Assembly: GCA_001724265.1 (NCBI GenBank)
Contig: MEDY01000147.1
Location: forward strand, 1-64,000
Source of the DNA: Rhizaria sp. SCN 62-66
Lineage: Eukaryota
Length of the DNA stretch: 64,000 nt
Reading direction: 5' to 3'
Every line of letters starts with the position of its first letter. Within the stretch, counting starts at the first letter, position 1. A model generated the notes under the pieces. That model saw only the letters and a program-made list of their open reading frames with translations, was not told where the DNA came from and did not search any database. The position numbers were made by a program, and so were the translations under genes. Below are positions 1 through 64,000 of the stretch, piece after piece.

Positions 1-284
1 GAGTCTTGAGGGTGGTCTTGTAGCCGAGGGTGTACTTGCCGGACTTGGAGACGAGGGCAATCTTGGAGTTGATGTTATCAGAGCTCTTCTTCTGGGTCTA
101 AAGGCGGAAAACAAGACCAATAAGAGGAGCGCAGAAGCGAAAAAAAAGCGGTCAGACAATGTGTGGTGTTTGCAGTGGCCCCGAGGGCGCACGAAGGAGG
201 GTCCGTAGGGGTATAGATGGTGTCAGTGAGGGCTGTAAAATAACTGCATGAAAGAGCAGGGAGGCGTACCTTCTTGGTGGACAT
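1..284 (-). CDS. RPL30: 60S ribosomal protein L30 (5' part; runs off the window). Exons 284-270 and 97-1, intron 269-98
   Basis: Spliced translation MSTKK|[32 protein letters not shown] matches the eL30 N-terminus ([24 protein letters not shown]-type motif). Phase-0 intron GTACGC...TTTAG. Confidence 0.93.
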
Positions 285-566
285 TTTCTGTAATCTCAAG
301 GATAAATCCTATCTTGCAGATCAATCCAAAGTTGGCGGCCTAGGCCTGTCCTGAGTCTGCGGAACAGTACTGGGAGGGCCGAAGTTAAGCCGCCCACCAC
401 AAACCACTTTTGGGTCATGAAAACTCTCGTTTTGACTTGAAACGCAGGCTATATCAATGCCACATCAGTCAAAGTATGTTTATGTCAGATTATGCAATAG
501 TCAAATATCTATATCTTGGAGTTCTATGACAAAACATAAATCTATGTCGCTATATCTTTGTTCTAA

Positions 567-3500
567 TCACAAGTGCAGCTTGGGGAGGATGACTTTGTTC
601 ATCACAAACAGAGGCTCTGCTTCGTAGAGTGTTTGAATTTCAATCTTACGACCAACGAGCAACATCCCCTTAAGTTCTTCAACGAGCTCAAACGCAAACA
701 GGTCTGCCTCTACTTCAGCAGCCATGGTGTCAGAGTCCGTGGCTGTGTTCAAGTCATCATCATCTTCATTGTCCTCGTTGTCAGTGTTATCAGAGCTGTC
801 TTCGTCGTCGGCGTTGTCACTGCCGTTAAGGCTATTGTTATCGTCATCATTATCGTTCATGTTGTGCTTAGTTGTAGCTTTGCTGTTACCCTTCTTCGTG
901 GGCTTGTGCGCAACTTCAACGCGCTCTTCGGCGCGATTAGTGCGAGTGCTTTGAGCAGCACCACGAGGGACATTCTTGGAGGTAGCATTTTTAATAAGCT
1001 TGATTAGCCTCGCGTTTTGACTTTGTTTTCCAAGCATAAGTTTCTCCCCTCTCTGAGCCCGCTTTTGATGCTTGTTGATAAGTCCCAGCGCGAGCGCTTT
1101 GTCCCGTGCTGTTAAAGGCTGCGCCACTGTCCCTGTCCAGAGCCGGGATGACTTGAAGTTAGGCCGCAAAGATCGTGCAACGGTGACACACGACGTGATC
1201 GACTCTAGTAGCCTGGCATTGAGCGCGCACGGTGTCTGTGACTGCGAACTTAAAAGTGTCAGCGACAATGGCTGAGAGCCGGAAGGCAGCGACTGTGATG
1301 CAGTGAGTGGACCAGCAGCATTTGCTCTCGCAGTATGCATTGACTCATTGTTTTTATGAACACCAGCATCCATAGCAATTGCTGTTAAACTTGTTGAGCT
1401 TGTTGTCGAATTTGCTGTTGTTCGCATCGCTTGCTCAGCGAGGGCGATATCATTCGCCCGCACGCCAATCCACCGCATGCGGCCACGCAGTCCCAGAGCC
1501 CACTGACCCTTGAGCTCACACTTACTCACGCTGGCGCTTAAATCACTTGCAGTTGTGTTTGAACTTACGCGAGAAGTGCTCGAAAGAGTTTTGTTGTTGT
1601 CAGAGTGAGAAATTGTACTGTTCGTGCTCTGAATGCGCTTTCTTGCTGATGTTGCTTGACTCAGCATTGTTGCAGACGCGGTTGTGACACTTGCAGCTTG
1701 TTGCATCACAGCGCTTGCAACAGCGGCGGCCCGCGTCCCAGTGCCGGCCCCTGTGAAGTACAACGCCGCGATCGCAGCGCCGTACGGGTTGTAGTCAGTC
1801 AACACGAGCGCAGGGACGCCATTAGACTGCTGCTGCAACTCAGGCAAATGACCATCAGTAGAGCGCCCTGGAACAGCACTGGTATCAATAACCACATCAG
1901 TCATAATGTTGTCTCTTTTGCTAGAGCTTGGATCACTCGCTTCAGAGCCTTTGAGTTGTGTCGCGAGCGCAACTGCAAGCGCTCGTACTGCCAAAGACGG
2001 AAATCCACAACCTGTCAGCAACACACACGACGGGTATGCACTTGCACCAGAGCCACTCGCATTTGAAGAGGAGTTGTTGGTTCCACCGGAGACGTTTTCA
2101 CCGTTATACACGGTCGACGCAAGATTTTGAAGGACTGATTCCTTCTCTAATATCAGCACAAACGACGCCGAGCAGTACGGTGGCCACGGTGGCGGTCCGT
2201 TGTGCTCTCGCCGCTCACGGTCTCGCCCACGGCAATGGTCGCTTTGACCGTGGTCACTGCGCTTGCGGTCGTCGTCGCCCTCACTGTCACTGTTACTCAG
2301 CGTGCGGCTGCGCTTGATATTGTCGCAAGTGGTGTCACTGTCGCTGCCACTGCCACTGTCGCTGTCACTCTCAACCATAGCTGTCGCTGTTGCATTACGT
2401 GTAGCACTTGCACTCGCACGTTCAGCATTGTTTGTCACAAGTTGCCATTGTTGCTACTGCTCATAAGACCATCGTAATCTTAACCATTGCTCCTGCTCCT
2501 GCTGTCCATGCTGCTGTTGCTCTGCACTATGTTGCTTCGTACGTAACAAGTGTTGATAGTGTTGCACTTTTGCGTGATACTGCTCCCATTCCCACGCTTC
2601 CCGCGCTTCTAACGCCGCGGCAACAGCAGGTCCAGGACCGAAAAACGCAGGATTCCGCAAAAAACGCTCTGACACGACAACAGGTGCAGCCGAGCAGTCG
2701 ATGTAACACCTACGACGTGGAGGCTTTGGCGGTGACAATATGGATGATGATGAGCTCTGTTGATGTGGTAACTGTAACTCTCTGAGAGGGTCACGCTCAT
2801 TGTCGTCATCGTCGTCGTCATAGCCATCATTGTCGTCGTCCTCCGCGTCATACGCAATCGTCAGTGGGCCGTAGACCGCGCCGCGCGCGCCCGCAGCGAC
2901 GCCCAGCGCGGCGCGCGGCACGCGCAGCAGCGCGGCCACATCGGCGACGGCGGCATCAGAGAGGGACTGCCGCGCGAAGACGTCCTGGCGGGAGTAAAAC
3001 AGCCCGCGCAGGGTCGTGGTGCCCGCGCCGGTGCTCGCCATGGCGGCGGCGTTTGACATCGCACTTGAAGTAGTGACGTTTGCACTGGGGGTCGAGAGGG
3101 AGCGGGCAAGGGAGCGTGCGCGCGCGCGTGCGGAGAGCGCGGCGGCGAGGCGGGCGTGCAAGTGCGACAACACGGACAGAACGCGCATGTGGCGGGTCGC
3201 GGTGATGCGGGTCAGAGGGCTGGGTCGACAGAAGGACGCCGCAGCTGCGTCAGCGGACAAAGGATCGACTGAAGAGGCTGCATCATCTGACGGCTACAAC
3301 AAGAACAAAGAGAAAGCAAGGATCCAAAACAAGATCAATGAGATATGTGTTAAGGAGTCAGAACATATCAAAGTGGGTGAGTGAATAAAGTAAAACATTC
3401 GTTGTGAAGTGACGTACAAGTGATAGAGTTGGCCGTTTCCCTGCCATTAGCGCAGTCACATATGCGAGGATAACATCTTCCATGAGACGCAGGACTAACG

Positions 3501-3591
3501 TGCTTGGCTCAGAAGCGCCACTCAAACCCGCAACCTCAGCCGCTCCTGATAAACCTTGCGGTGTGGCGCCCCCACCAAAGATGGACGACAT
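567..3591 (-). CDS. SPO11: Meiotic topoisomerase-like SPO11 (SPO11-2-like), ~966 aa with low-complexity inserts. Exons 3591-3418 and 3293-567, one in-frame TAG at 2456-2454
   Basis: Winged-helix motif TTLRGLFY (catalytic Tyr codon 2996-2994) followed by FARQS..DVAALLRVPRAALGV..GAVYGPL. TOPRIM motifs VLILEKES, LLTGCGFPS, LTDYNPYG, RWIGVR, QPLTARD, ELKGML..KIEIQTL. ORFs 2454..3260 and 567..2438 are in the same frame, separated by one TAG. Intron GTACGT...TGTAG at 3417-3294. Ends in TGA. Confidence 0.88.
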
Positions 3592-4049
3592 AACTTAGAC
3601 GAGTTCGCGCGCGATAAGAAGTGAACACCTCAGAGCACCGTGCTGCAACTTGAAGCAAAGAGTCGCTGTGAAGAAAATAGGAAACCTTGAAGGATGTCAA
3701 CAGCTGAGTCTAGAGCTCAAAGATATAACACAGTTTAAATTAATGACCACACTTTGCGGTTCAGATGAAACAAAGTTCACTCTCTGAGCAAAGGTATGCT
3801 TCAAGTTATGTACATTGCGACAGCAACAAATCATTACGCACAGTCGGACAACGAAAAAGAAAATATGGAGCGAATTGGGAGTAAATTCAAACTAAATAGT
3901 ATATTATTCACAAATCGAAAACAAAACTAACTAAACGCTCCCATAAAGTAGACTGGGAGCAGGGTCTGATCGATACACACCAGATGCTCACGGCCACAAT
4001 CTCACTGCATTCTGTGCGTGTCGCATCTCGCATATGAGACTATCACTCA

Positions 4050-5782
4050 TCACGCGTGCGCCAGCGCGGCCGGGAGCGGGACGACAAACTTGGCGTTGAC
4101 GAGCCTGACCACGTCCCCGTCGTCCTCGAAGACGACCTCGTACACGTCGTCGCCACGCTTCTTCGCGGACCGCTTGACCACGCAGGGGTAGAAGGACGAG
4201 ATGTTGTCCACGGGGTACAGCGCCAGCACGCGCCGGCCCGCGGGCAGCTCCACGCGCGCACTCGCGGGGAACTCGCGCAGCGACGGCAGCGGGATCAGCC
4301 GGTCCGCAGTCAAAGCAATCTTCTTCTGCCCGGCGCCGCCGCCGCCGGGTTGCGCGTACTCCTGCTCCGCGTCCTGCACCTCGTAGATTTGAGCCCTACA
4401 GGAACAAATACACAGTATACAAAACAAGATAAAAAGACATAGTGAGTGTAAAATATACAATCGGAGTAAATAAATATAAGTTGCCTTGTTCGAATCAACA
4501 AGATGTCGCAATGACGTGTACCTTGGCGGGACACGGGGCCTGAGCGCGCGAATGCGGCCGAGAATGTACGTCCCGGTGTCAGTGTCTGTAAGCGCTGCGA
4601 CCTCGAGTCCCACGGGCAGCACCGCCGCCGCGCTCTGCTGCGCGCTGCCGCTGCCACTCGCACTGGAGTTGCCGCCGCCGCTGTTGCCGCTGCCGTTGCC
4701 AGCGGCGGCGGCGGGGTCCGGCGAAAGCAGCGTGTCCCAGAGCGCGCCGCGGCGCAGCGCGGAGAGAGAGAGCAGGTGTTTGAACGAGGGCAGGTTCGGC
4801 GGCTCGGGCCGCGAGAGTGACCCGTCAGGAAACTGAAAGAGGTACACCACACCATCGAGCACGTTGCTACCGGCGGCAGCAACGGAGGCGGCGGGGTTTC
4901 TCCCCCCGATCGTCACCACCGTCCCAGCGATGCCGATGCTATTGCCACCGTTGCTGTTGCAGTTGCTGTAGTTGTAACTGTTATAGTGCGAGTGCGAGTG
5001 GGAGAGCGCGAGCGCGGCCGGGTCGCCGGCGGCGGCAGCGGGGCTGGGGCCCGCGGCGCTGTCGGTCATCGCTGCGCCGCTGCCCCGGTCAGGGAACGCA
5101 GAGTCAGCGCCCTGGCCGTTGCCGTTGCCGTTGGAGCTGGATGAGGAGGAGGTGGCCGACGGGTTGAAGCCGCCGCCGGCCAGACTGGAAGAGCTGAGGC
5201 TGCCGGGCGGATAGGGGAAGGGGCTGGGGCCGACGGCGGCGGCGGCGGAGAAGGAGGAGGCTGACGGCGAGGGCTGGTACGCACCGCTGCTCTGATGCGA
5301 GTTGTGATTGTGGTTGTGGGGATGCGAGAGAGAGGACGGCAGCGGGAGCCCGCCGGGGGTGCGGCGGGCGATGAGCGGGTTGATGTGATAAAGGGCGTGG
5401 TCGACGGAGCGCATGCTGTCGATGGCGAGCAGAAACGCCTGGAGAAGAGCGAGAGCAAAAACAAAACAAGCAGTGCAGTTTAATGGGCAGTAATGAAAGA
5501 CGGGATGAAGCATAAGTGTGAGAGAGGAACTTCAACAGAAACGAGATGAATCAAGATTCGTAGAGAATAAGACATAGAAGTACGAAGGATGGGCGTTATT
5601 TAAGCACCTACTTCTTGAATCTTCTGCGCCAGCGCAGCGTGCAACGCCGGGTCCGGCGGCAGGCCTTGCTGCTCCTGCGCTGCGCACGTGTCTTGCAAGT
5701 GATACAGCTCAGCATACACGTCCTGCTCTTGCAGACGGGCCTGATGAAGCCGCTTAAGACCCTTGCCAACCTCGGTGGCCAT
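4050..5782 (-). CDS. SGF29: SAGA complex tandem-Tudor subunit SGF29-like, ~477 aa. Exons 5782-5612, 5438-4522, 4395-4050
   Basis: C-terminal YEVQDAE...RVLALYPVDNISSFYPCVV...YEVVFEDD...VNAKFVV matches the SGF29 double Tudor. Two GT-AG AT-rich introns, total exon length divisible by 3. Ends in TGA. Confidence 0.82.
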
Positions 5783-6221
5783 GTCTGGGGCGCCGGAGAA
5801 GAAAGGGCCGCGGGAAGGCGGGGGTTGAGACGGGTGGGTGGCGGGAAAGGAGAGGAAGTGGTAGCGAGGTACGCCGAGGCGAGCGCGAGAGAGCTAAGAA
5901 CAACAAAATTCAGAAGTTAAAAATGAGATGATATACCAACTCTCTTATAGTAAACCCAAGTATCATTTTTGTCGCTAGTGACGGTCCTTTCAGGCTTCTG
6001 AGAAACCTTGAATGAAACTGCACTTCGACACTATCCTCTCACTGCAATCCTCGGTCACAATAATCAAAAGTAATATTCGCGTACACACATCGTTATCAAG
6101 GATATGTCACTTTGTATCACTTAGAAACAGATTAAAAAGCTATTATATTAAAAGGACACTTCAAAATACTAACAATAACTCCTCTAATTCTGTACAATTC
6201 GATTCTGACCACAGACGTATA

Positions 6222-7928
6222 ATGAGCGCCCCTGTCTCTGCCGCCGTCTCCCCCGCAACCGTTTCACTTCCGCACCTTCTGTCAGCCTGTCTTTCCGTTG
6301 CCCGCCGCGCTGGCGACATCATCCGTGGTGTCTACGCGCAGGGCAAGCACGTGAGCTCGATGGTGGACAAGCGCGCGACGCCCGACGCGGAGCTGTGGGT
6401 GGACCCGCAGACCGAGGCCGACGTGCGCGCGCAAAACATGATCATCACGTCGCTCAAGGGCGTGTTCCCCGCGCTGCGAATCATCGGCGAGGAGGAAGAC
6501 GACTCACAGTCGGCGTTCCCCGTGGACATGGACACCTTCGTGCCCGACTTGACCTCCGTTCCCGCGTCCATCATCCTCCCTGCGCACCGCAGCACTGCCG
6601 CCAAAGCCGCTGCCGCTGCTTCGGCCGACTCCGCGCTCACCGCCGCCCTGGCGCTGCCCATGGCGCTGACGGAGCTGCCGCTGGAGGGTCTTACAGTGTG
6701 GGTGGACCCGCTCGACGGCACGCGCGAGTTCACGCTCGGCCACGTCGACAACGTCACGACACTCATCGGCATCTCCTACAAGGTACCTTAAACATCCAAT
6801 TTGACAACAAAGATAGCTCTCTGTCGCTGCAATTTTGCGTTGTACTATAATTTCATACTTTCTGTATACCTCGTCTTAGATTGGGATCGATATGCGATTG
6901 TCATGTGCTTCATATCTCAAGTCATAATATTTGTGCACTTTGTTGCAATTGCTGTTGATGTTTGCATTTGCGTAGGGTGCTGCGCTGGGCGGCGTCGTTC
7001 ACGCCCCGTTCCTGAACCAGACGGTTTACGGCGCCGTTGGCATGGGCGTCGGCAGCGAGGGCGGGCTTGCAGTCAGGGACGGCCTCTGGGCCACAGCTCT
7101 CTGCTCACAGTCACCCAGTGACAACAACAACAGCGAGGCTACGCAGTCATCGAAGGGCGACGCCGAGGGCGCCAGTGAGAGCGCGGAAGTGACTCTGGCG
7201 TGCTATAAGACGATTGCTGAGGGCCAGAGAAACGCGCTTCGCTCCATCGGCATCAACCCTGACTGCCTCCTCTCTGACGAAAGCGCAATCAACACGGAGA
7301 GTGCCTCTGACAGCTCTAAGACTGTCGTTGCTCCCGTCGTGCCGTCGGTCCCGTCCAGCTCGCTCACGGTCGTGACCTCGCGCAACCACATGACGCCGAC
7401 GCTGCGCGCCGTGCTCGACAGCCTCCAGATCGGCACCGTGCTTCAGGTACTTAAAACAACAGTATAACTTGTCGTTTTCTTTGATATCTCTGTAATATTG
7501 AAACTCTTTGTTATAAAGTCGTAACATGCGACAATTTTCAAGAACTATTCGTATTTTATATATTTGTTTCACATTGGTCGACTAACATCTCACCGTTCTA
7601 TGTGGCAATTCATACTTTCTGTCGTCGTTTGCGCATATCCCAGGTCGGCGGCGCCGGCTCCAAGGGCCTGCGTCTGCTGACCGGCGCGGCGCACGCCTAC
7701 GTTTTTCCGCAGGGCGGCACGAAGCGCTGGGACACGTGCGCCGTGCACGCGCTCGTCACGGCGCTGGGCGGCACGCTCACCGACGCCTACGGCGGCGCGC
7801 TGCGCTACGACTGCGACCGCGCCGGGGCGGGCAACCAGCGGGGTGTGCTGGCCACGCTCGGCTGCACGCACGGAGACTTGGTGCTCAGCGAGGAGACGCA
7901 GATCTACCGCGGGGAGGGCAAGCTCTAA
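6222..7928 (+). CDS. BPNT1: 3'(2'),5'-bisphosphate nucleotidase (inositol monophosphatase family), ~438 aa. Exons 6222-6782, 6976-7446, 7644-7928
   Basis: Motifs DPQTEAD, IIGEE, WVDPLDGT, GGVVHAPF, VVTSRNH, GGAGSK, KRWDTCA. Two phase-0 GTAC..AG introns. Ends in TAA. Confidence 0.88.
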
Positions 7929-8311
7929 GGGCAAGATATCCGTGTAGATTGACTGCGATCTTCTAAGTCTTTCCGCGTGCGATTCAGCGCACGAGTGAAG
8001 GATTATTGTTGTGCGTTTCTGAAGCGAAATACTTGCGTAGCATGAAATTTTGTTTTAGGTTTGTTATTTTTTCTTTTAGTTTGCTTTGTGACCGATGTTT
8101 GATAGCCTCCAGAGTGTTTTGAACACCTTTAGTTGATAATCAAGAACTGCACAGTGACTGATGATGCGTTCTCTCGTTTTACTTGAAAATAAACAATTTT
8201 ATACTTCTAATCTCAAAAGAAATCTATGTATTAAACAGTTTTAAAGATATATAATCATTTGATGTGTGAATATGCGTTGGGCTGCGACTGAAATCGTGTG
8301 ATCGACAGCAG

Positions 8312-11300
8312 TTAGTTGGCGCTCGTCGCATTTGCGTTTGTGTGGTTGTCAGTGACCGTGGGCACGAGTACCCCGTCTTCTTCCTCCTCTTCCCCTTCCT
8401 CAGCAACTGTGAGCAACTCCCCAGTAACGATAGTGGGCGCGACGCCGCTAGGGACTGTCAGCGCAGCGCTGTTGACGACTGTAGGCACAGAGCCGTCCGT
8501 GACGGCGCTCGTTACACCGCTGTTTGAAGCATTGTTATTGTTGCCGTTGTCGCTGATATCGTTACTTTTCGCTGAAGTTAGAGGGGAGACGCAGTCCGTC
8601 AGCATGATGTCATTGATAGCTGCAAGCATATCATCACTGTCGATATCAACATCAATCCCAGCACTCAGAGCGCCCATAGCGCCATTAACAGGATCGGCAC
8701 TTGCGATCGCATTCGAGGTAAGACTTGAGCTCGCAGCACTACTGGTGCCAGCAGCAGCACCAGCACTGCTGTTGTAGCTCGGAGTAGCCGCCGCAACGCC
8801 CACACCGCTCGCTGTGTTGTTCCAGTCGCTCGCACTAGTTCGAGTACTTAAAGCGGCAATCAGCGCGTTCTGGTCCATCTCGAGCGCCGCCGCCGCCGCG
8901 TCCCGCCGCCGCTGCTCGCTCCTGCGGTACTCCTCGACCTCCTCGCGCGCCTCCCGCGCCAGTTGCGTCAGCACCGCGCGCAGACGGCGGTCTTCGAACG
9001 CGCTGTCATCGTCGTCGTCATCGTCGTCGTCGCCGCCGTAGATGACACGGCTCTTGTCGGCGTTGACTGCGCTCTTGCTGTAGGCGCTACCGACGGTGTT
9101 GATGTTCTGGCGAGAGTGGGTGTAGGTGCCACGAACGGCAGCGGCGGCGGCGGCCGCGGCGCCAGTGCAAGTCGAGTCGGACTGGTGACGCGGGGGGTGG
9201 AGATACTTAGACTGGTCTAAGGGTCCCTGTCCGCGGTGGGGACAGCAGCAACAGCAGCGGCAGTGGCAGTGACAGTGCGAGAGACTGTGGCTGTCAGCGC
9301 AGCAAGAACAAGGTTTGGCACTGCTCATATCGCAGTGAGCGTGATCGCGATCGTGACTGTGAGCGCTTTCAGAGTGACTGTGCGCAGGCGCAGGTGCAGA
9401 TGCAGGTGCATGGTGGCCCTGATCACTCGCAGGGTGACTATGAGCAGCAGGGTGACCGTGAGCAGGAGCGGGGCGATGACCGTGGGGCGTGCTGCCGCCA
9501 GATTCACAGTCGTCAGCCTCGATCCCCAGCCTCTGCGCGGCCACGTTGCGACTGTGAGCAGTGGAGCGGGGGTGACCGTGAGCAGCAGAAACCGCGGCAG
9601 TGTTCAAAAAGCGAGCCAAAGTGACTGTGGGTAAAGCCAGCTCGCTTGCACCTACACCGGCGCCGGCGCTGTCCGTGATGTCAGTGAGACCAGTGAGATC
9701 ATTACTGCCAACGCTAGCGCCGCTGCGGGCGCTGAGGCCAGGTGCGAGTGCGTCAGCCGCCTCGCTATATGCGCTGTTGAAGCCGCCCACGCTATGACCG
9801 TGAACGGAGTGACCGCGAGCAGAGTGACCGTGAACGGAGTGACCGTGAGCACTAGGACCGCGATTGTAGCCGCCGGTGCTGTGAGCAGCGGAGATATAAC
9901 TGTGAGCGGAGGGATCGAAGAACTGAGGACGCGGGGTGATGAGGTCGTCAAAGTCCTCCCTGGGACTGCTGAGGTCGGCAGGAGAAGTACTACTGAGATC
10001 ACCCGACACGCTACTGACATCGCCACTGATATGAGCAGGACTGATGGTACACTCGTCTTCTTCCTCTTGACCGTCTTTGTCTTTGTGGTCATTGTTCTTA
10101 CTGTTGCTGTTATCATCATTCGCAGCGTCCTGTTGCTGCTTCTGCTGCTTCTCCGGATCGTGCGCTAACAAGCGTTGCAACAAAACATCCTGCGTCTCGT
10201 TTGCTTCCCCATGCCCCAACTCATACTCAATGTCGCCAATTTCGCCGAAGGGCTTCGGGGGGTACCGCGGCGTCGGCTCAGTCGCCAAGTAGGCGCGCTC
10301 GGCGGCTTGCCTTTGCACAAAGTCCTCGATGCTCATGTACGCGCTGTCGTTGAGAGTGCCATGATAAGCAACAGCGGAGGAGAGCTCAGCGTGAGGCAAG
10401 CTCGTGTTCAGAATACTACTGCTACTGCTACTGCCACTGTTGCTGTGAAGTTGATCGAGTGCGTTAGAGCGCCGCGAGTTGAGCCGTTGCAGCAGCTTTT
10501 GCCTCGCAGACAGAGGCGGCGACGACCTTGACGCTACCTGTGACTCTGACTGCAACTGCGGCAGCGGCTGCGGCAAGGAAAACATTGGCAGCGGCTGCGG
10601 CGGCGGCTGCGGCAGCGGCTGTAAGTGAGGCTCAGCCAAGACCCGCAACGCAGCTGCTGTAGCTGGCGCAAGCTTTTCTAGCACAGCGAAAGTCAAGCCG
10701 CTGGTGGTGCCTGCGTCTCTCGAAGTTAGACCGCCCTGGCGCGGGGAAGCAAATGCGCTGCCACGAGCCGACTTCTGCTCAAGACCCAAGTCACGGTCGC
10801 TGTGGCTATGGCCATTGGCAGCATGGTACTGTTGCTGATACTGTTGTTTGTGCTGTTTTTGGACAGGAACAGGCGGTTTGCGCAGTGACACACCTTCGAC
10901 AGCAACGCCAACGCCGCCGCCATCAGCGTTCTCATGCTCATGCTGACTGCGTCTCGCGTTATTGCCGTCATTGTCGTCGTTTTGACTCTGACCGTGGGTG
11001 ACCGTGGGCACAAACGCGACGCGGTTCTCCCAGCGGGCCCTGCCGCCGACGCTGCCGCCGCCGGCGCCCGCACTGCGGTTATGACTGTGGCTTCGGCTGC
11101 GGCTGCGGCTGAGATCATGCGACTGCAACTGCGGCTGTAGGAGTGAGTGCGTGTTGTTGCTATTCTTGGTTTTTGTGGCGCTGTGAGTGTTGGTCGTGCT
11201 CACATTCTTGTAGGTGGCGCCAAACCCGTCCGCGTAAGTGCCCGCCGCGCCAGTGTAAGGGTTGCTGCCGTGGACGCTGACGCCGGCGTAGACTGGAGGC

Positions 11301-11526
11301 GACCGCGGCCGACTGTTGCTCCAAGCGACGACGACGTTGCCGGTGTGGCTGCGGGTGCGGCCCCGTTGCGGCTGCTGCTGCTGCTGCTTCTGCTGCTGTT
11401 GCTGTTGCTGGCGCTGGCCCATGTAGTCGCGGGCACTCGGGTTGGGAGCAGCGGTAACGGTTGCCGTCGCAGTGTGCCGCCGGGGCAATCCGGGCTGGCG
11501 AGCGCTCGAAGCATTGACAGACAGCA

Positions 11527-11575
<49 letters not shown>

Positions 11576-11887
11576 TGATGACGGTTGCAGCTGTGAGCGC
11601 GATTGTGACTGCGTGTACGCGTTCGACAGAGGCAGGACGGGACCGTGAGTCGCACTAATACCGGGAGCAGCAAAGTTGCCACCGCTACCCACAGCCTTAT
11701 GCGCCTGCGTTGACACTTGGTGCTGCTGCTAGTGGAGCCACCACATCTGCTGCTTCAACTGTTCCGTGGTGGCGGCGCGCTCCGCGGCGGGCTGCACGGT
11801 CGGGGACCGGAACCGAGAGATGAACGAGGCAATCACGCCCGTGGCAGCAGGTTCGGATGGAGCGCGCGAGGGCGAGGGCGTCGCCAT
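8312..11887 (-). CDS. Uncharacterised low-complexity (Ser/Gln/His/Ala-rich) protein, ~1191 aa if the in-frame TAG at 11731-11729 is read through
   Basis: ATG at 11887 in GCCATGG context with GC-rich coding-like codons. The frame continues across one TAG into the 1134-codon ORF 8312..11716. No recognisable domain. Ends in TAA. Confidence 0.7.
11527..11582. repeat. (GAC)n/(TCG)n trinucleotide microsatellite encoding a poly-Ser tract on the minus strand
   Basis: Run of about 15 GAC units visible directly, followed by GAT units. Confidence 0.95.
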
Positions 11888-12488
11888 GGCGGGGTATGCG
11901 CGGGCAGGCGAGCTGGGAAGGAGGAAAGCGAGACTGGCTGGAGGAGGTGAACATCGTTGGAGAAGGAGCAAACCGGGAAGTAAGTTAGATGTTAGTCGTT
12001 GCAAACAATTTTTAAGTATTATAAATAAATGTTTCATAAAACACAGGACATTGGAATTCATAACGATTATCGGAGGAACCATCGTTCTTGGTCTTGTCAA
12101 AGTTGGCGTCGATTCGAGAGAGCTGTTGGAGGCTACCGTCGGCTGTCCGCCCAGTGTCAGACACCGTGACTTTCGGCCCACTTTCGACAAGCACAGCGTT
12201 TCTGCCAGATCGTCAATAGTCCTATCAATACGATGTCACCACTTTAAACTCTCTTATTTATTTGCCCGCTGATTATTCTCTCTTAAGATCGAACGCTGAC
12301 CTCTCTCCTGCCTGTTTTGCGTACCATACTTTTCGTTGTCTTCGCCCGCCTTGCCTCACTTCCCGCTAGTGTTGCTCAGACTACCTGACAACATTATTCT
12401 TCATACACCAAAACACTGCGCGGTTTAAGCTGAATTTTTCTTCCACAAGAACGCGTTTTTATTGCTTCAGTAGGCGTTTGTGGCCCGC

Positions 12489-14061
12489 ATGAGCGCCCCG
12501 ACCCCGATGGGCCCCCATAGGCCCCCGTCCCCCGCCGCCGCGCCCGCCTCCGCCCTCATCTCTGCCTCTTCATCCGCCTCCGTCTCGTCCTCCGCCGCTG
12601 CTCCCGTCGCACCGGCGCCCGTGCCCTCCGCGCGCGTGCGCTCGTTCCCGCGGCTGCCTGCGTCCTCGGTTCCCGCCGCGCTGGCGCAGCGCGACCGCGC
12701 CGTCGTCGCACTCGCGGCCGCTCTGGCCCCGACGCGGCCGCGCGTGGCGGCGCTGGCCCGCGGGTTGGGCGTCCCGGTTCCTCTGTACGCCGACGGCAGC
12801 AGCGACAGCGCTGAGAGCGTTCGGCAGGAGCAGGAGCAACACCAAGGCAACCACAGTGCTGCTGTAAGTGCGAGAGCGAGAGCGAGTGATAATGCAGTTG
12901 CGGCTGCTGCGGCTGCGGCGACCGCCCGCGCCACCGCCGCGACCGCCGCCGTGACCGCCGCCGAGCAGGCGCGGCACTCTCGGTTCCCGTTCCCGTACAA
13001 CGTCGTGCACTTGAACTCGCAGCAGGGCTCGCTGCCCTTGGCAACGCTGGGGGCGCTGGAGAGGGCGTATCCCCCTGTCAAGGCGGCGGAGCCGGTCGAG
13101 ATCGACATTTTCAAGCGCTATAACATCGGCGACTATGATGTGAGTGACGATAACATGCGTAACAGCGACAAAAACAATCGTGATGATGATACTGGAAACG
13201 TTAGCTTGAATAGTTCCGACTCTGAAGACTTTGACGCGTACATCTTTGGCAACAACAACAGCAATAACGCCGACACCAAGCAGAACAACGCTAGCGCTGC
13301 GAGTGCTGCTGACAGTAGTGATGACGAAGACGGCGCCGATGACGACGATTACACGTGCTTAGACAAAGACTGGGATAGGCTATTTTTCCATGTCGTGCAT
13401 TTGGGCACCGATATTGACTATAGCGCTCCCTACAGCGACGTCGCCGCTGAGGACGCGGACCCAGACTCGCATCACTCATCGTCACAGTCCCGCACACAGT
13501 CGGAGTTGCTTCATTCCCACAGTAACGTGCCTATGTCCGACACTCACGACGCACGTTGCCTCTGCCACAGCAACGGCAACGGCAACAACAATTACAATCA
13601 CATTCACAGTAACTCTGCTTACCTGTCGACGACGACCATGCTGACGACAACGACGACCGACTCGGCCACGGGTGCCGTTGTCAGCACACGCAGTGTCGCC
13701 TACCCGACTCCTCTGCAGTCGTTTCTGCCCTCTTTGCCTCTGTCGCTGACACCCTTCACGTCACACCGCCCCGACAAGCAAAACAACAACGACTACGACT
13801 ACGAGAGCAACAATTGCATGAGCTCTCACATCCCGTGCCCTGTGCACGGCCATCGCGCTGCTGACAGCGACAGCGCCGACACTCTGTCTAAGCGCCGCTT
13901 CGTGTCGGTCCTTAGCCTGCCGCAGCCCCCTTACATCAACCACTTGTACGCCTCGGCGCTCGGCCTGGGCCCCGATGCCCACGCCACAGCGATCGCCGCC
14001 CTCAGCGCGGCTAAGCCCGGTGCCGGCGACGGCGACAAGGCTGCCGGCGACAAAGACAACT

Positions 14062-14099
<38 letters not shown>

Positions 14100-14517
14100 T
14101 CCGGAGCCGGCGCGGCGCGGGCGGCGGACGGCGGCGAGGCGTGCGTGCGGTGCCGGCAGACGGTGTTTGTGAACTCTGACCTGGGCGAGCGCGTGTGCGC
14201 GACGTGCGGGTTTGTGTCGGCCGACTACCTGCAGGCCGAGGCCGATCAGGGCGCCGAGTTCGACGAGGACGGCCAAGTCAAGCAGGGCAAGCTGCGCAAG
14301 ATGCAGTTCCTCAATCTGAGCGAGCAGAAGGGCAAGACGGTCACTGCCACTGCACGCGCTGCCGCCGCTGCCGCCGCGGCTGCGGCTGCCAAAGAGAAAG
14401 GCGGCGGCCACGGCGGCGGTAGTGCTTCGATGGCGCACTTGCTCGGCGACGATAACGAAGAGGAGCAGCAGACGCAGGAGAGCGCTTCCGGCGCTGGCAA
14501 CAGGGCGTTTGGCGCGC

Positions 14518-14550
<33 letters not shown>

Positions 14551-17500
14551 ATCTCGGCGGCGGCGGCGACAACAGCGGGGGCGACAGCGACGGCGGCGGC
14601 GACGGTGACGACGATGATGGTGGTAGCGGCGGCGACAGCGACGGCGGCGGCGGTGGCGGCCGCGGCAATCGCGGCGGCGGTAGTCTTGCTGCCGGCCGCG
14701 CATGGCGCAGCGGGCAGAACCACGCCCGCAAGGCCGCCGCAGTCGAGGCCGAGCGCTCTCTGCTCGACCTGTCACTGTCTCAACACTTGGATGTGTACAG
14801 GACGCTCTGGCTGAGGCTGGGGCCGCCGGCGCGCGCGCCTGTGGTCACAGCCGCCGAGGTCGAGGCCGTTACGAAGGAAATTGCACAGGCTGAGTCTGCT
14901 GCTGCGGAAGCTGCGGCCGCCGAGGCCGCTGCTGCTGCTGCCGCTGCTGCAGCCGCTGCGAACGATGATGACGATGATAAGATCCCCGATCTCATTTCTG
15001 TTCACGACGAGCCTATCAATCAGAACAAAGACGCTGGCAGCAAGAGCTCGAGCGCGAGTCAGCTTCGTGGCTTTGTCACCAGCGCAACCGCCGCCGGCTC
15101 TCAGTCTCACGCGGTGGTCGCGAGCGCGGCGATTAATCCTTTCACTCCCGCGGCCGCTGCAGCGCCGTCGGCCGTGCGGTCGGCCCACGAGATCCGCGCC
15201 GCGCTAGAGAGCAAGCGTCGGCTGCTCAAGGCGCTGTCGGCGCGCGCGACGCTGATCGCGCTGGCGCCGCCGCTGCAGCTGCAGGCGACGCGGCTGGCGC
15301 TGCAGTCGTTTCAGCTGCTGCTGCTGCGGCTCGCGGGCGCGGCCGTCGCGGCAGGCGCGGCGCACCCCAGTCTGGTCGTCCGCGTGGGCCGCGTTTGGGC
15401 CAAGTTGCTGCAGTGGTGGCGCCAGACGGGCTGGGGCGCCGATGCGGACAACGCGGCCGTGGTGCTGGTGACGTACAAGCCCACGGTGGCTGAGCTGCGC
15501 AAGCAGGCTCGCTCGCGCCAGCTCGCCAGCGGCCGCGGCCTTGGAGGTCGCGACGGCGGCGTCACTCGCGGTGGCGATGGCGGCCTCGGTTATGACGACG
15601 CCGAAGACGACGACGGCGACTGCGAGCAGGACGACGACGGCGGCGACGGTGTGTGGTTCGACGACATGTCCACTTCGGACGACTCATCCTCCAACGAGTC
15701 GGCCGGCCCCCGCCACGGCTCGTCGTCGTCGTCGCTCTCGTCCGACAGTGAGCAAGACGCTCCAAAAGCCAATTTAGGTCAGACAACTCTCCCTGGCTTC
15801 AGTCGGTACAGTAAGCGTAGTTTAAACAGCCGCCGCCGCGCAAGCACCCGCAGTCGCGGCGATGTTGACAGCGACAGTGGCAGTGACGCCGTCGCCAGTG
15901 ACTGTGAGCGCGACGACGTTGGCCGCGACTTGGGTGAGGACCACGAGCAGCAGACGCGCATCAAGAGCATCTTCAAGTCGCACTTCGGCTCCTTTATCGT
16001 CTCCTCAGCGTACAAGGACACCAAGAAGAGCAACTCTGTCTCTCGCGCCCACTTCCAGTCGCAGCTCAGGTACATTCCCCGTCAAAGCGACGGCCGTTTC
16101 GTCGGAGTGCCCCGCGACAACCCCGCCAAGGACGCGCTCGACGGCAACCGGACATCGCGCCACGTGCGCCGCACTCGCCGCGCCGCCGCGCTGGCCCAGG
16201 CGACGGCGCGCGCGGGCGTCTCGGGCGTCGCGGCCACGGTCTTCCGCTACGTCGAGCAGCCCGCCGACGGCTCCGTGGCGGCCTCCGCGCAGCACCCGGA
16301 GCGCGCGGGCGCGCTCACCGGCGCGGCGCTGGCGAGCCGGCGCAAGAACGTGCCCATCCAGCTCGACCTGGGCATCACCACCGCAGTTGGCACCGGCGCC
16401 GCGGCCGCGCTGGGCGGCCAGACCGAGGAGGAGGCCGCCGCGGCGGTCGCGGCCGCGGCGGCGGAGGAGGCGGCGCGCAGGACCGCGGCCGAGATGCTGC
16501 CCACCAGCGCGAACTTTGTGCGGAAGAATCTGTGTCTCTCCACTGATGCAGGCAGCAGCGCGCGTACATCTGCCAAGGGTAAGGGTAAGGGCAAGAGCGC
16601 TAAGGGCGACGCCGACAGCACGGATACTGAGTCCGGCGCGAGCGCGAATGCGCGGAAGCTCGCCCGCTTGCTAGCGACGCGCGCAGACGACGATGACGGT
16701 CACGACGGGGACAGCGGTAGTGGCGTGAAGAGCCTCATAGTCAGCACCGCAGTGTCAGACAAGGTGGCCGCTTCAATTGCCATTGCGACCGCGATCAGGC
16801 TGTCTGCACAGCCGACTATCATCAATACCTCGAGTTCCTCTCACGCTAGCACCAGCACCAACAGCAGCAACAGCAGCAACGACTTTAGCAGCAGCAGTCG
16901 TAGAACGAGCGTCATCGCTGTGAACACGAATCCTGGCACTGTTCGTCCCATCATCGCTGAAGTCAAGCCGCCTGCCCTCCCCAGCCCCGCAGCGAGCAGG
17001 ATCAGCTTTGCTCCGGACGCCGCTCGCGCCCAGAGCGACAGCAGCAGCCCCAGTGACAGCGACGACGGCGCGCGCGTGAACAGGAACGCTCTTGTCCCGC
17101 GGGCTAGTGCCAAGAGAAAGCCGCGCCGCGTCACGGCCATCCTCACGACTCCGCAGGCCGTCGCGCCCGCGACCTCGTACCCGCTGCTGCCACTGCTGAC
17201 TCCCGCCCGCGTGGCCGCCGCGACGCTGCTGCTGCGCGCGCAGGCCGCGTCGCCGACCGCGGGCGTGCCGCTGGGCGCTCTATCGCAGCTGGCCGCCGTG
17301 CGCCGCATTGCTTCCCGCTCGCTTGCGCGCGCGGCCGCGGTTGCCGGCGCGGAGGCCGCGGCCGCCGCGGGCGTGACCGACGCCGCCGCGGTTGAGGCCG
17401 CTGCCAGGGCTGCGGCCGTGGCCGCCGTGGACGAGTCGCTCAAGCGCAAGCGCGGCCGCGGCGGCTGGGCGGCGCGCGGCGGCGGCGGCGGCGACGGCGG

Positions 17501-20500
17501 CGCGTACTCCGGACTCGATGCCGACACGGAGGCAGAGATGGAAGGGGACCCCGTGATGAAGGCCGCCGAGGAGGCTGCGAAAGCGACGGCGCGCGCGTTT
17601 CTCGCCAAGCAACGGCAGCAGAGTTCGAGTGACAATGACTCTAGCGACAGCGATGCGGCGTCGGAGGCGCGGGCGCGGGCTGAGGCTGAGAACAAGGCTC
17701 GGCTGCGGCGGCAACAGCAGAAGCAGCTGCGCCGCCGCCGCATGAAGCGCGGCTACGCTGAGAGCAGCAGCGGTGATAGCGATACTGACAGCAAGGGCGC
17801 GGCGGGCCGCGGCCGCGGGAAGTCAGCGCTCGAGAGTAGCAGCAGCGAGTCAGGACGCGACTACGACGACTTCGAAGCGAAGCCACTTAGGGGCGCTGCG
17901 AAGTCGGCAGGCAGCACTCGTGCGAGCACAAGTGTCAAGGCTAAGGCTGAGGCGAAGGCGGAGGCTCGACTTAAGAAGGCTGAGGCGAAGGCCAACAGTG
18001 CGATCAGCGAAGTGCGCACGGCCGCTGCTGCCGCCGCCGCTGCCGCTGTCACCTTGTCGGCTGAGACAGCGGCGGCCGGGTCTGTGCCGCCAGTGACGGA
18101 GGCGTTGGCTGGGAGTCGCGAGTTGAGCAAGATTATTGCGGCTATCGCCGCTGCCGCTTCGCGTGCCGCCTCTGTGTCGACGCGCACCAAGATCATCTTC
18201 ACTGCAGACGCGCAGAATAGCTACAACACTCAGGGCGACGACAACGACGACAGCGCCGCCGACGACATCGACGGCACGGTCCTCGATGCGCGCCTCTACC
18301 GCATGCGCCGCCGCCTGCGGATTGATTCGGTAGCCTCCGCGCCCGCGATGGACCCGGCCGAGGCGCTGCACGGCAAGGCGCCGTACCCCGTGCTGGTGAC
18401 GCAGCACCAGCGCCTGCCGGGGTATGTGCTGACCGCGGTGCAGCGCTACCTGGCGCGCACGCTCGTGCCCGCGGCCGCGCTCTACCTGCCGCGACACGCG
18501 CCGACCGTACGCGCGCTGAGCCGGCGGCAGCAGGAGTACGTGCTGCTGCGGAGCTCGGCCGTGGGACAGTTCATGCTCGTCATGAGCGGCGTGATGAAAG
18601 AGCTGCCCGTGCCGGAGTACTTGGAGCGCTACTTGCTTGCTCTCGAGGTGGAGCCGGAGAAGCAGCGCGGCGACCGGGGGATGAAGATGCAGGCCCGTTA
18701 TGAGAAGGAAAGGCTGCGGCGGAAGCAGTGGCGCCAGAAGGAGCGAGAGCGCAGGGCGCTTGCCCGCAGCAACAGCGCGAGCAACAGCACGAGCACGAAC
18801 GCCACTCAAGCTGACACTTCTTGTGACACTGCTTCTGCATATGTTGACTCGACTTCGTCTGTTAGCGCGACTGCAAGCGTTGGCGCTAGCGCTGCTAGCG
18901 TTAATCGTGTTTCGACTGTCGATGACGTGGACGACGGAGTCAGCTCGAGCCAATCTCAGCCTTTTCACCCTGACACGACAGGTGAAAACACAGAGATCAA
19001 TGTCCCTGAGCAAAAGCTTGTCTTTACCTGTCGCTGCCGCTGCGGCTTCTGCCATCCGCCCGGCACCACGATCCCCCCCGCGCAGGCGCTCGCCGTGGCG
19101 GCGGCGCGGCGCACTGCCGTCGCCAACGCCCGCGTCGCTGCGACCGCAAAACACGCCTTGGAGGCGGCGCGGCCCACGAAACTCAAGGCCCGCCGCGTGC
19201 GCACGTGGAAAGACGCGAGCAAGGCGCCTGCGAGCACGCTTAGAAACCCGTACAACGTGAGCACCAACAGCGAAGCGCTGCTGGAGGAGGCGCTCGCCGG
19301 CTTCAGCTCCGACGACGACGACGATAGTGACGAGACAGACGACATCAGCGGTGGCAGGAGCACGCGCAAGAAGCGCACTGCGGGCGCTGGCGTCCGTGTG
19401 AACAGCGGCGCGCTGCGCGTGCTGCAAGACGTGCAGGCCGCGACGGCCGACGAGCGCAAGGGCGTGTACACTGCGCTGCGCGCCGAGACGGCCAAGGTGG
19501 CGCGCGCGGTGCGTGCGTTGGCGGCCGAGTCTGCTGCGCTGGGCAGCAAGAGCAATGATAACGGCGGTAACGCTGACAAGAAGACCATCGACAGCAAAGA
19601 CAACGTTGGCGAGTCACTTGTCGGCTCTGAGGCTGCGACTAATGGACCCATTGTGAAGACCGAGACTCTTATGGGTCACGGTGTCAAGCAGGAGGCTGAG
19701 GCCGCTCACGGTCAGCCGTCTAATGCGGCTGTCTCTCGTCACTCGTTGAACCCGACCCGCGGGCGCTTCAGCCCTGTTGCGAAGAACAAAAAGAGTAAGA
19801 GCAAGAGCAGGGGCAAGAGTCTGGACTCAGACTCAGATTCTGAATCGAGCTCAATATCAGACTCTGAGTTGGATGTCAATACTGACAGTGTCTCTAGTAG
19901 CACCGCGACTGGCACCAAGCGCTCTCGTCTCTTCGGCTCGAACGTTCGTGCCGACAGCGCGCCTCCTGTCACAACCCTTCTCGGCCTTTCAGCGCAACAG
20001 CAGCAGTTTGACGCTGTGACCACGCGCCTTGAGACCGCTGCCCGTGCCGCCAGCTCGCTGTCCATTGCGCACTCCCGCCTACTTCTCAACAAAACCGTGG
20101 CCGAAAGCAGGACCCGCGCCTCACTCGAGATCAGGCGCCAGCGTGCGACCGCGCTCGACGTCGCGACTGCGGAGGCCGCGGCCGCAGCGGAGGCGGAGGC
20201 CACGCTGTGGCGGCGCGCGGCCGAGGAGGCCGCAAAGACTGATTCGCATAACTTGAACAACACTGCATTGACTGTCCTCAACGGCAGTAGCAGTAGTAGC
20301 GACGACGTCGACATTGATGACGAACGCGTTGACGGGATTGTGGACGTAGACGATGTTGACGATGGCGACGACGAGATGATGCACACGAGCCACAGTCTCA
20401 AGAGCAAAAGCGATCTTAAGAGGGCAAGGCGCGGTGCCGCTGCTGATGCAACAGCTGTTGCTGCTGCGGCCGCTGCGGTCGCCGCTGCTGCAAGCGGTGG

Positions 20501-23500
20501 CGGCGTCGACCTTGCGACTGCTCGTGGTCGCCCAGACTCCCCGCAGTCGCAGCACCTGGTGAGCTCGCTGTACTCTCTCCCCGGCTCTCTAGTCTACGAC
20601 GAGGACGACGTCTTTCCTGCTCATAGCCAGATCTCGCTCGCACAGTCGTCACAGTCTCAGCTTTCTCAAGACCAGTTTGACTTCGACAGCGACGGTTACA
20701 CTGGCGCGAGAGCGGCGGAGCGGGCGATGAGCGCGGGCGTGTTTGCGCAGGTTTCGGAAGAGAAAACCACATTCAGCTCTTAGTCGCTTGTCTTTGAGCC
20801 CCAAAACCAGCTGCCGCAGCAGCAACAACAGCAGCAACTTCAATCGACGTACACTAGAGCTCCTGCATCTGGCCACTATCAACCTGGGAGCTCTAACCCT
20901 AGAGGCCCCGTGTCACAGGAGAACGACAACATCCACCGCTCGCGCTCCGGCTCTCGCCCCCGCTCTCGCGGCGCGACGGCGACTGGGTCCGGCGTCAGCA
21001 GCGGCATGAGCGCCGGGTTTGTCGCCGCCACTGGCGCGCGCGTTGCCATCCCGTGGCAGCTGAACCCGCTCATCCCCGTGCTGCCGTCTGCCAACACCGC
21101 GTTCGCACCCTCATTCGTGCCGCACATCACAGCGTTACCGCTTTTTACGACACGCAATGCTAATTCTAGCGCCGTGGGTTCTCAAACGGCATCCAGTACC
21201 AGTGACTCGAGTGTGAGCTCTAGTGCGAGTGCGAGTGCGAGCTCTAGTTCAGTGTCTGCATCTGTTCTCCTGTCGTCGGGTGCTGAGGTTCCCCTCACGC
21301 AGTTACACGCGGGCATCGGTGCTGGCTTTGAGTCTGGCTCACAGTCGTTCCTCTCTGCGCAGGCCGTGCCGACTCTGATGGTGTCGCTGCTTGGCGCCAA
21401 CGCCCGCTTGCAGGCCCCGTTTTACCGCCGCAGCTCGCGCGCAACGTCATTCACGACATTCGCTCGCTCTTATGCTGCAGCTCAAAACGCGTCGGCAACA
21501 TCAACAACCGGCGCAAGTGCTGATGACAATGCTGCTGGCGCTGCAACCGCGACGGCGCTGACTGTGAGCGATGACGCGAATGGAGACATTGGCTACGGCT
21601 TCACCGCCAGCGGCCGCGTGCGCCTGCGCCCCATGGCGAAGCACCGCGAGGCGGCCGAGCTCGCGGCCGCGGGGCTGCGCATAGGGCTCAGCGGGACCGT
21701 GTTCGGCCTCGGCGCTCTGGTCACCACCGTTGCGAGCGACCCGCTGCCGAACAAAAGCACTACCGAAACGACGTTGCTGCGCTTAGTTAGGCCGCCACTT
21801 CCCCCAGCGTCTGCTGTCGTTTTACACGACATGGACAGTGTGCTGGGCCCGGTTTTCATTCGCTACTTTGAGGGCTCCACGTTCTGGCGCAACGCGGCCG
21901 CAACCTACCGCTACATGCACGTGCAGACCAGGGATATGCTGCTGATGCACTACTTCAAGTACATGAAGGCATCATTCGCGCGCTTCCAACGCCGCAGCAG
22001 TAGTGACGCGAACGCGAGCTTGTTGCCGTTGCTGGTCCACGACCTCACTCTCTGGCTCGGGCTCTGCTCCCTGCCGTCGCCGGCGCTGGGCCCCGTGGTG
22101 CCGCCCGCGCTGGCGTTCGCGGCGCACACCGAACACCAGCAGTGGTACTCGATGTGCGAGACGGACCGCGCGAGCATGATCGATCATATGTCGCACTCTG
22201 TCTCGCAGCAGTTGAACACTGGCAGCGCGAACGCTGACTCTCATGCTGTGCTGCCTAAGGGACTTATCGCGCTTGTTGAGAGTGGTCCTGCGATCCCCAC
22301 TTCGCTTGCATCGGTGCAAATCCTATCTGAACAGCTCAAGAACACACTTTTCCGGCTCGTTTTCCCGCCGCAGTCCATGTTGTATCATCTTCCCCAGCCG
22401 ACCATTGTGACCGCCGTCACGTCTGCGACGCAGCGTGCTCGGCGCATAATCACCAAGGCCTCTGCGGCGTCTCCTGCCACTCCCGCCGCAACTTCTGCTG
22501 CTTCCGCAGCAGCGTGTGCCGTGTCGACCCGGCTCATCGTCTCGCTCCGCGCACGACCCCCCCTCGACTACAGGCAAACGCCGCGCTTCAGCAATGGCTT
22601 TGCTGGGCCCAGTGATAAAGAAGACGCCGCTGACGATGACGAAGCCGACGTTTCTGTCAACATTGCAAAGCCTGTGTTTTTGTCGTACCCGTACCATGTC
22701 TACGCGAAGCGCCGCCGCAGTGCAGTCAGCGCCGCGATGGCTGCGCTCATCGCGCGGGCGCCGCGCATCGCGGCCGGGCTGAGCGCCCGCGCCACTCTGG
22801 GCACCAGCACTCGCGCTGGCGGTGACTCGGCGATTGTCGATGGCGCGGCAAACACGTACACCGACGCCGACGGTGCGTACACCGGAAGTGCACTGGACAC
22901 TTACGAAGCTGCTCTGACCGCAGCGGCGCGCGCCATCACGGCGACGCAGACTGCAGCTAAGAGCGGTCGCGCTAAGGGTCAGCGGACTGGCGTCACAGGC
23001 AGCCAGAGCAATAGCACTGGCGATACTGTCACTGCTGCTCACGATGACTACGACCACAGTCGAAACGCTCGCGCTCACGGAGGCGGCGCCAGCGCGTTCA
23101 GTGTCTTGTTTGGCCACTTAGACACGCGCGCCCGCCACGTCAAGTATCACACCCTCTTGGACGAAGAGGAGGCCCTGGCGGGGCTGGCTCCGTGCCGCTG
23201 TGTGTGCATGTACGCCACGCTGCCCGCGATCACGCGGCCACCGTCAGCGTCGCTGGCGCCGAAGCCTCTGCAGGCGGCTGCAAGCAGTGGCGGCAGTGAC
23301 GCTACGACGAAGCCCAACGAGACTATGAGCGATAATGACTCTTCTTTGGCTCAGAATGCGATGAATGGTTCGAGTTCCAGTGCAAGTGCTACTGCTCCAG
23401 TAGACGACAATGTTGCGGTTATGAAGCAGCAGCCTCGTGTCACATTTGACATCCCAGACGGCAACGCTTCCGGCTCTAGCTCTGCTGCTGCCGCTGACTT

Positions 23501-26500
23501 GGCGACAGCAGCTCCGAGCAAGAGCAAGACGAAGAGTCACAGCAAGCGCGTCCCCACCGTCACCGTGACCCCCGCGATCGCGCTGAACCCTCTGCTGCTT
23601 CCGCTGCCACCGCACCGCCGCCGTGCAGACAAGACCCTCACGGTCACGCTCAACCCCTGTGCCAGCGCGGTGCCTCTCGCGCAGCACCACCAGCAGCTCT
23701 CGGCCTCCTTCGCGCAAGCCGTGCCCACGGACCCGACCTCCTCGGGCACCGGCACGGGTTCGACCGCGGGCACTGCCGGTGCGACTGCGGGGTTGACTGG
23801 CCTTGTTCGCGCCAAGCTTCGTTTCCGCTCTCCGTTCCGGTCCCGCCGCGGCCAGTTGGGCCCGTCCGCGCCGCTGCTGCCCGGTTCCCTGTCGTTCCCG
23901 CTCGCCGTCGCCATTGTGCTGGCCGCCGCGGCCGCACAGGGCGACGCGCTGGACCACCCTACGCTGCGCCGCGTCGTCGGGCTAGCGGGCGGTTTGCCGC
24001 CGGCCTCGGTGGGCGCCAAGGCCACGCAGCTGCCGAGCGGCGTCGAGTTTTTCACCATGGACCCGCTGGTGGCGCAGAGGGAGTTCGTCGACAGGGATGA
24101 CGTCACTGCGGACGCGGTTGCGGTCGCGCTCGCTGCGGCAGTCTCAGACAACAACAATCTTAGCAACGCCAACACGAACAAGGCGAACAGTAACCCTGTT
24201 GCTTCGTCTTCTTTCTCGACGACCTCTCGCACTGTTGGCAGCAACAATGACGGCTCCACGAAGACTGACGACGCCGCCGACACAGTGTCTCCGTCGTCGC
24301 TCCTGGCCTGGGTTGCCCGCGCCCCGCTGCTGCGCCGCTGCCTTGCCCCCGACGCCTTCCCGTCCCGCGCGCTCACCGCCGCGCTGGCGTCGCAGCTCTC
24401 CGCCGCGCTTGGCACCACCGACCCGTCGGGCGCCGCCACGAGCGGCGACAGCGGCGGCGACGTCAGCAGCGTGAGTGGGTACGGCTCGACCGGCCGCCCC
24501 GCCGCGGGAGCGCTTGCTGCGGGCGTGTGCGGCGTCGTGGTCGTCGAGACCACGGCCACTGCGCCCAAGGGTGCGATGAAGGCCGAGGCTGCGACGTTGG
24601 CCGCGGCTGAGGCCGCCGCCGCCGCTGCGGCGTCAGTCTTTGGCACTAGCGCGACAACAGCGGCTGCTGATACGAACAACTCGAGTTCTAGCTCTAGCGT
24701 GAGCGCGATTGCCAGCGCCGATGGCGCTGCTGTCGGCAAAGAGATTGAGTCAAAGACGACCGTGCTCACCCCGGTGACTGTGAGCGGCGCCGGCACAGTG
24801 ACCGCGCTGCCCGTGCTGGCCTCGGCCCTCGCGCTCGGTCTCCACGACCGCCGCGCGAACGCGCTCACGGTCACTGCGGAGGCCACGGCGGCCGCGCCCG
24901 CGACGGTCGACGCCGCCGCGGTTGCCGCCGCAGCCGCGGCCGCAGTCGCCGCCGCATCAGCCTCTTCTTCCTCATCGTCAGCGAACGCGATGAATGACGA
25001 TACCGCCGGCTTAGACCCTGTGGAGGCAAAGAAGCGCCAACGCGCGCGCCGTCGCGACCGCGATCGCCTCGCCGCCGCCACCGCAGCCGCTACGGCAGCA
25101 GCGACCTCCGCGGCGGCCTCCACGCTGACTCTGGTGCAGACGCAGGTGCGCGTGCCGCTCCAGTCCGTGTTGCCCACCACGCTGGCGTCAGCGCTGACCG
25201 GGGGTGGCACGGGGGCCGACGGGAAAGCCAGGCCGCCGCCGCGCGTGGCGCCCGCTGGCGTGGCGGCTGCAGCACACTGGGGCATCGTGGCCGCGGCGTG
25301 CGCGGGCGCCGAGACGAGCTTCCCGCTCTCGCTCGCGCTCTCGCACGGTTACGGCAGCGGCATGCGCAGCGTTAGCGCCGCCGCCCTGTGTCACAACCGC
25401 GGCGGCCGCGCAGGCGCGCTCACCCTGGGCCACTCTGGCAGCGGGGCCGAGGGCGACCGCGCGCTGGCCGAGGTTGTCAGCGGCGGCATGGCGGGCGGGC
25501 GTCGCCGCGTGCCCAGCGCAATGTCCGCCGACGGCGACAGCCTCGCTCTGCTCATGGGCGGTGGCGTCAGCAGCGGCAGCGGCGGCGGCTGGGTGCGTGC
25601 GATGAACGCGTTTGCGCGCCGCTTGCTCGCAACCACGCCTGAGGTCGTATACAGCGCGGTCACCAAGAATACGAACACTCCTAGCAGCATGAGCTCCACG
25701 AACTCTAGCTCAAACGTTAGCTCTAGCTCTAGCTTCGGCGCTGGCGCAGTGTGGTCGCGCGTTGTCTCCCAGCGCGCCGCCGCCGCCGCGGCCGTGGGCG
25801 CCGCAGTGTGGTCGGCGGCCTCGCACCGCCTGCTGCGCGCGGCCCGCAGCCGGCGCCTGCTGTCGACCTTCCTGTACGCGCATCATTTGACCGGCTCTAT
25901 TGCGCAATCGGCCGCGCTCGGCTCCGCGAGCAGCTTTGCGCAGAGCGTCACCAGTGCCACTGCGGCGCAGTTGTTAGGACTTGAGCCAATCACAAACAAC
26001 AGTCTCACCACTGGATCTGCGCTGAGCAAGCGCGATATGAGTGACGATGTGGATGAGAACGACCCCAGCTCGTCCGCGTTCGTGGGCCGCCACATAGGCG
26101 TGGCCGGTGGCGCCCCGCTGTCGGCCTTCCTGGCCACGGCAGCGCCGCCGCCGCCGCCGCCGCCGTTGTGGCTGCTTGCTGTGTCGGTCGTGTCCCTTAT
26201 GCTGACGACGCAGATTGTTGTCGCGGACGACGCTGATAGCGACGACAACACTGACTCCACTGTTGCTAACTTGACTGAGAAGACAAGTACGACTGCTCAT
26301 GTTCCTGCTGTTAAGTCTACTGCCGGTACTGTTAATAGCGCTGCCGGTCCTGTGGTGACTGTGAGTGCACGTCGCATCCCTGCCGTCTATCAAAAGCCCA
26401 TCACTCCTGCGCTTGCCAGCTCGACTGCCAACTCTAGCAGTCGTATTGGGCCAGTTCAGATGCTTGACACTGTTGATATTGATTTAGATGGCACTGTGCT

Positions 26501-29500
26501 TCCCCAATGGCGCCACATAAACAACCCCACCAACACCAGCGTCGCGAGCGCTGCGTCCAATACTATGACCGACCGCGACTGGGTTGGTGCTGCCCTCGCT
26601 GCTCGCGCCGCTGCGCCTGCAGTCGAGGCTTTAGTCTCGCTTCTCGAGTCGTCAAACGACACCAACAACTCTAATAACAGCTCAAGTGCGAGTGCGACTA
26701 GCGTTGTTAGCGCTGTCACTGAGATGAATGAGCGGGTGTTACAGGCTGCACGCGAAGTGCTTTCTCCTGCGCTGCCCAAGTGCGACGCTATCGCGAAGCA
26801 CCCCTTCATGCTTAATACCAGCATTAGTGAAACTGCAAGTGATCTTGCTCAGCCCCACTCTCAGTCTCAGTCCGCGCAGCCCTCGTCCCTGTCAGCGCTG
26901 GTGCCAAGCAACCCGCTGGAGCTGGCCGTGCAGCTGGGCCTGGCGCCCGCAGCGCGGCCGCTGGTGCTCGACTACCGCGCCCGCGCGCTCGGGCCCGCAC
27001 ATGACCCCACGCGGAACTACCGGCACACGACGTCGCAGAGCATTGCGAGCGCGCTGCATCTTGCTGATGTTGCCACAAGCCAGAGCAACAACGGCAGTAA
27101 AGCCAAGAGCGGCAACAATTGCGCGGACGCCCCTGCCACTGGCGATGTTTCGACTGACGCTGCTGTCGAGCAGAGCATCACTGACAGCGAGAGTGACAGT
27201 GACAACGACACCGTCAGCGCTAGCAGCCGTGCTATGAGTGACAATGACAACACGGTCAGTGACAGTGATGTTGATGCTACTCTCGACACGGACGATCACC
27301 GCGCCGACCGCGACGGTAAGAACAGCGCTTCGAGCAGCCGCAGCTCTGCTAACGGGAAGCCTGCCACGATTCCGCTGCCCGCTACGTACACTGAGCCCGC
27401 TGAGGACGCAGTCTCGCAACTGGCTTCGTTCCTGGCCTTCGCCCGCATCCCGCCCCCCGCGGCGCTCACCGCTGCCGCCGCCACCGCCGCCGCCACCGCC
27501 GCCGCCGCTGGCGCTACTCCAGCGACTGCGGTGGCTGAGACTGCGACTCGGCTGCACGCGCGCGCGATCCTGCGGAGCGTGCTGGCGGCGAACCCTGTGC
27601 TCGCGATCACGGGCGTGCTGAAGCGCAAGCACCTCAAGTGGCACAAGGACACGGTGAGCGAGGCGCAGATTGACATGCTGAACAGGGTGCAGGGCTGGAA
27701 GATTCAGGGCTGGAAGTCCAAGAAGAGCAGCAGCACCGATGCAACCACTGAAGCTGAGGCGAACGCTAACGTGAATGCCAGCTATGACGCCCGCACGTCA
27801 GGCTCTGCTTCCGATTCTGCTACTGACTCTGCATCTGCATCTGCTTCTGCTTCTATTTCTGCAAGTAACGATGTAGTCGTTAAGATTGAGGATGTTGCTG
27901 AAGCGAGTTTAAGTGCCAGTGTGAGTAACTCTTCTGTATTATCTTCTGAGTCTGCTCCCTCGATTCAAGCGAGCGAGGATTCTGGCGATCTTGACTCGAA
28001 CATCTTAGACGGCCTTTCTGAGGAGGACCGTGAACTTCTGCTTTCGATGGGCATCTCTCTTGTTCCCGCGAGAAACAATACCAACAACAATAACTTGGCT
28101 TCGAGTTCTAATTCAAGCTCCAGCGCAATCGCTAACAACGCCAACTCTAGCGAAGAGACTGCTGCTGCCGAACCTGTTACGCCTATCGAGGACCCTGCTG
28201 CCGCTGCAGCCGCTTCTGCCGCCTCCGCCTCCGCCGCTGCCGCCACGGTTGTGTCCCACGCTGTCTCGGCCCTGTCCTCCGCTCACGCTGCCAGCGCGGC
28301 CCGCGCCGCGGCGGAGGCCGCCCGCCGCGACACGGTGCGCTCGCTGATGCCGCGAGAGGTGGCGTTCCTGCCGCTGGTCGAGAAGTTCGACGCCGAGACG
28401 GTAAGGGCGAGGCTCAACCCGCTGCAGCCCACCTCGGCCAGTTTTAACGGCAACACAAGCGCTTACGACGTTGAGCAGATGCCCAGTAGCGCGGATATCG
28501 GCGTTGACGGGAGCCATGCCACATTTGCTACTGGCGCTACCAATGTGACTGCGGGCCTCTCGACCCGTGTCGGAAGCACAATGGGCTCGATCCCCTTGGC
28601 GCCCGCGCCCGCTGGCACTGCCGCGGCCGCCCAAACTGCCGCGGCGCTGCTCTCGTCCCTCACGCCGACCTACGCCGCCTGCGCCTCCGACCTGCTGACG
28701 CTGCTGTTCTCGCTGTACCACGCGCTCCCGCTGCCGCGTACCGACCTCTCCGCGCTCGGCGCCGACGAGAAGGCGGAGAAGGCAGCTGCGGAGCGGTCGG
28801 CGAAGCGGCAGGCCATGCGGACGAAGACGCGGCAGACGCGCGAGACGAACCAGACCACTAAGAGGAGGCTTAACGATCTCAAGAAGCAGTGGAGGAGTGC
28901 TCAGCAAAACAAGGACAACAACAATAGCGGCGCACTGAGTTTGATGAGCGATGATGATACTGTTACGACCGCGAATATTGCCACCAGTGCTACTGCAGAT
29001 AGTGCAAGTTCCTCTCGTGTGCCCAGTGTCAGTGTAAAAGACGCGATCATGTCGGCGTCTCGGGCGGCCGTGGCAGGTACTATCTTGACTCTGAGCGCGA
29101 AAACCAAGGCCAAGTCAGGGGATGCGCGGACTTGCGAGCTTAGCTCTGTGTCTGCTGCAGTTGCTGCAGCGTCTAGCTCGAGGAGTGAAAGTGAGAGCGA
29201 GAGCAGTGACGAGAACGACGACGCAAATGCTGCTGTAGCTGCGGAGGACGACAGTGCGAATGAGGCTGAGGCTGAGATCGTGATAATAGACTCTCAATCA
29301 CAGTCGCAGCTTCATAGCAATGCTCCCGACCGGGACAACGACGGCGATACCGATGATCTTGAAGACAGTGAAAAGTACCACAGCCGCTCTGAGCGCAACC
29401 GCATCGCTCAACTTTACACTTCATTTGCCCAGATTGCACATTCCACCACTAACAGCAAGAGTTCTAGCGCTAGTTCTGCCCACGGGGTCGGTGTCGGCGT

Positions 29501-32500
29501 CGACGCGGCTGACGCCGAGTCGGTTCTGGCCGCCACCGCCTCGCTGGCGCTGCTGTCCCCGATTCTGCTCTCGCAGCTGGCGCTCTTCACCACCGGCCCC
29601 GGAAATCTTGGCGCCGCGGTTGCGCACGCCGACGCGCGGCCCTGGGAGCGCGTGCTGCTGCGCCTCCTCTCGCCCGCCGCGCTCCCGGCCCCCGCACGCG
29701 AGCAGTTGCTGCGCACCTCGGTCGCGCTCAGGCTGCGCGCGCGGGCCGCCACCACCGAGGCCACGGCCGCTGCCGCGGCTGCGGCGGCGGCGGCGGGCGC
29801 GCGTCTGGCCAACACCGGCGTGCTGCCGGCGCTGTCGCGGAAGCGCGGCACGGTGCAGGGCAAGGCGAGGCTGCTCAGCGAGACTGCGGCGGCGCTGGGG
29901 GTCAACAGCATCCCTCCGTTCTTGGCGGAGGTCACGGAGACTGTTCCCGCTGCAAACGACAGCGGTTCTTCTTCTTCATCTGTGTCTGTGTCTGCGTCTG
30001 CGTCGGCTTCTGCTGGGGATGTGACTGTACGCCGGTCCGTCGTCACCGCGCAGTCGCTCGCGCGCGCCCGCAGCGAGGTTGCCCGCGTCCGCGCCGCCGT
30101 GACGCTGCTGCTGATGCTCGACAGCCACGTCCGCAGCAGCACATCGGCAGTTAACAATCCTGCCGCAGCGCGCGTGCCACTGTGGCTCGCCGCGGCACTA
30201 GCAGCCAACGCCAGCACCGCCGCTGCGCAGTCCCGCTCTCACACGCTTTCGCCAACTCACAATCGCGGTCTTTCCCATGCTCTCGGCCACTCCAGGAGGC
30301 CGAGCAGTGGAGTGACTGTCACCCCGGTCAGGTGGGTCGGCGTTGTGTCGGCCGCGACTGCTGCGGTTGCTGCCGGTACTGCTGCTATTGCAACCGCCAT
30401 GGCAACGCGCATCTCTAGCAGTGGCAATAATCACATCAGTTCCAGTGCTCGTGCATCCACGACTCATGAGTGCGCCTGCGACTCTGCACATGACAACAGC
30501 AAGACTGATGTTACTGACGTTTCTAATGTCGTTCTTGGTGCTGACACAGAGGCTATTGCTGTCGCTGGCACTCCCACGCGCGCTGCCGCCGCGCTGGCAC
30601 GGTTCCTTGAGTCGCTTTCTCTCGGCGCTGCGGTGCTTACCCCGTCGAGGCAGGCGCTCACACTGCCGCAGCGCGAGGCGCCGCTTTGGATCACGGTCAC
30701 TGCACCGAACGGCGGCGCGGCTAGCTCGGCTTCTGCAGTTGCAGCTGCGACGCATGCGACAATCAGGGTTGCTGGGAACAACGGTAATACGACGCCTGTC
30801 GCAATTCCTCATGGTAGCTGTGGAATGAGCAGTTCTGTGCTCACCGTAACACCGCCGCGCTGGGTATCTCTGCTCGCCGCTGCCACTGCCGCGTCTACTC
30901 GCACCACACAGACGATGCACAGCAACAGCGACAGCACAGCGACGGCTTCCAGTCCCAGCGCCAGTGCTCCCGTCCAGAGCGACGGCAGCGCGGCTCTGTC
31001 GCAGCGGGCTTTGGCGCTGGCGACGGGCCGCGCGTGCCTGACCCCCGCCGCGCTGTTGTCGCTGTCGCGCGACTCGCACCCGGAGCTGGCGGCGCCCAGC
31101 CAGGTGCTCAACGCGTTCGCGGCCACCCACAGCAGCGCCACTGCCGCGAACTCGAGCGCGCGCAATCGTGCCGTGGCCGCGGGCGACACCAGTGTCGATG
31201 CTCGTGAGACTGCTGGATCTGGCCTGAGTGTCGCTGCGGCGCGGAGGCGCGCTGCTCTTGCTCGCATCCGCGGCAACAACGGCGTTGGTGACAACAACAA
31301 AAACAGCTCGAATCCGAATACTGCTTTTACAGCTGTCCCTGCGATTGCGGCCGCAGATAGCTTCACAAAGAGCAGCAGCCCCACTCAGCCGTTGTTGCCG
31401 ACAACCCTGCGCGGGCTGCTCGGCTGCACCGGCGCCGTCGGCTCCCTTTCGTGGACGGTCACAACCGCCCTGCCCGCCGCCTCCGCTGCCGCTACTGCGG
31501 CCGCTGCTAACAGTGCGTCTGCTGTGGCACCGGCGGCTGCGCTCACGGTCACTCTGCTCACAGTCATCTCGGCGCTCGCAGCGCGCGCCAACGCCGCCAC
31601 TGCTGCTAAGTCTGCCGCTGTCGCCGCTACCGCCCACGCAACTGCAACTGCGACTGCTGCGGCTGAGGCTGCTGCGGCCGCAGAGCAGGCGCAGCTGCAA
31701 GCGCAGCAGGCGAAGGCGAGGCTCGGTCAGCGGCAGCAGCAGCTCGCGACTGCGGCGGCGGCAGAAACTGCTGCTGCGGCGGCTGTGAGTGCGGCTGCGA
31801 CCGCGAAGGCTGCTGCAACTGCTGCCGATGTTGCGAAGGCTGCTGCTGTTGCTGCTGCTGCCGCGCCCCAGCGTCATGAGTTATTGGGCCGCGGCCTAAC
31901 TTTGATGCACCTCGTCTTACCTTCACTAGCCCAAAGCGACGGTAACCGCAAGGGTCGTGGCAAGAGGAGTAAGAAGCAACAGAGCTCCAACAGCGGTGTT
32001 GCGATGATTGACGACAATGACAACGACGACGCCAGCGCCAGCGCAAGCTCGAGTTCGAGTGCTAGTGCCCCTGTTGTGAGTGGAGCTGAGTGGGCTGTGG
32101 GCGTGCTTCTCAACGCTTGCGCCCACACCCACTCTTCTTACGCTCGCAGTCGAAATATCTCTGCAGCCGCCGTGACCGTGGGCAGCGTTGCGCTCGCAGT
32201 CGCCGCTCTCTTCTCTCTCTGCCACCGCTGGTGTTCCCGCCTCTTGCCGCACCTCGCGTCCGCCGCCGCCACCGCCGCCGCTGCGGCCACTCTGACGCTG
32301 CGGCTGTCGCCGGTCGCGGCGGAGCGCGCGCGCGGACTCGCACTGCTGCAATCATTCGCTCTTTCTGACAAGAAGGTAGGCCGCGTTGTGTCCACTTACT
32401 CACGCAACGATACTTTGTTCAAGCTCTTCTTGTCGCACTCTAAGTGCACGCATTGTAAGGGTACTGTGTCTAAGGACAAGCTTACTGCGGTGGTGACTGT

Positions 32501-35500
32501 GGGCAGTGTGTTGACTGGCTCTGTGACTGCACACGCGGCGACTGTCGCGACTGTGTCGGCACTCGCGGCGGCTATCTCTGCTGTCAACACTGACAGTAAC
32601 AACGACAGCACCCATACTCGTCCATTGTCACTTCTTTCTCCTCTCTGTCCGTCGTCCACACATGGTTCTAGCAACAAGACTGTGCTTAAGACCACGGCTC
32701 CTGCCTCTCAGTCGCAATTGCTGTCGCAGTGCCCCAGCGTGCTGCGCCCCCCGTCCCGCCTGCCTCTCTTCCCCGCCGCCTCCGTGAGCGGCGGCGGCCT
32801 CTCGCCGGCGGCGTCCCTGCTCTTCTCCGAACAGTACCCCCTGCAGTCGCTGCTGCTTTCGCGCGCCCCCGTCGCAGTGCGCTACCTCACGCTTCTGCGC
32901 CGCGCCCTCAAGCTCGCAGCGATTCCCGCGCCCGGCAGGCCCGCGCTGCTGCCCGCCGCTGCCGCCGCCGCTGCGGCCGCCGCGGCCGAGGCCGAGGCCG
33001 GCGGCACGGGCTGGGCCGGCGATGCCTCCAGCGCCCCCGACGGCGGCGCTGGCGGCCGCGTCAGGGTCGGCGTGGTGGCCGAGACGCCGCCGCCACCGCT
33101 GCTGCTGCTGGTGCACGGGCTTGTGCAGACGGTGCTGCGGGCGATCGTGGACGAGGCCGATATCAACGCCGCCGTAACGGCCGCCGCTAACACTGCGATT
33201 TCTCCTGCTACAGACAAGAGCACAGCCACAAGTGACGGTCAACGCTCCAGCTCAAGTGCCAGTGCCAGCGCGAGCTCTAGCTCGAGTGCAAACGCTGGTG
33301 CTGGTGCTGCTGGGGCAGCGGGCGGCAACGCCCGTCTCTCTGGCCTCCTGGAGACCGCAGCTGCGGTGAGCGCGAGCATCGACCGCATTGAGGACGCGGC
33401 CGCCAAGGCCACGCGCGGCGTGTTCGTGCCCCCACGAAAGCCTCAGCCGCTGCTCGCCTTTGAGCCGGGGCTCGCTATTCTCTCGCGCAGCAATGCAACA
33501 TCAGCAAACGTGAGCAAGAGTGCGAGCGCAAGCTTTGCTACTGCTGCAACTGTTCCTTCCACTGACTCTTTGAGCAGTGTCGCGAGCGACACCGCGAACA
33601 CGAGGACTCGCGAGAGGCGTCCGTACCGCGCTATATTGGACTCCTTTTTGGCGTCGCTGCCCTCCGACCAGGCCGCCGCCGCAAGCACGCCCCTGCTGCG
33701 CGCCGCCGCCTCGGCTGCCGTTTCCCGCACTCAGGCTCACAGCACCAACGCAGGCGCCTACAGCGGTGGCGTCACGCACGCGCACCCCGCGGCAACCGCC
33801 CGCGCCGCCGCCGTCGCCGCCGCCGCCTCTGCGGCCGCAGCCGGCGGGGGCGCCGCCGTGCGCGACGCCGCGCTGGTCGCCGCACTGGCCACCGTGCCGG
33901 CGCCTCTGGCGACGCGCGAGCACCAGAGCGTGCACGAGCGGATTTTCTCCCCGCTCACTGCGAATGTCATCGAGACCGACGGCAGCGCGGGTCACGGCGC
34001 GACTCAGAGCGACGTGCACCGGGCGATCGCGCGGTGGGGCGACGATTACAGCGCGATTGCCGCGAAGTCCGCCTATAGCAGTGCCCAGAAAAGCCGTGCT
34101 GTCAAGTCAGAGGAGTCTAATAGTGGTGATGCCTCAGTCAAGCGCGAGTCCATTCACGTTGCTGACGTGACCGATGCGTGCCAGTCGCTTCCGGCCCTGT
34201 CCGCGGCCGTTTTCGCCGCCTCGGCCGCCGCGTCCCTCTCGCAGCCGCTGTCGGCGCGCCACCAGCTCGCGCTGCTCCCGACGTCCGTCGCCGGCGCCGC
34301 CGCGACCGCCGCACTGAGCCACTTCTCGAACCACGGCGACGCGCCTCTGCCCGCCAGCACCGAGGGCGCGGCGCTGCGCCACGCGCTGCATCCGCTGGAC
34401 CTGCTCACGGCCTCGTTGCCCGCCGCGCCGCTGTCGGTGGCCATGCAGCAGCCGCAGCGCCGCGGGCTCCAGGCGACTGGTCCGTGCGCGCCTGGGCCCT
34501 TCGCGGCCGCGCGCGCGGTGTCGCTCGCCGCTGCCGCCGCCGCCGGGCTGGGAGACGGCGCGCCGACTGAGACCGGGGCTGTCGCTGCGGCCGCGGAGGT
34601 GGCGGGAGCGGCCGCAGCAGAGGCGGCACGGGGCGCGCAGCGGGCGCTGGCGTCGGCGCTGACCAAGGTTGTGTCCACAGCGCACGCGACGCGTATCGCT
34701 AGCTCTGAGAGTAACGCCGTCAGCGCGCGCGTGAGGGCGGAGCAGGCTGCGAACATTGCGGCCACGACCGCGTTCACAGTCAACCCCACCATCGTTCTGT
34801 CCCACGAGCCGCTCACCGCGCCCCAGTCCGAGCAGCTCGCCGTGTCCGCCGCCGAGGCCGCCGCAATCGCGCGGCGCCGCGTGGAGCGGCTCGACCTATC
34901 CGGGCTGCGCAAGGAGCGCGCGCACGAGCTGCTGCGGCTTGTGCTGTCCCGCGGCGCGATGCGGCGCGCAGCCGTGCGGCTACAGCTGACGCCGGAGGCC
35001 GAAGGCCAGGCCGCAGTGGCGCGTGTTGTCGCGGAGACATGGCAGGCGCAGTCGCAGACCATTACCCCTGGTGTTGGTGAGTCTGGCCCTAGCAACGCGA
35101 TGCTGTTCTCATCAATCCCGCAGGCTGACTTGCCGTTCGGCGTCACACTGACGCAGTTTGCACGTCTAGCATCTCTCCTCCGTCCTCAGAAGCAAGAACA
35201 TCAGCAGCAGGAGGAGCAGCAGCCACCGAGTGTGATGTCTGACTCGGACTCGAACACTTCATCCGCCTCGGCTGTAGCTGCTGACCCCAGTGTATCTTCT
35301 GTCGATGTGACTGTGGCCGCCAGCGGTTCCGACCCTCGTCTCTGGCGCGCGCTCCAAGTCGACTTCGAGCACTCGCTTCTCGAGCAACTCAAAGTTAAAC
35401 CGCTGCTTATCCGCCTTCTCGGCGCACAAAGGACGGCATTTGCAGAGCCAACAGCTGCTGACGGCTACGACGGCAACGATTTTGACAACGACGCTGAGGG

Positions 35501-36758
35501 TGTTATTAGCAGTGCCAGCGATGACCGTGTTGTCGAGGGCGCTATTGAAGACGCCGCCGTGACTGCGGCAGACAGCAGCACTGCGCCGTGGCGGCGCTAC
35601 CCGCACCAAAGTCAGGCCGCAGCGCGCGTACGTGCCGCCTTTTCCGCTCGTGCAGCCGCCGCCGCGGCTGGCGCTGGCGCTGCCGCTGATATTGTCTCTG
35701 CTTCGAGCACTTCTGATGATGATGATGACAATGTTGCTGTTGTTGATGATGACAGTGATACTGACATCACTCAGAGCAAGAAGAGCAAGAGGGATAAGAA
35801 GAGCAAGAAGGACGGAAAGAAGGACAAGGCAAGCAAGAAGGATAAGAAGAAGGATAAGAAAGACAAAAAAGACAAGAAGGACAAGAAGGCGAAGAAGGAC
35901 AAGAAGGATAAAAAGGACAAGAGGGATAAGAAGGACCGCAATGATGAGGATGTCACGGGCGCCGTTTCGACTCATGATGCTATCGTGATCGATGAGCATG
36001 CTCCCGCAACTCCCGTTTCGGTTCCTGGTTCCCCTGCTTCACTTCCCGTGACTCCCGCGTCTGTTTCTGCTACTGATCTTCCTAACGCTAGCGAGAATGC
36101 TGGTGTAGCTGAGTCCGCAGGTGCTGATGCAGCTATCCGCTATAGTGCTAGCGCTGGTGCGAGCGCCTCTGCGAGTGCGAGTGCATCTGCGAGTGGTATT
36201 GCTGATACTGCCACGGAGAGTGCTAGTACCAATGCTGAAGATGCCGCGAGCGCGAGTGCTGAGGAGCAGGCGTCGCCGGCGGACAAAGAGCGCGCGCGCG
36301 CCGAGCGCCAGGAGCGGCTGAGGCGCAAGGAGGAGCGCGCCCGCATCAGGGCCGCGCGTCAGGCCCGTCGCGAGGCGAGGGCCTTGGCTGGGAGCAACGG
36401 CGCTGACAACGGCCGCGACAACGATAACCCCCCTGTTGGCAACGCGAACAAAGACGACGGCGAGAATGAGGACGCCGACGCCACTGCTCCTGTCACTGCG
36501 GCTGCGGCTGCTACTGGTCGGAAGCGCACGCATGGTGACGTGACAGCAGCTGACACGAACACTACTTCGACAGAGGCGGACGCAGCCTTTATCGCTGCTG
36601 ACGCTGACAGGAGTAACAACGCTCTTGTTCTCAATAACAACAATACCGCGGAGTTTGTTGCGAAGCGTAGTCGCAGTAGCGCTCTGGCAACGGACGCCAA
36701 CTCGATCAGTGCCGATTACAATAACGATGCAGCTGTCCTTGATGATGACAGTGACTAA
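12489..36758 (+). CDS. Giant intronless protein (~8089 aa with readthrough of the TAG at 20781-20783); TAF1B/RRN7-like RNA polymerase I TFIIB-related factor with very large low-complexity insertions
   Basis: ORFs 12480..20783 and 20910..36758 are in one frame, separated by a single TAG plus 42 open codons. Zn ribbon CVRC-x15-CATCG (14142-14210). Block LALQSFQLLLLRLAGAAVAAG..SLVVRVGRVWAKLL (~15290-15415) resembles the TAF1B/RRN7 FQxIL..W helix block. LSFPLAVAIVLAAAAAQGDALDHPTLRRVV (~23890-23980) resembles the following cyclin-fold helix. Ends in TAA. Coding status is well supported; the family call is tentative. Confidence 0.6.
35776..35935 (+). repeat. Lys-Lys-Asp (AAG AAG GAY) tandem coding repeat near the C-terminus of the giant protein
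   Basis: SKKSKRDKKSKKDGKKDKASKKDKKKDKKDKKDKKDKKAKKDKKDKKDKRDKKD. KKD/KKE tracts are typical of nucleolar proteins. Confidence 0.85.
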
Positions 36759-37105
36759 GCGCTTTGCGCTTCTTGACAGAAGAATCCAATCAAACTATAT
36801 CATACCAATCAATTACCAAGTATTTAATCGTTTACACAGTTCAAAGTTTATATCTTATTCGAACACTGCCATAAAGCAGTTCAATACATTTTGTTTAAGT
36901 TATTTATCATTCCACATTGTTGAGACAAAGCACTCACGAAGAAGTCATACGATGAATTGTATTCAAAGAGATGCTTAAAATAGCTAAAAAGAACCAGACA
37001 TAAAATATTATATAAAGAACTACCGTACAGAAAGAAAGCAGAGAGTCGGCGTGACTTAAAAAAAGTTCACCTACAAGCAGGCACCTACAAGCAGGCATAC
37101 TTTGC

Positions 37106-39274
37106 TTAGAAGTTGGCCTTGACGGAGCGCTTGCTGCCGGTGGCGGCGACTGCGGCCTTCTTGACCATCGCGCGCACCTCCTCCTCATCTTCGCTCTCGT
37201 CGTCATCGCCGCTATCGGCGGCGCGGCGCTTGCTCTTGCCCGTAGCAGCAGGCTTGTCATTGTCGTCGTCGTCAAAGTCACTGTCATCGTTCTCGTAGCG
37301 CGACTCGGAGAGGTCGCCATCCTCGTCCTCGTCGTCGAACTCGCCCTCACCGTCCTCCTCCGCGTCCTCCTCGTCGTCGACGTCGCCGTACTGGCCGCGG
37401 GCCGCAGCGGTGGCGCCACCCGCAGCGGCCACGGCGAGCTTGAGCGCAGTCGCGATCTCGCTGTCGCCGCCCCAGGCCGCCGCCGCCGCCGCCGCCGCCG
37501 CCGCGTCAGTGGACCCCGCCTGCTGCTGCTGCTGCTGTTGCTGCTGCGGGTTCTGCGCGCCGACGTATCCCTGCGCGGCGTCGGCGGCGGCGAGGAGCAG
37601 GTCGAGCTCGCCCTTGACGCGCGCGCACTCGTCGCTGACAGCGATCTCGGCCTTGAGCCGGCTCTGCAGCCGCCACAGCAGCTCGTCCACGGCCACCGAC
37701 TGGCGCAGCACGGGCGTGTACAGGTCAAGCACGACGCCCAGCACGTCCGCGAGCAGCGCCGAGACGCGAGGCAGCGCGAGGTGCTTGCTGACGAAGAGCA
37801 GCACTGTCTCGAGCGAGGCGTCGTCGCGGCCGCCCAGCGCGACGCCCAGCCCGCCGCGGCGCAGCAGCTCCTCCACCACGGTGGCGACGACGTTGACGTC
37901 GCCCGTCGCCAGCGCTGCGTCGAGCGCCGCGCCGTACGCGAAGGAGCGCAGGTGCGCGTCGAAGGCAGCCAGGTGGCGCTTGCGGGTGTGCTCTACGACG
38001 AGGTCGTCCTCATCCGCGCGGTGCGACGTGCCGCGGTTGAAGTGCGCGTAGACCGAGGAGCGCAGCCGCTGCGGCAGCGGCGCCGGGTTGGCGGCCGCGC
38101 GCTGCTCGAGCGTGGGCCGGTAGCGCAGCGACAGCGTGCCGTCCGCGTGGCCGACGGCGAGCAGCGAGCCGCAGGGCGAGAGCGCGATCGAGAGCAGCGG
38201 CGAGGAGTAGCGGATGGCGTGCACGGGGCGGTACGTGCGCGTGTCGTAGATCTTGACGACGCCGTCGAGCGACGCGACGAGCAGGCGCGCGCCCTGGGGG
38301 TCGACGGCGAGCGCCGTCACCGTCTTCTGCTGCCAGGGCAGCACGGCGACTGGCTGCGACCCCGCGGGCGCGGTCACGTCCCAGACCTTAACCGTGGTGT
38401 CGCCGGCCGTGTAGAGCAGCGCGCCCGAGGGGTGCACGGCGATAGCCTGGATGGGCGCGCCATGGTTGACCGTGAGCGCGGCCGTCCGCACCTTGACCGC
38501 GCCGGCGACGGAACTCAAGCCGCCGGGGCCGGTCGAGTTGTTGCGCTGGCCGCGGGCGGCGCGGCGGGCGATGGCCTCGACGTCCTTGGTCGTGTCCGTG
38601 GGCGCGAGCGGCTCGGCGGCAGCGTCGGCGGCGAGCGCGGCGTCGGTGGCGGCGCGCGCGGCCTCAGCGGCGAGCGCGATGGCGTCGGCGGCGTCGAACA
38701 TGCGCGCAGTGTGGTCATAGGAACCGGTGAAGAAGACCGTCTCGCTGACCGGCGAGGGCACCAGGCAGCGCACCGAGTCCGTGTGCGCCGTGAAGACCAC
38801 GATCTCGGACTCGGTCGGCAGGTCGAAGAGGCGCACCGTCTTGTCGTTGGACGCCGACAGGAGTCGGGTCCCGTCGCCGAGGAAGGCAACGGCGTTGACC
38901 GCGCTCTGGTGCGTGGGAAACGTACGCAGAATGGTGCGGGAGCCGGTGTCGAAGACGTTGATAAGGCCGTCCTCGGAGCCGCCCGCGAGCATCTTGCCGT
39001 CGGGCCGGTACGCCACAGAGTTGACGGGCGTGTGGAAGCGTGAGATGGTCTTGCGAACCGTCTGCGTCGCCTTGTTGTAGGTAGTAATGCGCGTCGAGGC
39101 CGCAATAGCAAGCTCTTGGGACCCAGAGGCGCAGAAAGACATCGCGGCAACGCGGCCGGTGTGACGCTCGCGCGTCTTGACACTGTACTTGGCCCAGTAG
39201 CGCGACTCGGGCGTGGTCTTGGGCGCGCCGGACGTGGGCGGGCGCTGCACCACCGTGGGGCGGTACTGGCTCAT
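37106..39274 (-). CDS. UTP15: U3 snoRNA-associated protein 15 (WD40 repeats plus UTP15 C-terminal domain), 722 aa, intronless
   Basis: N-terminal ESRYWAKY, WD40 repeats (RKTISRF..YRPDGKMLAGG, TGSYDHT, NHGAPI), C-terminal FDAHLRSFAYGAALD..VVEELLRRGGL..LGGRDD..L. Acidic tail. Ends in TAA. Confidence 0.92.
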   Translation of the reverse strand: MSQYRPTVVQRPPTSGAPKTTPESRYWAKYSVKTRERHTGRVAAMSFCASGSQELAIAASTRITTYNKATQTVRKTISRFHTPVNSVAYRPDGKMLAGGSEDGLINVFDTGSRTILRTFPTHQSAVNAVAFLGDGTRLLSASNDKTVRLFDLPTESEIVVFTAHTDSVRCLVPSPVSETVFFTGSYDHTARMFDAADAIALAAEAARAATDAALAADAAAEPLAPTDTTKDVEAIARRAARGQRNNSTGPGGLSSVAGAVKVRTAALTVNHGAPIQAIAVHPSGALLYTAGDTTVKVWDVTAPAGSQPVAVLPWQQKTVTALAVDPQGARLLVASLDGVVKIYDTRTYRPVHAIRYSSPLLSIALSPCGSLLAVGHADGTLSLRYRPTLEQRAAANPAPLPQRLRSSVYAHFNRGTSHRADEDDLVVEHTRKRHLAAFDAHLRSFAYGAALDAALATGDVNVVATVVEELLRRGGLGVALGGRDDASLETVLLFVSKHLALPRVSALLADVLGVVLDLYTPVLRQSVAVDELLWRLQSRLKAEIAVSDECARVKGELDLLLAAADAAQGYVGAQNPQQQQQQQQQAGSTDAAAAAAAAAAWGGDSEIATALKLAVAAAGGATAAARGQYGDVDDEEDAEEDGEGEFDDEDEDGDLSESRYENDDSDFDDDDNDKPAATGKSKRRAADSGDDDESEDEEEVRAMVKKAAVAATGSKRSVKANF

Positions 39275-40065
39275 CGCGGGGCGGAAAAGCGCGGAACGCG
39301 TGCAACGGCGCCGGAGGGAAGAGTACGGGAGTGTGCTGGGCGGGGTTGGGTGCGGGGGCAGTCGCGGAGGCGCGCGGGAGCGAAAGAAGGGAAAGCTGTG
39401 GGAGAGGGGGGCAAAGGGGTCCGAAAGGATGAGTTAGCGACATGGGTTCATCGTTGAAGCGCACAAAAATAGCTCCACAAAATAAAATATTGACTTTAGA
39501 TAATATAATTCTTTTTAACAATGCCATCTTGCTCGTTGACATGCACTTCTCCCCGCTTTTGCGTGCGCGCAACAATTGCTTTGTCTCAGCGTACAGCTTC
39601 CTCGGGGTTCGCAAAAATTCGAACACAGCAACGCATCGTAGCCAAACAAAACGAGTGTATCTCGATGAAGAATGCACGAGTGAAAAAAATATCTTTTATT
39701 ATATTACATGTATGTACGTATAGAACTGTTCTTGATAATATTTTCTGAAAATAGAAGACAATGTAACGCAGCAGACGCTCGGAAAGTGTGACTCTCTCTC
39801 TCGTGTTGCCACTTGCATGTTGTCGCAGTTTGATCATCATGAAGAAGTGAACAGCAACAACATGTAACAATCACGTGTTCTTGAATGCTATCTAATCATA
39901 AAGAGAGAGTCAACAACAGCACGAAGACAAAGTCACAAAAACAAGGGAGTCACACTTACTTATAACGTGTCGCTCCCATATTTGTTTTGTAATTGTATCT
40001 TTACACTAACAAGCTGACTTACTGGTCAGTTTGTGTGTTGTTGCCAGCAACAGGCGGCTGTTCAC

Positions 40066-41268
40066 TTACTCGTCCTCGTCCTCATCCTCATCCTCGTCCT
40101 CGTCCTCATCCTCATCCTCGTCGTCGTTCTCCTCGTGCTTGCCAGTCTTGGTGAGCTTCTTGTCCTCGCCGTCGGAGCTGATGGCGGGCGCCTCCTTGAC
40201 GACGACGTGGCCCTCCTTGGTCGAGAGCACCTCGCGCACCTTCTCGATCGCCTGCTCCATCAGCGCGATCGCCTTGCTCGCGTTGACAGACACGGTCGTG
40301 ATGGTGTACGAGGGCGGGGCGAGGATGCGGAACTTGAGCTGGATGTCCTCGGTCGAGCACGCCTGGCCCGCGATGAGCGCCTCGCGGATCGCGTCCACGC
40401 CCTCCTGGCCGAAGCACGTCGCCTCAATCGTCGCGCGGATGTAGTGCGGCTGGGGGGTCATGCGGTGCTTGATGATGCTGATCATCGTCGAGCGCACGTC
40501 GGCGGGCATCGTGGCGGAGTACTTGTCGAGCACCGACTCGTCGCCGTTGACGATCGAAATGAAGGCGTCGTAGGCGTGGCCGAAGCGCTGGTAAAGGTCC
40601 CAGCCGAACATCTCGTACAGCTCCAGCAGGGTGCGCTTGGTCAGCGTCGCGGTGCGGCCGAGGATCGAGTGAACCTGTTATAGAGGCAAGTAAGAAGGAA
40701 ACAAAAACAAACGTAGTACAGAGATGACATATGGGCGAAAATTAAGAGTGGATTAAGGTTTGAGAAGCAGATGTCGAGCTAGATACACTCGCTCGAAGGC
40801 GATCGGTGTTGCTTGCCTCCAGCCGCGAGAATGGAGTGTTTGTGTTTGCGGACGTACCTGGCGGGAGCGGGCATAGCGGTCGCGGGCCAGGGTGACCTCG
40901 CCGGGGGTGACGCGGCGCTTGGAGAGGTCAATGAAGCCCTTCTCGGTGTCGACGCGGAGCACGACGACGGCCTCCATGCGGCCGACGCGGATGACACGGT
41001 TCATCGAGCGAATGCGGCGGCGGGTGAGCTCGGACGCAAGGATCATACCCTTGACGTTCTTGTACTCGAGGAGGGTAACGTAGGCACCGAGCTCGGCAAT
41101 CTGCTCGACCTGGACCATGACGACCTCGTCCGCGCTGGGGTGCTCCTTGGCGTACATGCGGCACGTGCGGCCCACGTCGCGGGACTCGCCGTCGTCGGCG
41201 GCAGCGTTCTGCTGGCCGTGCTCGGCCAGGAAGCGCGCCTTGTCCTCCTCAGGGATCGGCTCAGACAT
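40066..41268 (-). CDS. EIF2S1: Translation initiation factor 2 alpha subunit, ~339 aa. Exons 41268-40858 and 40674-40066
   Basis: CRMY..P...V.V..IAELGAYVTLLEY...GMIL.SELTRRRIRS...VVVLRVDTEKGFIDLSKRRV, VHSIL, FGHAYDAF, EGVDAIREAL, APPSY, acidic tail. Intron GTACGT..AACAG. Ends in TAA. Confidence 0.96.
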
Positions 41269-41799
41269 GCTAGCTGCAGAGTAAAAACAGGCGTGGAGGA
41301 AACAAAACACAGCGGTGTAAGGTGGCGAATCAGAAACAAATGATGTGGAGTTGGTCGCGGGCGGTGGGAGGCTGGCGCGCGACGCGGAGGGTTGCGCACA
41401 TCGACACGCAGAGCCACAGAGCGCTTAGCGCGGCCACGACGCACGGCTTGCCACACCGTCAACCAAACATCGCAATACTACATCTTAGTAAATTTTCGCA
41501 TAAATTCGTTATTCCATTTTGTACCACACCAAAGCACGACATCTAGCGCCCTAGATACCCCCTGACTCGCTCGCGCTTCTCGCTTTGACTTCGGTCTGCC
41601 GTCCATCCCGCCCGCCACGAGACTTTTTGCGAACCGTGGAAACTTCGAGCGAACGCCCGCCACAGCAAAGTGGTGCGAGCTGGGGTGGCATGATCAAAAG
41701 TGTAATTCGAGCTCTTTCATTTGATCGTCAACAGCGCTTATATACCATTATGTCATTAAATTACTTATATTACATTCTTATTTTTGTTTATCGTTGCAG

Positions 41800-43953
41800 A
41801 TGAGTGAGTCTAAAGATGGTTTATCGCGCCTCAAAGTCTACGCCTTCGACTGGTACGTCATCATCGTCACCATTTTCTTTCCGAACACGTCCCATTCTTC
41901 GCCCGAAGCGTTCTTACGTTTTAAGCACTATTCGCACTATTGCCTGCTCTTTGTTGCGCTTACCTACAGGGACGATAACCTCGTCTACATGCCAACGACG
42001 ATGATTCTGTACCGCCGCCCGCAGGACCCCTCCGCGGCGCGGCCCTCAGACCTGTCCTACGGCGGGCAGTACGACTCCGTTAACTACGACATGAGCGGCG
42101 TGGGCGATTTCTGGGAGCCGTACCAGGTTTCTACTGCCGAGTTTGCTTCTCTGCGCCGTCTCCCGGCCTCGGAGCGCACGTTTACGTACAACGCGTCGTC
42201 GTTTCAGTACTTCGAGTCGCCCACCCGCTTCACGCACGACGTGCACACTGCGCTCACATCACCTTATATCGCTGATTCCAACGCTAACAACGCTTCTGCT
42301 GTAACAGCGAGTGGTGACCCCGCGCCCGGCACGTCTGCGTTTGCCGCGCTGTCGGTGTCGACCGCGATCGAGGTCATCATGCGCCGCTTTCCCGCTCTAG
42401 GCCCGTCGTTCCCCAAGCTCTGCACCGCGGTGCTCTCGGCGGCCCCTTTGCTAGTCATCACCGCGCGCGGCCAGCCCGCGGCGCGGCTGATGCAGGGGCT
42501 GTGTTTCCTGCTCTCTGTCACGCTGCTCACCCACCCGGTCGCCGCAGCGCAGGCCGCCGCGGCCGCCAAAGCTGCGGGATATGGTAACAGCAACAGGACT
42601 CACAGTGACACGAATGACGATGACGATGATGACAGTGACGGGTTGACTGCGTGGCTTGCCTCCGTTGCCACCACCGCCCCGGCCTCTCTTGCCCACGGTC
42701 ATCCCTCCACTTTCGCCGCGCCCCTCCCGCGGCCCGTTGCCCGCTACCTCCGCGTGCAGCACCTCTTCGCGGTCAGCTCGCCCGAGTACAGGGCCGTGGC
42801 GGGCCGCATGGAGGCCGTGGCGGCCGCGCTGGGCCATTACTTGCCCGCACACGGCGGCGGCTCACAACACTTAGAGTCTCAGGAGCAGTCACAGTCTCGG
42901 TCTGAGTCTCAGTCTCAGTCCGAGTCGGAATCGTTGTCGTCGCTGCTGCGCCAGGCCGAAGGCAGCGGGATGTCAGTGACTGTGTGCGCGGACACAGGCA
43001 CGGGTTCTTGTACCGCTAGCAACAACTGCACAATTGCTACGAGTGACTGTGAGCTGATTGTGAAACAGTTGTCAAACTTGAAGCTTCACTTTCACTTTGA
43101 AATTCACACAGCTCTCAGTAACGGCGCTGCAACTGCTGCCACTGGTAGTTCCGCTGCCAGCGGCGGCAGCGCTGTGATGGGGGCTGAGGCGCTGGATGCG
43201 CATTACTCCCCCGAAAAGGGCAAGTGCGTCGCCATTCTGTGGTTTACAGCGCTGTTTCTCTCGCGCCAGGGCATCGCTCTGTGGACCAAGGCCGCCACCG
43301 CTGCTGTCGCTAGCAACAACAGCAGCAGCAGCAGCAAGACCAAGACTGACTGTGAGCAGAGTGAGAGTGACCGTGAGCAGCATGAGGGCGACCCGCTGCG
43401 CGTTCTGTCCCCGACGTGGGCCCTCGCGCCCGCGCTGTTACACAGGCTCGTCACGACTGCTCGCAACAACCGCGAGAGCAATAGCAAGAGCAACTGCAGC
43501 AACAGCATGCACACCAGTGTTGAGAATGTGAGTCGGGAGAGTATTGTTTCACCGATGACTGCACTCGCCTCAGCCCTCACTCTCAACCACAGATTTGCTG
43601 CTGATGCGGCCTCGAACACCGGTGCTGTAACTGTCTCCCCTGCAGTGACCGTGACCGTGAGCACGGCCTCCCCTCTTGCTGCGAATGTGAGCGCAACGAC
43701 GGGAAGCCATGGCTTACAGGCACCGTCGCAGCCGCATGTCCGGTCCCAGTCGCAGTCGTTGCAGCTACCGATCAGCTCGCTGTCCCTGTCCATCTCGATG
43801 GGCTTCTCGGACGATGATCCGAAGAACCTGACCGCAATCGAGTCGCTTTTCGCGCGCACGCTGGCGGCGCAGAGCCCTCACGTGCGCTTCGTGCTCTACA
43901 ACGCCTCGGTCAAGGGCGAGACACCGGTTAAGGTCGCGGTGAAGCAAGACTGA
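41800..43953 (+). CDS. HAD-superfamily hydrolase of the FDWDDN type, ~678 aa with low-complexity inserts. Exons 41800-41852 and 41970-43953; a short upstream exon is possible
   Basis: Removing the 117-nt GTACGT...TACAG intron restores KVYAFDWDDNLVYMPT (HAD motif I, DxD). Later VSTAEFA, GPSF..L, VITARG (motif II) and GFSDDDPKN (motif IV). Ends in TGA. Confidence 0.75.
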   Translation: MSESKDGLSRLKVYAFDWYVIIVTIFFPNTSHSSPEAFLRFKHYSHYCLLFVALTYRDDNLVYMPTTMILYRRPQDPSAARPSDLSYGGQYDSVNYDMSGVGDFWEPYQVSTAEFASLRRLPASERTFTYNASSFQYFESPTRFTHDVHTALTSPYIADSNANNASAVTASGDPAPGTSAFAALSVSTAIEVIMRRFPALGPSFPKLCTAVLSAAPLLVITARGQPAARLMQGLCFLLSVTLLTHPVAAAQAAAAAKAAGYGNSNRTHSDTNDDDDDDSDGLTAWLASVATTAPASLAHGHPSTFAAPLPRPVARYLRVQHLFAVSSPEYRAVAGRMEAVAAALGHYLPAHGGGSQHLESQEQSQSRSESQSQSESESLSSLLRQAEGSGMSVTVCADTGTGSCTASNNCTIATSDCELIVKQLSNLKLHFHFEIHTALSNGAATAATGSSAASGGSAVMGAEALDAHYSPEKGKCVAILWFTALFLSRQGIALWTKAATAAVASNNSSSSSKTKTDCEQSESDREQHEGDPLRVLSPTWALAPALLHRLVTTARNNRESNSKSNCSNSMHTSVENVSRESIVSPMTALASALTLNHRFAADAASNTGAVTVSPAVTVTVSTASPLAANVSATTGSHGLQAPSQPHVRSQSQSLQLPISSLSLSISMGFSDDDPKNLTAIESLFARTLAAQSPHVRFVLYNASVKGETPVKVAVKQD

Positions 43954-44296
43954 GACTGTGAGACTGGAGATGACGGTGGGCATGCACAATGAGATGAGCG
44001 AGTTATTATACAGTGACAGAATGTGAGCGTGACTGTCTGTGTAAGCTTGCAGTGGAGTCAAACACTTTTAAACATGTTATTTAGTTCTATTAGCCACCAT
44101 GATTTTACCTATTGTTGTTCTTTTTTGGCTCATAAGCAATACATCAGTAACGATTGCCATCAACATAGCGTTTAGAGATTAAAAAAACAACTCAATTTAT
44201 TCTAAAATTATACTACACATACAATCTAACGTCACAAACTATAACTGCACAATAGATATCATACTTGGATCGCCGATACAAAAGCATGCTTGCGAT

Positions 44297-46839
44297 TTAC
44301 GCGTTGACCGTGAGAGTGACGCTGCCGGAGACAGTGAAGATGAGTTGATGCAAGAAGTTCTTCAAGTCGGCCTTTTGCACGTACACGACGCTATTATCGA
44401 ACCCATCCTGGCGCACGCGCGCGCGGACCTTCTCGGCCGCGGCCCTGAACGCCGCGCCAAAGGCATTGGCGCCGCGGCGGGTCTTGGCCTGTCGCAGCGA
44501 GTTGGTGCCCAGCACGATATACGCGTCGGCCGCGGGGATCAGGAAGGCGACGACGAGCGGGCGCGATACTTTCTTGATGGCGATAAGGTCTTGCACAAAG
44601 CTGGCGAGCCGCGCGAGCGCGCCGGGCCGCGTGAACAGCGCCAAATCGGGCGACGAGTCGACGATGGCCTGGTGGACCATCGTGCGCATGTCCACCTCGC
44701 GCTTCTTAATCATGGCCACGCCCTGGCGGATGATCGCGCGCTGCACGTCGATCGCGAGCCCGATGCCGAGCCGCAGGAGATCCGCGCCCGGGCCCGTGGG
44801 CGCGAGCGCGTCGTAGGCCGACCAGAAGCACTGGCGCGACGGGCGCAGCGCGGCGGCCTGCGCGGCGGCGGCAGCGTTGGCGCTGGATCCCGCGAGGGAG
44901 CTGATCAGCGCGAGGCGGCCTGGCGTCAGCCCGACCGAGGCGACGACGGCGGCCGCGGCCGTGTTGCCTGCGCTGGCGTTGGCGGCCGCCGCGTCCGTGT
45001 CATCGTCCGCGGCGCGGCGCGCGGCGTCCTGGCTGGCCTTGACAACCGCGGCGTGCGTGGCCGAGGGCGCGCCGGCCGCCGCGCGGGCGCCGACGAGCTC
45101 GCTGGGCAGCGCGCCGGGACGCGTCTCGAGCAGCGCCGTGAGCGCGAAACAGGCGTCGAAGGCCGAGACGACAAGTGACGACGAATGCTGGCGGGTGTAG
45201 GACGGGTAAACGCGGTTGTCGAGGCCCAAGTCGTCGCCGAAGGCGTCTAGACTGCGGCGCAGGAGCGACTTGGTAGAGTCCTTCATCAACGGGTATGGAC
45301 TTTGAGCCTCAGCAAGAGACAAGCGCATGCGTGCAAGAGTCTATAAATGCACAGCAGTCAACAAGGCAAGGCAATAAGGTAAATAAATACGAGATACATG
45401 AATAACGAAGCATATACACCTGTGAAGATATTTGTTTTTGGTCAGAGAGCAATGACGTACTGCGCGCATATCTCCGATGCCGTTGTCGGTCCACGTCCTG
45501 AGGTGCGTGGCGACCCTCTTGGTGTTGGCCAGCGCGTCGTAGAGCGTCCAGTGGTGGAGCAGCGGGAACACGATCTCGTCCGCCGACGACAGCGCGCCCA
45601 CGGGCACGGCCTGCGGGGCCAGCTCCCCCGTGGCGTCGCGCACGGGCGCCTGCACCACGGCCACCGCTGGGCCCGCCAGCGCGGCGATCTGGCTGTGGTA
45701 CTCGGCCTCGGTCACGCGCTCGTGGATAAGCCCGTCAGTGATGGCCAGGATAAGCGGCCAGAGCACGTCGGCGCTCGGGGGACGCTCTTCGATGATTGAC
45801 ACGGTCCAGATCGTCCGCGCCACAGGGACGCCCACGGTCGACACGCGGTAGTACTGGTCCTAAACATACCATAGCAATTGGTGTGAAGAAAGAAGTGCAA
45901 AATAAAAAGTCGATTAAGTAAAGTAAGTACTGTAGTAGAGATGATATAATCCATTTGGCCGAGTTTTGCATTGCCATTTCGTTGATATGCAAGAATTACG
46001 TACGATTTGCTGCTGAATCTCGCGCCGCTGGCGGATGCGCTCGCTCCTCTCGCGGGCCAACTGCAGCGCGCTTTTTCGCTGCTGGTGGTGCTGCTGCTGC
46101 TGCGTCGTCTCTGCCGCCGACGCACTTGCGCCGCTCTTGCCGCTGCCGATGCGAGCACGCTTGTCGGGCTTGGAGGTCTTGTGCGCCGAAGGGGCGGTGC
46201 GTTTTCCGTTCTTCGACTTGGCATTCGCAGCCTTCGACTTGTTCGAGTTGGTTTCCTTTGACTTGGAGCGCTTAGACTTGCTGGTCTTGCCCTTGGCCTC
46301 CTCGCCGTCGCTGTCGCTGTTATCGCCATTCTTCGTCTCATCGCCGTCATCGTAGTCGTCCTCAGTGAGACCGAAAGGGTTGTGCTTCTTCGTCTTGGCC
46401 TTGCTCTTCTCACTACTTGCATTTGCACTGACACTCATACTGTCATCGCCGTCGTCATCATCGCTGTCGCCGTCGTCATCGCTATCGGCATCATCAGTGA
46501 CTGTGGCAGCCTTCCGGTCCCGTTTCTTTCTCTTGAGCATGCGCGTATAGTCACTGTCGTCGCCATCATCGTCGCCGTCATCGTCCAGCGAGGCCTCCTC
46601 CTCGTCTTCTTCCTCATTAAACCGATCACTGCTGTCGCCCTCGTAGCCATCGCCCTCCGCGCCGTCGCCCTCGACTCCCCAGTGCGAGTCGTCCCCGACG
46701 TCGCCCATGTCGTCGTCGCTGTCGCCAGTGTAGCCGTCGTAGTCAGCGCCGTCGTCGACGATGAAGTCATCGACGTCATCGTCGCCACCGCCGCCCCCGC
46801 GCTTCTTGCCGTTGCCGCTGCCCGTACTCGCACCCGCAC

Positions 46840-46873
<34 letters not shown>

Positions 46874-47491
46874 GCCGCCAGCATCAGCGCCAGCGCTGTT
46901 TGCGTAGCCTTCGTCGTCGGCGGCAGTCAGCACGAGCTCCAGCGGCATCACGGGCGGGTAGCTGGCCTCGGCGTCAGCCTCGGTCAGCGCCACGCGCACG
47001 CGCTTGTTGCTGGCGCTGGTGTTGTGGTGATGTACGGGCCGGTGCGAGTCAATGCAGTAGACGTTGACATTGGCGCGCGCGCGGTGCTTGAGTTGCAGCA
47101 GCGCCTCCAGGTCAGCGCCGGCGCCGCAGTCAAGCAGGACGATGCTAACAGCGGGCGCGTCGAGGTCGCCGTCGTCCTCATCGTCGTCGTTGCCGTGCGC
47201 GAGCGATGACGAGGAGGACGACGATGAGTAGATCGAGCGAGAGGCTCTTGACTTGGGGGCGGGCACAGGGCCCACAAAGGCGTCCGTTGCGACAACCATG
47301 TCCTGGTAACCGGACACGGGAACGACAGCGTAAGCGATGCAGTCACTCTCAAGCAGGCCGACGAGCATTTGGTAAGAGCAGAGCCCATCGATGGTGTTAG
47401 CGGGGAGGATGAGGATGCGGTGCTTTCGCTTGCGGAAGTCGAGCCGAATCGACGGGTAGAGTAACTTCAGGTGGTTGTGAGGAATCAACAT
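44297..47491 (-). CDS. CDC45: DNA replication initiation factor CDC45, ~976 aa. Exons 47491-46004, 45859-45461, 45340-44297
   Basis: IDGLCSYQML..LL..D.I.Y.VVPVSGY, LLDCGA..DL, VYCIDSHRP, long acidic loop, LW..I.AITD, FPLLHHWTLYDAL, SAFD...AL.ALLE, FWSAYDAL, NAFGAAF..AA..V.AR...DGFDNSVV. Two phase-0 GTACGT introns. Ends in TAA. Confidence 0.93.
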
Positions 47492-49139
47492 CGTGACTAG
47501 AGTAAACGAGACACGAGATCGCGCGCGGAGAGTGCGGAAAGGCGCGGGGCGGCGACGGCGAGCGCGCGCGAGTGCGGCTTGTGTAGAGGAACGAGCAGAC
47601 GGACGAGAAGTCTTCAAGAAAGGTGTGTTTCCAAGCGTGGTACGCTGTCCCAGAAGAAGATAGGCTGCGTAATAATATAAACACAAATTTTGTTTGTGGG
47701 CGAGGTGTTGTGACAAAAAAATAGAGATATGATCAAGTACAAGCCGATGGTTTATCACAGAGTATGGTGGGCGCATGAGGGTTAGTTAAGAGGGTATCTT
47801 AAGATGAGATTTCGGGGGATATTTGTTCTTTAGAGCAAAATATATTTCAATTAAATGATAGAAAAGCAAGATGTCTGCGACGACAGCGTATCAAATGGCA
47901 GTTCCACGATAAAGCCACGATGATTTCTATAGCCGCGATAGGGCTTCAACTTGGCGCCATTTCGCTCACACCAGCGGCCTGATGTGAGGTCCAGTTGTTG
48001 TCGGCAAGCAGTATGATTGTCACTTCATAGCATCGTCCATTTATTCTGTTTTAATCGCAGTGGTATGTGATAGCCAGCAGTAATGGCAATCAGTGTACGT
48101 TACAACGGTGTTAAGTAAACATCATTATGTATTACAATGCGTTTTGTGTGAGTTGACGTGAGTCTTGATTTACAACGACGGACAGGCCACAGTTGAGTTA
48201 ACATTACATAGTTAACATTACATGTACTATAGCAGAGAGAATACAAACATCTAGAGAGAGAATATACCATATTATCTAAAGAGAAAAGCGAAAAGAACAT
48301 ATACGAAGGAAAAAAAGAAAGAAGAAGATAGAGGGCAAGAGAGCGGGCGAGCGAGAGAGAGAGGAGGTGGAGAAAGCACAAGAGACAGGGATACGGAGAG
48401 TGGTGAAGTAAGCTGAAGCCACAGTCCTGTGCGATGACGTGCTATGCGGCGTTGTTGTGTAATGCTGCGCTGCGTGAGATCGTGCCACGGTACGTTGTGT
48501 CAAGTACAACAAGTCAGGTCGAGTCTAGCGAGACTAAACACGATAAATTGCATTTCACGCAATTTGAGGCAGTAGCAGGAGCAACACCAACAACAATAAC
48601 ATCACAACAGCGTCAGTATCACTTAAAAACGACAACAACAAAGTGGATGCAGTGACAAACAATGCGACAATGGTGGCAACAACGATGAAGCCAATTTTAA
48701 ACACGAACATTGACAACAACAGGAGGCGACAACAACAAAATCAACGGTCAGCGTGGTAGTGGTTGAGTAAACAGAGAGAAAGATATACATATTGTTGTGT
48801 GTCCCAGAAAGAAATGATCATTGTTTTTTGTTCATCGTTCACTGTAACTATTGAGCGAGTGGGGGTATTGTTGCAAGTTATGATAGATTGAGATTGGTTA
48901 TGAAAAAGAGAGAGGAAAAAAAAGAAGAATAAGAAGCAAATCAGTTGATTTCATCCAAATTCGGTACGGAAGCTGTGTGGCTGAATGAATCAAGAAGTGA
49001 AGACGCAAGAATGGAAGTATAGAAATGAACAACTCACGAGAGAGGAGTGCGCAGACGCGTTAAGGTCAAACACGACGCGACGCAATCATAACAACAGCCA
49101 ACAGTGTTTCCGCTGCTGGTTGCGTTTGTGTTGACAGGC

Positions 49140-49180
49140 TTACCGGCTGACCTGCGCAAACTGTCCCTGCTGCTGCTGCC

Positions 49181-49217
<37 letters not shown>

Positions 49218-50378
49218 GTAGTCGGCGGCGCCGCCGCTCTGGTGCACTGCGGGGGCCCCGGGCGCGGGCGCGCCGGCCGCCGCGGCCGCCGCGGGGACGT
49301 TGCCGCCGGCCTGCTGTTGCTGCTGCTGCTGGGCCGCGGTGGAGGCGCGGCGCGGGCGGCGCTTGAGGTCGGCGAAGAAGGGGTGAGAGAGCGCGGCCTC
49401 GGCCGTGATGCGCTTCGAGGGGTCCATGTGGAGCAGCGCAGCGAGCAGGTGCAGTCCGTCGGCGTCGCCCTCGAGGCGCGGCACCAGCACGTGCAGCGGC
49501 GTCGGCTTGACCGAGGCCGAGCCGGGCGGGAACGAGGCCGCGTAGAGGGGCAGGTTGACGGCGTTAGGCCAGTCGTGGTGGTCCGGGGTGCCCATGAGCT
49601 CGGTGATGCACTCGAGCTGCTTCGCGTCCGTAGCGCCTATGATGGGGAAAAATGAGAGAGAACGAGGGACAGGAAGAAGAGACTCAGTGAGAGACATGTT
49701 CATAAAGCAATACGTCACTAGTGCAAGAATACATGAGGATCTTGCGTGCGATGTTTAGCAGAGGAACGTACCGGGGAAGAGCGGCGAGCCGTTGACCATC
49801 TCGGCGAAGATGCATCCGACGGACCAGAGGTCGACCTCGGTGGAGTAGTCGACCTCGCCCAGCAGCAGCTCGGGGCCGCGATACCACACCGTGATGATCT
49901 CGTGCTTGAGCGCGCTAACGTCCATGGCGAAGGAGCGCGCGAGCCCGAAGTCGGCGAGCTTGAGGATGCCCGAGCGGTTCAGCAGCAGGTTCGCGGGCTT
50001 GAGGTCGCGGTGCAGCACCTTCTGCTTGTGGCAGAAGGCGAGGCCCTGGAGCAGCTGGTAGAGCAGGGACTTGACTGTGATGATGTCGAGGCCGGCATTG
50101 CAGGCGTCGAGGTACTTCTTGAGGTCGAACTCAAGGTACTCGAAGACCATGGTGAGCTTGTCCATCATGTGAATCACGTCGTGCATCACCACAATGTTCT
50201 GGTGCTTAAGGAACTTGAGCAGGGCGATCTCACGAATCGCCGTGGAGGGGATGCCTTCCTCTTCGATGAGGCTGATCGTCTTGAGGGCGACAGACTCGGA
50301 TGTCTTTTTGTCCTTGGCCTTGTAGACGACGCCGTAGGTGCCCTTGCCGACACGGTCGAGAACTTGGTAGCGGTCCAT
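49140..50378 (-). CDS. PSTAIRE cyclin-dependent kinase (CDK1/2 or CDK5/Pho85-like) with poly-Gln tail, ~367 aa. Exons 50378-49772 and 49636-49140
   Basis: [80 protein letters not shown]. Phase-1 GTACGT..CATAG intron. Ends in TAA. Confidence 0.93.
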
Positions 50379-51621
50379 ACTGACTTTCCAAGAACAATAG
50401 ATAAGATAGATAGATTAGATGTACTGCGGCGGTCAACGAGGCAACGGATGAGCGAGCGCACGGAGGACTATGCTGTGCAGTGCTGTGCTAAGCTGTGAGT
50501 GTGTGTGGTGTGTGCGCGGGAGCGGGTGTGCGGCGCGCAGGAGACTAGAGAAAGGCAAAACGCGCGGTGAGGTGCGAGGGCGAGCAAGGCCGACAGCTGG
50601 CTGCTCGGCGGCGGCGGTTGTGGAAATAGTTTGGGAAACGGGTGAGTGTGTTGGTGCTCACTAAGAGTGGGCGGCGCGAGGTCAAAAGAAGCGACTACGA
50701 CTCAGCGGAGGAAGTGGGCGCACGCAAAAGAGATGGGAAAACGCTGGGTAGGCAAAAAGACGACGGGCGGGGTTAGGCGCGCACGCGAGAGAGAGAGGGA
50801 GTGAAGGCTGTTTGGAATGAAAAAAGAGGACAGGAGGGGGCGGATGGGTATGAGAAAAGCGTGCTAGGGAGGCGATAGTATTTTGTTTTGCCAATGTAAC
50901 ACAATAAACAAAAACCTCAACTCGGGGAGTATCTAATAATACGGCTGCTGCATTGCTTCGCGGTCGGAGCGGCGCACATATCCGACCCGCGAGACGTTCA
51001 GAGCGATGCCACTGGGCCTTGAGAGGTGCTCAAAGGGCGACGGGGCCCAGCAAGCCCGCCTCTGCGCAGGATGCAACCGGCCCATAGCAACAGTGTAAAC
51101 AAGCACAAAACAAGACCCATGTGCGCGGAAAACGGTTTCGCCGGGCTTGGCAGGCGTGCAAACAGGCCCAGTCAGGGGTGCATGAGCAAACTCGGCTCTC
51201 TGAGCCGACCAATTCTCAGCCCGCTCTGGGCGCCGGATATGCGCGCTTAACGCCAAAAACGACACCCATAACTACAATAGTGCACAGGCAGCACCAAACG
51301 CGGGCCCAGAAGTGACCCACACAATCATATGCAACGCAATAAGAGTTTCCGAATCAGCCTCGTGTAGAGTCGAGACAGACAGGGCTGGCAGCGGCGGCCT
51401 AATTTGTCTCCCACAGTCGTCGGTGTGGAAGTGACCAAGCACACAGCTGGCCCCACCACAGCCACAGAGGAGGCATCAGAAGCCATCTCGTGCGACATTG
51501 TCTGACCGTCGTTGCGCCTATAATTTTACCCCGAAGCTTTTTCATCGTTATTCACATCTGTTTATTATTTTACATTCTCACTATTTGCCTTCCTCGTGTG
51601 TCCACGCCAGAACAGCGCACC

Positions 51622-52601
51622 ATGGTACGTACAATCGCCCACTTCGACTAGCCCGCATTTCCGCCTTGCGCACCGCCCTCTATTTTTATTTCTCATTAAA
51701 ACCTCAACAACCCGTAGCTTATTTTTAATATCTCACCGGATCATCTTGTTTCTGTTTCTCACGCTGCTCTTCTTGGCCTCGAACTCGATATGCATCAACA
51801 CAGGGTATCACCAAGCGCAACCGCCCCATGCCGCAGGAGTCGAAGCGCGTGCGCATCCTGACGCGCGTCACCGAGGAGTACAACGCCGCCGAGGCCGCGG
51901 CCAACCCCCGCGTTGGCTTTACCGCCGAGGACGCTCCCACCGAGACCACCGCGCTCGTCTCCCTCTCCAAGCCTGTCGTACGTCACCGTTTCACCTCTCC
52001 TCATGGCACTTTCTCTATTCGTCGTCATCTTTCTCTCGAAGCCGATCATTATTCTTCATGAAGTTGCACATGTGTTTTAATTATGTCGTGATGTACTGTA
52101 GAACTGTGAAATTATCCCGTCAAGCCATATTATTTCCATCTATATCACTCTTTGTATTTCCGTCACGTTCCTTTGACATGACATCACTCGGTCGGACTCA
52201 CTCTTGCTCTTATCCGTTTCTGCTCATTTGCATTTACTCCACAGAGCACGCTGGACATCAACTCCACGGGCTCGGTCCGCGGCGTTCGCGTTTCTGGTAA
52301 CACCTCCAAGCGCCTCCGCAAGCGCTTCAGCTCGCTCGTGGTCAAGAACAAGCTCATGACGTCGTCCTACGCCAAGCGCGTGGCCGAGCGCGAGGCGCGC
52401 GACCGCATCAAGGTCGAGCAGGCGAAGCTCAACGAGATGTCGGAGGCCATCAAGGATGCGGAGCGCCGTCGCCACAAGCAGAAGGAGGAGGCGCGCGCCG
52501 AGCGCATCAAGGCCCAGAACGCCGCCACGGGCCAGAAGCTCTCGCTTAAGACCCTCAAGAAGCTGACGCCCAAGCAGCTCAAGAAGCTCCACCGCATGTA
52601 A
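51622..52601 (+). CDS. CCDC86: CGR1/CCDC86-family rRNA-processing coiled-coil protein, ~177 aa. Exons 51622-51624 (ATG only), 51804-51977, 52245-52601
   Basis: Spliced C-terminal part GVRVSGNTSKRLRKRFSSL...TSSYAKRVAERE...coiled coil...KTLKKLTPKQLKKL fits the Cgr1 family pattern (G..SG...K.KRFS..SW.KR...K.L.R..KKQLR). Both introns start GTACGT. Ends in TAA. Confidence 0.72.
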
Positions 52602-53383
52602 GGCCGCCGCGCTCTTTATGATTGGCAGTGCCCGTGCGAATGCCACTACACATATCAGTGCAGCTATGGTGCGACCGCAAGGATCGATAGACGTCTATCG
52701 ATTGATCGATCGATAAAGGCGACGTATCGAGCTGGGGCCAGCCGCAGGTGCTGTGACAAACGCACTGAGGTTTCAGTGAAGGTTTGATTTTACACATCAG
52801 AAACATGGACACACAATATGACGTCTGATAGCACACTGTACACGTTCAAGCACACGAGCAGAGCTCTGGCTCACTGCACATGCAGTAGCGCTTGTATTGC
52901 TTGTTGTGAGACAACTCCAATTCATGTTTCTGAGGTTATAGTTACTCTAGTTTTCTTCTTTTAGCGAATAAATTTCACGCTGTTGTTACATTCACACCAT
53001 GTGTATCGCATTTCACGAAGAGTCTAAATCCCTTTACTCGGCAGGACAACGAAATGACTATAGGCAGGATCGTTTCAAAGCACAAAAAGATTTAAAGATG
53101 TTAAAGATGTCGCATTAGCCATTGTATTTAATGTAGCTGTATTGTAAGTAGTAGTATAGTACTGGCTGTACCGCGAGGACACGAGCAGAAACGGTAACAT
53201 TGCTGTTGTAATTTCGATGCCACGTCTTTTGCACGTACACAGACACAAGACACACTGCAAGCAAGGTAGGTGAGATATACCCCCCAATTAGTTCAAAATC
53301 CTCACCATCGACAGACCTCAACACAAAACCAACCTAAGCTTTCGCTTTCGCCGTCTAGAGTTTCAAGCTTTTTGATTTAGAAC

Positions 53384-55484
53384 TTAGAACTTGGCGGCAG
53401 CAGCAGCAGCGGGCTTGGCGGCCTCGCCGGAGAGCTTGCTGATCCAGTCGTCGGTCTGCTTGAGCACGTCGGTAGCCTTGCCGAGGGTGGCCTTGACGTC
53501 GGCCTCGGACTCGAACTTGACACCCGCAGTCTTAGCAACATCGGCCATGGACTTGGCCTTGGGCTTCTTGCCACCCTTCTTGGCGCCGGCCTTCTTGGGC
53601 TCCTTGATCGCGACAGTCTTGGAGTCGGGGGACGCGGCGGCGGCGACGAGGTTACCGGAGAGCTCAGCGGTGAGCTTGGCCTCCTCCTTGCGCTGCTTGG
53701 CGATCTCGGCCGCCTCGGCGTCGTCGCGGTCGTGCATCTTGTCCTCGGCCGCGCGCGCGTTGCGCTTGGCGAGCTTGGCGCGGAACTTCTTGTTGTCGCC
53801 GAACTTGGACATGATGTTCAGGGCGGTCTTCTCGACGGTACTGCCCTTGGGGTTGAAGAACTGCTTGCCGTGCTTCTTGGCGTTGCGCTTGCGGAAGCGG
53901 CGGGCGGCCTGCTTGGCGTTGCGGGCGCGCTTGTTGGCACCGGACTTCTGCTCCTGGGCCTTGGCCGCGCTGGCAGCAAGGTTCTGCTGCTTCTTGGCGG
54001 CAGCGGCAGCGAGGTCGAAGTACTTCTTGGCCTTGGCGGCGTCCGAGTTCTGGTACTTAACGGCGAGGCGCTGGTACTCAGCAGCCTTGTCGTTGGCCTC
54101 AGTGGCCTGCAGCTGAAGCTTCTTCTGGTTGGCAGCAAACTCCTCAGCCTTCTTCTTCTCGGCAATCATCTTAGCGGCCTCGAGCTTCACAGCATCCGTC
54201 GACGCAGTGCCGGACGCCTTGGCGGCGGCGGCGCGGCGCGCGGCGGCGAGCTTAGCGCGCAGCTGGGCGATCTTAGCGGTCTGGTCGGCGCTGCCCGTGG
54301 AGGCGCGGCGACCCTTACGGCCATTGCGGCGGCGGTTGCGGCGGGCGGCGCGGCGGGCCTTGCGGGCAGCGCGGCAAGCCTTGCCGGCGACGCCCTTGGC
54401 ACACTTGGGGCCACGGCGACCCTTACGGCCCTTGCCACCACGGCGACCCTTACGGCCCTTGCCACCACGGCGGGCGCGACGAGCCTTACGAGCAGCGCGG
54501 CAAGCCTTGCCGGCGACGCCCTTGGCGCAGCGACGACGGAGCTTGCGGCCCTTGCCACCACGGCGGGCGCGACGAGCCTTGCGGGCAGCGCGGCAAGCCT
54601 TGCCGGCGACGCCCTTGGCACACTTGGGGCCACGGCGACCCTTACGGCCCTTGCCACCACGGCGAGCGCGGCGGGCGGCACGGCGAGCCTTGCGGGCAGC
54701 ACGGCAGGCGTTGCCGGCAGCACCCTTGGCGCACTTGGGGCCCTTGCGGCCACGGCGAGCCTTGCGTCCCTTGCGGCCACGGCGAGGACCCTTGCGACCC
54801 TTACGACCCTTAAGACCCTTGCGACCCTTGCGCCCGCGACGAGCGCGGCGGATGCCACGGCGTCCACGACGGTGACGACGGTGGCGGCGACGGCGGTCCA
54901 TGCTCACGCTGGCGCGAACCATGGGAACCTCCATCACAGCAGTGGAGTCAACCTCGGCAGAGAGCTCGAGGAGAGCAGTCTCGCCCTTGAGGGCGACGGA
55001 GTTGTCGAACTGAGCAAGCTCGTACGACGCATCGCTGCTAGCAGTGCTCCCGACTAAACAAGGAGAGGACAGAAAAAGAGGCACAATACAAAAGAAAATC
55101 GAAGAAAGACACGTGTGAGGCAAAGTGCACCGAGAATGTGACGTCGAACAAAGGAGCAAGAGGGGACAGGCCTGGGCAGGGCTGTAGGGGCAAAAGGAGA
55201 ACATCTCACAGCTCCTGTCTGGCACGCAAGCGCGTTGAACAAGACTGCCAGAGAGCATGGCGGTAGGTCTAGATAGGACACACTGACTCTGCGTAGTGAT
55301 GTGCGTTCACAAGGCCGCTGTAGCGTGCACAAAGGGCTGCAGGATGGGGTCAATCGAGAGTGGGTTCGATTGGTCGGGTTGGCAGATTAAAAAGTGGTTC
55401 ATTGGGAAGGAAAAGGTCGGAGGACGTACCAGAGAACAAGGCCAGCAGAGCGACCAACACACCGATAAACCAAAAATGCTTCAT
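53384..55484 (-). CDS. Putative secreted, highly basic Arg/Lys/Gly-rich repeat protein, ~574 aa. Exons 55484-55430 (signal peptide) and 55053-53384
   Basis: Exon 1 encodes MKHFWFIGVLVALLALFS, followed by a phase-1 GTACGT donor matching the phase-1 TTTAG acceptor at 55055-55054. Then an acidic pro-like segment, a polybasic region, 4 CAKGxAGxAC repeats and an Ala/Lys helical C-terminus. Strongly biased codon use. Ends in TAA. Confidence 0.85.
54320..54800 (-). repeat. Imperfect coding tandem repeat, 4 copies of (GKGRKGRRGPK)CAKGVAGKACRAARKARRA
   Basis: The plus-strand block gcagcgcggcaagccttgccggcgacgcccttggc recurs at ~54366, ~54492 and ~54585, with a variant at ~54696. Confidence 0.9.
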
Positions 55485-56432
55485 AGTAGAGCAATTAGGT
55501 CTTCTTCGCAGAGAACGAGGCCGAGAATGAGGGGCTCAAGAACCCCCTTGGGAGGCAGGTGCCCCCACTCTAAGGGGGGGCTCGACTACTTAGCTCACGG
55601 TCATCAGCTTGCCCACAGTCGCGTTCGACCTCGAGAAGATCATTGTAGCGTCTATTTCTATCTTTTTCATTTATTTTTAGAAGATATAAAACATGTTTAC
55701 AATTACCTCGTAAAAGAATTCTTTTAAGAATACACTAGCATTTTCATTCGTAAAATATCGAGCTCTGGGAGGACGCGTTTATGGTGCTGACTGGGCTCCT
55801 CCCAGTCAAGCTCTGTCGGCGCGGGTTGGTTGACCGTTGCTCTTTCTCTTCGATTGCACTGTGGGAGTTCAAATCAAGGCAGTTGGACTGGGCGACTTGC
55901 GATCGAGATTCCGCCATGTTGCGTTCGTTGTTAGCGTGCCAAGTTTAAAAATACGCCTGATCGAGGGCGTATTTACACATTTCCTTTTTAATATTTCGCT
56001 GCAAGTGCCCTATTTGTCCCAATTCTACCTGTTGGTGAATGCACACAGACGATGTAGCCGTTCCTCAACCAACCTCTCTTCGGTGCTGCACTTGGAGCCC
56101 TGAACCTCTCCCATTTTAATTTTCGTTCACTTCTATTAAACATTACGTATTTTCTACTTCTCACTTACGTTTTAGTGCTTCGCGGAGTCGATTTTGCATT
56201 GTCTGCGTCTGCGCTTTAACACCTACCCGTTTTTTCCCCCAGCCCAGCTCGTTGGAGGTCCACTCCTTCCTTCACGCTCACAGCCGCACCAGCGCCGCGC
56301 CCGCGCCAGTGTTGTTGTTGTGTGTCTTTGCTGTTTGCTCTTGTGTCAGTGCTCCAATCTTTACTTGTCGACACAACACAACAGCTGTAACAGCCTCACG
56401 CTCCCTGCGTGACGAACACTTCGGTTAGCAAG

Positions 56433-59400
56433 ATGATGCAGTTCCGCCACACAAAGACCATCACGTCACCGACACGCTTCGACGCGGCGGGCCACTACGA
56501 GAAGCGCGTGCTGGCCATGGCGTGGGCGCCCAACTCATACCGTCTTGCCGTCGCGCTCGCGGACAACTGGATCTACCTGTTCGACGAGAATCTGGAGCTC
56601 ATGGACCGCTTCCCCACGAAGCCCGCCAACAAGCCCGCCGACGGGAGCCCTGCGGCGCCGTACTCCGTCCGCGGCCTCGCCTTTTCGCCCGACTCGGAGC
56701 GGCTGGCGATCGCACAGTCGGACGATATCGTATTCGTGTACCGCCTGGGCGCGACGTGGGAGGACAAAAAGGCCATCGTCAACAAGTTCTACCTCCAGAC
56801 GGGCGGCGCACACATCCCGGATCAGAGCATCACCTCGGTCTGCTGGCCCTCAAAGCGCCCCAACGAGATCGTTTTCGGGCTCGCCAACGGCTCCGTCAAG
56901 GTCGGCGTCTCCAAGGTCAACCGGGTGATCACTCTCTACGACACGACGTCCTTCGTCCTGGGCCTGGCCCCGTGCACCGACGGCAACTCGTTCGTGTCCG
57001 CGCACGCCGACGGCACGATCCGCAAGTACTCGTTCCCGAACGGGCCCGACGTGCCGGCGTCGAGCATGGTGCTGGTGAAGCTCGACTTCATCCCCTACCA
57101 CATCGCCGTCGGCGAGCATGTGCTCGTGGCGGGCACCGTGACAGACACGCAGCCGCACAAGAAGCTCGTGTCCGGAGACAACATTGTGCAGGCCATCGAC
57201 CTCTTTGGACAGACCATCCAGCAGCTCAGCTACAACAGCAACAACCCCGAGGGCGCGGTCGACCTCGCCTCCGCGCCCTCGACGGCCGCGGGCGGCAAGG
57301 CGCTGACGAACCGCTTCCCGCCGTCGCGCGAATTCTCCTCCTGCGCCATGGCGCCCTCCGGCCAGCTGATGATCCTCGGCATGTTCGACCGCTTTGAGGC
57401 CTTCTCCTTCAACGCCACGCGCAAGCGCTGGGAGTTCGTCAAGAACATCCCTTCGGTCGAACAGCTGCTGTCGATCAACGCCGTCGCCTGGAAGCCAGAC
57501 GGCTCCAAGCTCACCGTCGGCTCCGTCTCGGGCGCCTTGGACGCGTTCGACGTCTGCCTCAAGCGCGCGCTGTACCGCGGCCAGTACGAGTTCCTGTACA
57601 CGTCGTTGTCGTCGGTAATCATCAAGCGGCTGGCGACGGGCGCCAAAGTGGCCGTGCAGTCGCGCTTCGGCTGCGAGATCCAGAAGCTCAACGTCTACCA
57701 CGACCGCTACGTCGTTGCTAACACACCCGAGACGCTGCTGCTCGCGGACCTGGACGCCGGGCTCATCTCCGAGGTGCGCATGGTGCTCGACTACAACGCG
57801 ACCAGCAACGACAGCAACGGCGGGCTGCTTCCGGCCCGCAATGGCGCTGGCGCCGCTGGCGCTGCCGTCAGCGGCGCGCACCGCGGGCCGCGGTACCTAT
57901 TCGAGGCCGAGGGCGCGTGTGTGGTGCACAACAGCGGTGAGCTGAGCGTGATCGAGTATGGCCACAGCGCGCCCACAGGCTCGGTCCGCACCGAGCACTT
58001 CTCGCCCTACCTGCTCTCGCTCGTCATCCAGAAGGACGGGGCCAACAGCGCCGGCGGCGGCGTCGTGCCCGCGGGCGCTGGCGTGGGCGCCGCCGGCGCG
58101 GGCGGCGTGAAGCGGCTGGCGTACCTGCTCGACTCGCAGGCCGTGCGCGTGGTGGACCTGGTGTCGCAAACGGCGCTGGCGTCGGCCACGCACGACGCGA
58201 CCGTCGACTGGCTGGAGCTGAACCAGACGGGCACCAAGCTGCTCTTCCGCGACAAGCGCCGCACGCTCGTGCTGCTCGACATCCTGACGCAGACGCGCAC
58301 GACGCTGCTCAACTACTGCGCCTACGTGCAGTGGGTGCCCGGCGCGGACGTGATCGTGGCGCAGGGCCGCGGCGCGCTGCACGTGTGGTACGACCCCGAC
58401 CAGCCGACGGACGTGACGGTGATCCCGGTGCAAGGCGACGCGACCGAGATCGAGCGTGTGCAGCACTCGGCCTCGGGCGCGGGGCAGACCTGGGTCACCG
58501 TCGACCAGGGCATCGACACGGTCCGCATTTCTCTCAACGACGCGCTCATCAACTTCGGCACCGCGGTTCGCGCGGGCGACCTGCACTCGGCCGCAGCGAC
58601 GCTCGAGACGCTGGCCGCCGAGGCCGCCGAGACGCGCCGCCACGCGGCCGCGGCGGCCAGTCTGCTGGCCAGCAACGGCGGTGCGGGCGCGGGCGGCGAC
58701 CCGCTGCTGCTGCCCGACGCCGCCACGGGCCAGGCCAGCGCCACGTCGGCGGCCGCGGCGACCGACACGATGTGGGTCACTCTGGCGCGCTTGGCGCTGG
58801 GCAAGGGCGACTTCGTGGTCGCACAGCGGTGCTACGCGGCGCTGCAAGACGTCGCCAAGTCGGCCTACCTCGACAAGGTGGTGCGCCAGGTCGCCGCTGA
58901 GAAGGCAGGCGGGCATTTCAGCGGCGTGCAGTCGCCGCAGGTCCGCGCGCTGCTGCTGGCGCTGGGCAAGCAGCCCAAGGCGGCCCAGGGCGCTTTGCTC
59001 GAGGCGGGCATGGTCGAGGAGGCTGTGGCTCTGTGCCGCCGCCTGCACAAGTGGGAGGAGGCGCTCCAGATCGCGGCTGCGCGCAACCTGCCCTCGCTGC
59101 CGCAGCTGCAGCACGACTACCTGGCCTACCTCGTCGCCACCAAGCAGGAGGAGCGCGCCGGCGAGCTCAAGGAGAAGGCCGGCGACCTGGCCGCGGCGCT
59201 GCAACTCTACCTGCGCGGCGGCTTCCCCGCCCGCGCCGCGCAGCTCATCCTTAAGGCGAACCTGCTGCATGACACGGCGCTGTGCGAGGAGGTCCACCAG
59301 TCGCTGCTGCGCGGCCGCTGCTTCGAGAAGGCCGGCGAGCTGCTGGCCGCGCGCCGCGAACCCCAGCGCGCGCTCGACGCCTACCGCCAGGGCCGCTGCT

Positions 59401-62400
59401 ACAACAAGGCGCTGGAGCTGTGCCGCGCTGCGTTCCCGGCCAAGCTGGTCGCGCTCGAGGAGGAGTGGGGCGACTACCTCGTCACCCAACGCCAGTACGT
59501 CGATCGTCACTTAAGCAGACAAAATCTTCATATGAGCTCATTGATATTTACATTTTCATTCTATAATTACCAAGATGATGTATTCTTATGATAGTATTCT
59601 TCTGATATATTTGTAAACTCTAACATTCTCTTCATCCGTATTTGCTCTTTCGCAACTCTCCTCACCTTAGGTACGACGCTGCTTGCGCGCACTTCATGGA
59701 GGCGCATCACTACCTCAAGGCGGTGCAGGCCGCGATTGGCGCCGAGCAGTGGGCGCGCGCCGTGAGCATCGCGGCCACGATTGACCCCGCCGATGCGGCG
59801 CCATACCTGCGCAAGGTCGGCCAGCACTACGCCTCGGCGCGGCGCTGGCCCGAAGCTGAGAAGGCCTTCGTCGACGGCGGCGCCCCGCAGGAGGCGGTGG
59901 CGATGTACGGCAAGGCAGGCGAGTGGGACAAGGCGTACCGCATTGCCAAGACGTTTATGCGCCCGCACGAGCTGATGCACATGTTCGTGTCGCAGGCGCA
60001 GAAGGCCGAGGCCGATGCTGTGACCGAGGGCGCCGCCACGGGCCGCGGCGCGGGCTCGGTTAACGTGAGCAAGCTGCAGGAGGCGGAGCGGCTGCTGGTG
60101 ACCGTGGGCGAGGTCGACCGCGCGATCGCGATGTACAAGAAGCACTACCTGTTTGAGGACATGTTGCGGCTGGTGCGTGAGCACCGGTCCGAGCTCGAGG
60201 TCGAGACGCACCTGCATCTGGCGCGCAAGCTGGAGAAGGAGGGCAACCTGGCGCAGGCTGAGGAGTACTTCCTGCGCGCCAAGGAGTGGAAGCCATGCGT
60301 GGCGATGTACCGCGAGCACAACCGCTGGCAGGACTGCCTGCGCGTCGCCAAGGAGCACGGCGGGCCCGCGGCCTTCAAGCAGGTCGCCTACGCCTATGCC
60401 ACCTCGGTTGGCGACGACGCGGGCGTCAAGTTCCTCGCCGAGCACAACCTGGCGGAGCAGGCCGTAGCCTTTGCGATCGAGCGCGGCGAGTGGGACTCGG
60501 CCTTCATGCTGGCCGAGAAGTCGTGCCGCCACAAGCTGCCTGAGGTGCACCTGCAGCGCGCGATGGCATACGAGGACGAGGGCCGCTTCGCCGACGCCGA
60601 GCGGGGCTTCCTGCTTGCCAACAAGCCACGCGAGGCGATCGAGATGCACATCCACCAGAAGGACTGGACGGCGGCGACGCGCATCGCGACGCAGGCGGAC
60701 CCGTCGATGCTGCCCGACATCGCCGTCGCGCAGGGCCGCGCGGCCGCTGAGGCGGGGGCGTGGGCGCAGGCTGAGGCCTACTACCTGCAGGCGCAGCAAC
60801 CGCAGCACGCACTGACGATGTACCGCGAGCAGGGCCGCTGGGACGACGCCATCCGCCTCGCGCGCCAGTACTCGCAGAAGGACGTCGCCTCACTCGAGAC
60901 GGAGAAGCTGCGCGGGACCGCGGCGGCCGCGACACCCGACTCGGGCGACTACCTGCTCTCGCAGGCGCGCGTGGCCGAGTCGCAACGGCAAATCCCGGCC
61001 GCGGTGGACCAGTACCTGCTGCTGGCGCCGGGCCACGTCGCTGCGGGCACGCAATTGCCCTCGCTGGCCGCGCTGGCCGATGTGCTGGCGCACGCCACGC
61101 GCCTCGCCACGCAGCACCTCCCGCGCCAGCAGGCGCAGGTCGCTGTGCGCGCGGCCGCGCCCAAGCTCGTCGCCGCGGGCGCCGCCGACCGCGCCGGGCG
61201 CGCGCTCGCCGAGGTGGGGCTCGTCGAGGAGGCGCTGCAGCTGCTTGTGCGTGAGGACAAGGGCGACGTTGCCACAGAGCTCGCGCGCACCTACGGCGGC
61301 TACGAGATGGTCCGCACCGTCGAGGCCATGCGCCAGGTACGCACATTTCTTTTTCTTATTTTGGAAATATCTCGACACATATTTGTTTTTTATTCGTATG
61401 TCTGTTGCTTTTATGTTTGTACGCGCCTATATCACAAATCTATCTTTCATTTAATGCCCTTTCTCACCCCTGATCATAGGACCACCTGCGGCAGAACAAC
61501 CGCATCGAGGAGCTGGCCCCGCGCAACGCGGGCATGGCGGTGGACGTGTACGCACAGGCGGGTCAGTGGGACAAGGTGCTGGAGCTGGCGCGCCAGCAGG
61601 GCCCCGCGGCGGTGCACCTGTACGCGGCCAACCACGCCGCCAAGCTCGTCTCCGAAGGCCGCTTCAAGGCCGCCGTGTCGATCCTCGCGCAGCACGGCTG
61701 CGAGGCGGCGCCCAGCGTGTTCCCGCTGCTGCGCCGCGTGTCGCAGGAGGTGCTGGCGATGAGTGAGGAGAAGCTCGGCGACGACGCCGGCGCCGCCTCG
61801 GCCACCGGCGGCTATCAGCTCACGGGCCCCGCGGGCGCCGACGGACTCCCGTTTGTCTCGCTGCCGGCCGCAATGGACGCGCTCAAGCGCGTGCTGCTGG
61901 CTGTGCTCGCGGGCGTCACGGCCAACAACAGCGCGGCCATCACGACGGCCGAGCACGCCGCCGCGGTAACGGAGCTGCGCCGCTTCGCGTCTGTGGCGCA
62001 CCTCTTTGCGACGCGCGAGAAGGCCAAGGCCTCGGGCGCGCTGCCGATCGCGGCCAAGCTGTCGATGGCGCTGCTGCGCGCCTCGAACCTGCTGCCCGTG
62101 GACCGTGCGTTCCTGGAGGCCGGCAACGCGTGCCGCGCGCTGAGCGACAAGGCGCCCGCGTGGCACTCGAACGCGCTCGTCTTTTACAACCGCTTCATCG
62201 ACCTACACGACGCTATCTCAGACCCCGAGATGGGGAACATCACCAACAAGGACTTCGAGGGCACCGACATCCCCAGCCCGTACGACATGCCGCTGCCGTC
62301 GCGCCACTGCGTGCCCTCGGCGCTGGCCGAGGAGGTCCGCGACTGGGTCCTGGAGAAGATCGCCGACGGCGAGCAGAGGCTCGCGCAGCGCCGGTGCGAG

Positions 62401-62616
62401 AACTGCAACAAGGACACGTACGCGGCGAACTTGGCGTGCTTCACGTGCCGCGCCAAGCACGACGAGTGCGTCGTGACGGGCTGGCCCGTGCTTAAGGCCA
62501 CCGCCGTGCAGTGCGGCGGCTGCGGCAAGAAGGCCAACCGGCTCGACTGGAACGAGTGGGTCGACGCCAAGAAGGCCTGTCCTTGGTGCGACGCCGCGCA
62601 GAAGCCGCAGTATTAA
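56433..62616 (+). CDS. IFT172: Intraflagellar transport protein 172, ~1954 aa. Exons 56433-59494, 59671-61336, 61480-62616
   Basis: MQFRH..., AWAPN...A.AD..IYLFDE....DRFPTKPA, Y.V.GLAFSPDS..LAIAQSD.IVFVY.LG..W.DKKAI.NKF, DWLELN.TG.KLLFRDKR, YVQWVPG.DVIVAQ, TPR-like repeats, AL VFYNRFIDL.DAI, DF..TDIP, EEVRDWVL, CVVTG, C-terminal CxxC clusters. Ends in TAA. Confidence 0.97.
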
Positions 62617-63343
62617 GCCGGTTGCGGTGTGATCTTGTGCGAGAGTTATCGTGATGATTCATTCGTTGGAGTATGAAGAGAGCGGACATTGTGTACTGGT
62701 ATGAGATATTTGTATTAGTTGTTGCATACAGCTGTATTATATGAAGGGATGGAGGGGACCGTTTTAGTATATTGTGTATTTCTATGATAACACTGCTTGA
62801 ATACAATTTCAAGTCAATTGACGTTTATTTTGCTAAGCTTCGACTCTGGTTTGTATGTGTACTGACTGTGAGCGTGACGATGTGACGAAACGGGTGGGCT
62901 GCTGTTGTGTCACGAAGGTTCAGAAGGGGGCACTGTCAGCAAAATTAAACCAGAGCTTCTCGATGCAGTAGTCCGTGGTTTGTGCTGTTTTTGCAATGTT
63001 AAACAACAATAGATTGTTTATTATAACACACTGAACGTTCATTGACATGTCAAGCGATCTTCACGATCTTTCGAGACGGATATGGTTCGCCTCGCGCTCG
63101 GCGTAATTCACTCCTCCCTCTGCTTCTAATCCAGTCGCTCCAACTTCACAGTCGATGCAGTTCAAAACAATCTTACAAAGAAAGTAAAAAGATTGGTTGT
63201 TTTAATTGTTTGTGCCACTTTCAGTGAATAACATCGTTGATGCTCCTGCCTTTGATCCCTGAATGCACTTTTCGTGACGCCATCTCACGGTAACTCCCAT
63301 CGTCCCCGCTCTGTTTCGCTCTGTCTAGCCCCCGTTCCTGTCC

Positions 63344-63794
63344 ATGGAGCTCAACGTCCCCGACGCCGTGCAGCAGATCCCTGGCGACTTTTCCCCGGGC
63401 ATTACGCTCGCGCGCTTTACGCGCACGACCGCGGAGGAGGCCGCGCCCGCGCACTCGTGGGAATCGCTTGACACGAGCATCTACTCGGTCCGCGCCACCC
63501 CCGACCTCGAGAACTACACAGCCCCCGCGGCGCCTGCGCTGTTCGAGACCTTTGCCGTTGACTTTGTGCACTCGGATCTTAAGGTGACGTCGGTGGCGCG
63601 CCGCATCACGCTCAACAACGAGCTCAAGGCCGACGGCAAGATGGTTGGCGGGATTCCCCGCGTCTTCATCATGAACTGGGTGCTGCCGCGCTACGACCCG
63701 CCGAACCCGCTCTGGGGCGCAGACCAGACTAACGGCGAGGGGTACAACATTATCATCTACGCCAAGCTTGCCGCCAACATCCAGCAGGCCATCG
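63344..63794 (+). CDS. DUF1336/EDR2 C-terminal-like domain protein, first exon (gene continues past the window)
   Basis: SW...D..YSVR......APA.PALF....VDF..SD.KV..VA....PRVFIMNW.LP.Y.....GEGYNII.Y resembles the DUF1336 N-terminal half. GTACGT donor at 63795. Confidence 0.6.
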
Positions 63795-64000
63795 GTACGT
63801 CAAGTCACCAACAAGAGCAACTTTTAACAAACCAATGCAGGTCGTGTTTGTGTTGTTAGCAACAGGTTTACCTCCACAAATTCGTGGTGTGTCACAATTT
63901 CCGGCTGCATTCTTATAGATAACATGCAAATAACTTTAGTTCTTCTTCATATTTAAAATTTTTTTCTTTCTGTCGTGTCATTGCGCCTGTCGCAGAGAAA

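Follow-up and report, generated by a model that had tools for sequence, protein, structure and literature searches.

The analysed window, a 64,000-nt stretch of DNA from a metagenome assembly, belongs to an uncultured, GC-rich, intron-poor flagellated eukaryote found in bioreactor and wastewater metagenomes. Three otherwise intact genes within it, SPO11, a low-complexity orphan gene and a giant orphan ORF, carry one in-frame TAG apiece, a frequency of 3 in approximately 17,000 modelled codons. The positions and neighbouring codons given for these TAGs in the initial annotation were all confirmed in the sequence. The three TAGs are real DNA, lie in frame and outside intron-like sequence, and their flanks are kept open and under purifying selection. 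As had been pointed out, all sit in poorly conserved low-complexity segments, and none occupies a conserved, alignable position. The 13 modelled genes of the window showed neither frameshifts nor breaks by TAA or TGA, and neither a tRNA gene nor an eRF1 gene is present within its 64,000 nt.

The main exon of SPO11 (567..3293, reverse strand; stop TGA at 567..569) contains its TAG at 2454..2456, where it reads GAG CAG TAG CAA CAA TGG CAA and forms codon 315 of a 943-aa frame. Under the standard code this frame would be divided into 244 and 603 aa. The 943-aa frame holds two TAGs, the first of which closes an intron (~3294-3420) at its 3' end and is not a codon. A Pfam search placed TP6A_N, with the catalytic tyrosine, at aa 127-167, upstream of the in-frame TAG, and Toprim at aa 502-605, downstream of it. 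In P0004, the sole relative, both domains lie in one continuous frame of 752 aa, and the TAG falls inside a 26-residue stretch that P0004 lacks. The 244-aa frame ending at this TAG is present on five contigs.

The orphan gene (8312..12082, reverse strand), for which coding scores were part of the evidence, ends in TAA at 8312..8314 and would encode 1256 aa if its TAG at 11729..11731 (CAC TAG CAG CAG CAC CAA) were read through. A Pfam search of the gene returned no real family. The standard code would give 1036 aa plus an open stretch upstream of the TAG, where 168 codons are open, to 12235, across an AT-rich island. Candidate starts lie at 12082 and 11887, and a further ATG is found at 11422, downstream of the TAG; because translation may start there, the orphan TAG is the weakest of the three.

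The giant ORF (12489..36758, forward strand; stop TAA(G) at 36756..36758) spans 8089 codons and has polyA-RNA contigs mapping on it; profile and homologue searches found neither a Pfam family nor a homologue. Its single TAG (20781..20783; AGC TCT TAG TCG) is codon 2765, with 2764 and 5324 open codons on its two sides, and the frame would yield 2764 and 5250 aa under the standard code and 8089 if read through. Stops occur roughly three times per 100 codons in the remaining five frames of the region, and chance therefore does not account for 8089 codons with one stop. Purifying selection acts on the gene (pN/pS = 0.30), and the sole indel seen in it removes 2 + 4 = 6 letters, which keeps the frame.

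Comparison of near-identical haplotypes (~0.3-0.6% apart) brought the known amber sites to four, two of which differ between haplotypes. The haplotype of the window is identical in assembly L001 and in X3, a run from another study (0 differences in the pieces listed), and is represented by runs dated 2015, 2016 and 2017 in two studies. X3 has T at 20781, as in the window (C: 0 of depth 5), and only a single allele was seen there, which speaks against shelter of the TAG in a heterozygous state. In the sibling strain X4 position 20781 is C, giving CAG, at a depth of 6.89 of 6.89 on one contig and more than 255 letters from the contig end. A third haplotype, that of a polyA-RNA contig of X5, has an in-frame TAG (GGT TAG ACA) at 15780..15782 (forward strand), where the window has CAG and X4 and X3 keep C. 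This C>T change was seen at a depth of 3.7 of 3.7, 69 letters from the end of the single contig that carries it, and may be an error; X4 DNA from the same study has C. Across 1800-2892, which includes the SPO11 TAG, X4 has at most one difference, by subtraction a change other than the A>G needed to turn the TAG into CAG. A codon that is TAG in one strain can be CAG in another. The 28 differences listed for the giant gene comprise 14 synonymous, 12 non-synonymous and 2 CAG/TAG changes; the probability of 2 CAG/TAG among 12 C/T differences is 0.043 if an amber is synonymous, 0.017 with all changes equally visible, and 0.0046 if an amber is as harmful as the average non-synonymous change. Polymorphism at half of the known sites is also expected of short-lived deleterious alleles.

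An independent recount of the 13 modelled gene ends agreed with the earlier tally of 10 TAA, 3 TGA and no TAG, and G follows TAA at 8 of the 10 TAA ends. Besides the ends given above, TAA(G) terminates an inositol-monophosphatase-like gene (7926..7928, forward), UTP15 (37106..37108, reverse; also covered by Pfam), eIF2-alpha (40066..40068, reverse), a CDK with PSTAIRE (49140..49142, reverse), a Cgr1-like gene (52599..52601, forward), an unnamed 624-aa gene (53384..53386, reverse) and an IFT172-like IFT gene (62614..62616, forward). CDC45 ends in TAA (44297..44299, reverse), and TGA terminates SGF29 (4050..4052, reverse; also covered by Pfam) and an unnamed 717-aa gene (43951..43953, forward). 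An ORF at 63329-63859 was considered as a TAG-terminated gene and rejected; it runs into an intron that starts GTACGT near 63793.

Gene ends lack TAG even though G-ending codons exceed A-ending codons four- to sevenfold (CAG 327 to CAA 82, AAG 380 to AAA 52, GAG 416 to GAA 63). The initial annotation had attributed the rarity of in-frame TAG to strong CAG bias. In the same codon set, however, TAG:CAG is ~2:327 (~0.006) whereas the analogous T/C pair TTG:CTG is 99:443, or 0.22. TAG is thus roughly 30-fold rarer than a neutral Gln codon should be, which indicates that it is selected against or very young. The possible nonsense transitions in the giant gene number 251 to TAG, 49 to TGA and 48 to TAA, so that ~70% give TAG and three ambers out of three would arise by plain mutation with a chance of ~0.3-0.4. 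The codon ratio and the mutation spectrum therefore remove two of the arguments first made for reassignment: CAG bias does not explain the rarity, and the lack of internal TAA and TGA breaks, although correctly observed, does not discriminate.

Ciliate macronuclear genomes are AT-rich and gene-sized or tiny-introned, unlike the window, which is part of a multi-gene contig of up to 203 kb and has 61% G+C and 120-200-nt introns. Reassignment of UAG alone is described in ciliates, to Gln in two phyllopharyngean lineages and Protocruzia tuzeti and to Leu in others; UAG is decoupled from UAA there as it is here, but is frequent in those ciliates and rare in the window (PMC11687900). In Iotanema spirale UAG encodes Gln, gene ends comprise 104 UAA, 15 UGA and 0 UAG, 126 genes contain 204 in-frame UAGs, many at conserved Gln, and eRF1 has a T32G change (Panek et al. 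2017; PMC5304391). The window resembles Iotanema, as described there, in its in-frame UAG, absence of UAG ends, dominance of UAA (10, 3 and 0) and presumptive Gln, and differs in that 3 TAGs occur in 13 genes, none at a conserved position (PMC5304391). Nothing in the introns of the window ties them to fornicates. Euthynema mutabile, a relative of Iotanema with the standard code, has UAG at 7 of 170 gene ends, and the authors of that study regarded near-abandonment of UAG as a possible first step to reassignment (PMC9161772). UAG is likewise almost unused as a terminator here, but in-frame TAGs are present, unlike in Euthynema, for which the cited account reports none found (PMC9161772). At the Euthynema rate (4%), 0 of 13 UAG ends has a chance of ~0.6 by our own arithmetic; the absence of TAG ends put forward in the initial annotation is correct as a count, yet it is weak support given that standard-code genome (PMC9161772). 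One codon could also be both sense and stop, as in the ambiguous codes of Condylostoma, Parduczia and Blastocrithidia; those involve UAR and/or UGA, high in-frame frequency and position-dependent termination, unlike the window, where UAG alone is concerned, at very low frequency and with 0 terminal in 13 genes (PMC5304391).

Sequencing or assembly error is a very improbable origin for the TAGs: depth in the compared runs is low (about 5-8) and the window itself derives from a metagenome assembly, but the same letters are found in L001, in X3 and, for the 244-aa SPO11 frame, on five contigs. Recurrence in independent assemblies means that the TAGs are not assembly errors. It is also improbable, if less so, that the ribosome never meets the TAGs as codons, these being removed within small in-frame introns or, in the orphan gene, lying upstream of the true start at ATG 11422. 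Introns do exist in the window; 7 of 10 checked end in TAG, and the CDK gene has an in-frame one of 135 nt whose single in-frame stop, a TAA, was for that reason rejected as a gene break. SPO11 offers the best in-frame GT..AG candidate, from GTACGA 86 nt upstream of the TAG to CAG sites 69 or 75 nt downstream, and excision of these 156 or 162 nt would, by our own count, leave a linker of about P0004 length. This candidate is purine-rich, without a pyrimidine tract (T 0.17, pyrimidines 0.37), whereas the 10 checked introns have T 0.36-0.45 and pyrimidines 0.57-0.69. At the giant-gene and orphan TAGs every candidate matches GTACGT at 4 of 6 letters or fewer and lacks AT-richness, and the giant ORF is free of AT-rich islands from 13232 to 27838, a span covering 7 kb on either side of its TAG. 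The CAG allele at 20781 further indicates that the site behaves like a codon position. Splicing had been named earlier as one thing that could overturn reassignment; no splice joint falls at a TAG site among the joints listed.

A serious possibility, to which we would give somewhat less than an even chance, is that the code is standard and each TAG is a nonsense allele of the usual kind, arisen by CAG>TAG and tolerated in a successful clonal lineage because the affected genes or segments are dispensable in clonal growth, SPO11 being meiotic and the other two long low-complexity orphans. In the Q-rich context, readthrough of a few per cent by near-cognate tRNA-Gln(CUG) may also occur with the code unchanged. 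In standard-code yeast, readthrough in the context CAG-TAG-CAA is 1.6-4.7% with Gln; snf5-Q267X yields full-length protein at 4.7%, carrying Gln at the stop position, and grows much like the wild type, and in snf5-Q225X and snf5-Q267X Gln comes from near-cognate tRNA-Gln at 2-7% readthrough, the phenotype being buffered (PMC13192750). As in those alleles, a Q-to-stop change lies here in a Q-rich low-complexity segment, and the SPO11 context is identical to that of snf5-Q267X; the snf5 alleles are, however, laboratory alleles, and just 1 of the 4 sites here is Q-flanked on both sides (PMC13192750). The amber-favouring transition spectrum, the rarity of in-frame TAG, its restriction to unconserved segments, the polymorphism of 2 of 4 sites, as for young deleterious alleles, the scarce UAG ends of Euthynema (PMC9161772) and the possible location of the orphan TAG in a 5' leader all favour a standard code. 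It would nevertheless require a heavy load, with 3 of 13 genes broken in one haplotype while IFT, UTP15, CDC45, CDK and eIF2-alpha are intact, no break of another kind is seen and no gene ends in TAG. It would also place two independent ambers, in two haplotypes, in a constrained gene (P 0.0046, as above); neither is Q-flanked on both sides, and context readthrough should therefore be low there. The persistence of the haplotype over three years and two studies, and the want of a second allele in X3 to shelter it, likewise speak against tolerated nonsense alleles.

A leaky or nascent state, the second option of the initial annotation, fits best: UAG would terminate poorly or no longer be a stop at all, and would be decoded as Gln at least in part, a reading that we hold to be about evenly balanced between right and wrong. 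We infer that the TAGs are translated. UAG would no longer be an efficient stop in this organism, and ribosomes would put glutamine at UAG at least some of the time, presumably because a tRNA-Gln carries the anticodon CUA, because eRF1 recognizes UAG less well, or for both reasons, while UAA (mostly UAA-G) and UGA would terminate genes. The in-frame TAGs would derive from CAG via C>T, and glutamine would be the likeliest meaning of TAG, judging from CAG at 20781 in X4 and TAG at the window CAG 15780 in X5. A full, settled UAG = Gln code, as first proposed, is unlikely; the state would be nascent or ambiguous, the TAGs being rare, young and confined to poorly conserved low-complexity segments.

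The points counted for translation of UAG were the SPO11 domains flanking the TAG, the length of the giant frame, the non-intron-like surroundings, haplotype recurrence, the CAG/TAG differences, the RNA amber, the frame-keeping indel, the lack of TAG ends and the match of the end pattern to Iotanema; those counted against it were TAG rarity, the lack of a conserved site, amber-biased mutation, the polymorphism of half the known sites, the small number of gene ends, the absence of tRNA and eRF1 genes from the window, the single-contig RNA amber and the yeast-like SPO11 context. With tolerated alleles under a standard code as the main rival, a possibility somewhat short of even, the window would, if the reading is true, have caught UAG reassignment at its start in a sludge protist.

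Three genes in the window are each interrupted by a single in-frame TAG, and the initial annotation had taken these to mean that UAG is read as a sense codon, likely Gln, while UAA and UGA remain stops. All three TAGs were seen directly in the sequence, at the positions and between the neighbors claimed: in SPO11 at 2454-2456 (minus strand), in an orphan gene at 11729-11731 (minus strand), and in a giant orphan open reading frame at 20781-20783 (plus strand). With the TAG read through, the frames encode 943 aa (SPO11 exon), 1256 aa (orphan gene) and 8089 aa (giant gene). The reading frame was open on both sides of the TAG in SPO11 and the giant gene, and probably so in the orphan gene.

SPO11 (567-3398, minus strand) carries a TP6A_N segment with the catalytic tyrosine at aa 127-167 and a Toprim domain at aa 502-605, and the TAG lies between the two at aa 315. 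Approximately 280 residues separate the catalytic tyrosine from the Toprim glutamate. P0004, the only SPO11 relative found, is 752 aa long, is 47% identical in the best segment, and holds both domain parts in one frame. SPO11 is far longer than this protein (943 versus 752 aa in the frames compared), and the extra length comes from a number of low-complexity insertions in which Asp, Asn, Ser and Gln abound.

The giant gene (12489-36758, plus strand) encodes an Ala- and Ser-rich product that matched no Pfam family. No homologue was retrieved by an exhaustive HMMER search of 1.84 billion representatives with a 1199-aa query, nor by a word-index search with the 600 aa around the TAG, in which targets were restricted to lengths of 330-1050. 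AT-rich islands are absent from 13232-27838, which leaves no room for an intergenic spacer at the TAG, and the five other frames of the region contain approximately 3 stops per 100 codons; the continuity of the giant frame across the TAG is therefore not due to chance. A CxxC...CxxC zinc-ribbon-like motif lies near aa 560, and the frame is covered in part by polyA-RNA contigs.

The orphan gene (8312-12082, minus strand), which is of low complexity, is the weakest of the three cases. An alternative start, ATG 11422, lies downstream of the TAG and would give a 1036-aa protein. A start upstream of the TAG is favored because no stop interrupts the frame for 168 codons on that side, across an AT-rich island. 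At 11840-12229, a contig from the polyA-RNA run X5 spans the AT-rich spacer between the divergent orphan and giant genes unbroken, and may represent a long 5' leader or DNA carryover in the RNA library. None of the TAGs falls in an alignable column, and the giant gene had no homologue to align; the evidence for Gln at these positions comes from two CAG/TAG differences between haplotypes. Windows of codon score and of GC3 at the TAGs proved too noisy to be informative.

The count of stop codons at gene ends (10 TAA, 3 TGA and 0 TAG, n = 13) was reproduced with independently determined gene ends, and the observation that no TAA or TGA occurs in frame within the genes was confirmed, as the sole in-frame TAA sits inside an intron of the CDK gene. 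Two seeming exceptions to the pattern of gene-end and in-frame stops proved on inspection to be introns. By itself, the absence of TAG from 13 ends carries little weight, since Euthynema mutabile is described as having a standard code with UAG at 7 of 170 gene ends (PMC9161772). The chance of observing no TAG among 13 ends is 0.05 if UAG makes up 20% of stops and about 0.6 if it makes up 4%. TAA was preferred to TAG 10:0 at gene ends, though G-ending sense codons exceed A-ending ones 4-7 fold, and the base after the stop is G (TAAG) in 8 of the 10 TAA cases. Both preferences speak for pressure on termination.

The rarity of TAG had been attributed to a strong CAG bias, and codon usage refuted this explanation. 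The ratio of TAG to CAG was approximately 2:327, compared to 99:443 for the parallel leucine pair TTG and CTG in the same 12,282 codons, such that a neutral Gln codon would be approximately thirty times more common. UAG was thus not used at a frequency comparable to that of the other sense codons of its box, and the in-frame TAGs must be either very young or selected against. The restriction of the breaks to amber codons had also been read as a sign of code change, and was found not to be diagnostic, as mutation alone favors TAG with the present codon usage. Nonsense by transition in the giant gene could produce 251 TAG, 49 TGA and 48 TAA codons, and when all single-letter paths to nonsense were summed by hand from the codon counts, about two thirds led to TAG. 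The chance that three of three breaks would be amber under plain mutation is 0.3-0.4.

The window comprises 64 kb with 61% G+C, from a contig of up to 203 kb; its genes occupy both strands and are separated by short AT-rich spacers. Recognizable genes include SPO11, SGF29, an inositol-monophosphatase-like gene, UTP15, eIF2-alpha, CDC45, a PSTAIRE CDK, a Cgr1-like gene, an IFT172-like gene and an EDR2_C-domain gene. The IFT gene points to a flagellated host; a protein-atlas query with the IFT N-terminus returned generic IFT families only, with unusable taxonomy. Metagenomes from bioreactors, wastewater and activated sludge contain the host eukaryote, in runs dated 2015-2025. The 64-kb window contained no tRNA genes, no eRF1 gene and no match to Rfam families, rRNA genes included. 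When metagenomes were scanned with the SPO11 alignment, the sole hit was a contig of 3144 nt that matches the window exactly, and the contig of P0004 was not recovered. Further sequence from the host or from related organisms was sought in prokaryote genomes, with no hit, and in viral contigs, where there were only unrelated WD40 genes or no hit.

Introns are few, approximately 120-200 nt long and T-rich; the 5' end is GTAC(G)T, mostly GTACGT, and TAG forms the 3' end in 7 of 10 checked. The checked set of ten included introns on the plus strand at 6783-6975, 7447-7643, 59495-59670 and about 61335-61479, and on the minus strand at about 3294-3420, 4378-4521, 40661-40789, 45341-45462 and 45852-46003. 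The intron of the PSTAIRE-type CDK gene (49637-49771, minus strand) is 135 nt long, a multiple of three, and its one in-frame TAA would pass for an in-frame ochre codon were it not for the kinase alignment. CTAAC-like motifs lie 50-65 nt upstream of the 3' end in several introns. The GTAC(G)T start is unusual, and intron features might help to place the lineage.

Alternatively, the TAGs might all be removed by splicing or lie in 5' leaders. Every in-frame GT..AG pair enclosing each TAG was listed, and only in SPO11 did a candidate begin close to the consensus (GTACGA; length 156 or 162 nt). This candidate contained 0.17 T and 0.37 pyrimidines, compared to 0.36-0.45 T and 0.57-0.69 pyrimidines in the ten checked introns. 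Splicing of the TAGs is unlikely, and we consider this explanation improbable as an account of all three; the listed contigs of the polyA-RNA runs X5 and X6 cover none of the three sites. Sequencing or assembly error is hardly credible as the source of the TAGs. A contig from another assembly (L001) was identical to the window over 700-3843, SPO11 TAG included, and the 244-aa frame that ends at this TAG occurred as an identical sequence on 5 contigs. In X3, a run from another study, all listed pieces showed 0 differences from the window and T was kept at 20781.

Haplotype differences were found in X4, a DNA run of a sibling strain from another study (2025), with 39 differences from the window in the stretch compared. 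At 20781, X4 has C, and thus CAG opposite the TAG of the window. A single difference was present over the SPO11 piece 1800-2892, and this is not a change of TAG to CAG, because the eight A>G differences of X4 all lie elsewhere; the SPO11 TAG is most likely common to both strains. Eight differences in 16 bases of the SGF29 Tudor region (4248-4263, minus strand), 36-51 letters from a contig end, may be an artefact of the contig end or a short stretch that was replaced. X5, a polyA metatranscriptome from the same study as X4, shares X4-like differences and has private ones. One of the latter, at 15780, changes an in-frame CAG of the window to TAG (15780-15782), where X4 and X3 keep C; it was seen at a depth of 3.7 on one contig, 69 letters from the contig end. 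Ambers at two sites of the giant gene in two haplotypes therefore indicated TAG/CAG interchange.

Selection was estimated from the giant gene only, with the SGF29 cluster left out. The 28 differences listed in this gene comprised 14 synonymous, 12 non-synonymous and 2 CAG/TAG changes, with 11 more differences outside this count. The pN/pS of 0.30 (26 listed differences) indicated purifying selection; downstream of the TAG there were 3 non-synonymous and 2 synonymous differences, too few for a separate estimate of constraint. The probability of at least 2 CAG/TAG changes among 12 C/T differences was 0.043 if amber is synonymous with CAG, 0.017 if all changes are equally visible, and 0.0046 if amber is as harmful as the average non-synonymous change. 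With the low-depth RNA amber left out (one amber), the corresponding values were 0.27, 0.17 and 0.09. The sole indel seen in the giant gene was a loss of six letters that preserved the frame. It was observed in X5 at 17780-17786 (plus strand) as the absence of 2 + 4 letters, at a depth of 2.4.

A leaky or nascent state of UAG = Gln is the reading that fits all of these results, and we give it an even chance, of which complete reassignment would make up perhaps a minor share. If this reading holds, UAG would terminate poorly and Gln would be inserted, genes would have shifted to TAA-G and TGA as ends, and new TAGs would arise from CAG and rarely persist. Translated UAG is consistent with the domains and long open frames beyond the TAGs, with two independent CAG/TAG interchanges within a constrained gene, and with the absence of other lesions. 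It is also consistent with a clone that has lasted over years and studies, with the lack of a second allele in X3, and with the lack of any gene end at TAG. The principal rival, a standard code in which amber alleles are tolerated in dispensable or low-complexity segments, aided by readthrough in Q-rich contexts, is credible, though we place it short of an even chance. It explains the SPO11 TAG well, as CAG-TAG-CAA is exactly the context in which a standard-code yeast is described as producing 4.7% full-length protein, with Gln inserted and normal growth (PMC13192750). Gln codons flank the stop on both sides in SPO11 (CAG TAG CAA) and on one side in the orphan gene (CAC TAG CAG), but on neither side of the giant-gene ambers (TCT TAG TCG and GGT TAG ACA), which are therefore poorly explained by this rival. 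In the tobamovirus type of programmed leaky UAG, the stop is followed by CAR-YYA. This motif was absent after the TAG at all three sites (CAA CAA, CAG CAG and TCG CTT), where no second codon was YYA. Against nonsense alleles under the standard code stand also the lack of other disabling lesions (frameshift, TAA or TGA) across 13 gene models and the pN/pS of 0.30 in the interrupted giant gene, where relaxed constraint would be expected; the lack of TAG as a terminator at the 13 gene ends adds little by itself.

Whether stop codons are abandoned by codon capture or by way of an ambiguous intermediate is a long-standing question. The sources consulted describe only a handful of lineages with nuclear codes that split UAG from UAA, and UAG = Gln with UAA and UGA as stops is described there for Iotanema, Protocruzia and some phyllopharyngean ciliates (PMC5304391; PMC11687900). 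An Amoeboaphelidium-type code was rejected, as it is described as altering both UAA and UAG (PMC5304391; PMC11687900) and TAA ends 10 genes here. Iotanema is reported to have 204 in-frame UAG codons in 126 genes (PMC5304391), in contrast to the rare TAG of the window. A settled code of the Iotanema type is contradicted by this rarity and by the polymorphism of half of the known amber sites. Among the papers listed by literature searches, none concerned a UAG change in a eukaryote from wastewater or activated sludge.

If the organism is a standard-code clone with three tolerated ambers, the case serves as a caution: ordinary mutation produces amber-only breaks in a CAG-rich, G-ending codon usage, and such breaks are therefore not evidence of code change by themselves. 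The known codes that split UAG from UAA were all discovered after the change was complete, and a low-frequency, polymorphic stage of a UAG = Gln code would be new. If UAG is Gln here while TAG is rare and polymorphic, the organism would be a living intermediate. It is possible, if doubtful, that a stop-to-sense change of UAG has been caught in progress, at an ambiguous-intermediate stage in a natural population of a wastewater protist. UAG would then be gone from gene ends and termination reinforced as UAA-G, with in-frame TAGs just beginning to arise from CAG and visible as differences between co-occurring strains. If this is true, the order in which UAG stop loss, a suppressor tRNA, eRF1 change and the gain of sense UAG occurred would be readable from strain-resolved metagenomes and metatranscriptomes.

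Follow-up and report, generated by a model that had tools for sequence, protein, structure and literature searches.

Highly iterated genomic words are known from prokaryotes; HIP1, DUS/USS, and Chi are found throughout genomes, with conservation either at orthologous positions or in the form of dialects, and are read by known or suspected machines. Cryptic simplicity, i.e., low complexity made by slippage in coding DNA, was reportedly described by Tautz, Trick and Dover in 1986, and predicts that locally favored motifs vary between regions. Minisatellite families with a shared core and the 13-mer hotspot motif of PRDM9 are said to go back to Jeffreys (1985) and Myers (2008). PRDM9 is the subject of a review (PMC6116924), slippage-generated low complexity in coding DNA that of a related paper (PMC10124876), and the coding repeats of Eimeria, which comprise CAG and telomere-like short tandem repeats, were described by Reid et al. 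2014 (PMC4199364).

The 12-bp word GTGACYGTGAGC, present in a 64-kb window (i.e., the whole stretch of DNA analyzed here), resembles each of these systems in part. Like the Eimeria repeats (PMC4199364), it is a DNA-level feature that is mostly coding, specifies amino acids that vary with frame and strand, and lengthens proteins; however, the Eimeria repeats are tandem 3- or 7-base units that yield homopolymer runs, while GTGACYGTGAGC is a specific, non-tandem 12-base heterodimer word found singly or in 2–4 loosely spaced copies. As in cryptic simplicity, scrambled imperfect short repeats show a local excess beyond composition in unconserved protein regions, and the reuse of synonymous codons follows the repeat period; unlike in cryptic simplicity, the same 12-mer is common to five ORFs and five frames. 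As in shared-core minisatellites, unrelated loci carry short arrays (periods of 15, 18, 21, 24, and 30 bp) with one 10–15 bp core, but the arrays here have only 2–4 units, lie in frame inside exons, and belong to a protist-like eukaryote. With HIP1, DUS/USS, and Chi the word shares a length of 8–12 bases, a strong excess, and a location inside genes, on either strand and in whichever frame is tolerated; HIP1 is a palindrome, whereas GTGACYGTGAGC is not.

An exact search of both strands identified 12 copies of GTGACYGTGAGC (Table 1), and every plus-strand and minus-strand position that the initial annotation had given for them was recovered. A further 24 copies carry one mismatch, compared to ~3 expected; the seven 11/12 matches noticed earlier all exist, but three of them had been placed one base off and the real total is 24. 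All statistics on the word refer to this one window, which comes from a metagenome assembly; the host is a GC-rich, intron-poor eukaryote of bioreactor/wastewater metagenomes. The number of exact copies expected was 0.01–0.45 under base-composition nulls (dinucleotide shuffle, n = 100, 0.01; Markov-3 simulation, n = 20, 0.10; Markov-5 simulation, n = 20, 0.45) and 0.03–0.63 under nulls that preserve codons, dicodons, or proteins (codon shuffle, 0.034; dicodon Markov null, 0.15; local 10-codon shuffle, 0.21; protein-fixed synonymous shuffle, n = 500, mean 0.63). In the 64-kb window, the word is thus in large excess over composition- and codon-aware nulls, irrespective of frame. As a look-elsewhere control, the C form alone occupies 7 loci, while the best non-triplet-like 12-mer reached no more than 5 loci in 100 synonymous shuffles and no more than 6 in 100 local shuffles.

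Table 1. Exact copies, one-mismatch copies, and variants of GTGACYGTGAGC in the 64-kb window.
Feature	Position	Strand	Context and reading
Exact copy, T form	7103..7114	-	antisense in ORF 6976-7464, CSQS
Exact copy, T form	9353..9364	+	antisense in ORF 8315-11728 (P0092), AHSH
1-mismatch copy	9374..9385	+	21 bp after 9353, AHSH
1-mismatch copy	9434..9445	+	18 bp before 9452, AHSH; TRF period 18 at 9429-9465
Exact copy, C form	9452..9463	+	AHGH
1-mismatch copy	9548..9559	+	24 bp before 9572
Exact copy, C form	9572..9583	+	AHGH
1-mismatch copy	9809..9820	+	in period-15/30 array 9795-9851, ARGH
1-mismatch copy	9824..9835	+	in array 9795-9851, VHGH
Exact copy, C form	9839..9850	+	in array 9795-9851, AHGH
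Exact copy, T form	15898..15909	+	sense in ORF 12474-20780, SDCE
Exact copy, T form	24774..24785	+	sense in ORF 20784-36755, VTVS
Exact copy, C form	24863..24874	-	antisense in ORF 20784-36755, ALTVT; inverted to 24774, start 89 bp after 24774
Exact copy, C form	31541..31552	-	antisense, ALTVT
1-mismatch copy	31556..31567	-	15 bp from 31541, LLTVI
Exact copy, T form	43043..43054	+	sense in ORF 41725-43950 (P0091), SDCE; relatives gapped opposite
1-mismatch copy	43346..43357	+	21 bp before 43367, TDCE; TRF period 21 at 43343-43393
Exact copy, C form	43367..43378	+	SDRE
1-mismatch copy	43645..43656	+	6-bp overlap with 43651, VTVT
Exact copy, C form	43651..43662	+	VTVS; unchanged in run X4 contig (record 8, 43483-44399)
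Variant GTGACCGTGGGC	8352..8363	+	antisense in P0092, different frame, VPTVT
Variant GTGACCGTGGGC	10998..11009	+	VPTVT
Variant GTGACCGTGGGC	32172..32183	+	VTVG
Variant GTGACTGTGGGC	32493..32504	+	VTVG
Variant GTGACCGTGGGC	60098..60109	+	in IFT-like ORF, VTVG
1-mismatch copy	2213..2224	-	sense in Spo11-like ORF
1-mismatch copy	3986..3997	-	outside long ORFs
1-mismatch copy	19704..19715	-	antisense, AHGQ
1-mismatch copy	21558..21569	+	sense, LTVS
1-mismatch copy	23636..23647	-	antisense, TLTVT
1-mismatch copy	26355..26366	+	sense, VTVS
1-mismatch copy	30689..30700	-	antisense, ITVT
1-mismatch copy	38466..38477	+	antisense in UTP15 gene
1-mismatch copy	42976..42987	+	in P0091, VTVC
1-mismatch copy	55593..55604	-	outside long ORFs
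1-mismatch copy	62862..62873	+	outside long ORFs

GTGACYGTGAGC is read in all five stop-free frames, both sense and antisense; the 33 ORF-internal copies with no more than one mismatch include 14 sense and 19 antisense copies in five phases. The translations reported earlier (AH(G/S)H, CSQS, ALTVT, SD(C/R)E, and VTVS) are correct and, peptide by peptide, the codons of the word are over-used in each of the five frames; these codons were found in 2 of 4 occurrences of VTVS (0.10 expected), 4 of 7 of AH[GS]H (0.13 expected), 5 of 8 of D[RC]E (1.24 expected), 7 of 14 of LTV (0.73 expected), and 1 of 40 of S[QR]S (0.09 expected). Several of them are minority codons (GGT, 0.15; CGT, 0.10; AGT, 0.15; TCA, 0.07). 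Because the word is read in every possible frame, it is DNA and not protein that is copied or kept, and the excess over the nulls (12 copies versus 0.63 with proteins fixed), the use of five frames on both strands, and the over-used codons together place the signal in the DNA, as the initial annotation had proposed when it held that the peptide is not conserved and that a signal or generating process acts on the DNA. What is copied or kept is a DNA word rather than a peptide.

That repeats at the peptide level (His-X-His, alternating Thr/Val, and acidic Ser/Asp stretches) simply coincide with codon bias is accordingly very unlikely and has been largely refuted. The peptides are enriched over residue shuffles (VTVS, 4 versus 0.5; AH[GS]H, 7 versus 0.3; LTV, 14 versus 5.4), 4 of the 12 exact copies lie in one His-rich region of one protein, and GTGAC and its complement both encode Val-Thr, so that T/V peptides arise from both orientations in the giant ORF. 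However, the protein-fixed synonymous shuffle yielded at most 4 copies in 500 replicates, 8 copies were still observed versus 0.25 expected when the His-rich gene was excluded, and the word uses minority codons.

The full word reads approximately R-GTGACYGTGAGC-R-S (about 15 bp), with a core of 10–11 near-invariant positions and one free Y. Among 23 core copies, T was found at −1 in 19 and G at −2 in 14, and base frequencies showed no conservation beyond about −3 to +2. The two halves occur in a preferred order (GTGACY-GTGAGC, 12; GTGAGC-GTGACN, 2; GTGACCGTGACC, 1; GTGAGCGTGAGC, 0), and the other 18 GTGA..GTGA.. words are singletons. A plain hexanucleotide microsatellite was rejected on this 12 versus 2 order bias and on TRF, which reported no period-6 array of the unit at the 12 exact sites; the word is mostly a single unit and therefore not a hexamer array. 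Nor does it represent a transposon, MITE, or introner remnant, as sequence shared around the 23 core copies extends over no more than ~15 bp, leaving no terminal inverted repeat or element body; Rfam gave no match at the gathering threshold in the whole window. A 5′ splice site was likewise rejected, since the three introns examined use GTACGT as their donor (intron 40673-40855 on the minus strand is supported by joints, the other two are inferred from ORF breaks), 7 of the 12 exact sites are antisense with respect to the ORF that holds them, and the ORFs run through the sites. Taken together as one alternative, artefacts of assembly or contamination, a concealed splice signal, and the end of a mobile element are extremely unlikely and largely refuted; the window is of metagenomic origin and GTGAGC resembles a generic 5′ splice site, but a contig from another study's run (X4) carries 43483-44399 unchanged, including the copies at 43645-43662, the introns use another donor, the word occurs in both orientations with respect to genes, and similarity stops at ~15 bp.

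A background process with a period of six bases pervades the non-conserved coding DNA of the window. Base identity in ORFs is higher at lag 6 (0.384) than at lag 3 (0.346), same-residue pairs peak at a lag of two codons (0.158, compared to 0.132 at lag 1), where reuse of the same codon is likewise highest (1.30×). Imperfect hexamer dimers are over-represented as a class by 1.6–2.1× (1140 versus 698 in synonymous and 544 in local shuffles), and 68 non-triplet 12-mers occur at three or more loci versus ~11 expected. The contrast drawn in the initial annotation, between enrichment over nulls and equal enrichment of similar words, therefore had a mixed outcome: GTGACYGTGAGC is by far the most enriched word and its sub-words dominate the over-represented 10-mers, but it is not unique in kind, since a second family, (GTGCGA)2, occupies 8 loci distributed over both strands, and several further hexamer dimers occupy 3–5 loci each. 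Ordinary GCC, CAG, and GAC runs are also found in the window; GTGACYGTGAGC is none of these.

Copies of GTGACYGTGAGC have also been duplicated locally and in frame. Seven of the 12 exact copies have a one-mismatch copy 6–24 bp away, while five stand alone, and all eight spacings between adjacent copies are divisible by 3. TRF resolved three arrays of 2–4 units each that include copies of the word, namely 9429-9465 with period 18, 9795-9851 with period 15/30 (96% for period 30), and 43343-43393 with period 21.

The reading that we tentatively prefer, with a probability of about 0.45, is that GTGACYGTGAGC is the most frequent word in a class of cryptically simple coding repeats driven by slippage. 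Among the three mechanisms suggested initially, a repair/slippage footprint fits best, while a HIP1-like reading is weak, given that the word lacks palindromic symmetry and that CpG shows no depletion (o/e = 1.20). Under the slippage-driven reading, 6-base-periodic, cryptically simple words would fill fast-evolving coding DNA, with GTGACYGTGAGC as their most successful member. Replication slippage or unequal exchange of in-frame units of 6–30 bp would make such words and multiply them locally, and selection would purge only copies that give a stop (one of six frames) or harm a folded domain; as a consequence, copies would accumulate in whichever of the five open frames they arise, regardless of strand, where long proteins are poorly conserved, and these proteins would lengthen.

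Slippage accounts for the local arrays but not for one 12-mer seeding five ORFs, and the order specificity of the word and its usual occurrence as a single unit also weigh against it. A somewhat unlikely alternative is that GTGACYGTGAGC is a recognized DNA site, bound by a chromatin, replication, or recombination factor (e.g., a hotspot-specifying protein), kept by selection on DNA where the protein tolerates it, with the local arrays representing homotypic site clusters or by-products of breaks at the site. The word is tightly defined (10–11 near-invariant positions, one free Y, and flank preferences), order-specific, present in both orientations without bias, written in minority codons, and far commoner than any other word in its class, all of which would suit a recognized site. 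Paired copies are more similar in their cores (72/84 identities) than in their spacers (21/45), a comparison biased by the choice of pairs by their cores; as it stands, it favors a recognized site and weighs against slippage. On the other hand, independently placed sites would not need all eight adjacent spacings to be multiples of 3, and other hexamer-dimer words act alike at lower counts.

The location of the copies bears on both readings. Exact copies number 12 in the 44.9 kb inside long ORFs and 0 in the 19.1 kb outside (P ~0.014 for this split at equal density). A purely mutational process should seed noncoding DNA too, which weighs against slippage; regulatory sites are usually found in non-ORF DNA, and the same absence thus argues against a recognized site. 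Five long ORFs carry exact copies, rather than the four unrelated genes first counted, although two of these ORFs may belong to one gene that a single TAG interrupts. Exact copies are confined to ORFs with a lag 6 − lag 3 excess of at least +0.03, and none was found in two IFT-like ORFs, UTP15, or the ORF encoding the C-terminus of CDC45. A location mostly in low-complexity inserts, as first described, holds for part of the copies; 8 of the 12 sites are below the median local amino-acid entropy, but 3 are in the top quarter.

The three exact copies in P0091 all align with gaps or unconserved columns in its relatives, and the copy at 43043 is within a segment that is gapped in all three aligned relatives. 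P0094, a relative of P0091, has none of the five peptides and lacks them at all three exact sites, which argues against a recognized site within the limits of a distant relative (43% identity) compared as protein only. The copies thus look lineage-specific and placed where the protein is tolerant, as judged from these alignments. In-frame length variation exists in this population, in line with slippage; single contigs carry such variants (run X4, +9 behind 27727 and +3 behind 28467; run X7, −3 at 35844), none of them at a motif site. No indels at motif sites were listed in four runs, with cover shown for 43645-43662 only (identical in X4); motif arrays without length polymorphism, at that cover, weigh against slippage.

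A quite improbable origin of the word is the templated insertion of short pieces that share a single source (abundant RNA or DNA, a template of telomerase type, or neighborhood template switching in repair), followed by local duplication. The unit of ~15 bp is alike while flanks are unrelated at every locus, all five open frames are hit in roughly even numbers, the gapped segment around 43043 would suit an insertion, and the 12 exact copies are confined to 36.6 kb (7103-43662) and absent from the remaining 27.4 kb, although this regional clustering is confounded with gene type. Against such an origin, the window contains neither the source sequence nor a telomere, Rfam families are absent from it, and the unit has a fixed length, while captured fragments usually vary at their ends.

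Finally, it is conceivable, but unlikely, that GTGACYGTGAGC represents a eukaryotic analogue of Chi, DUS, or the motif of PRDM9, i.e., a genome-wide, orientation-free signal of 12–15 bp read by a putative sequence-specific DNA-handling protein (e.g., one directing breaks or recombination). If so, activity at the site would itself make the in-frame local duplications, and a recognition word would write itself into exons and drive low-complexity proteins of this lineage to giant size.

Twelve exact copies of the 12-mer GTGACYGTGAGC (GTGACY-GTGAGC) are present in the 64-kb window, all within 7103..43662, with the coordinates and orientations listed in the initial annotation; seven carry C and five carry T at the Y position. 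Another 24 copies with one mismatch and 51 with two mismatches were found, as compared to 3.05 and 21.3, respectively, expected under a Markov-5 model (20 simulations). Conservation extends slightly beyond the 12 bases: the 10-mer GACYGTGAGC, found 23 times in the window, is preceded by T in 19 of 23 copies (and this T by G in 14 of 23) and followed by A or G and then mostly by G or C; farther out, the flanks of these 23 copies presented no relatedness. All word statistics refer to one 64-kb window.

The word exceeds chance under every null built. Expected numbers of exact copies were 0.01 for dinucleotide shuffles (100), 0.10 and 0.45 for Markov-3 and Markov-5 models (20 simulations each), 0.15 for a dicodon Markov model, 0.034 for a codon shuffle within 13 long ORFs (44.9 kb), 0.10 and 0.21 for local shuffles of 30 and 10 codons, and 0.63 (maximum of 4 among 500) for a synonymous shuffle that kept every protein. 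When the His-rich gene (ORF 8315-11728; four copies) was left out, eight copies were observed and 0.25 expected. Because the word had been picked after it was seen, a look-elsewhere test was run, with a strict filter that excludes near-triplet GC-rich words; the best non-triplet-like exact 12-mer occurred at seven loci in the data, as compared to maxima of ≤5 loci among the synonymous and ≤6 among the local shuffles (100 each). When every 10-mer was ranked without bias against the two nulls, almost all of those at the top were sub-words of the motif, at 10-18 times expectation.

As the initial annotation had proposed, the signal is carried by the DNA and not by the peptide, given the five phases, the use of both strands, and the over-use of motif codons for each peptide. 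The exact copies (five sense, seven antisense) are read as AH[GS]H (4), SD[CR]E (3), VTVS (2), ALTVT (2), and CSQS (1); when up to one mismatch is allowed, the ORFs contain 33 copies (14 sense, 19 antisense) in five phases, and the sixth phase would give TGA. The motif includes minority codons (GGT, 0.15; CGT, 0.10; AGT, 0.15; GCT, 0.20; TCA, 0.07; GC3 = 0.75), and motif codons were observed in 2 of 4, 4 of 7, 5 of 8, 7 of 14, and 1 of 40 peptide occurrences, where codon usage predicts 0.10, 0.13, 1.24, 0.73, and 0.09. The five peptides are also enriched over residue shuffles, which is what their creation by the DNA word would predict; a coincidence at the peptide level is largely excluded and would be very improbable.

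The word is part of a wider pattern in the window DNA. Base identity in ORFs is higher at lag 6 (0.384) than at lag 3 (0.346), and higher at lag 12 than at lag 9; residue identity reaches 0.158 at lag 2 as compared to 0.132 at lag 1, and it is also at lag 2 that the same codon is most often reused (1.30x). Imperfect hexamer dimers are 1.6-2.1 times over-represented, also with proteins fixed, and 68 non-triplet 12-mers, many of them hexamer dimers, occur at three or more loci (~11 expected); the clearest second family, (GTGCGA)2, has eight loci on both strands. The initial annotation had held that equal enrichment of similar words would indicate generic slippage; similar words are indeed enriched, but unequally, the word being 2-4 times commoner than any other. 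Dipeptide (6-base) periodicity is pervasive in the long ORFs and least pronounced in the conserved ones (IFT-like, UTP15, and CDC45 C-terminal). The loci of the second family, in the form (A)GTGCGAGTGC(GA), are listed in the table.

Features of the window, with positions on the contig
Feature	Position	Strand	Description
(A)GTGCGAGTGC(GA) family	939, 2410, 4655, 4985-5000, 9742, 21222-21239, 26685, 36174		Frame- and strand-independent, in different ORFs; ~9-10 times codon-aware expectation
TRF arrays	9429-9465, 9795-9851, 43343-43393		Second array: 96% identity at period 30
His-/Cys-rich stretch	P0092 residues ~620-830 (ORF 8315-11728)	-	AHGH/AHSH/VHGHS repeats, then CHCHCRCCCCC
Giant ORFs	12474-20780, 20784-36755		2,769 and 5,324 codons (stop to stop), same frame
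Single TAG	20781-20783		Next in-frame ATG ~75 codons downstream
Length differences	27727, 28467, 35844		+9, +3, and -3, in frame, versus contigs of other runs
Intron	40673-40855	-	183 nt, AT-rich (GTACGT...AG); contig joints in two runs; in minus-strand gene between UTP15 and P0091
(AGTCTC)n array	42875-42926
Non-coding run	43951-43985		Directly 3' of P0091 stop; GAGACTG/GTGAGACTG-like units akin to the word and to the (AGTCTC)n array
Repetitive region	53384-55258		Periods 27, 93, and 111 bp (TRF scores up to 327); long ORFs on both strands; weak collagen-like Pfam match

Several simpler origins were rejected. A plain hexamer microsatellite does not fit the order of the half-units, since GTGACY-GTGAGC is found 12 times and the reverse order twice, with one copy of one homodimer and none of the other; the 18 other GTGA..GTGA.. 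words are singletons in the window. A splice donor is incompatible with introns that begin GTACGT, a known RNA with zero Rfam matches, and the end of a transposon or longer element with the unrelated flanks of the copies. The word is non-palindromic and CpG o/e is 1.20, which rejects the HIP1-like methylation word that had been suggested earlier; adapter contamination was also rejected, the word not being known as part of an adapter. The copies might instead have been produced by assembly, but a contig from another study contains 43483-44399 with its copies unaltered, and an artefact is largely excluded, at a probability close to nil.

The window is eukaryotic, with Pfam matches to Spo11, SGF29, UTP15, CDC45, and IFT121/122-like proteins; no Pfam match was obtained for the four ORFs with nearly all word copies. 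Introns are few, short, and AT-rich, and start with GTACGT (one backed by contig joints, two inferred from ORF breaks). All exact copies are in ORFs that show a clear period-6 excess; none lies in the conserved IFT-like, UTP15, or CDC45 C-terminal ORFs, and none in the 19.1 kb outside long ORFs (chance of ~0.014 at equal density, by our own arithmetic). Local amino-acid entropy is below the median at eight of the 12 exact sites and in the top quarter at three. A HMMER search with P0091, the protein of ORF 41725-43950, gave 15 matches, the best relative being P0094 (43% identity); in the alignment, all three exact P0091 copies are opposite gaps or unconserved columns, and P0094 contains none of the five word peptides. 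A homologue search with P0091 and with residues 430-610 of P0092, the protein of the His-rich gene, found only the queries themselves. By its sequence, the His-/Cys-rich stretch of P0092 looks like a putative metal-binding low-complexity region, for which no Pfam match and no homologue were found. The giant ORFs may represent one gene of ~8,100 codons, in which the TAG is read through, is an error, or is polymorphic.

Of the 12 exact copies, seven have a one-mismatch neighbour at a distance of 6-24 bp, and all eight such spacings (21, 18, 24, 15, 15, 15, 21, and 6) are multiples of three, for which the chance under free phases is a few in 10,000 (own arithmetic); together with the TRF arrays, these in-frame spacings point to in-frame local duplication. 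Our preferred reading, held tentatively at a probability of about 0.45, is that the word is the most successful member of a class of cryptically simple, slippage-driven coding repeats. The data show a DNA-level word that multiplies locally and in frame where 6-base-periodic slippage is pervasive, and copies would be tolerated wherever translation is not stopped and no conserved domain is disturbed. Slippage does not account for the same order-specific 12-mer in unrelated genes; this sharing leaves room for two alternatives, as do the coding bias of the word and the fact that it is tightly defined. The word may be a putative recognised DNA site, which we regard as unlikely; in paired copies, cores are identical at 72 of 84 positions and spacers at 21 of 45, a contrast that is biased by the choice of pairs by their cores and that constraint on the core would also produce. 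Less likely still, the copies could be short templated insertions from a common source.

The window DNA was found in bioreactor and wastewater metagenome runs. Among UTP15 relatives, identity drops from 62% for the nearest to ≤34% for the next ones, which marks the lineage as poorly sampled; a metagenome scan for UTP15 relatives, with which low-complexity patterns interfered, gave one unrelated WD40 match (27%; L001). Comparison with contigs of other runs was very noisy, with many low-complexity cross-matches, and contig cover was seen for one of the six exact sites in 24500-44499. Further GCTCACGGTC(AC) copies are present in some foreign contigs that have side matches of ~22 nt at 31538-31565; this is no more than a hint of the word elsewhere in those samples. 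Parts of the giant ORF are covered by contigs from polyA-RNA libraries, which is no proof of transcription. The three in-frame length differences are all in low-complexity parts of the giant ORF. One run (X4) presented ~1% base differences from the assembly over 26.2-29.7 kb, which suggests a second strain or haplotype.

Two cores within 31 bp occur at at least 120 loci in prokaryote genomes; the matches listed are all local tandem arrays, only one of them (L044) has a further core copy (~1.9 kb away), and none resembles the Rhizaria window. These matches, and 12 single loci in viral contigs, are uninformative about its organism. A literature string search with four 12-mers matched 62 papers; no title among the 20 listed suggests a genomic repeat, and by title and abstract these 20 mostly seem to concern antibodies or nanobodies, whose VTVSS segment is commonly encoded by this DNA.

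Conceptual relatives include cryptic simplicity, shared-core minisatellites with the PRDM9 motif, and the prokaryotic iterated words HIP1, DUS/USS, and Chi. The closest documented case is Eimeria, where, according to one report (PMC4199364), a CAG repeat lies preferentially in coding sequence and, depending on the reading, can encode five different amino acids; the repeats described there are tandem runs of 3 and 7 bases, whereas the word is a 12-base heterodimer. DNA-level repeats that enter coding sequence in any frame are known, as in Eimeria, in the form of simple tandem runs. Compared to such runs, a specific 12-base heterodimer that unrelated genes share, read in each of the five open frames, makes the case more sharply. 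It shows that the very long, unconserved proteins here owe part of their sequence to a DNA process and not to protein function, and the word provides a marker for tracking this process across strains. If a protein reads the word, it would rank among the few iterated recognition words within eukaryotic exons; if none does, it would be a clean example of slippage and a stop-codon filter shaping proteins, in a little-known eukaryote from bioreactor and wastewater metagenomes.

Follow-up and report, generated by a model that had tools for sequence, protein, structure and literature searches.

Can a stretch of 24,270 nt that stays open in one frame, save for a single TAG, encode one protein, and is that protein a giant form of a general transcription factor? 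This question is raised by a locus in the window analyzed here, a 64-kb (64,000-nt) stretch of DNA. Rrn7/TAF1B is the TFIIB-like component of the core promoter factor that serves RNA polymerase I (Core Factor in yeast, SL1 in human); it belongs to the core of the machinery that initiates rRNA synthesis and normally has 500–900 residues. The initial annotation had read the locus as a TAF1B/RRN7 inflated about tenfold. We favor, with a probability of roughly 0.68, a single expressed, intronless gene of ~8,090 codons, the N-terminal part of which encodes a diverged Rrn7/TAF1B member and in which UAG is probably read as Gln.

Coding character of the giant gene

The frame runs from an ATG at 12489 to a TAA at 36756–36758. 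It consists of two stop-to-stop ORFs in the same frame, 12474..20783 (2,769 codons) and 20784..36758 (5,324 codons), with the TAG as the sole interruption between them (Table 1). Residues are numbered from 12474, and the initiator Met is residue 6. Because the remaining five frames of the same stretch contain 88–385 stops, the 8,094 open codons of this frame extend far beyond what is expected by chance. The encoded protein is rich in Ala (20.5%) and Ser (12.6%), and GC3 is 0.73.

The real introns of the window are AT-rich, as in the example at 45341–45460 (120 nt, GTACGT...TATAG, with in-frame stops). No AT-rich intron-like stretch was found in the giant ORF with 80-nt GC windows. Three regions fall below 42% GC (13099–13268, 27814–27956 and 35685–35945), and all three are open in frame and code for Asn/Ser/Lys-rich runs. 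The ORF coordinates and the GC windows thus confirm the earlier description of one 24,270-nt frame with a single TAG and no AT-rich intron. Contigs of polyA RNA are colinear with eight pieces of the giant gene, located on both sides of the TAG, DNA carry-over being possible in principle for these contigs. Position 20781 is not spanned by any of the eight pieces listed, and the joints listed for them, all with sides of 18–23 nt in repeats, include no credible one.

The frame is conserved between strains. Codon position 3 accounts for 21 of the 40 strain differences listed; 20 of the 40 are synonymous and 20 are not (TAG>CAG being counted among the latter), and both strain indels (+9 and +3) are multiples of three and remain in frame. 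Internal repeats were not detected in the protein by self-BLASTP, and Tandem Repeats Finder reported short arrays only, with periods that are multiples of three. Thus, the bulk of the gene does not appear to be the product of recent tandem expansion. The KKD tract that had been noticed near the end is indeed present (Table 1).

Table 1 Features of the giant gene and in-frame TAG codons of the window.
Feature	Position	Strand	Remark
In-frame TAG, Spo11/Top6A-like gene (CAG TAG CAA CAA)	2454..2456	-	between TP6A_N and Toprim domains
In-frame TAG, neighboring 1,191-codon gene (CAC TAG CAG CAG)	11729..11731	-	52 coding-like codons after gccATGg 11887-11885
Single-exon coding sequence, one internal TAG	12489..36758	+	8,089 codons plus TAA
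C4 zinc ribbon C-x2-C-x15-C-x2-C, residues 557-584	14142..14225	+	motif and sub-threshold PF08271
First helices of Rrn7/TAF1B N-terminal cyclin domain, residues 935-1017	15276..15524	+	phmmer, profile, PDB match
In-frame TAG of giant gene; CAG (Gln) in another population	20781..20783	+	T>C in run X4
Candidate cyclin helix 3, residues 3798-3815, SAPLLPGSLSFPLAVAIV	23865..23918	+	marginal
Second candidate cyclin helix 3/4 segment, residues 6179-6199, ALALATGRACLTPAALLSLSR	31008..31070	+	marginal
KKD (Lys/Asp-rich) tract near C-terminus	35777..35936	+	period-9 array, 17 copies

The in-frame TAG and the reading of UAG

The TAG at 20781 is polymorphic. An X4 contig of 1,897 nt (19475–21371, depth 6.9), from a population that is roughly 99.4% identical, carries CAG at this codon. 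T is kept at depth 5 in X2/X3, whose contigs may represent a single data set deposited under two entries or may be the source of the window itself. The TAG does not lie in a spacer-like AT-rich stretch: GC in the surrounding 80-nt windows is at least 0.51, compared with 0.35–0.40 in three spacers.

Two other genes of the window also contain an in-frame TAG, giving three among the 16,236 codons of 11 genes. Each joins long open stretches and two lie within Gln runs, and together they make up 3 of the 601 Gln codons in the 64-kb window (about 0.5%), a usage unusually low for a codon that has been reassigned. Terminal stops were assigned for 10 window genes and are TAA in seven, TGA in three and TAG in none; by our own estimate, a TAG share of 20–25% would yield no TAG terminator among ten ~5–10% of the time. 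No TAA or TGA in the window joins stretches whose short side exceeds 109 codons, and no tRNA gene was found within the 64 kb. Because X4 has CAG at 20781, the TAGs of the two other genes lie in Gln contexts and no gene ends in TAG, UAG is best taken as a rare Gln codon: the organism probably decodes it as Gln, infrequently, and keeps TAA and TGA for termination. The readthrough that had been proposed at 20781 is retained insofar as this single TAG, with its CAG counterpart in a sister population, would not split the gene, but it is better described as the decoding of UAG as a rare Gln codon.

Two other candidates were rejected. TAA as a sense codon (table 6) was dismissed, as the in-frame TAA and TAG codons of CDC45 fall within AT-rich introns and the giant gene has no in-frame TAA. 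A plus-strand ORF that ends in TAG (40018–40683) is antisense to eIF2-alpha.

A UAG-only change of this kind is described for Iotanema spirale, in which UAG encodes Gln and UAA is the main terminator; the sections of the report cited here place the first documentation of a UAG-only reassignment in 2017 (PMC5304391). As in that organism, so far as these sections describe it, the in-frame TAGs of the window occur in Gln contexts, TAA is the commonest terminator (7/10) and TAG never serves as one. Unlike I. spirale as described there, the window provides three cases in 64 kb, at ~0.5% of Gln codons.

The alternative that survives best is a recent nonsense allele (CAG>TAG) that makes the TAG a genuine stop in this strain. 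The strain would then produce a protein of 2,764 aa with the ribbon and the first cyclin helices, and the 5,324 codons downstream, intact in other populations, would not be translated here. Such an allele needs a single transition, with CAG present in X4 and the T allele seen at depth 5 only, and it keeps to the standard code, which is the default and under which TAA and TGA clearly terminate the window's genes; the great rarity of in-frame TAG also fits it. However, the same accident would be needed twice more in 64 kb, each time producing TAG and not TAA or TGA, and in two cases within Gln runs. In the Spo11-like gene, the TAG is flanked by the two essential domains. Moreover, 13 of the 23 strain differences listed downstream of the giant gene's TAG are synonymous, which, like the lack of TAG among the ten terminators, speaks against a nonsense allele. 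We consider this explanation unlikely.

Ribbon, helix block and the downstream sequence

Cyclin helices 1–2 come after an N-terminal C4 ribbon in yeast Rrn7 (PDB 5n5y chain Q, 514 aa) and human TAF1B. The giant protein, ~16 times longer than yeast Rrn7, has the same order; its ribbon is preceded by 551 aa, counting from Met, and is separated by 350 aa from a block of helices. Both elements had been named as landmarks, the second as an FQLLL...VW block (~15290–15415); both are real and in the expected order, and the block is the only strongly significant element. The ribbon motif (C-x2-C-x15-C-x2-C, 14142–14210) scores as generic TFIIB type, with 16.8 bits against the TFIIB ribbon profile PF08271 (E 0.005 on a 100-aa piece), under its cut-off of 29. 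PF11781 was not reported in the giant protein at E<=10, and the BLASTP alignment of its ribbon with that of P0005, one of three relatives described below, has an E value of 0.52.

The helix block (…SFQLLLLRL…VGRVWAKLLQWWRQTGWGADA…) was compared with 1.84 billion proteins by phmmer. Four matches were obtained at E<=1e-3, of which two are low-complexity and two are helix-block alignments, to P0005 (E 7.8e-7) and P0006 (E 4e-5). Against a profile of P0005, P0009 and P0006, the block scores 54.4 bits; in the block test it scores 55.1 bits, a value that was reached by none of 200 shuffles (best shuffle, 0.8). When the giant protein was included in the block profile, residues 102–142 of yeast Rrn7 were the best of three PDB matches (E 0.0086).

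P0005 (855 aa), P0009 (690 aa) and P0006 (843 aa) are normal-sized, unnamed environmental proteins. P0005 passes the cut-off for PF11781 Zn_ribbon_RRN7 (31.5 bits; cut-off 27.1) and scores 21 bits against PF20644, and its homologue P0009 passes that for PF20644 Rrn7_cyclin_N (34.3 bits; cut-off 24.1). Beyond the ribbon, the Pfam matches of the three are to Rrn7 families only, and Pfam reported no TFIIB-type cyclin family in these proteins or in the giant. All four share the signature ...VGRVW..LL.WWR..GWGAD..., and over the helix block the giant is 41%, 27% and 33% identical to P0005, P0009 and P0006, respectively. Thus linked through intermediate sequences, the block is homologous to N-terminal cyclin helices 1–2 (the first part of PF20644). 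No further relatives were found in word-indexed searches with P0005, with profile A1 or with block profile A3 plus longer proteins, and of the 267 pattern matches to the block alignment in JGI metagenome contigs, none was confirmed. Because the databases searched hold only three other members, the family profile is thin.

Direct profiles, by comparison, match nothing beyond a generic zinc ribbon. No Rrn7 Pfam profile was detected in the giant protein, whether the scan used the full sequence, pieces of it or 53 tiles of 300 aa, and the only Pfam match, the TFIIB ribbon at 16–17 bits, is below cut-off. A 500-aa piece (14100–15599) searched against PDB with phmmer returned low-complexity matches only and nothing relevant. 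This outcome is overturned only via the intermediate sequences. On sequence comparison, the N-terminal module therein appears to be an Rrn7/TAF1B relative, a reading that holds for that module only. The N-terminal part would then be a diverged Rrn7/TAF1B with its C4 ribbon at residues 557–584 and cyclin helices at 935–1017; by analogy with known members of the family, the ribbon would extend into Pol I, and the promoter-bound factor would be held together by the cyclin part.

The remaining TFIIB-like core may have diverged beyond detection or may be scattered far downstream. The ~7,000 remaining residues are mostly Ala/Ser/Asp-rich low complexity with few globular-looking islands. Two candidate segments were found there. 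The first, residues 3798–3815, overlaps a third landmark, LAVAIVLAA... (~23890–23980); it scores 4.1 bits, as do 2 of 200 shuffles or better, with an hhalign probability of 3.3%. If it is helix 3, at least 2,780 residues separate helices 2 and 3 in the giant, whereas P0005, P0009 and P0006 have charged inserts of 110–250 aa at this point. The second, residues 6179–6199, scores 4.3 bits, a value that one of 200 shuffles attained, and has an hhalign probability of 1.7% (E 0.029). The best two ungapped segments, from these two regions, have scores of 37.0 and 36.0, compared with a mean best score of 26.6 (sd 2.6) under the null, shuffles being a lenient null for natural helices. When the family alignment was compared by hhalign with landmark 3, the 6179 region and two islands that look globular, these four downstream pieces gave probabilities of 0.1–3.3%. 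With jump penalties of at least 12, a colinear chain outscores all 150 local shuffles as well as the reversed sequence, but with a penalty of 8 it is not above the null (60/150). Structurally, it is awkward that the two marginal segments correspond to adjoining halves of a single helix region yet are separated by 2,360 residues.

The C-terminal cyclin domain (PF20645) had no Pfam match in the giant across the 53 tiles. Conserved blocks of the subgroup score no better than 90 (mid), 61 (Cblk1) and 5 (Cblk2) of 200 shuffles, the three-sequence profile having low detection power for C-terminal blocks. AlphaFold2 models built without an alignment were too poor to use (mean pLDDT 41.5 for residues 6150–7000 and 37.7 for 3081–3900), and island 3081–3420 had no usable match in the ESM Atlas. 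Compared with Rrn7/TAF1B, the rest of the N-terminal and the whole C-terminal cyclin domain are thus not securely found. Of the later landmarks in the initial annotation, LAVAIVLAA... is present with a marginal match, and PLWLLAVSVVSLML (~26160–26205) is present in the translation but had no match in any test run. A fold spanning the TAG, which had been proposed from them, is not established, since landmark 3 is marginal, landmark 4 is without support and no C-terminal cyclin domain was found. The proposed tenfold inflated TAF1B/RRN7 is therefore upheld, via the intermediates, for its N-terminal module, but not by the weak later landmarks or a C-terminal cyclin domain.

These results bear on a second alternative, in which an Rrn7-derived ribbon and half a cyclin domain sit on a giant disordered protein of different function, as a paralogue or fusion, and Pol I is served by a normal Rrn7/TAF1B encoded elsewhere. 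P0005, P0009 and P0006 are the only matches among 1.84 billion proteins, so the helix block is not a widespread module; the order of elements agrees with that of the family, and the marginal downstream helix matches are colinear. Greatly expanded Pol I factors are known in some protists, such as the RRN3 of T. gondii with 3,150 aa, according to the sections cited here of a 2025 review (PMC12235521). Set against these points, the ribbon and helices 1–2 are the only parts securely detected, neither a C-terminal cyclin domain nor the conserved C-terminal blocks were found, and more than 85% of the protein is without any family match in the 53 Pfam tiles. A paralogue or fusion is improbable, and ranks next after the nonsense allele.

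Lesser alternatives and biological meaning

Very unlikely is an origin of the TAG within a short in-frame intron (GT at 20751, AG at 20783 or 20810) or from an assembly error. GT...AG pairs do flank the TAG, at spacings of 33 and 60 nt that are each divisible by three, and GC dips locally to 0.51; however, introns of the window are ~120 nt or longer, have ~30% GC and start with GTACGT, whereas the candidate starts with GTTTCG and is not AT-rich, and a short intron is rejected on these splice-site and composition grounds. As for an assembly error, T is also found in the independent X2/X3 contig set, though possibly from the same sample. Least probable of all, and disfavored, is a chance resemblance to Rrn7/TAF1B in an Ala/Leu-rich sequence of 8,000 residues: it would agree with the lack of direct Pfam Rrn7 matches and with later landmarks that look chance-like by hhalign, but not with a helix block at E 7.8e-7 in 1.84 billion proteins, at 54–55 bits against a best of 0.8 in 200 shuffles, or with yeast Rrn7 as the top PDB match at the homologous helices.

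We therefore return to the single intronless gene with a diverged Rrn7/TAF1B N-terminus. The ORF, its conservation, the homologous helix block and the TAG/CAG polymorphism are observed directly; a role in Pol I initiation, decoding of UAG as Gln and the whereabouts of the remaining fold are inferred. Its organism would be an uncultured GC-rich eukaryote of bioreactor and activated-sludge metagenomes. A fuller reading is possible, though tentative: a flagellum-bearing sludge eukaryote with a UAG-only code, whose only Pol I TFIIB-like factor would be the giant, made as one 8,089-residue polypeptide with ribbon and cyclin helices thousands of low-complexity residues apart. As a separate observation, UTP15 neighbors the giant gene, and its ESM Atlas matches are to generic eukaryotic clusters only, which do not place the organism.

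A parallel is the RRN3 of coccidia. In both cases, going by the sections of the review cited here, a conserved Pol I initiation factor is inflated several-fold by extra sequence; the factor differs, the expansion in the giant is larger, and the giant's organism is unplaced. The same sections report no Rrn7/TAF1B, or other parts of SL1/Core Factor, in the apicomplexans queried (PMC12235521).

With three in-frame TAGs and no TAG terminator in 64 kb, the organism is a candidate for a code change confined to UAG. If UAG is indeed read as Gln, automated annotation under the standard code would split or truncate genes on the organism's contigs. At ~8,090 residues, such an Rrn7/TAF1B would mark an extreme of the non-globular load borne by a general transcription factor. 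The gene represents one route by which Rrn7/TAF1B factors could escape profile searches, because direct Pfam scans failed here and the link was made only via intermediate sequences. Should the fuller reading above hold, Rrn7/TAF1B factors that seem to be 'missing' from some lineages of protists may be encoded by giant genes of this sort.

Extent and integrity of the giant open reading frame

The giant gene consists of two plus-strand open frames, measured from stop to stop, at 12474..20783 (2,769 codons) and 20784..36758 (5,324 codons), which share one frame and are separated only by the TAG at 20781-20783. The first ATG lies at 12489 and the end stop is TAA, in agreement with the length of 24,270 nt given in the initial annotation; residues are counted here from 12474. 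The remaining five frames contain 88-385 stops each across this stretch. The product is rich in Ala (20.5%) and Ser (12.6%), and the gene has a GC3 of 0.73. GC drops below 42% in just three 80-nt windows of the gene, each of which stays open in frame and codes for an Asn/Ser/Lys-rich run. Since real introns in the window are AT-rich and carry in-frame stops, the earlier observation that no AT-rich intron interrupts the gene is borne out. The tandem arrays within it are short, with every period a multiple of three, and no internal repeats were found after masking. Two aromatic-rich islands of higher complexity and globular appearance were noted (see table), without family, profile or Atlas cluster match.

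The window is eukaryotic, and its neighboring genes include a Spo11/Top6A-like gene, SGF29, UTP15, eIF2-alpha, CDC45 and IFT-A-like genes. UTP15 is 722 aa long, compared with 521-575 aa in the nearest UTP15 clusters. Long antisense ORFs are frequent throughout the window because of GC-rich codon bias.

Coordinates of features in and around the giant gene
Feature	Position	Strand	Detail
TAG in Spo11/Top6A-like gene (567-3293)	2454-2456	-	Gln run CAG TAG CAA CAA
TAG in 1,191-codon gene (8312-11887)	11729-11731	-	CAC TAG CAG CAG
First island of the giant	18264-18713	+	residues 1931-2080
Second island of the giant	21714-22493	+	residues 3081-3340
eIF2-alpha	40066-41424	-	two exons: S1 domain in 40756-41424, EIF_2_alpha domain in 40069-677
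ORF	41800-43953	+	717 aa; no Pfam family above cut-off
CDC45	44297-47785	-	two AT-rich introns, both frame-keeping, each with in-frame stops
CDC45 intron 1		-	ends at AG of 45860-45862
CDC45 intron 2	45341-45460	-	120 nt; GTACGT...TATAG
ORF	53384-55258	-	624 aa; no Pfam family above cut-off, borderline collagen-repeat match alone

Relationship to Rrn7/TAF1B

The initial annotation proposed that the giant is a roughly ten-fold inflated TAF1B/RRN7, with landmarks in the expected order. Direct profile searches detected only a generic TFIIB ribbon at residues 557-584, below the cut-off (11-17 bits versus 29; best E = 0.005, with a 100-aa piece). No Rrn7 profile was reported by Pfam for the whole protein, its pieces or 53 overlapping tiles, and phmmer found no match in the PDB. 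The link to Rrn7 instead comes through intermediates. An exhaustive phmmer search with residues 543-1042 against 1.84 billion representatives returned four matches at E<=1e-3, two of them low-complexity. In this search the proposed FQLLL...VW helix block aligned with two environmental proteins, P0005 (855 aa, E 7.8e-7) and P0006 (843 aa, E 4e-5). P0005 matches PF11781 Zn_ribbon_RRN7 above its cut-off (31.5 versus 27.1 bits) and PF20644 Rrn7_cyclin_N at 21 bits; its 690-aa homologue P0009 exceeds the PF20644 cut-off (34.3 versus 24.1 bits), and P0006 has no Pfam match. A profile of these three proteins has yeast Rrn7 as its single PDB match (E 0.098). When the giant is included in the block profile, yeast Rrn7 residues 102-142 become the top of three PDB matches (E 0.0086). 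Aligned to the three-protein profile, giant residues 935-1017 reach 54.4 bits, whereas the top score among 200 locally shuffled giants is just 0.8 bits. Because of these matches and scores, transitive homology establishes the first two helices (1-2) of the N-terminal cyclin domain, preceded, in family order, by a probable ribbon.

Beyond helix 2, sub-profiles of the conserved blocks were compared with 200 shuffles. The helix-3/4 block scores 4.3 bits at residues 6179-6206 (equalled by 1/200 shuffles) and 4.1 bits at 3797-3826 (2/200), the latter being the LAVAIVLAA helix singled out earlier; the remaining blocks are at chance level (90/200, 61/200 and 5/200). Profile blocks were also chained in order, with arbitrary gap length and varied jump penalty. 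At penalties of 12, 16 and 24 the chain scores are 97.0, 66.8 and 46.7 (null means 75.3, 43.5 and 27.0), attained by 0/150 shuffles, a lenient null, and the reversed sequence does no better than the null mean; with a penalty of 8 the chain score is at chance level (60/150). Two ungapped segments account for this signal: 3798-3815 and 6179-6199, which score 37.0 and 36.0 versus a null best of 26.6±2.6. Among 300 shuffles, again lenient, the best reaches >=35.7 in 2/300 and the second-best >=35 in 0/300. Caution is called for, as the segments correspond to adjoining halves of one helix region and their hhalign probabilities are just 3.3% and 1.7%; they possibly represent helices 3/4 of each of the two cyclin repeats. 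Structure prediction, proposed earlier as a check, was uninformative, as the models that AlphaFold built from the single sequence for 6150-7000 and 3081-3900 could not be used. A fourth proposed landmark (26160-26205) had no match in any test. These sequence comparisons thus suggest, through two marginal segments, that the fold may span the TAG as originally claimed.

In-frame TAG codons and the genetic code

Two further TAGs of the window occur in frame in genuine coding context. The one at 2454-2456 falls between TP6A_N (40.6 bits) and Toprim (49.7 bits), both in the same frame. The other is preceded by 52 codons with a GC3 of 0.84, starting at a Kozak-like gccATGg; with the standard code, the following ATG comes only after another 102 open, coding-like codons, which would be startless. 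This low-complexity gene has no Pfam family above cut-off. The three TAGs join stretches whose short sides are 168, 279 and 2,769 codons, and a control search found no TAA or TGA that links open stretches of a real frame when the shorter one exceeds 109 codons. Across 11 genes (16,236 codons), CAG occurs 477 times, CAA 121 and TAG 3; the end stops of the 10 recognizable genes are TAA (7) and TGA (3), with no TAG. Dominance of TAA is unusual in a genome with GC3 ~0.7. Outside the counted genes, the sole TAG-ending long ORF is antisense to eIF2-alpha. TAA as a sense codon is unsupported, the in-frame TAA of CDC45 being intronic, and no tRNA genes were found within the 64-kb window.

The giant stretch is present in bioreactor, wastewater and activated-sludge metagenomes, and four runs were aligned to 12400-32399. 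X4, a run from a separate study, diverges by ~0.6%, with 12 differing letters over a contig of 1,897 nt. Among the 40 strain differences listed, from a total of 71, 21 fall at codon position 3 and 20 are synonymous, the other 20 including TAG>CAG; two indels (+9 and +3) keep the frame. Contigs of X5, a polyA metatranscriptome, bear X4-type variants and are colinear with the giant on eight pieces (15014-15429 to 30553-30903) on either side of the TAG, though they can neither prove transcription nor reveal transcript ends; none of the pieces listed spans 20781.

At 20781, X4 has C, giving CAG (Gln), while runs X2 and X3 have T at depth 5. The X2 and X3 contigs are identical in number, coordinates and depth, although the two runs were deposited for separate studies in different years; a single data set may underlie both, and they should not count as independent support for the T allele. 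Nothing at the TAG resembles a gene boundary, because local GC is at least 0.51, compared with 0.35-0.40 in three intergenic spacers. A nonsense allele is an unlikely account of this codon. The readthrough proposed initially is better recast as translation of UAG by this organism, with Gln the likeliest residue, to which we assign a probability of about two in three. Reassignment of UAG alone to Gln, leaving UAA as the chief terminator, has a precedent in Iotanema spirale (PMC5304391).

Implications for the Rrn7/TAF1B family

The Rrn7/TAF1B ribbon contacts Pol I and the cyclin part organizes the promoter-bound factor. By family resemblance, the corresponding parts of the giant would do the same, and its Lys/Asp tract near the end (35777-35936) may direct nuclear or nucleolar targeting. 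Parts of the literature describe interaction of the ribbon with the Pol I dock domain (PMC12235521) and Rrn7 as part of the three-subunit Core Factor (PMC5489313, PMC5599796). The sections of PMC12235521 concerned with apicomplexans give 3,150 aa for Toxoplasma RRN3 and report SL1 or Core Factor as undetectable among those queried. Low-complexity expansion seems general in the organism studied here. The closest relatives of the giant are the three environmental proteins, which are of normal size, and the nearest solved structure is yeast Rrn7. The giant belongs to a known family, of which it is a new and extreme variant, and does not represent a new kind of system; its UAG usage, if confirmed, would be an additional case of a rare code variant.
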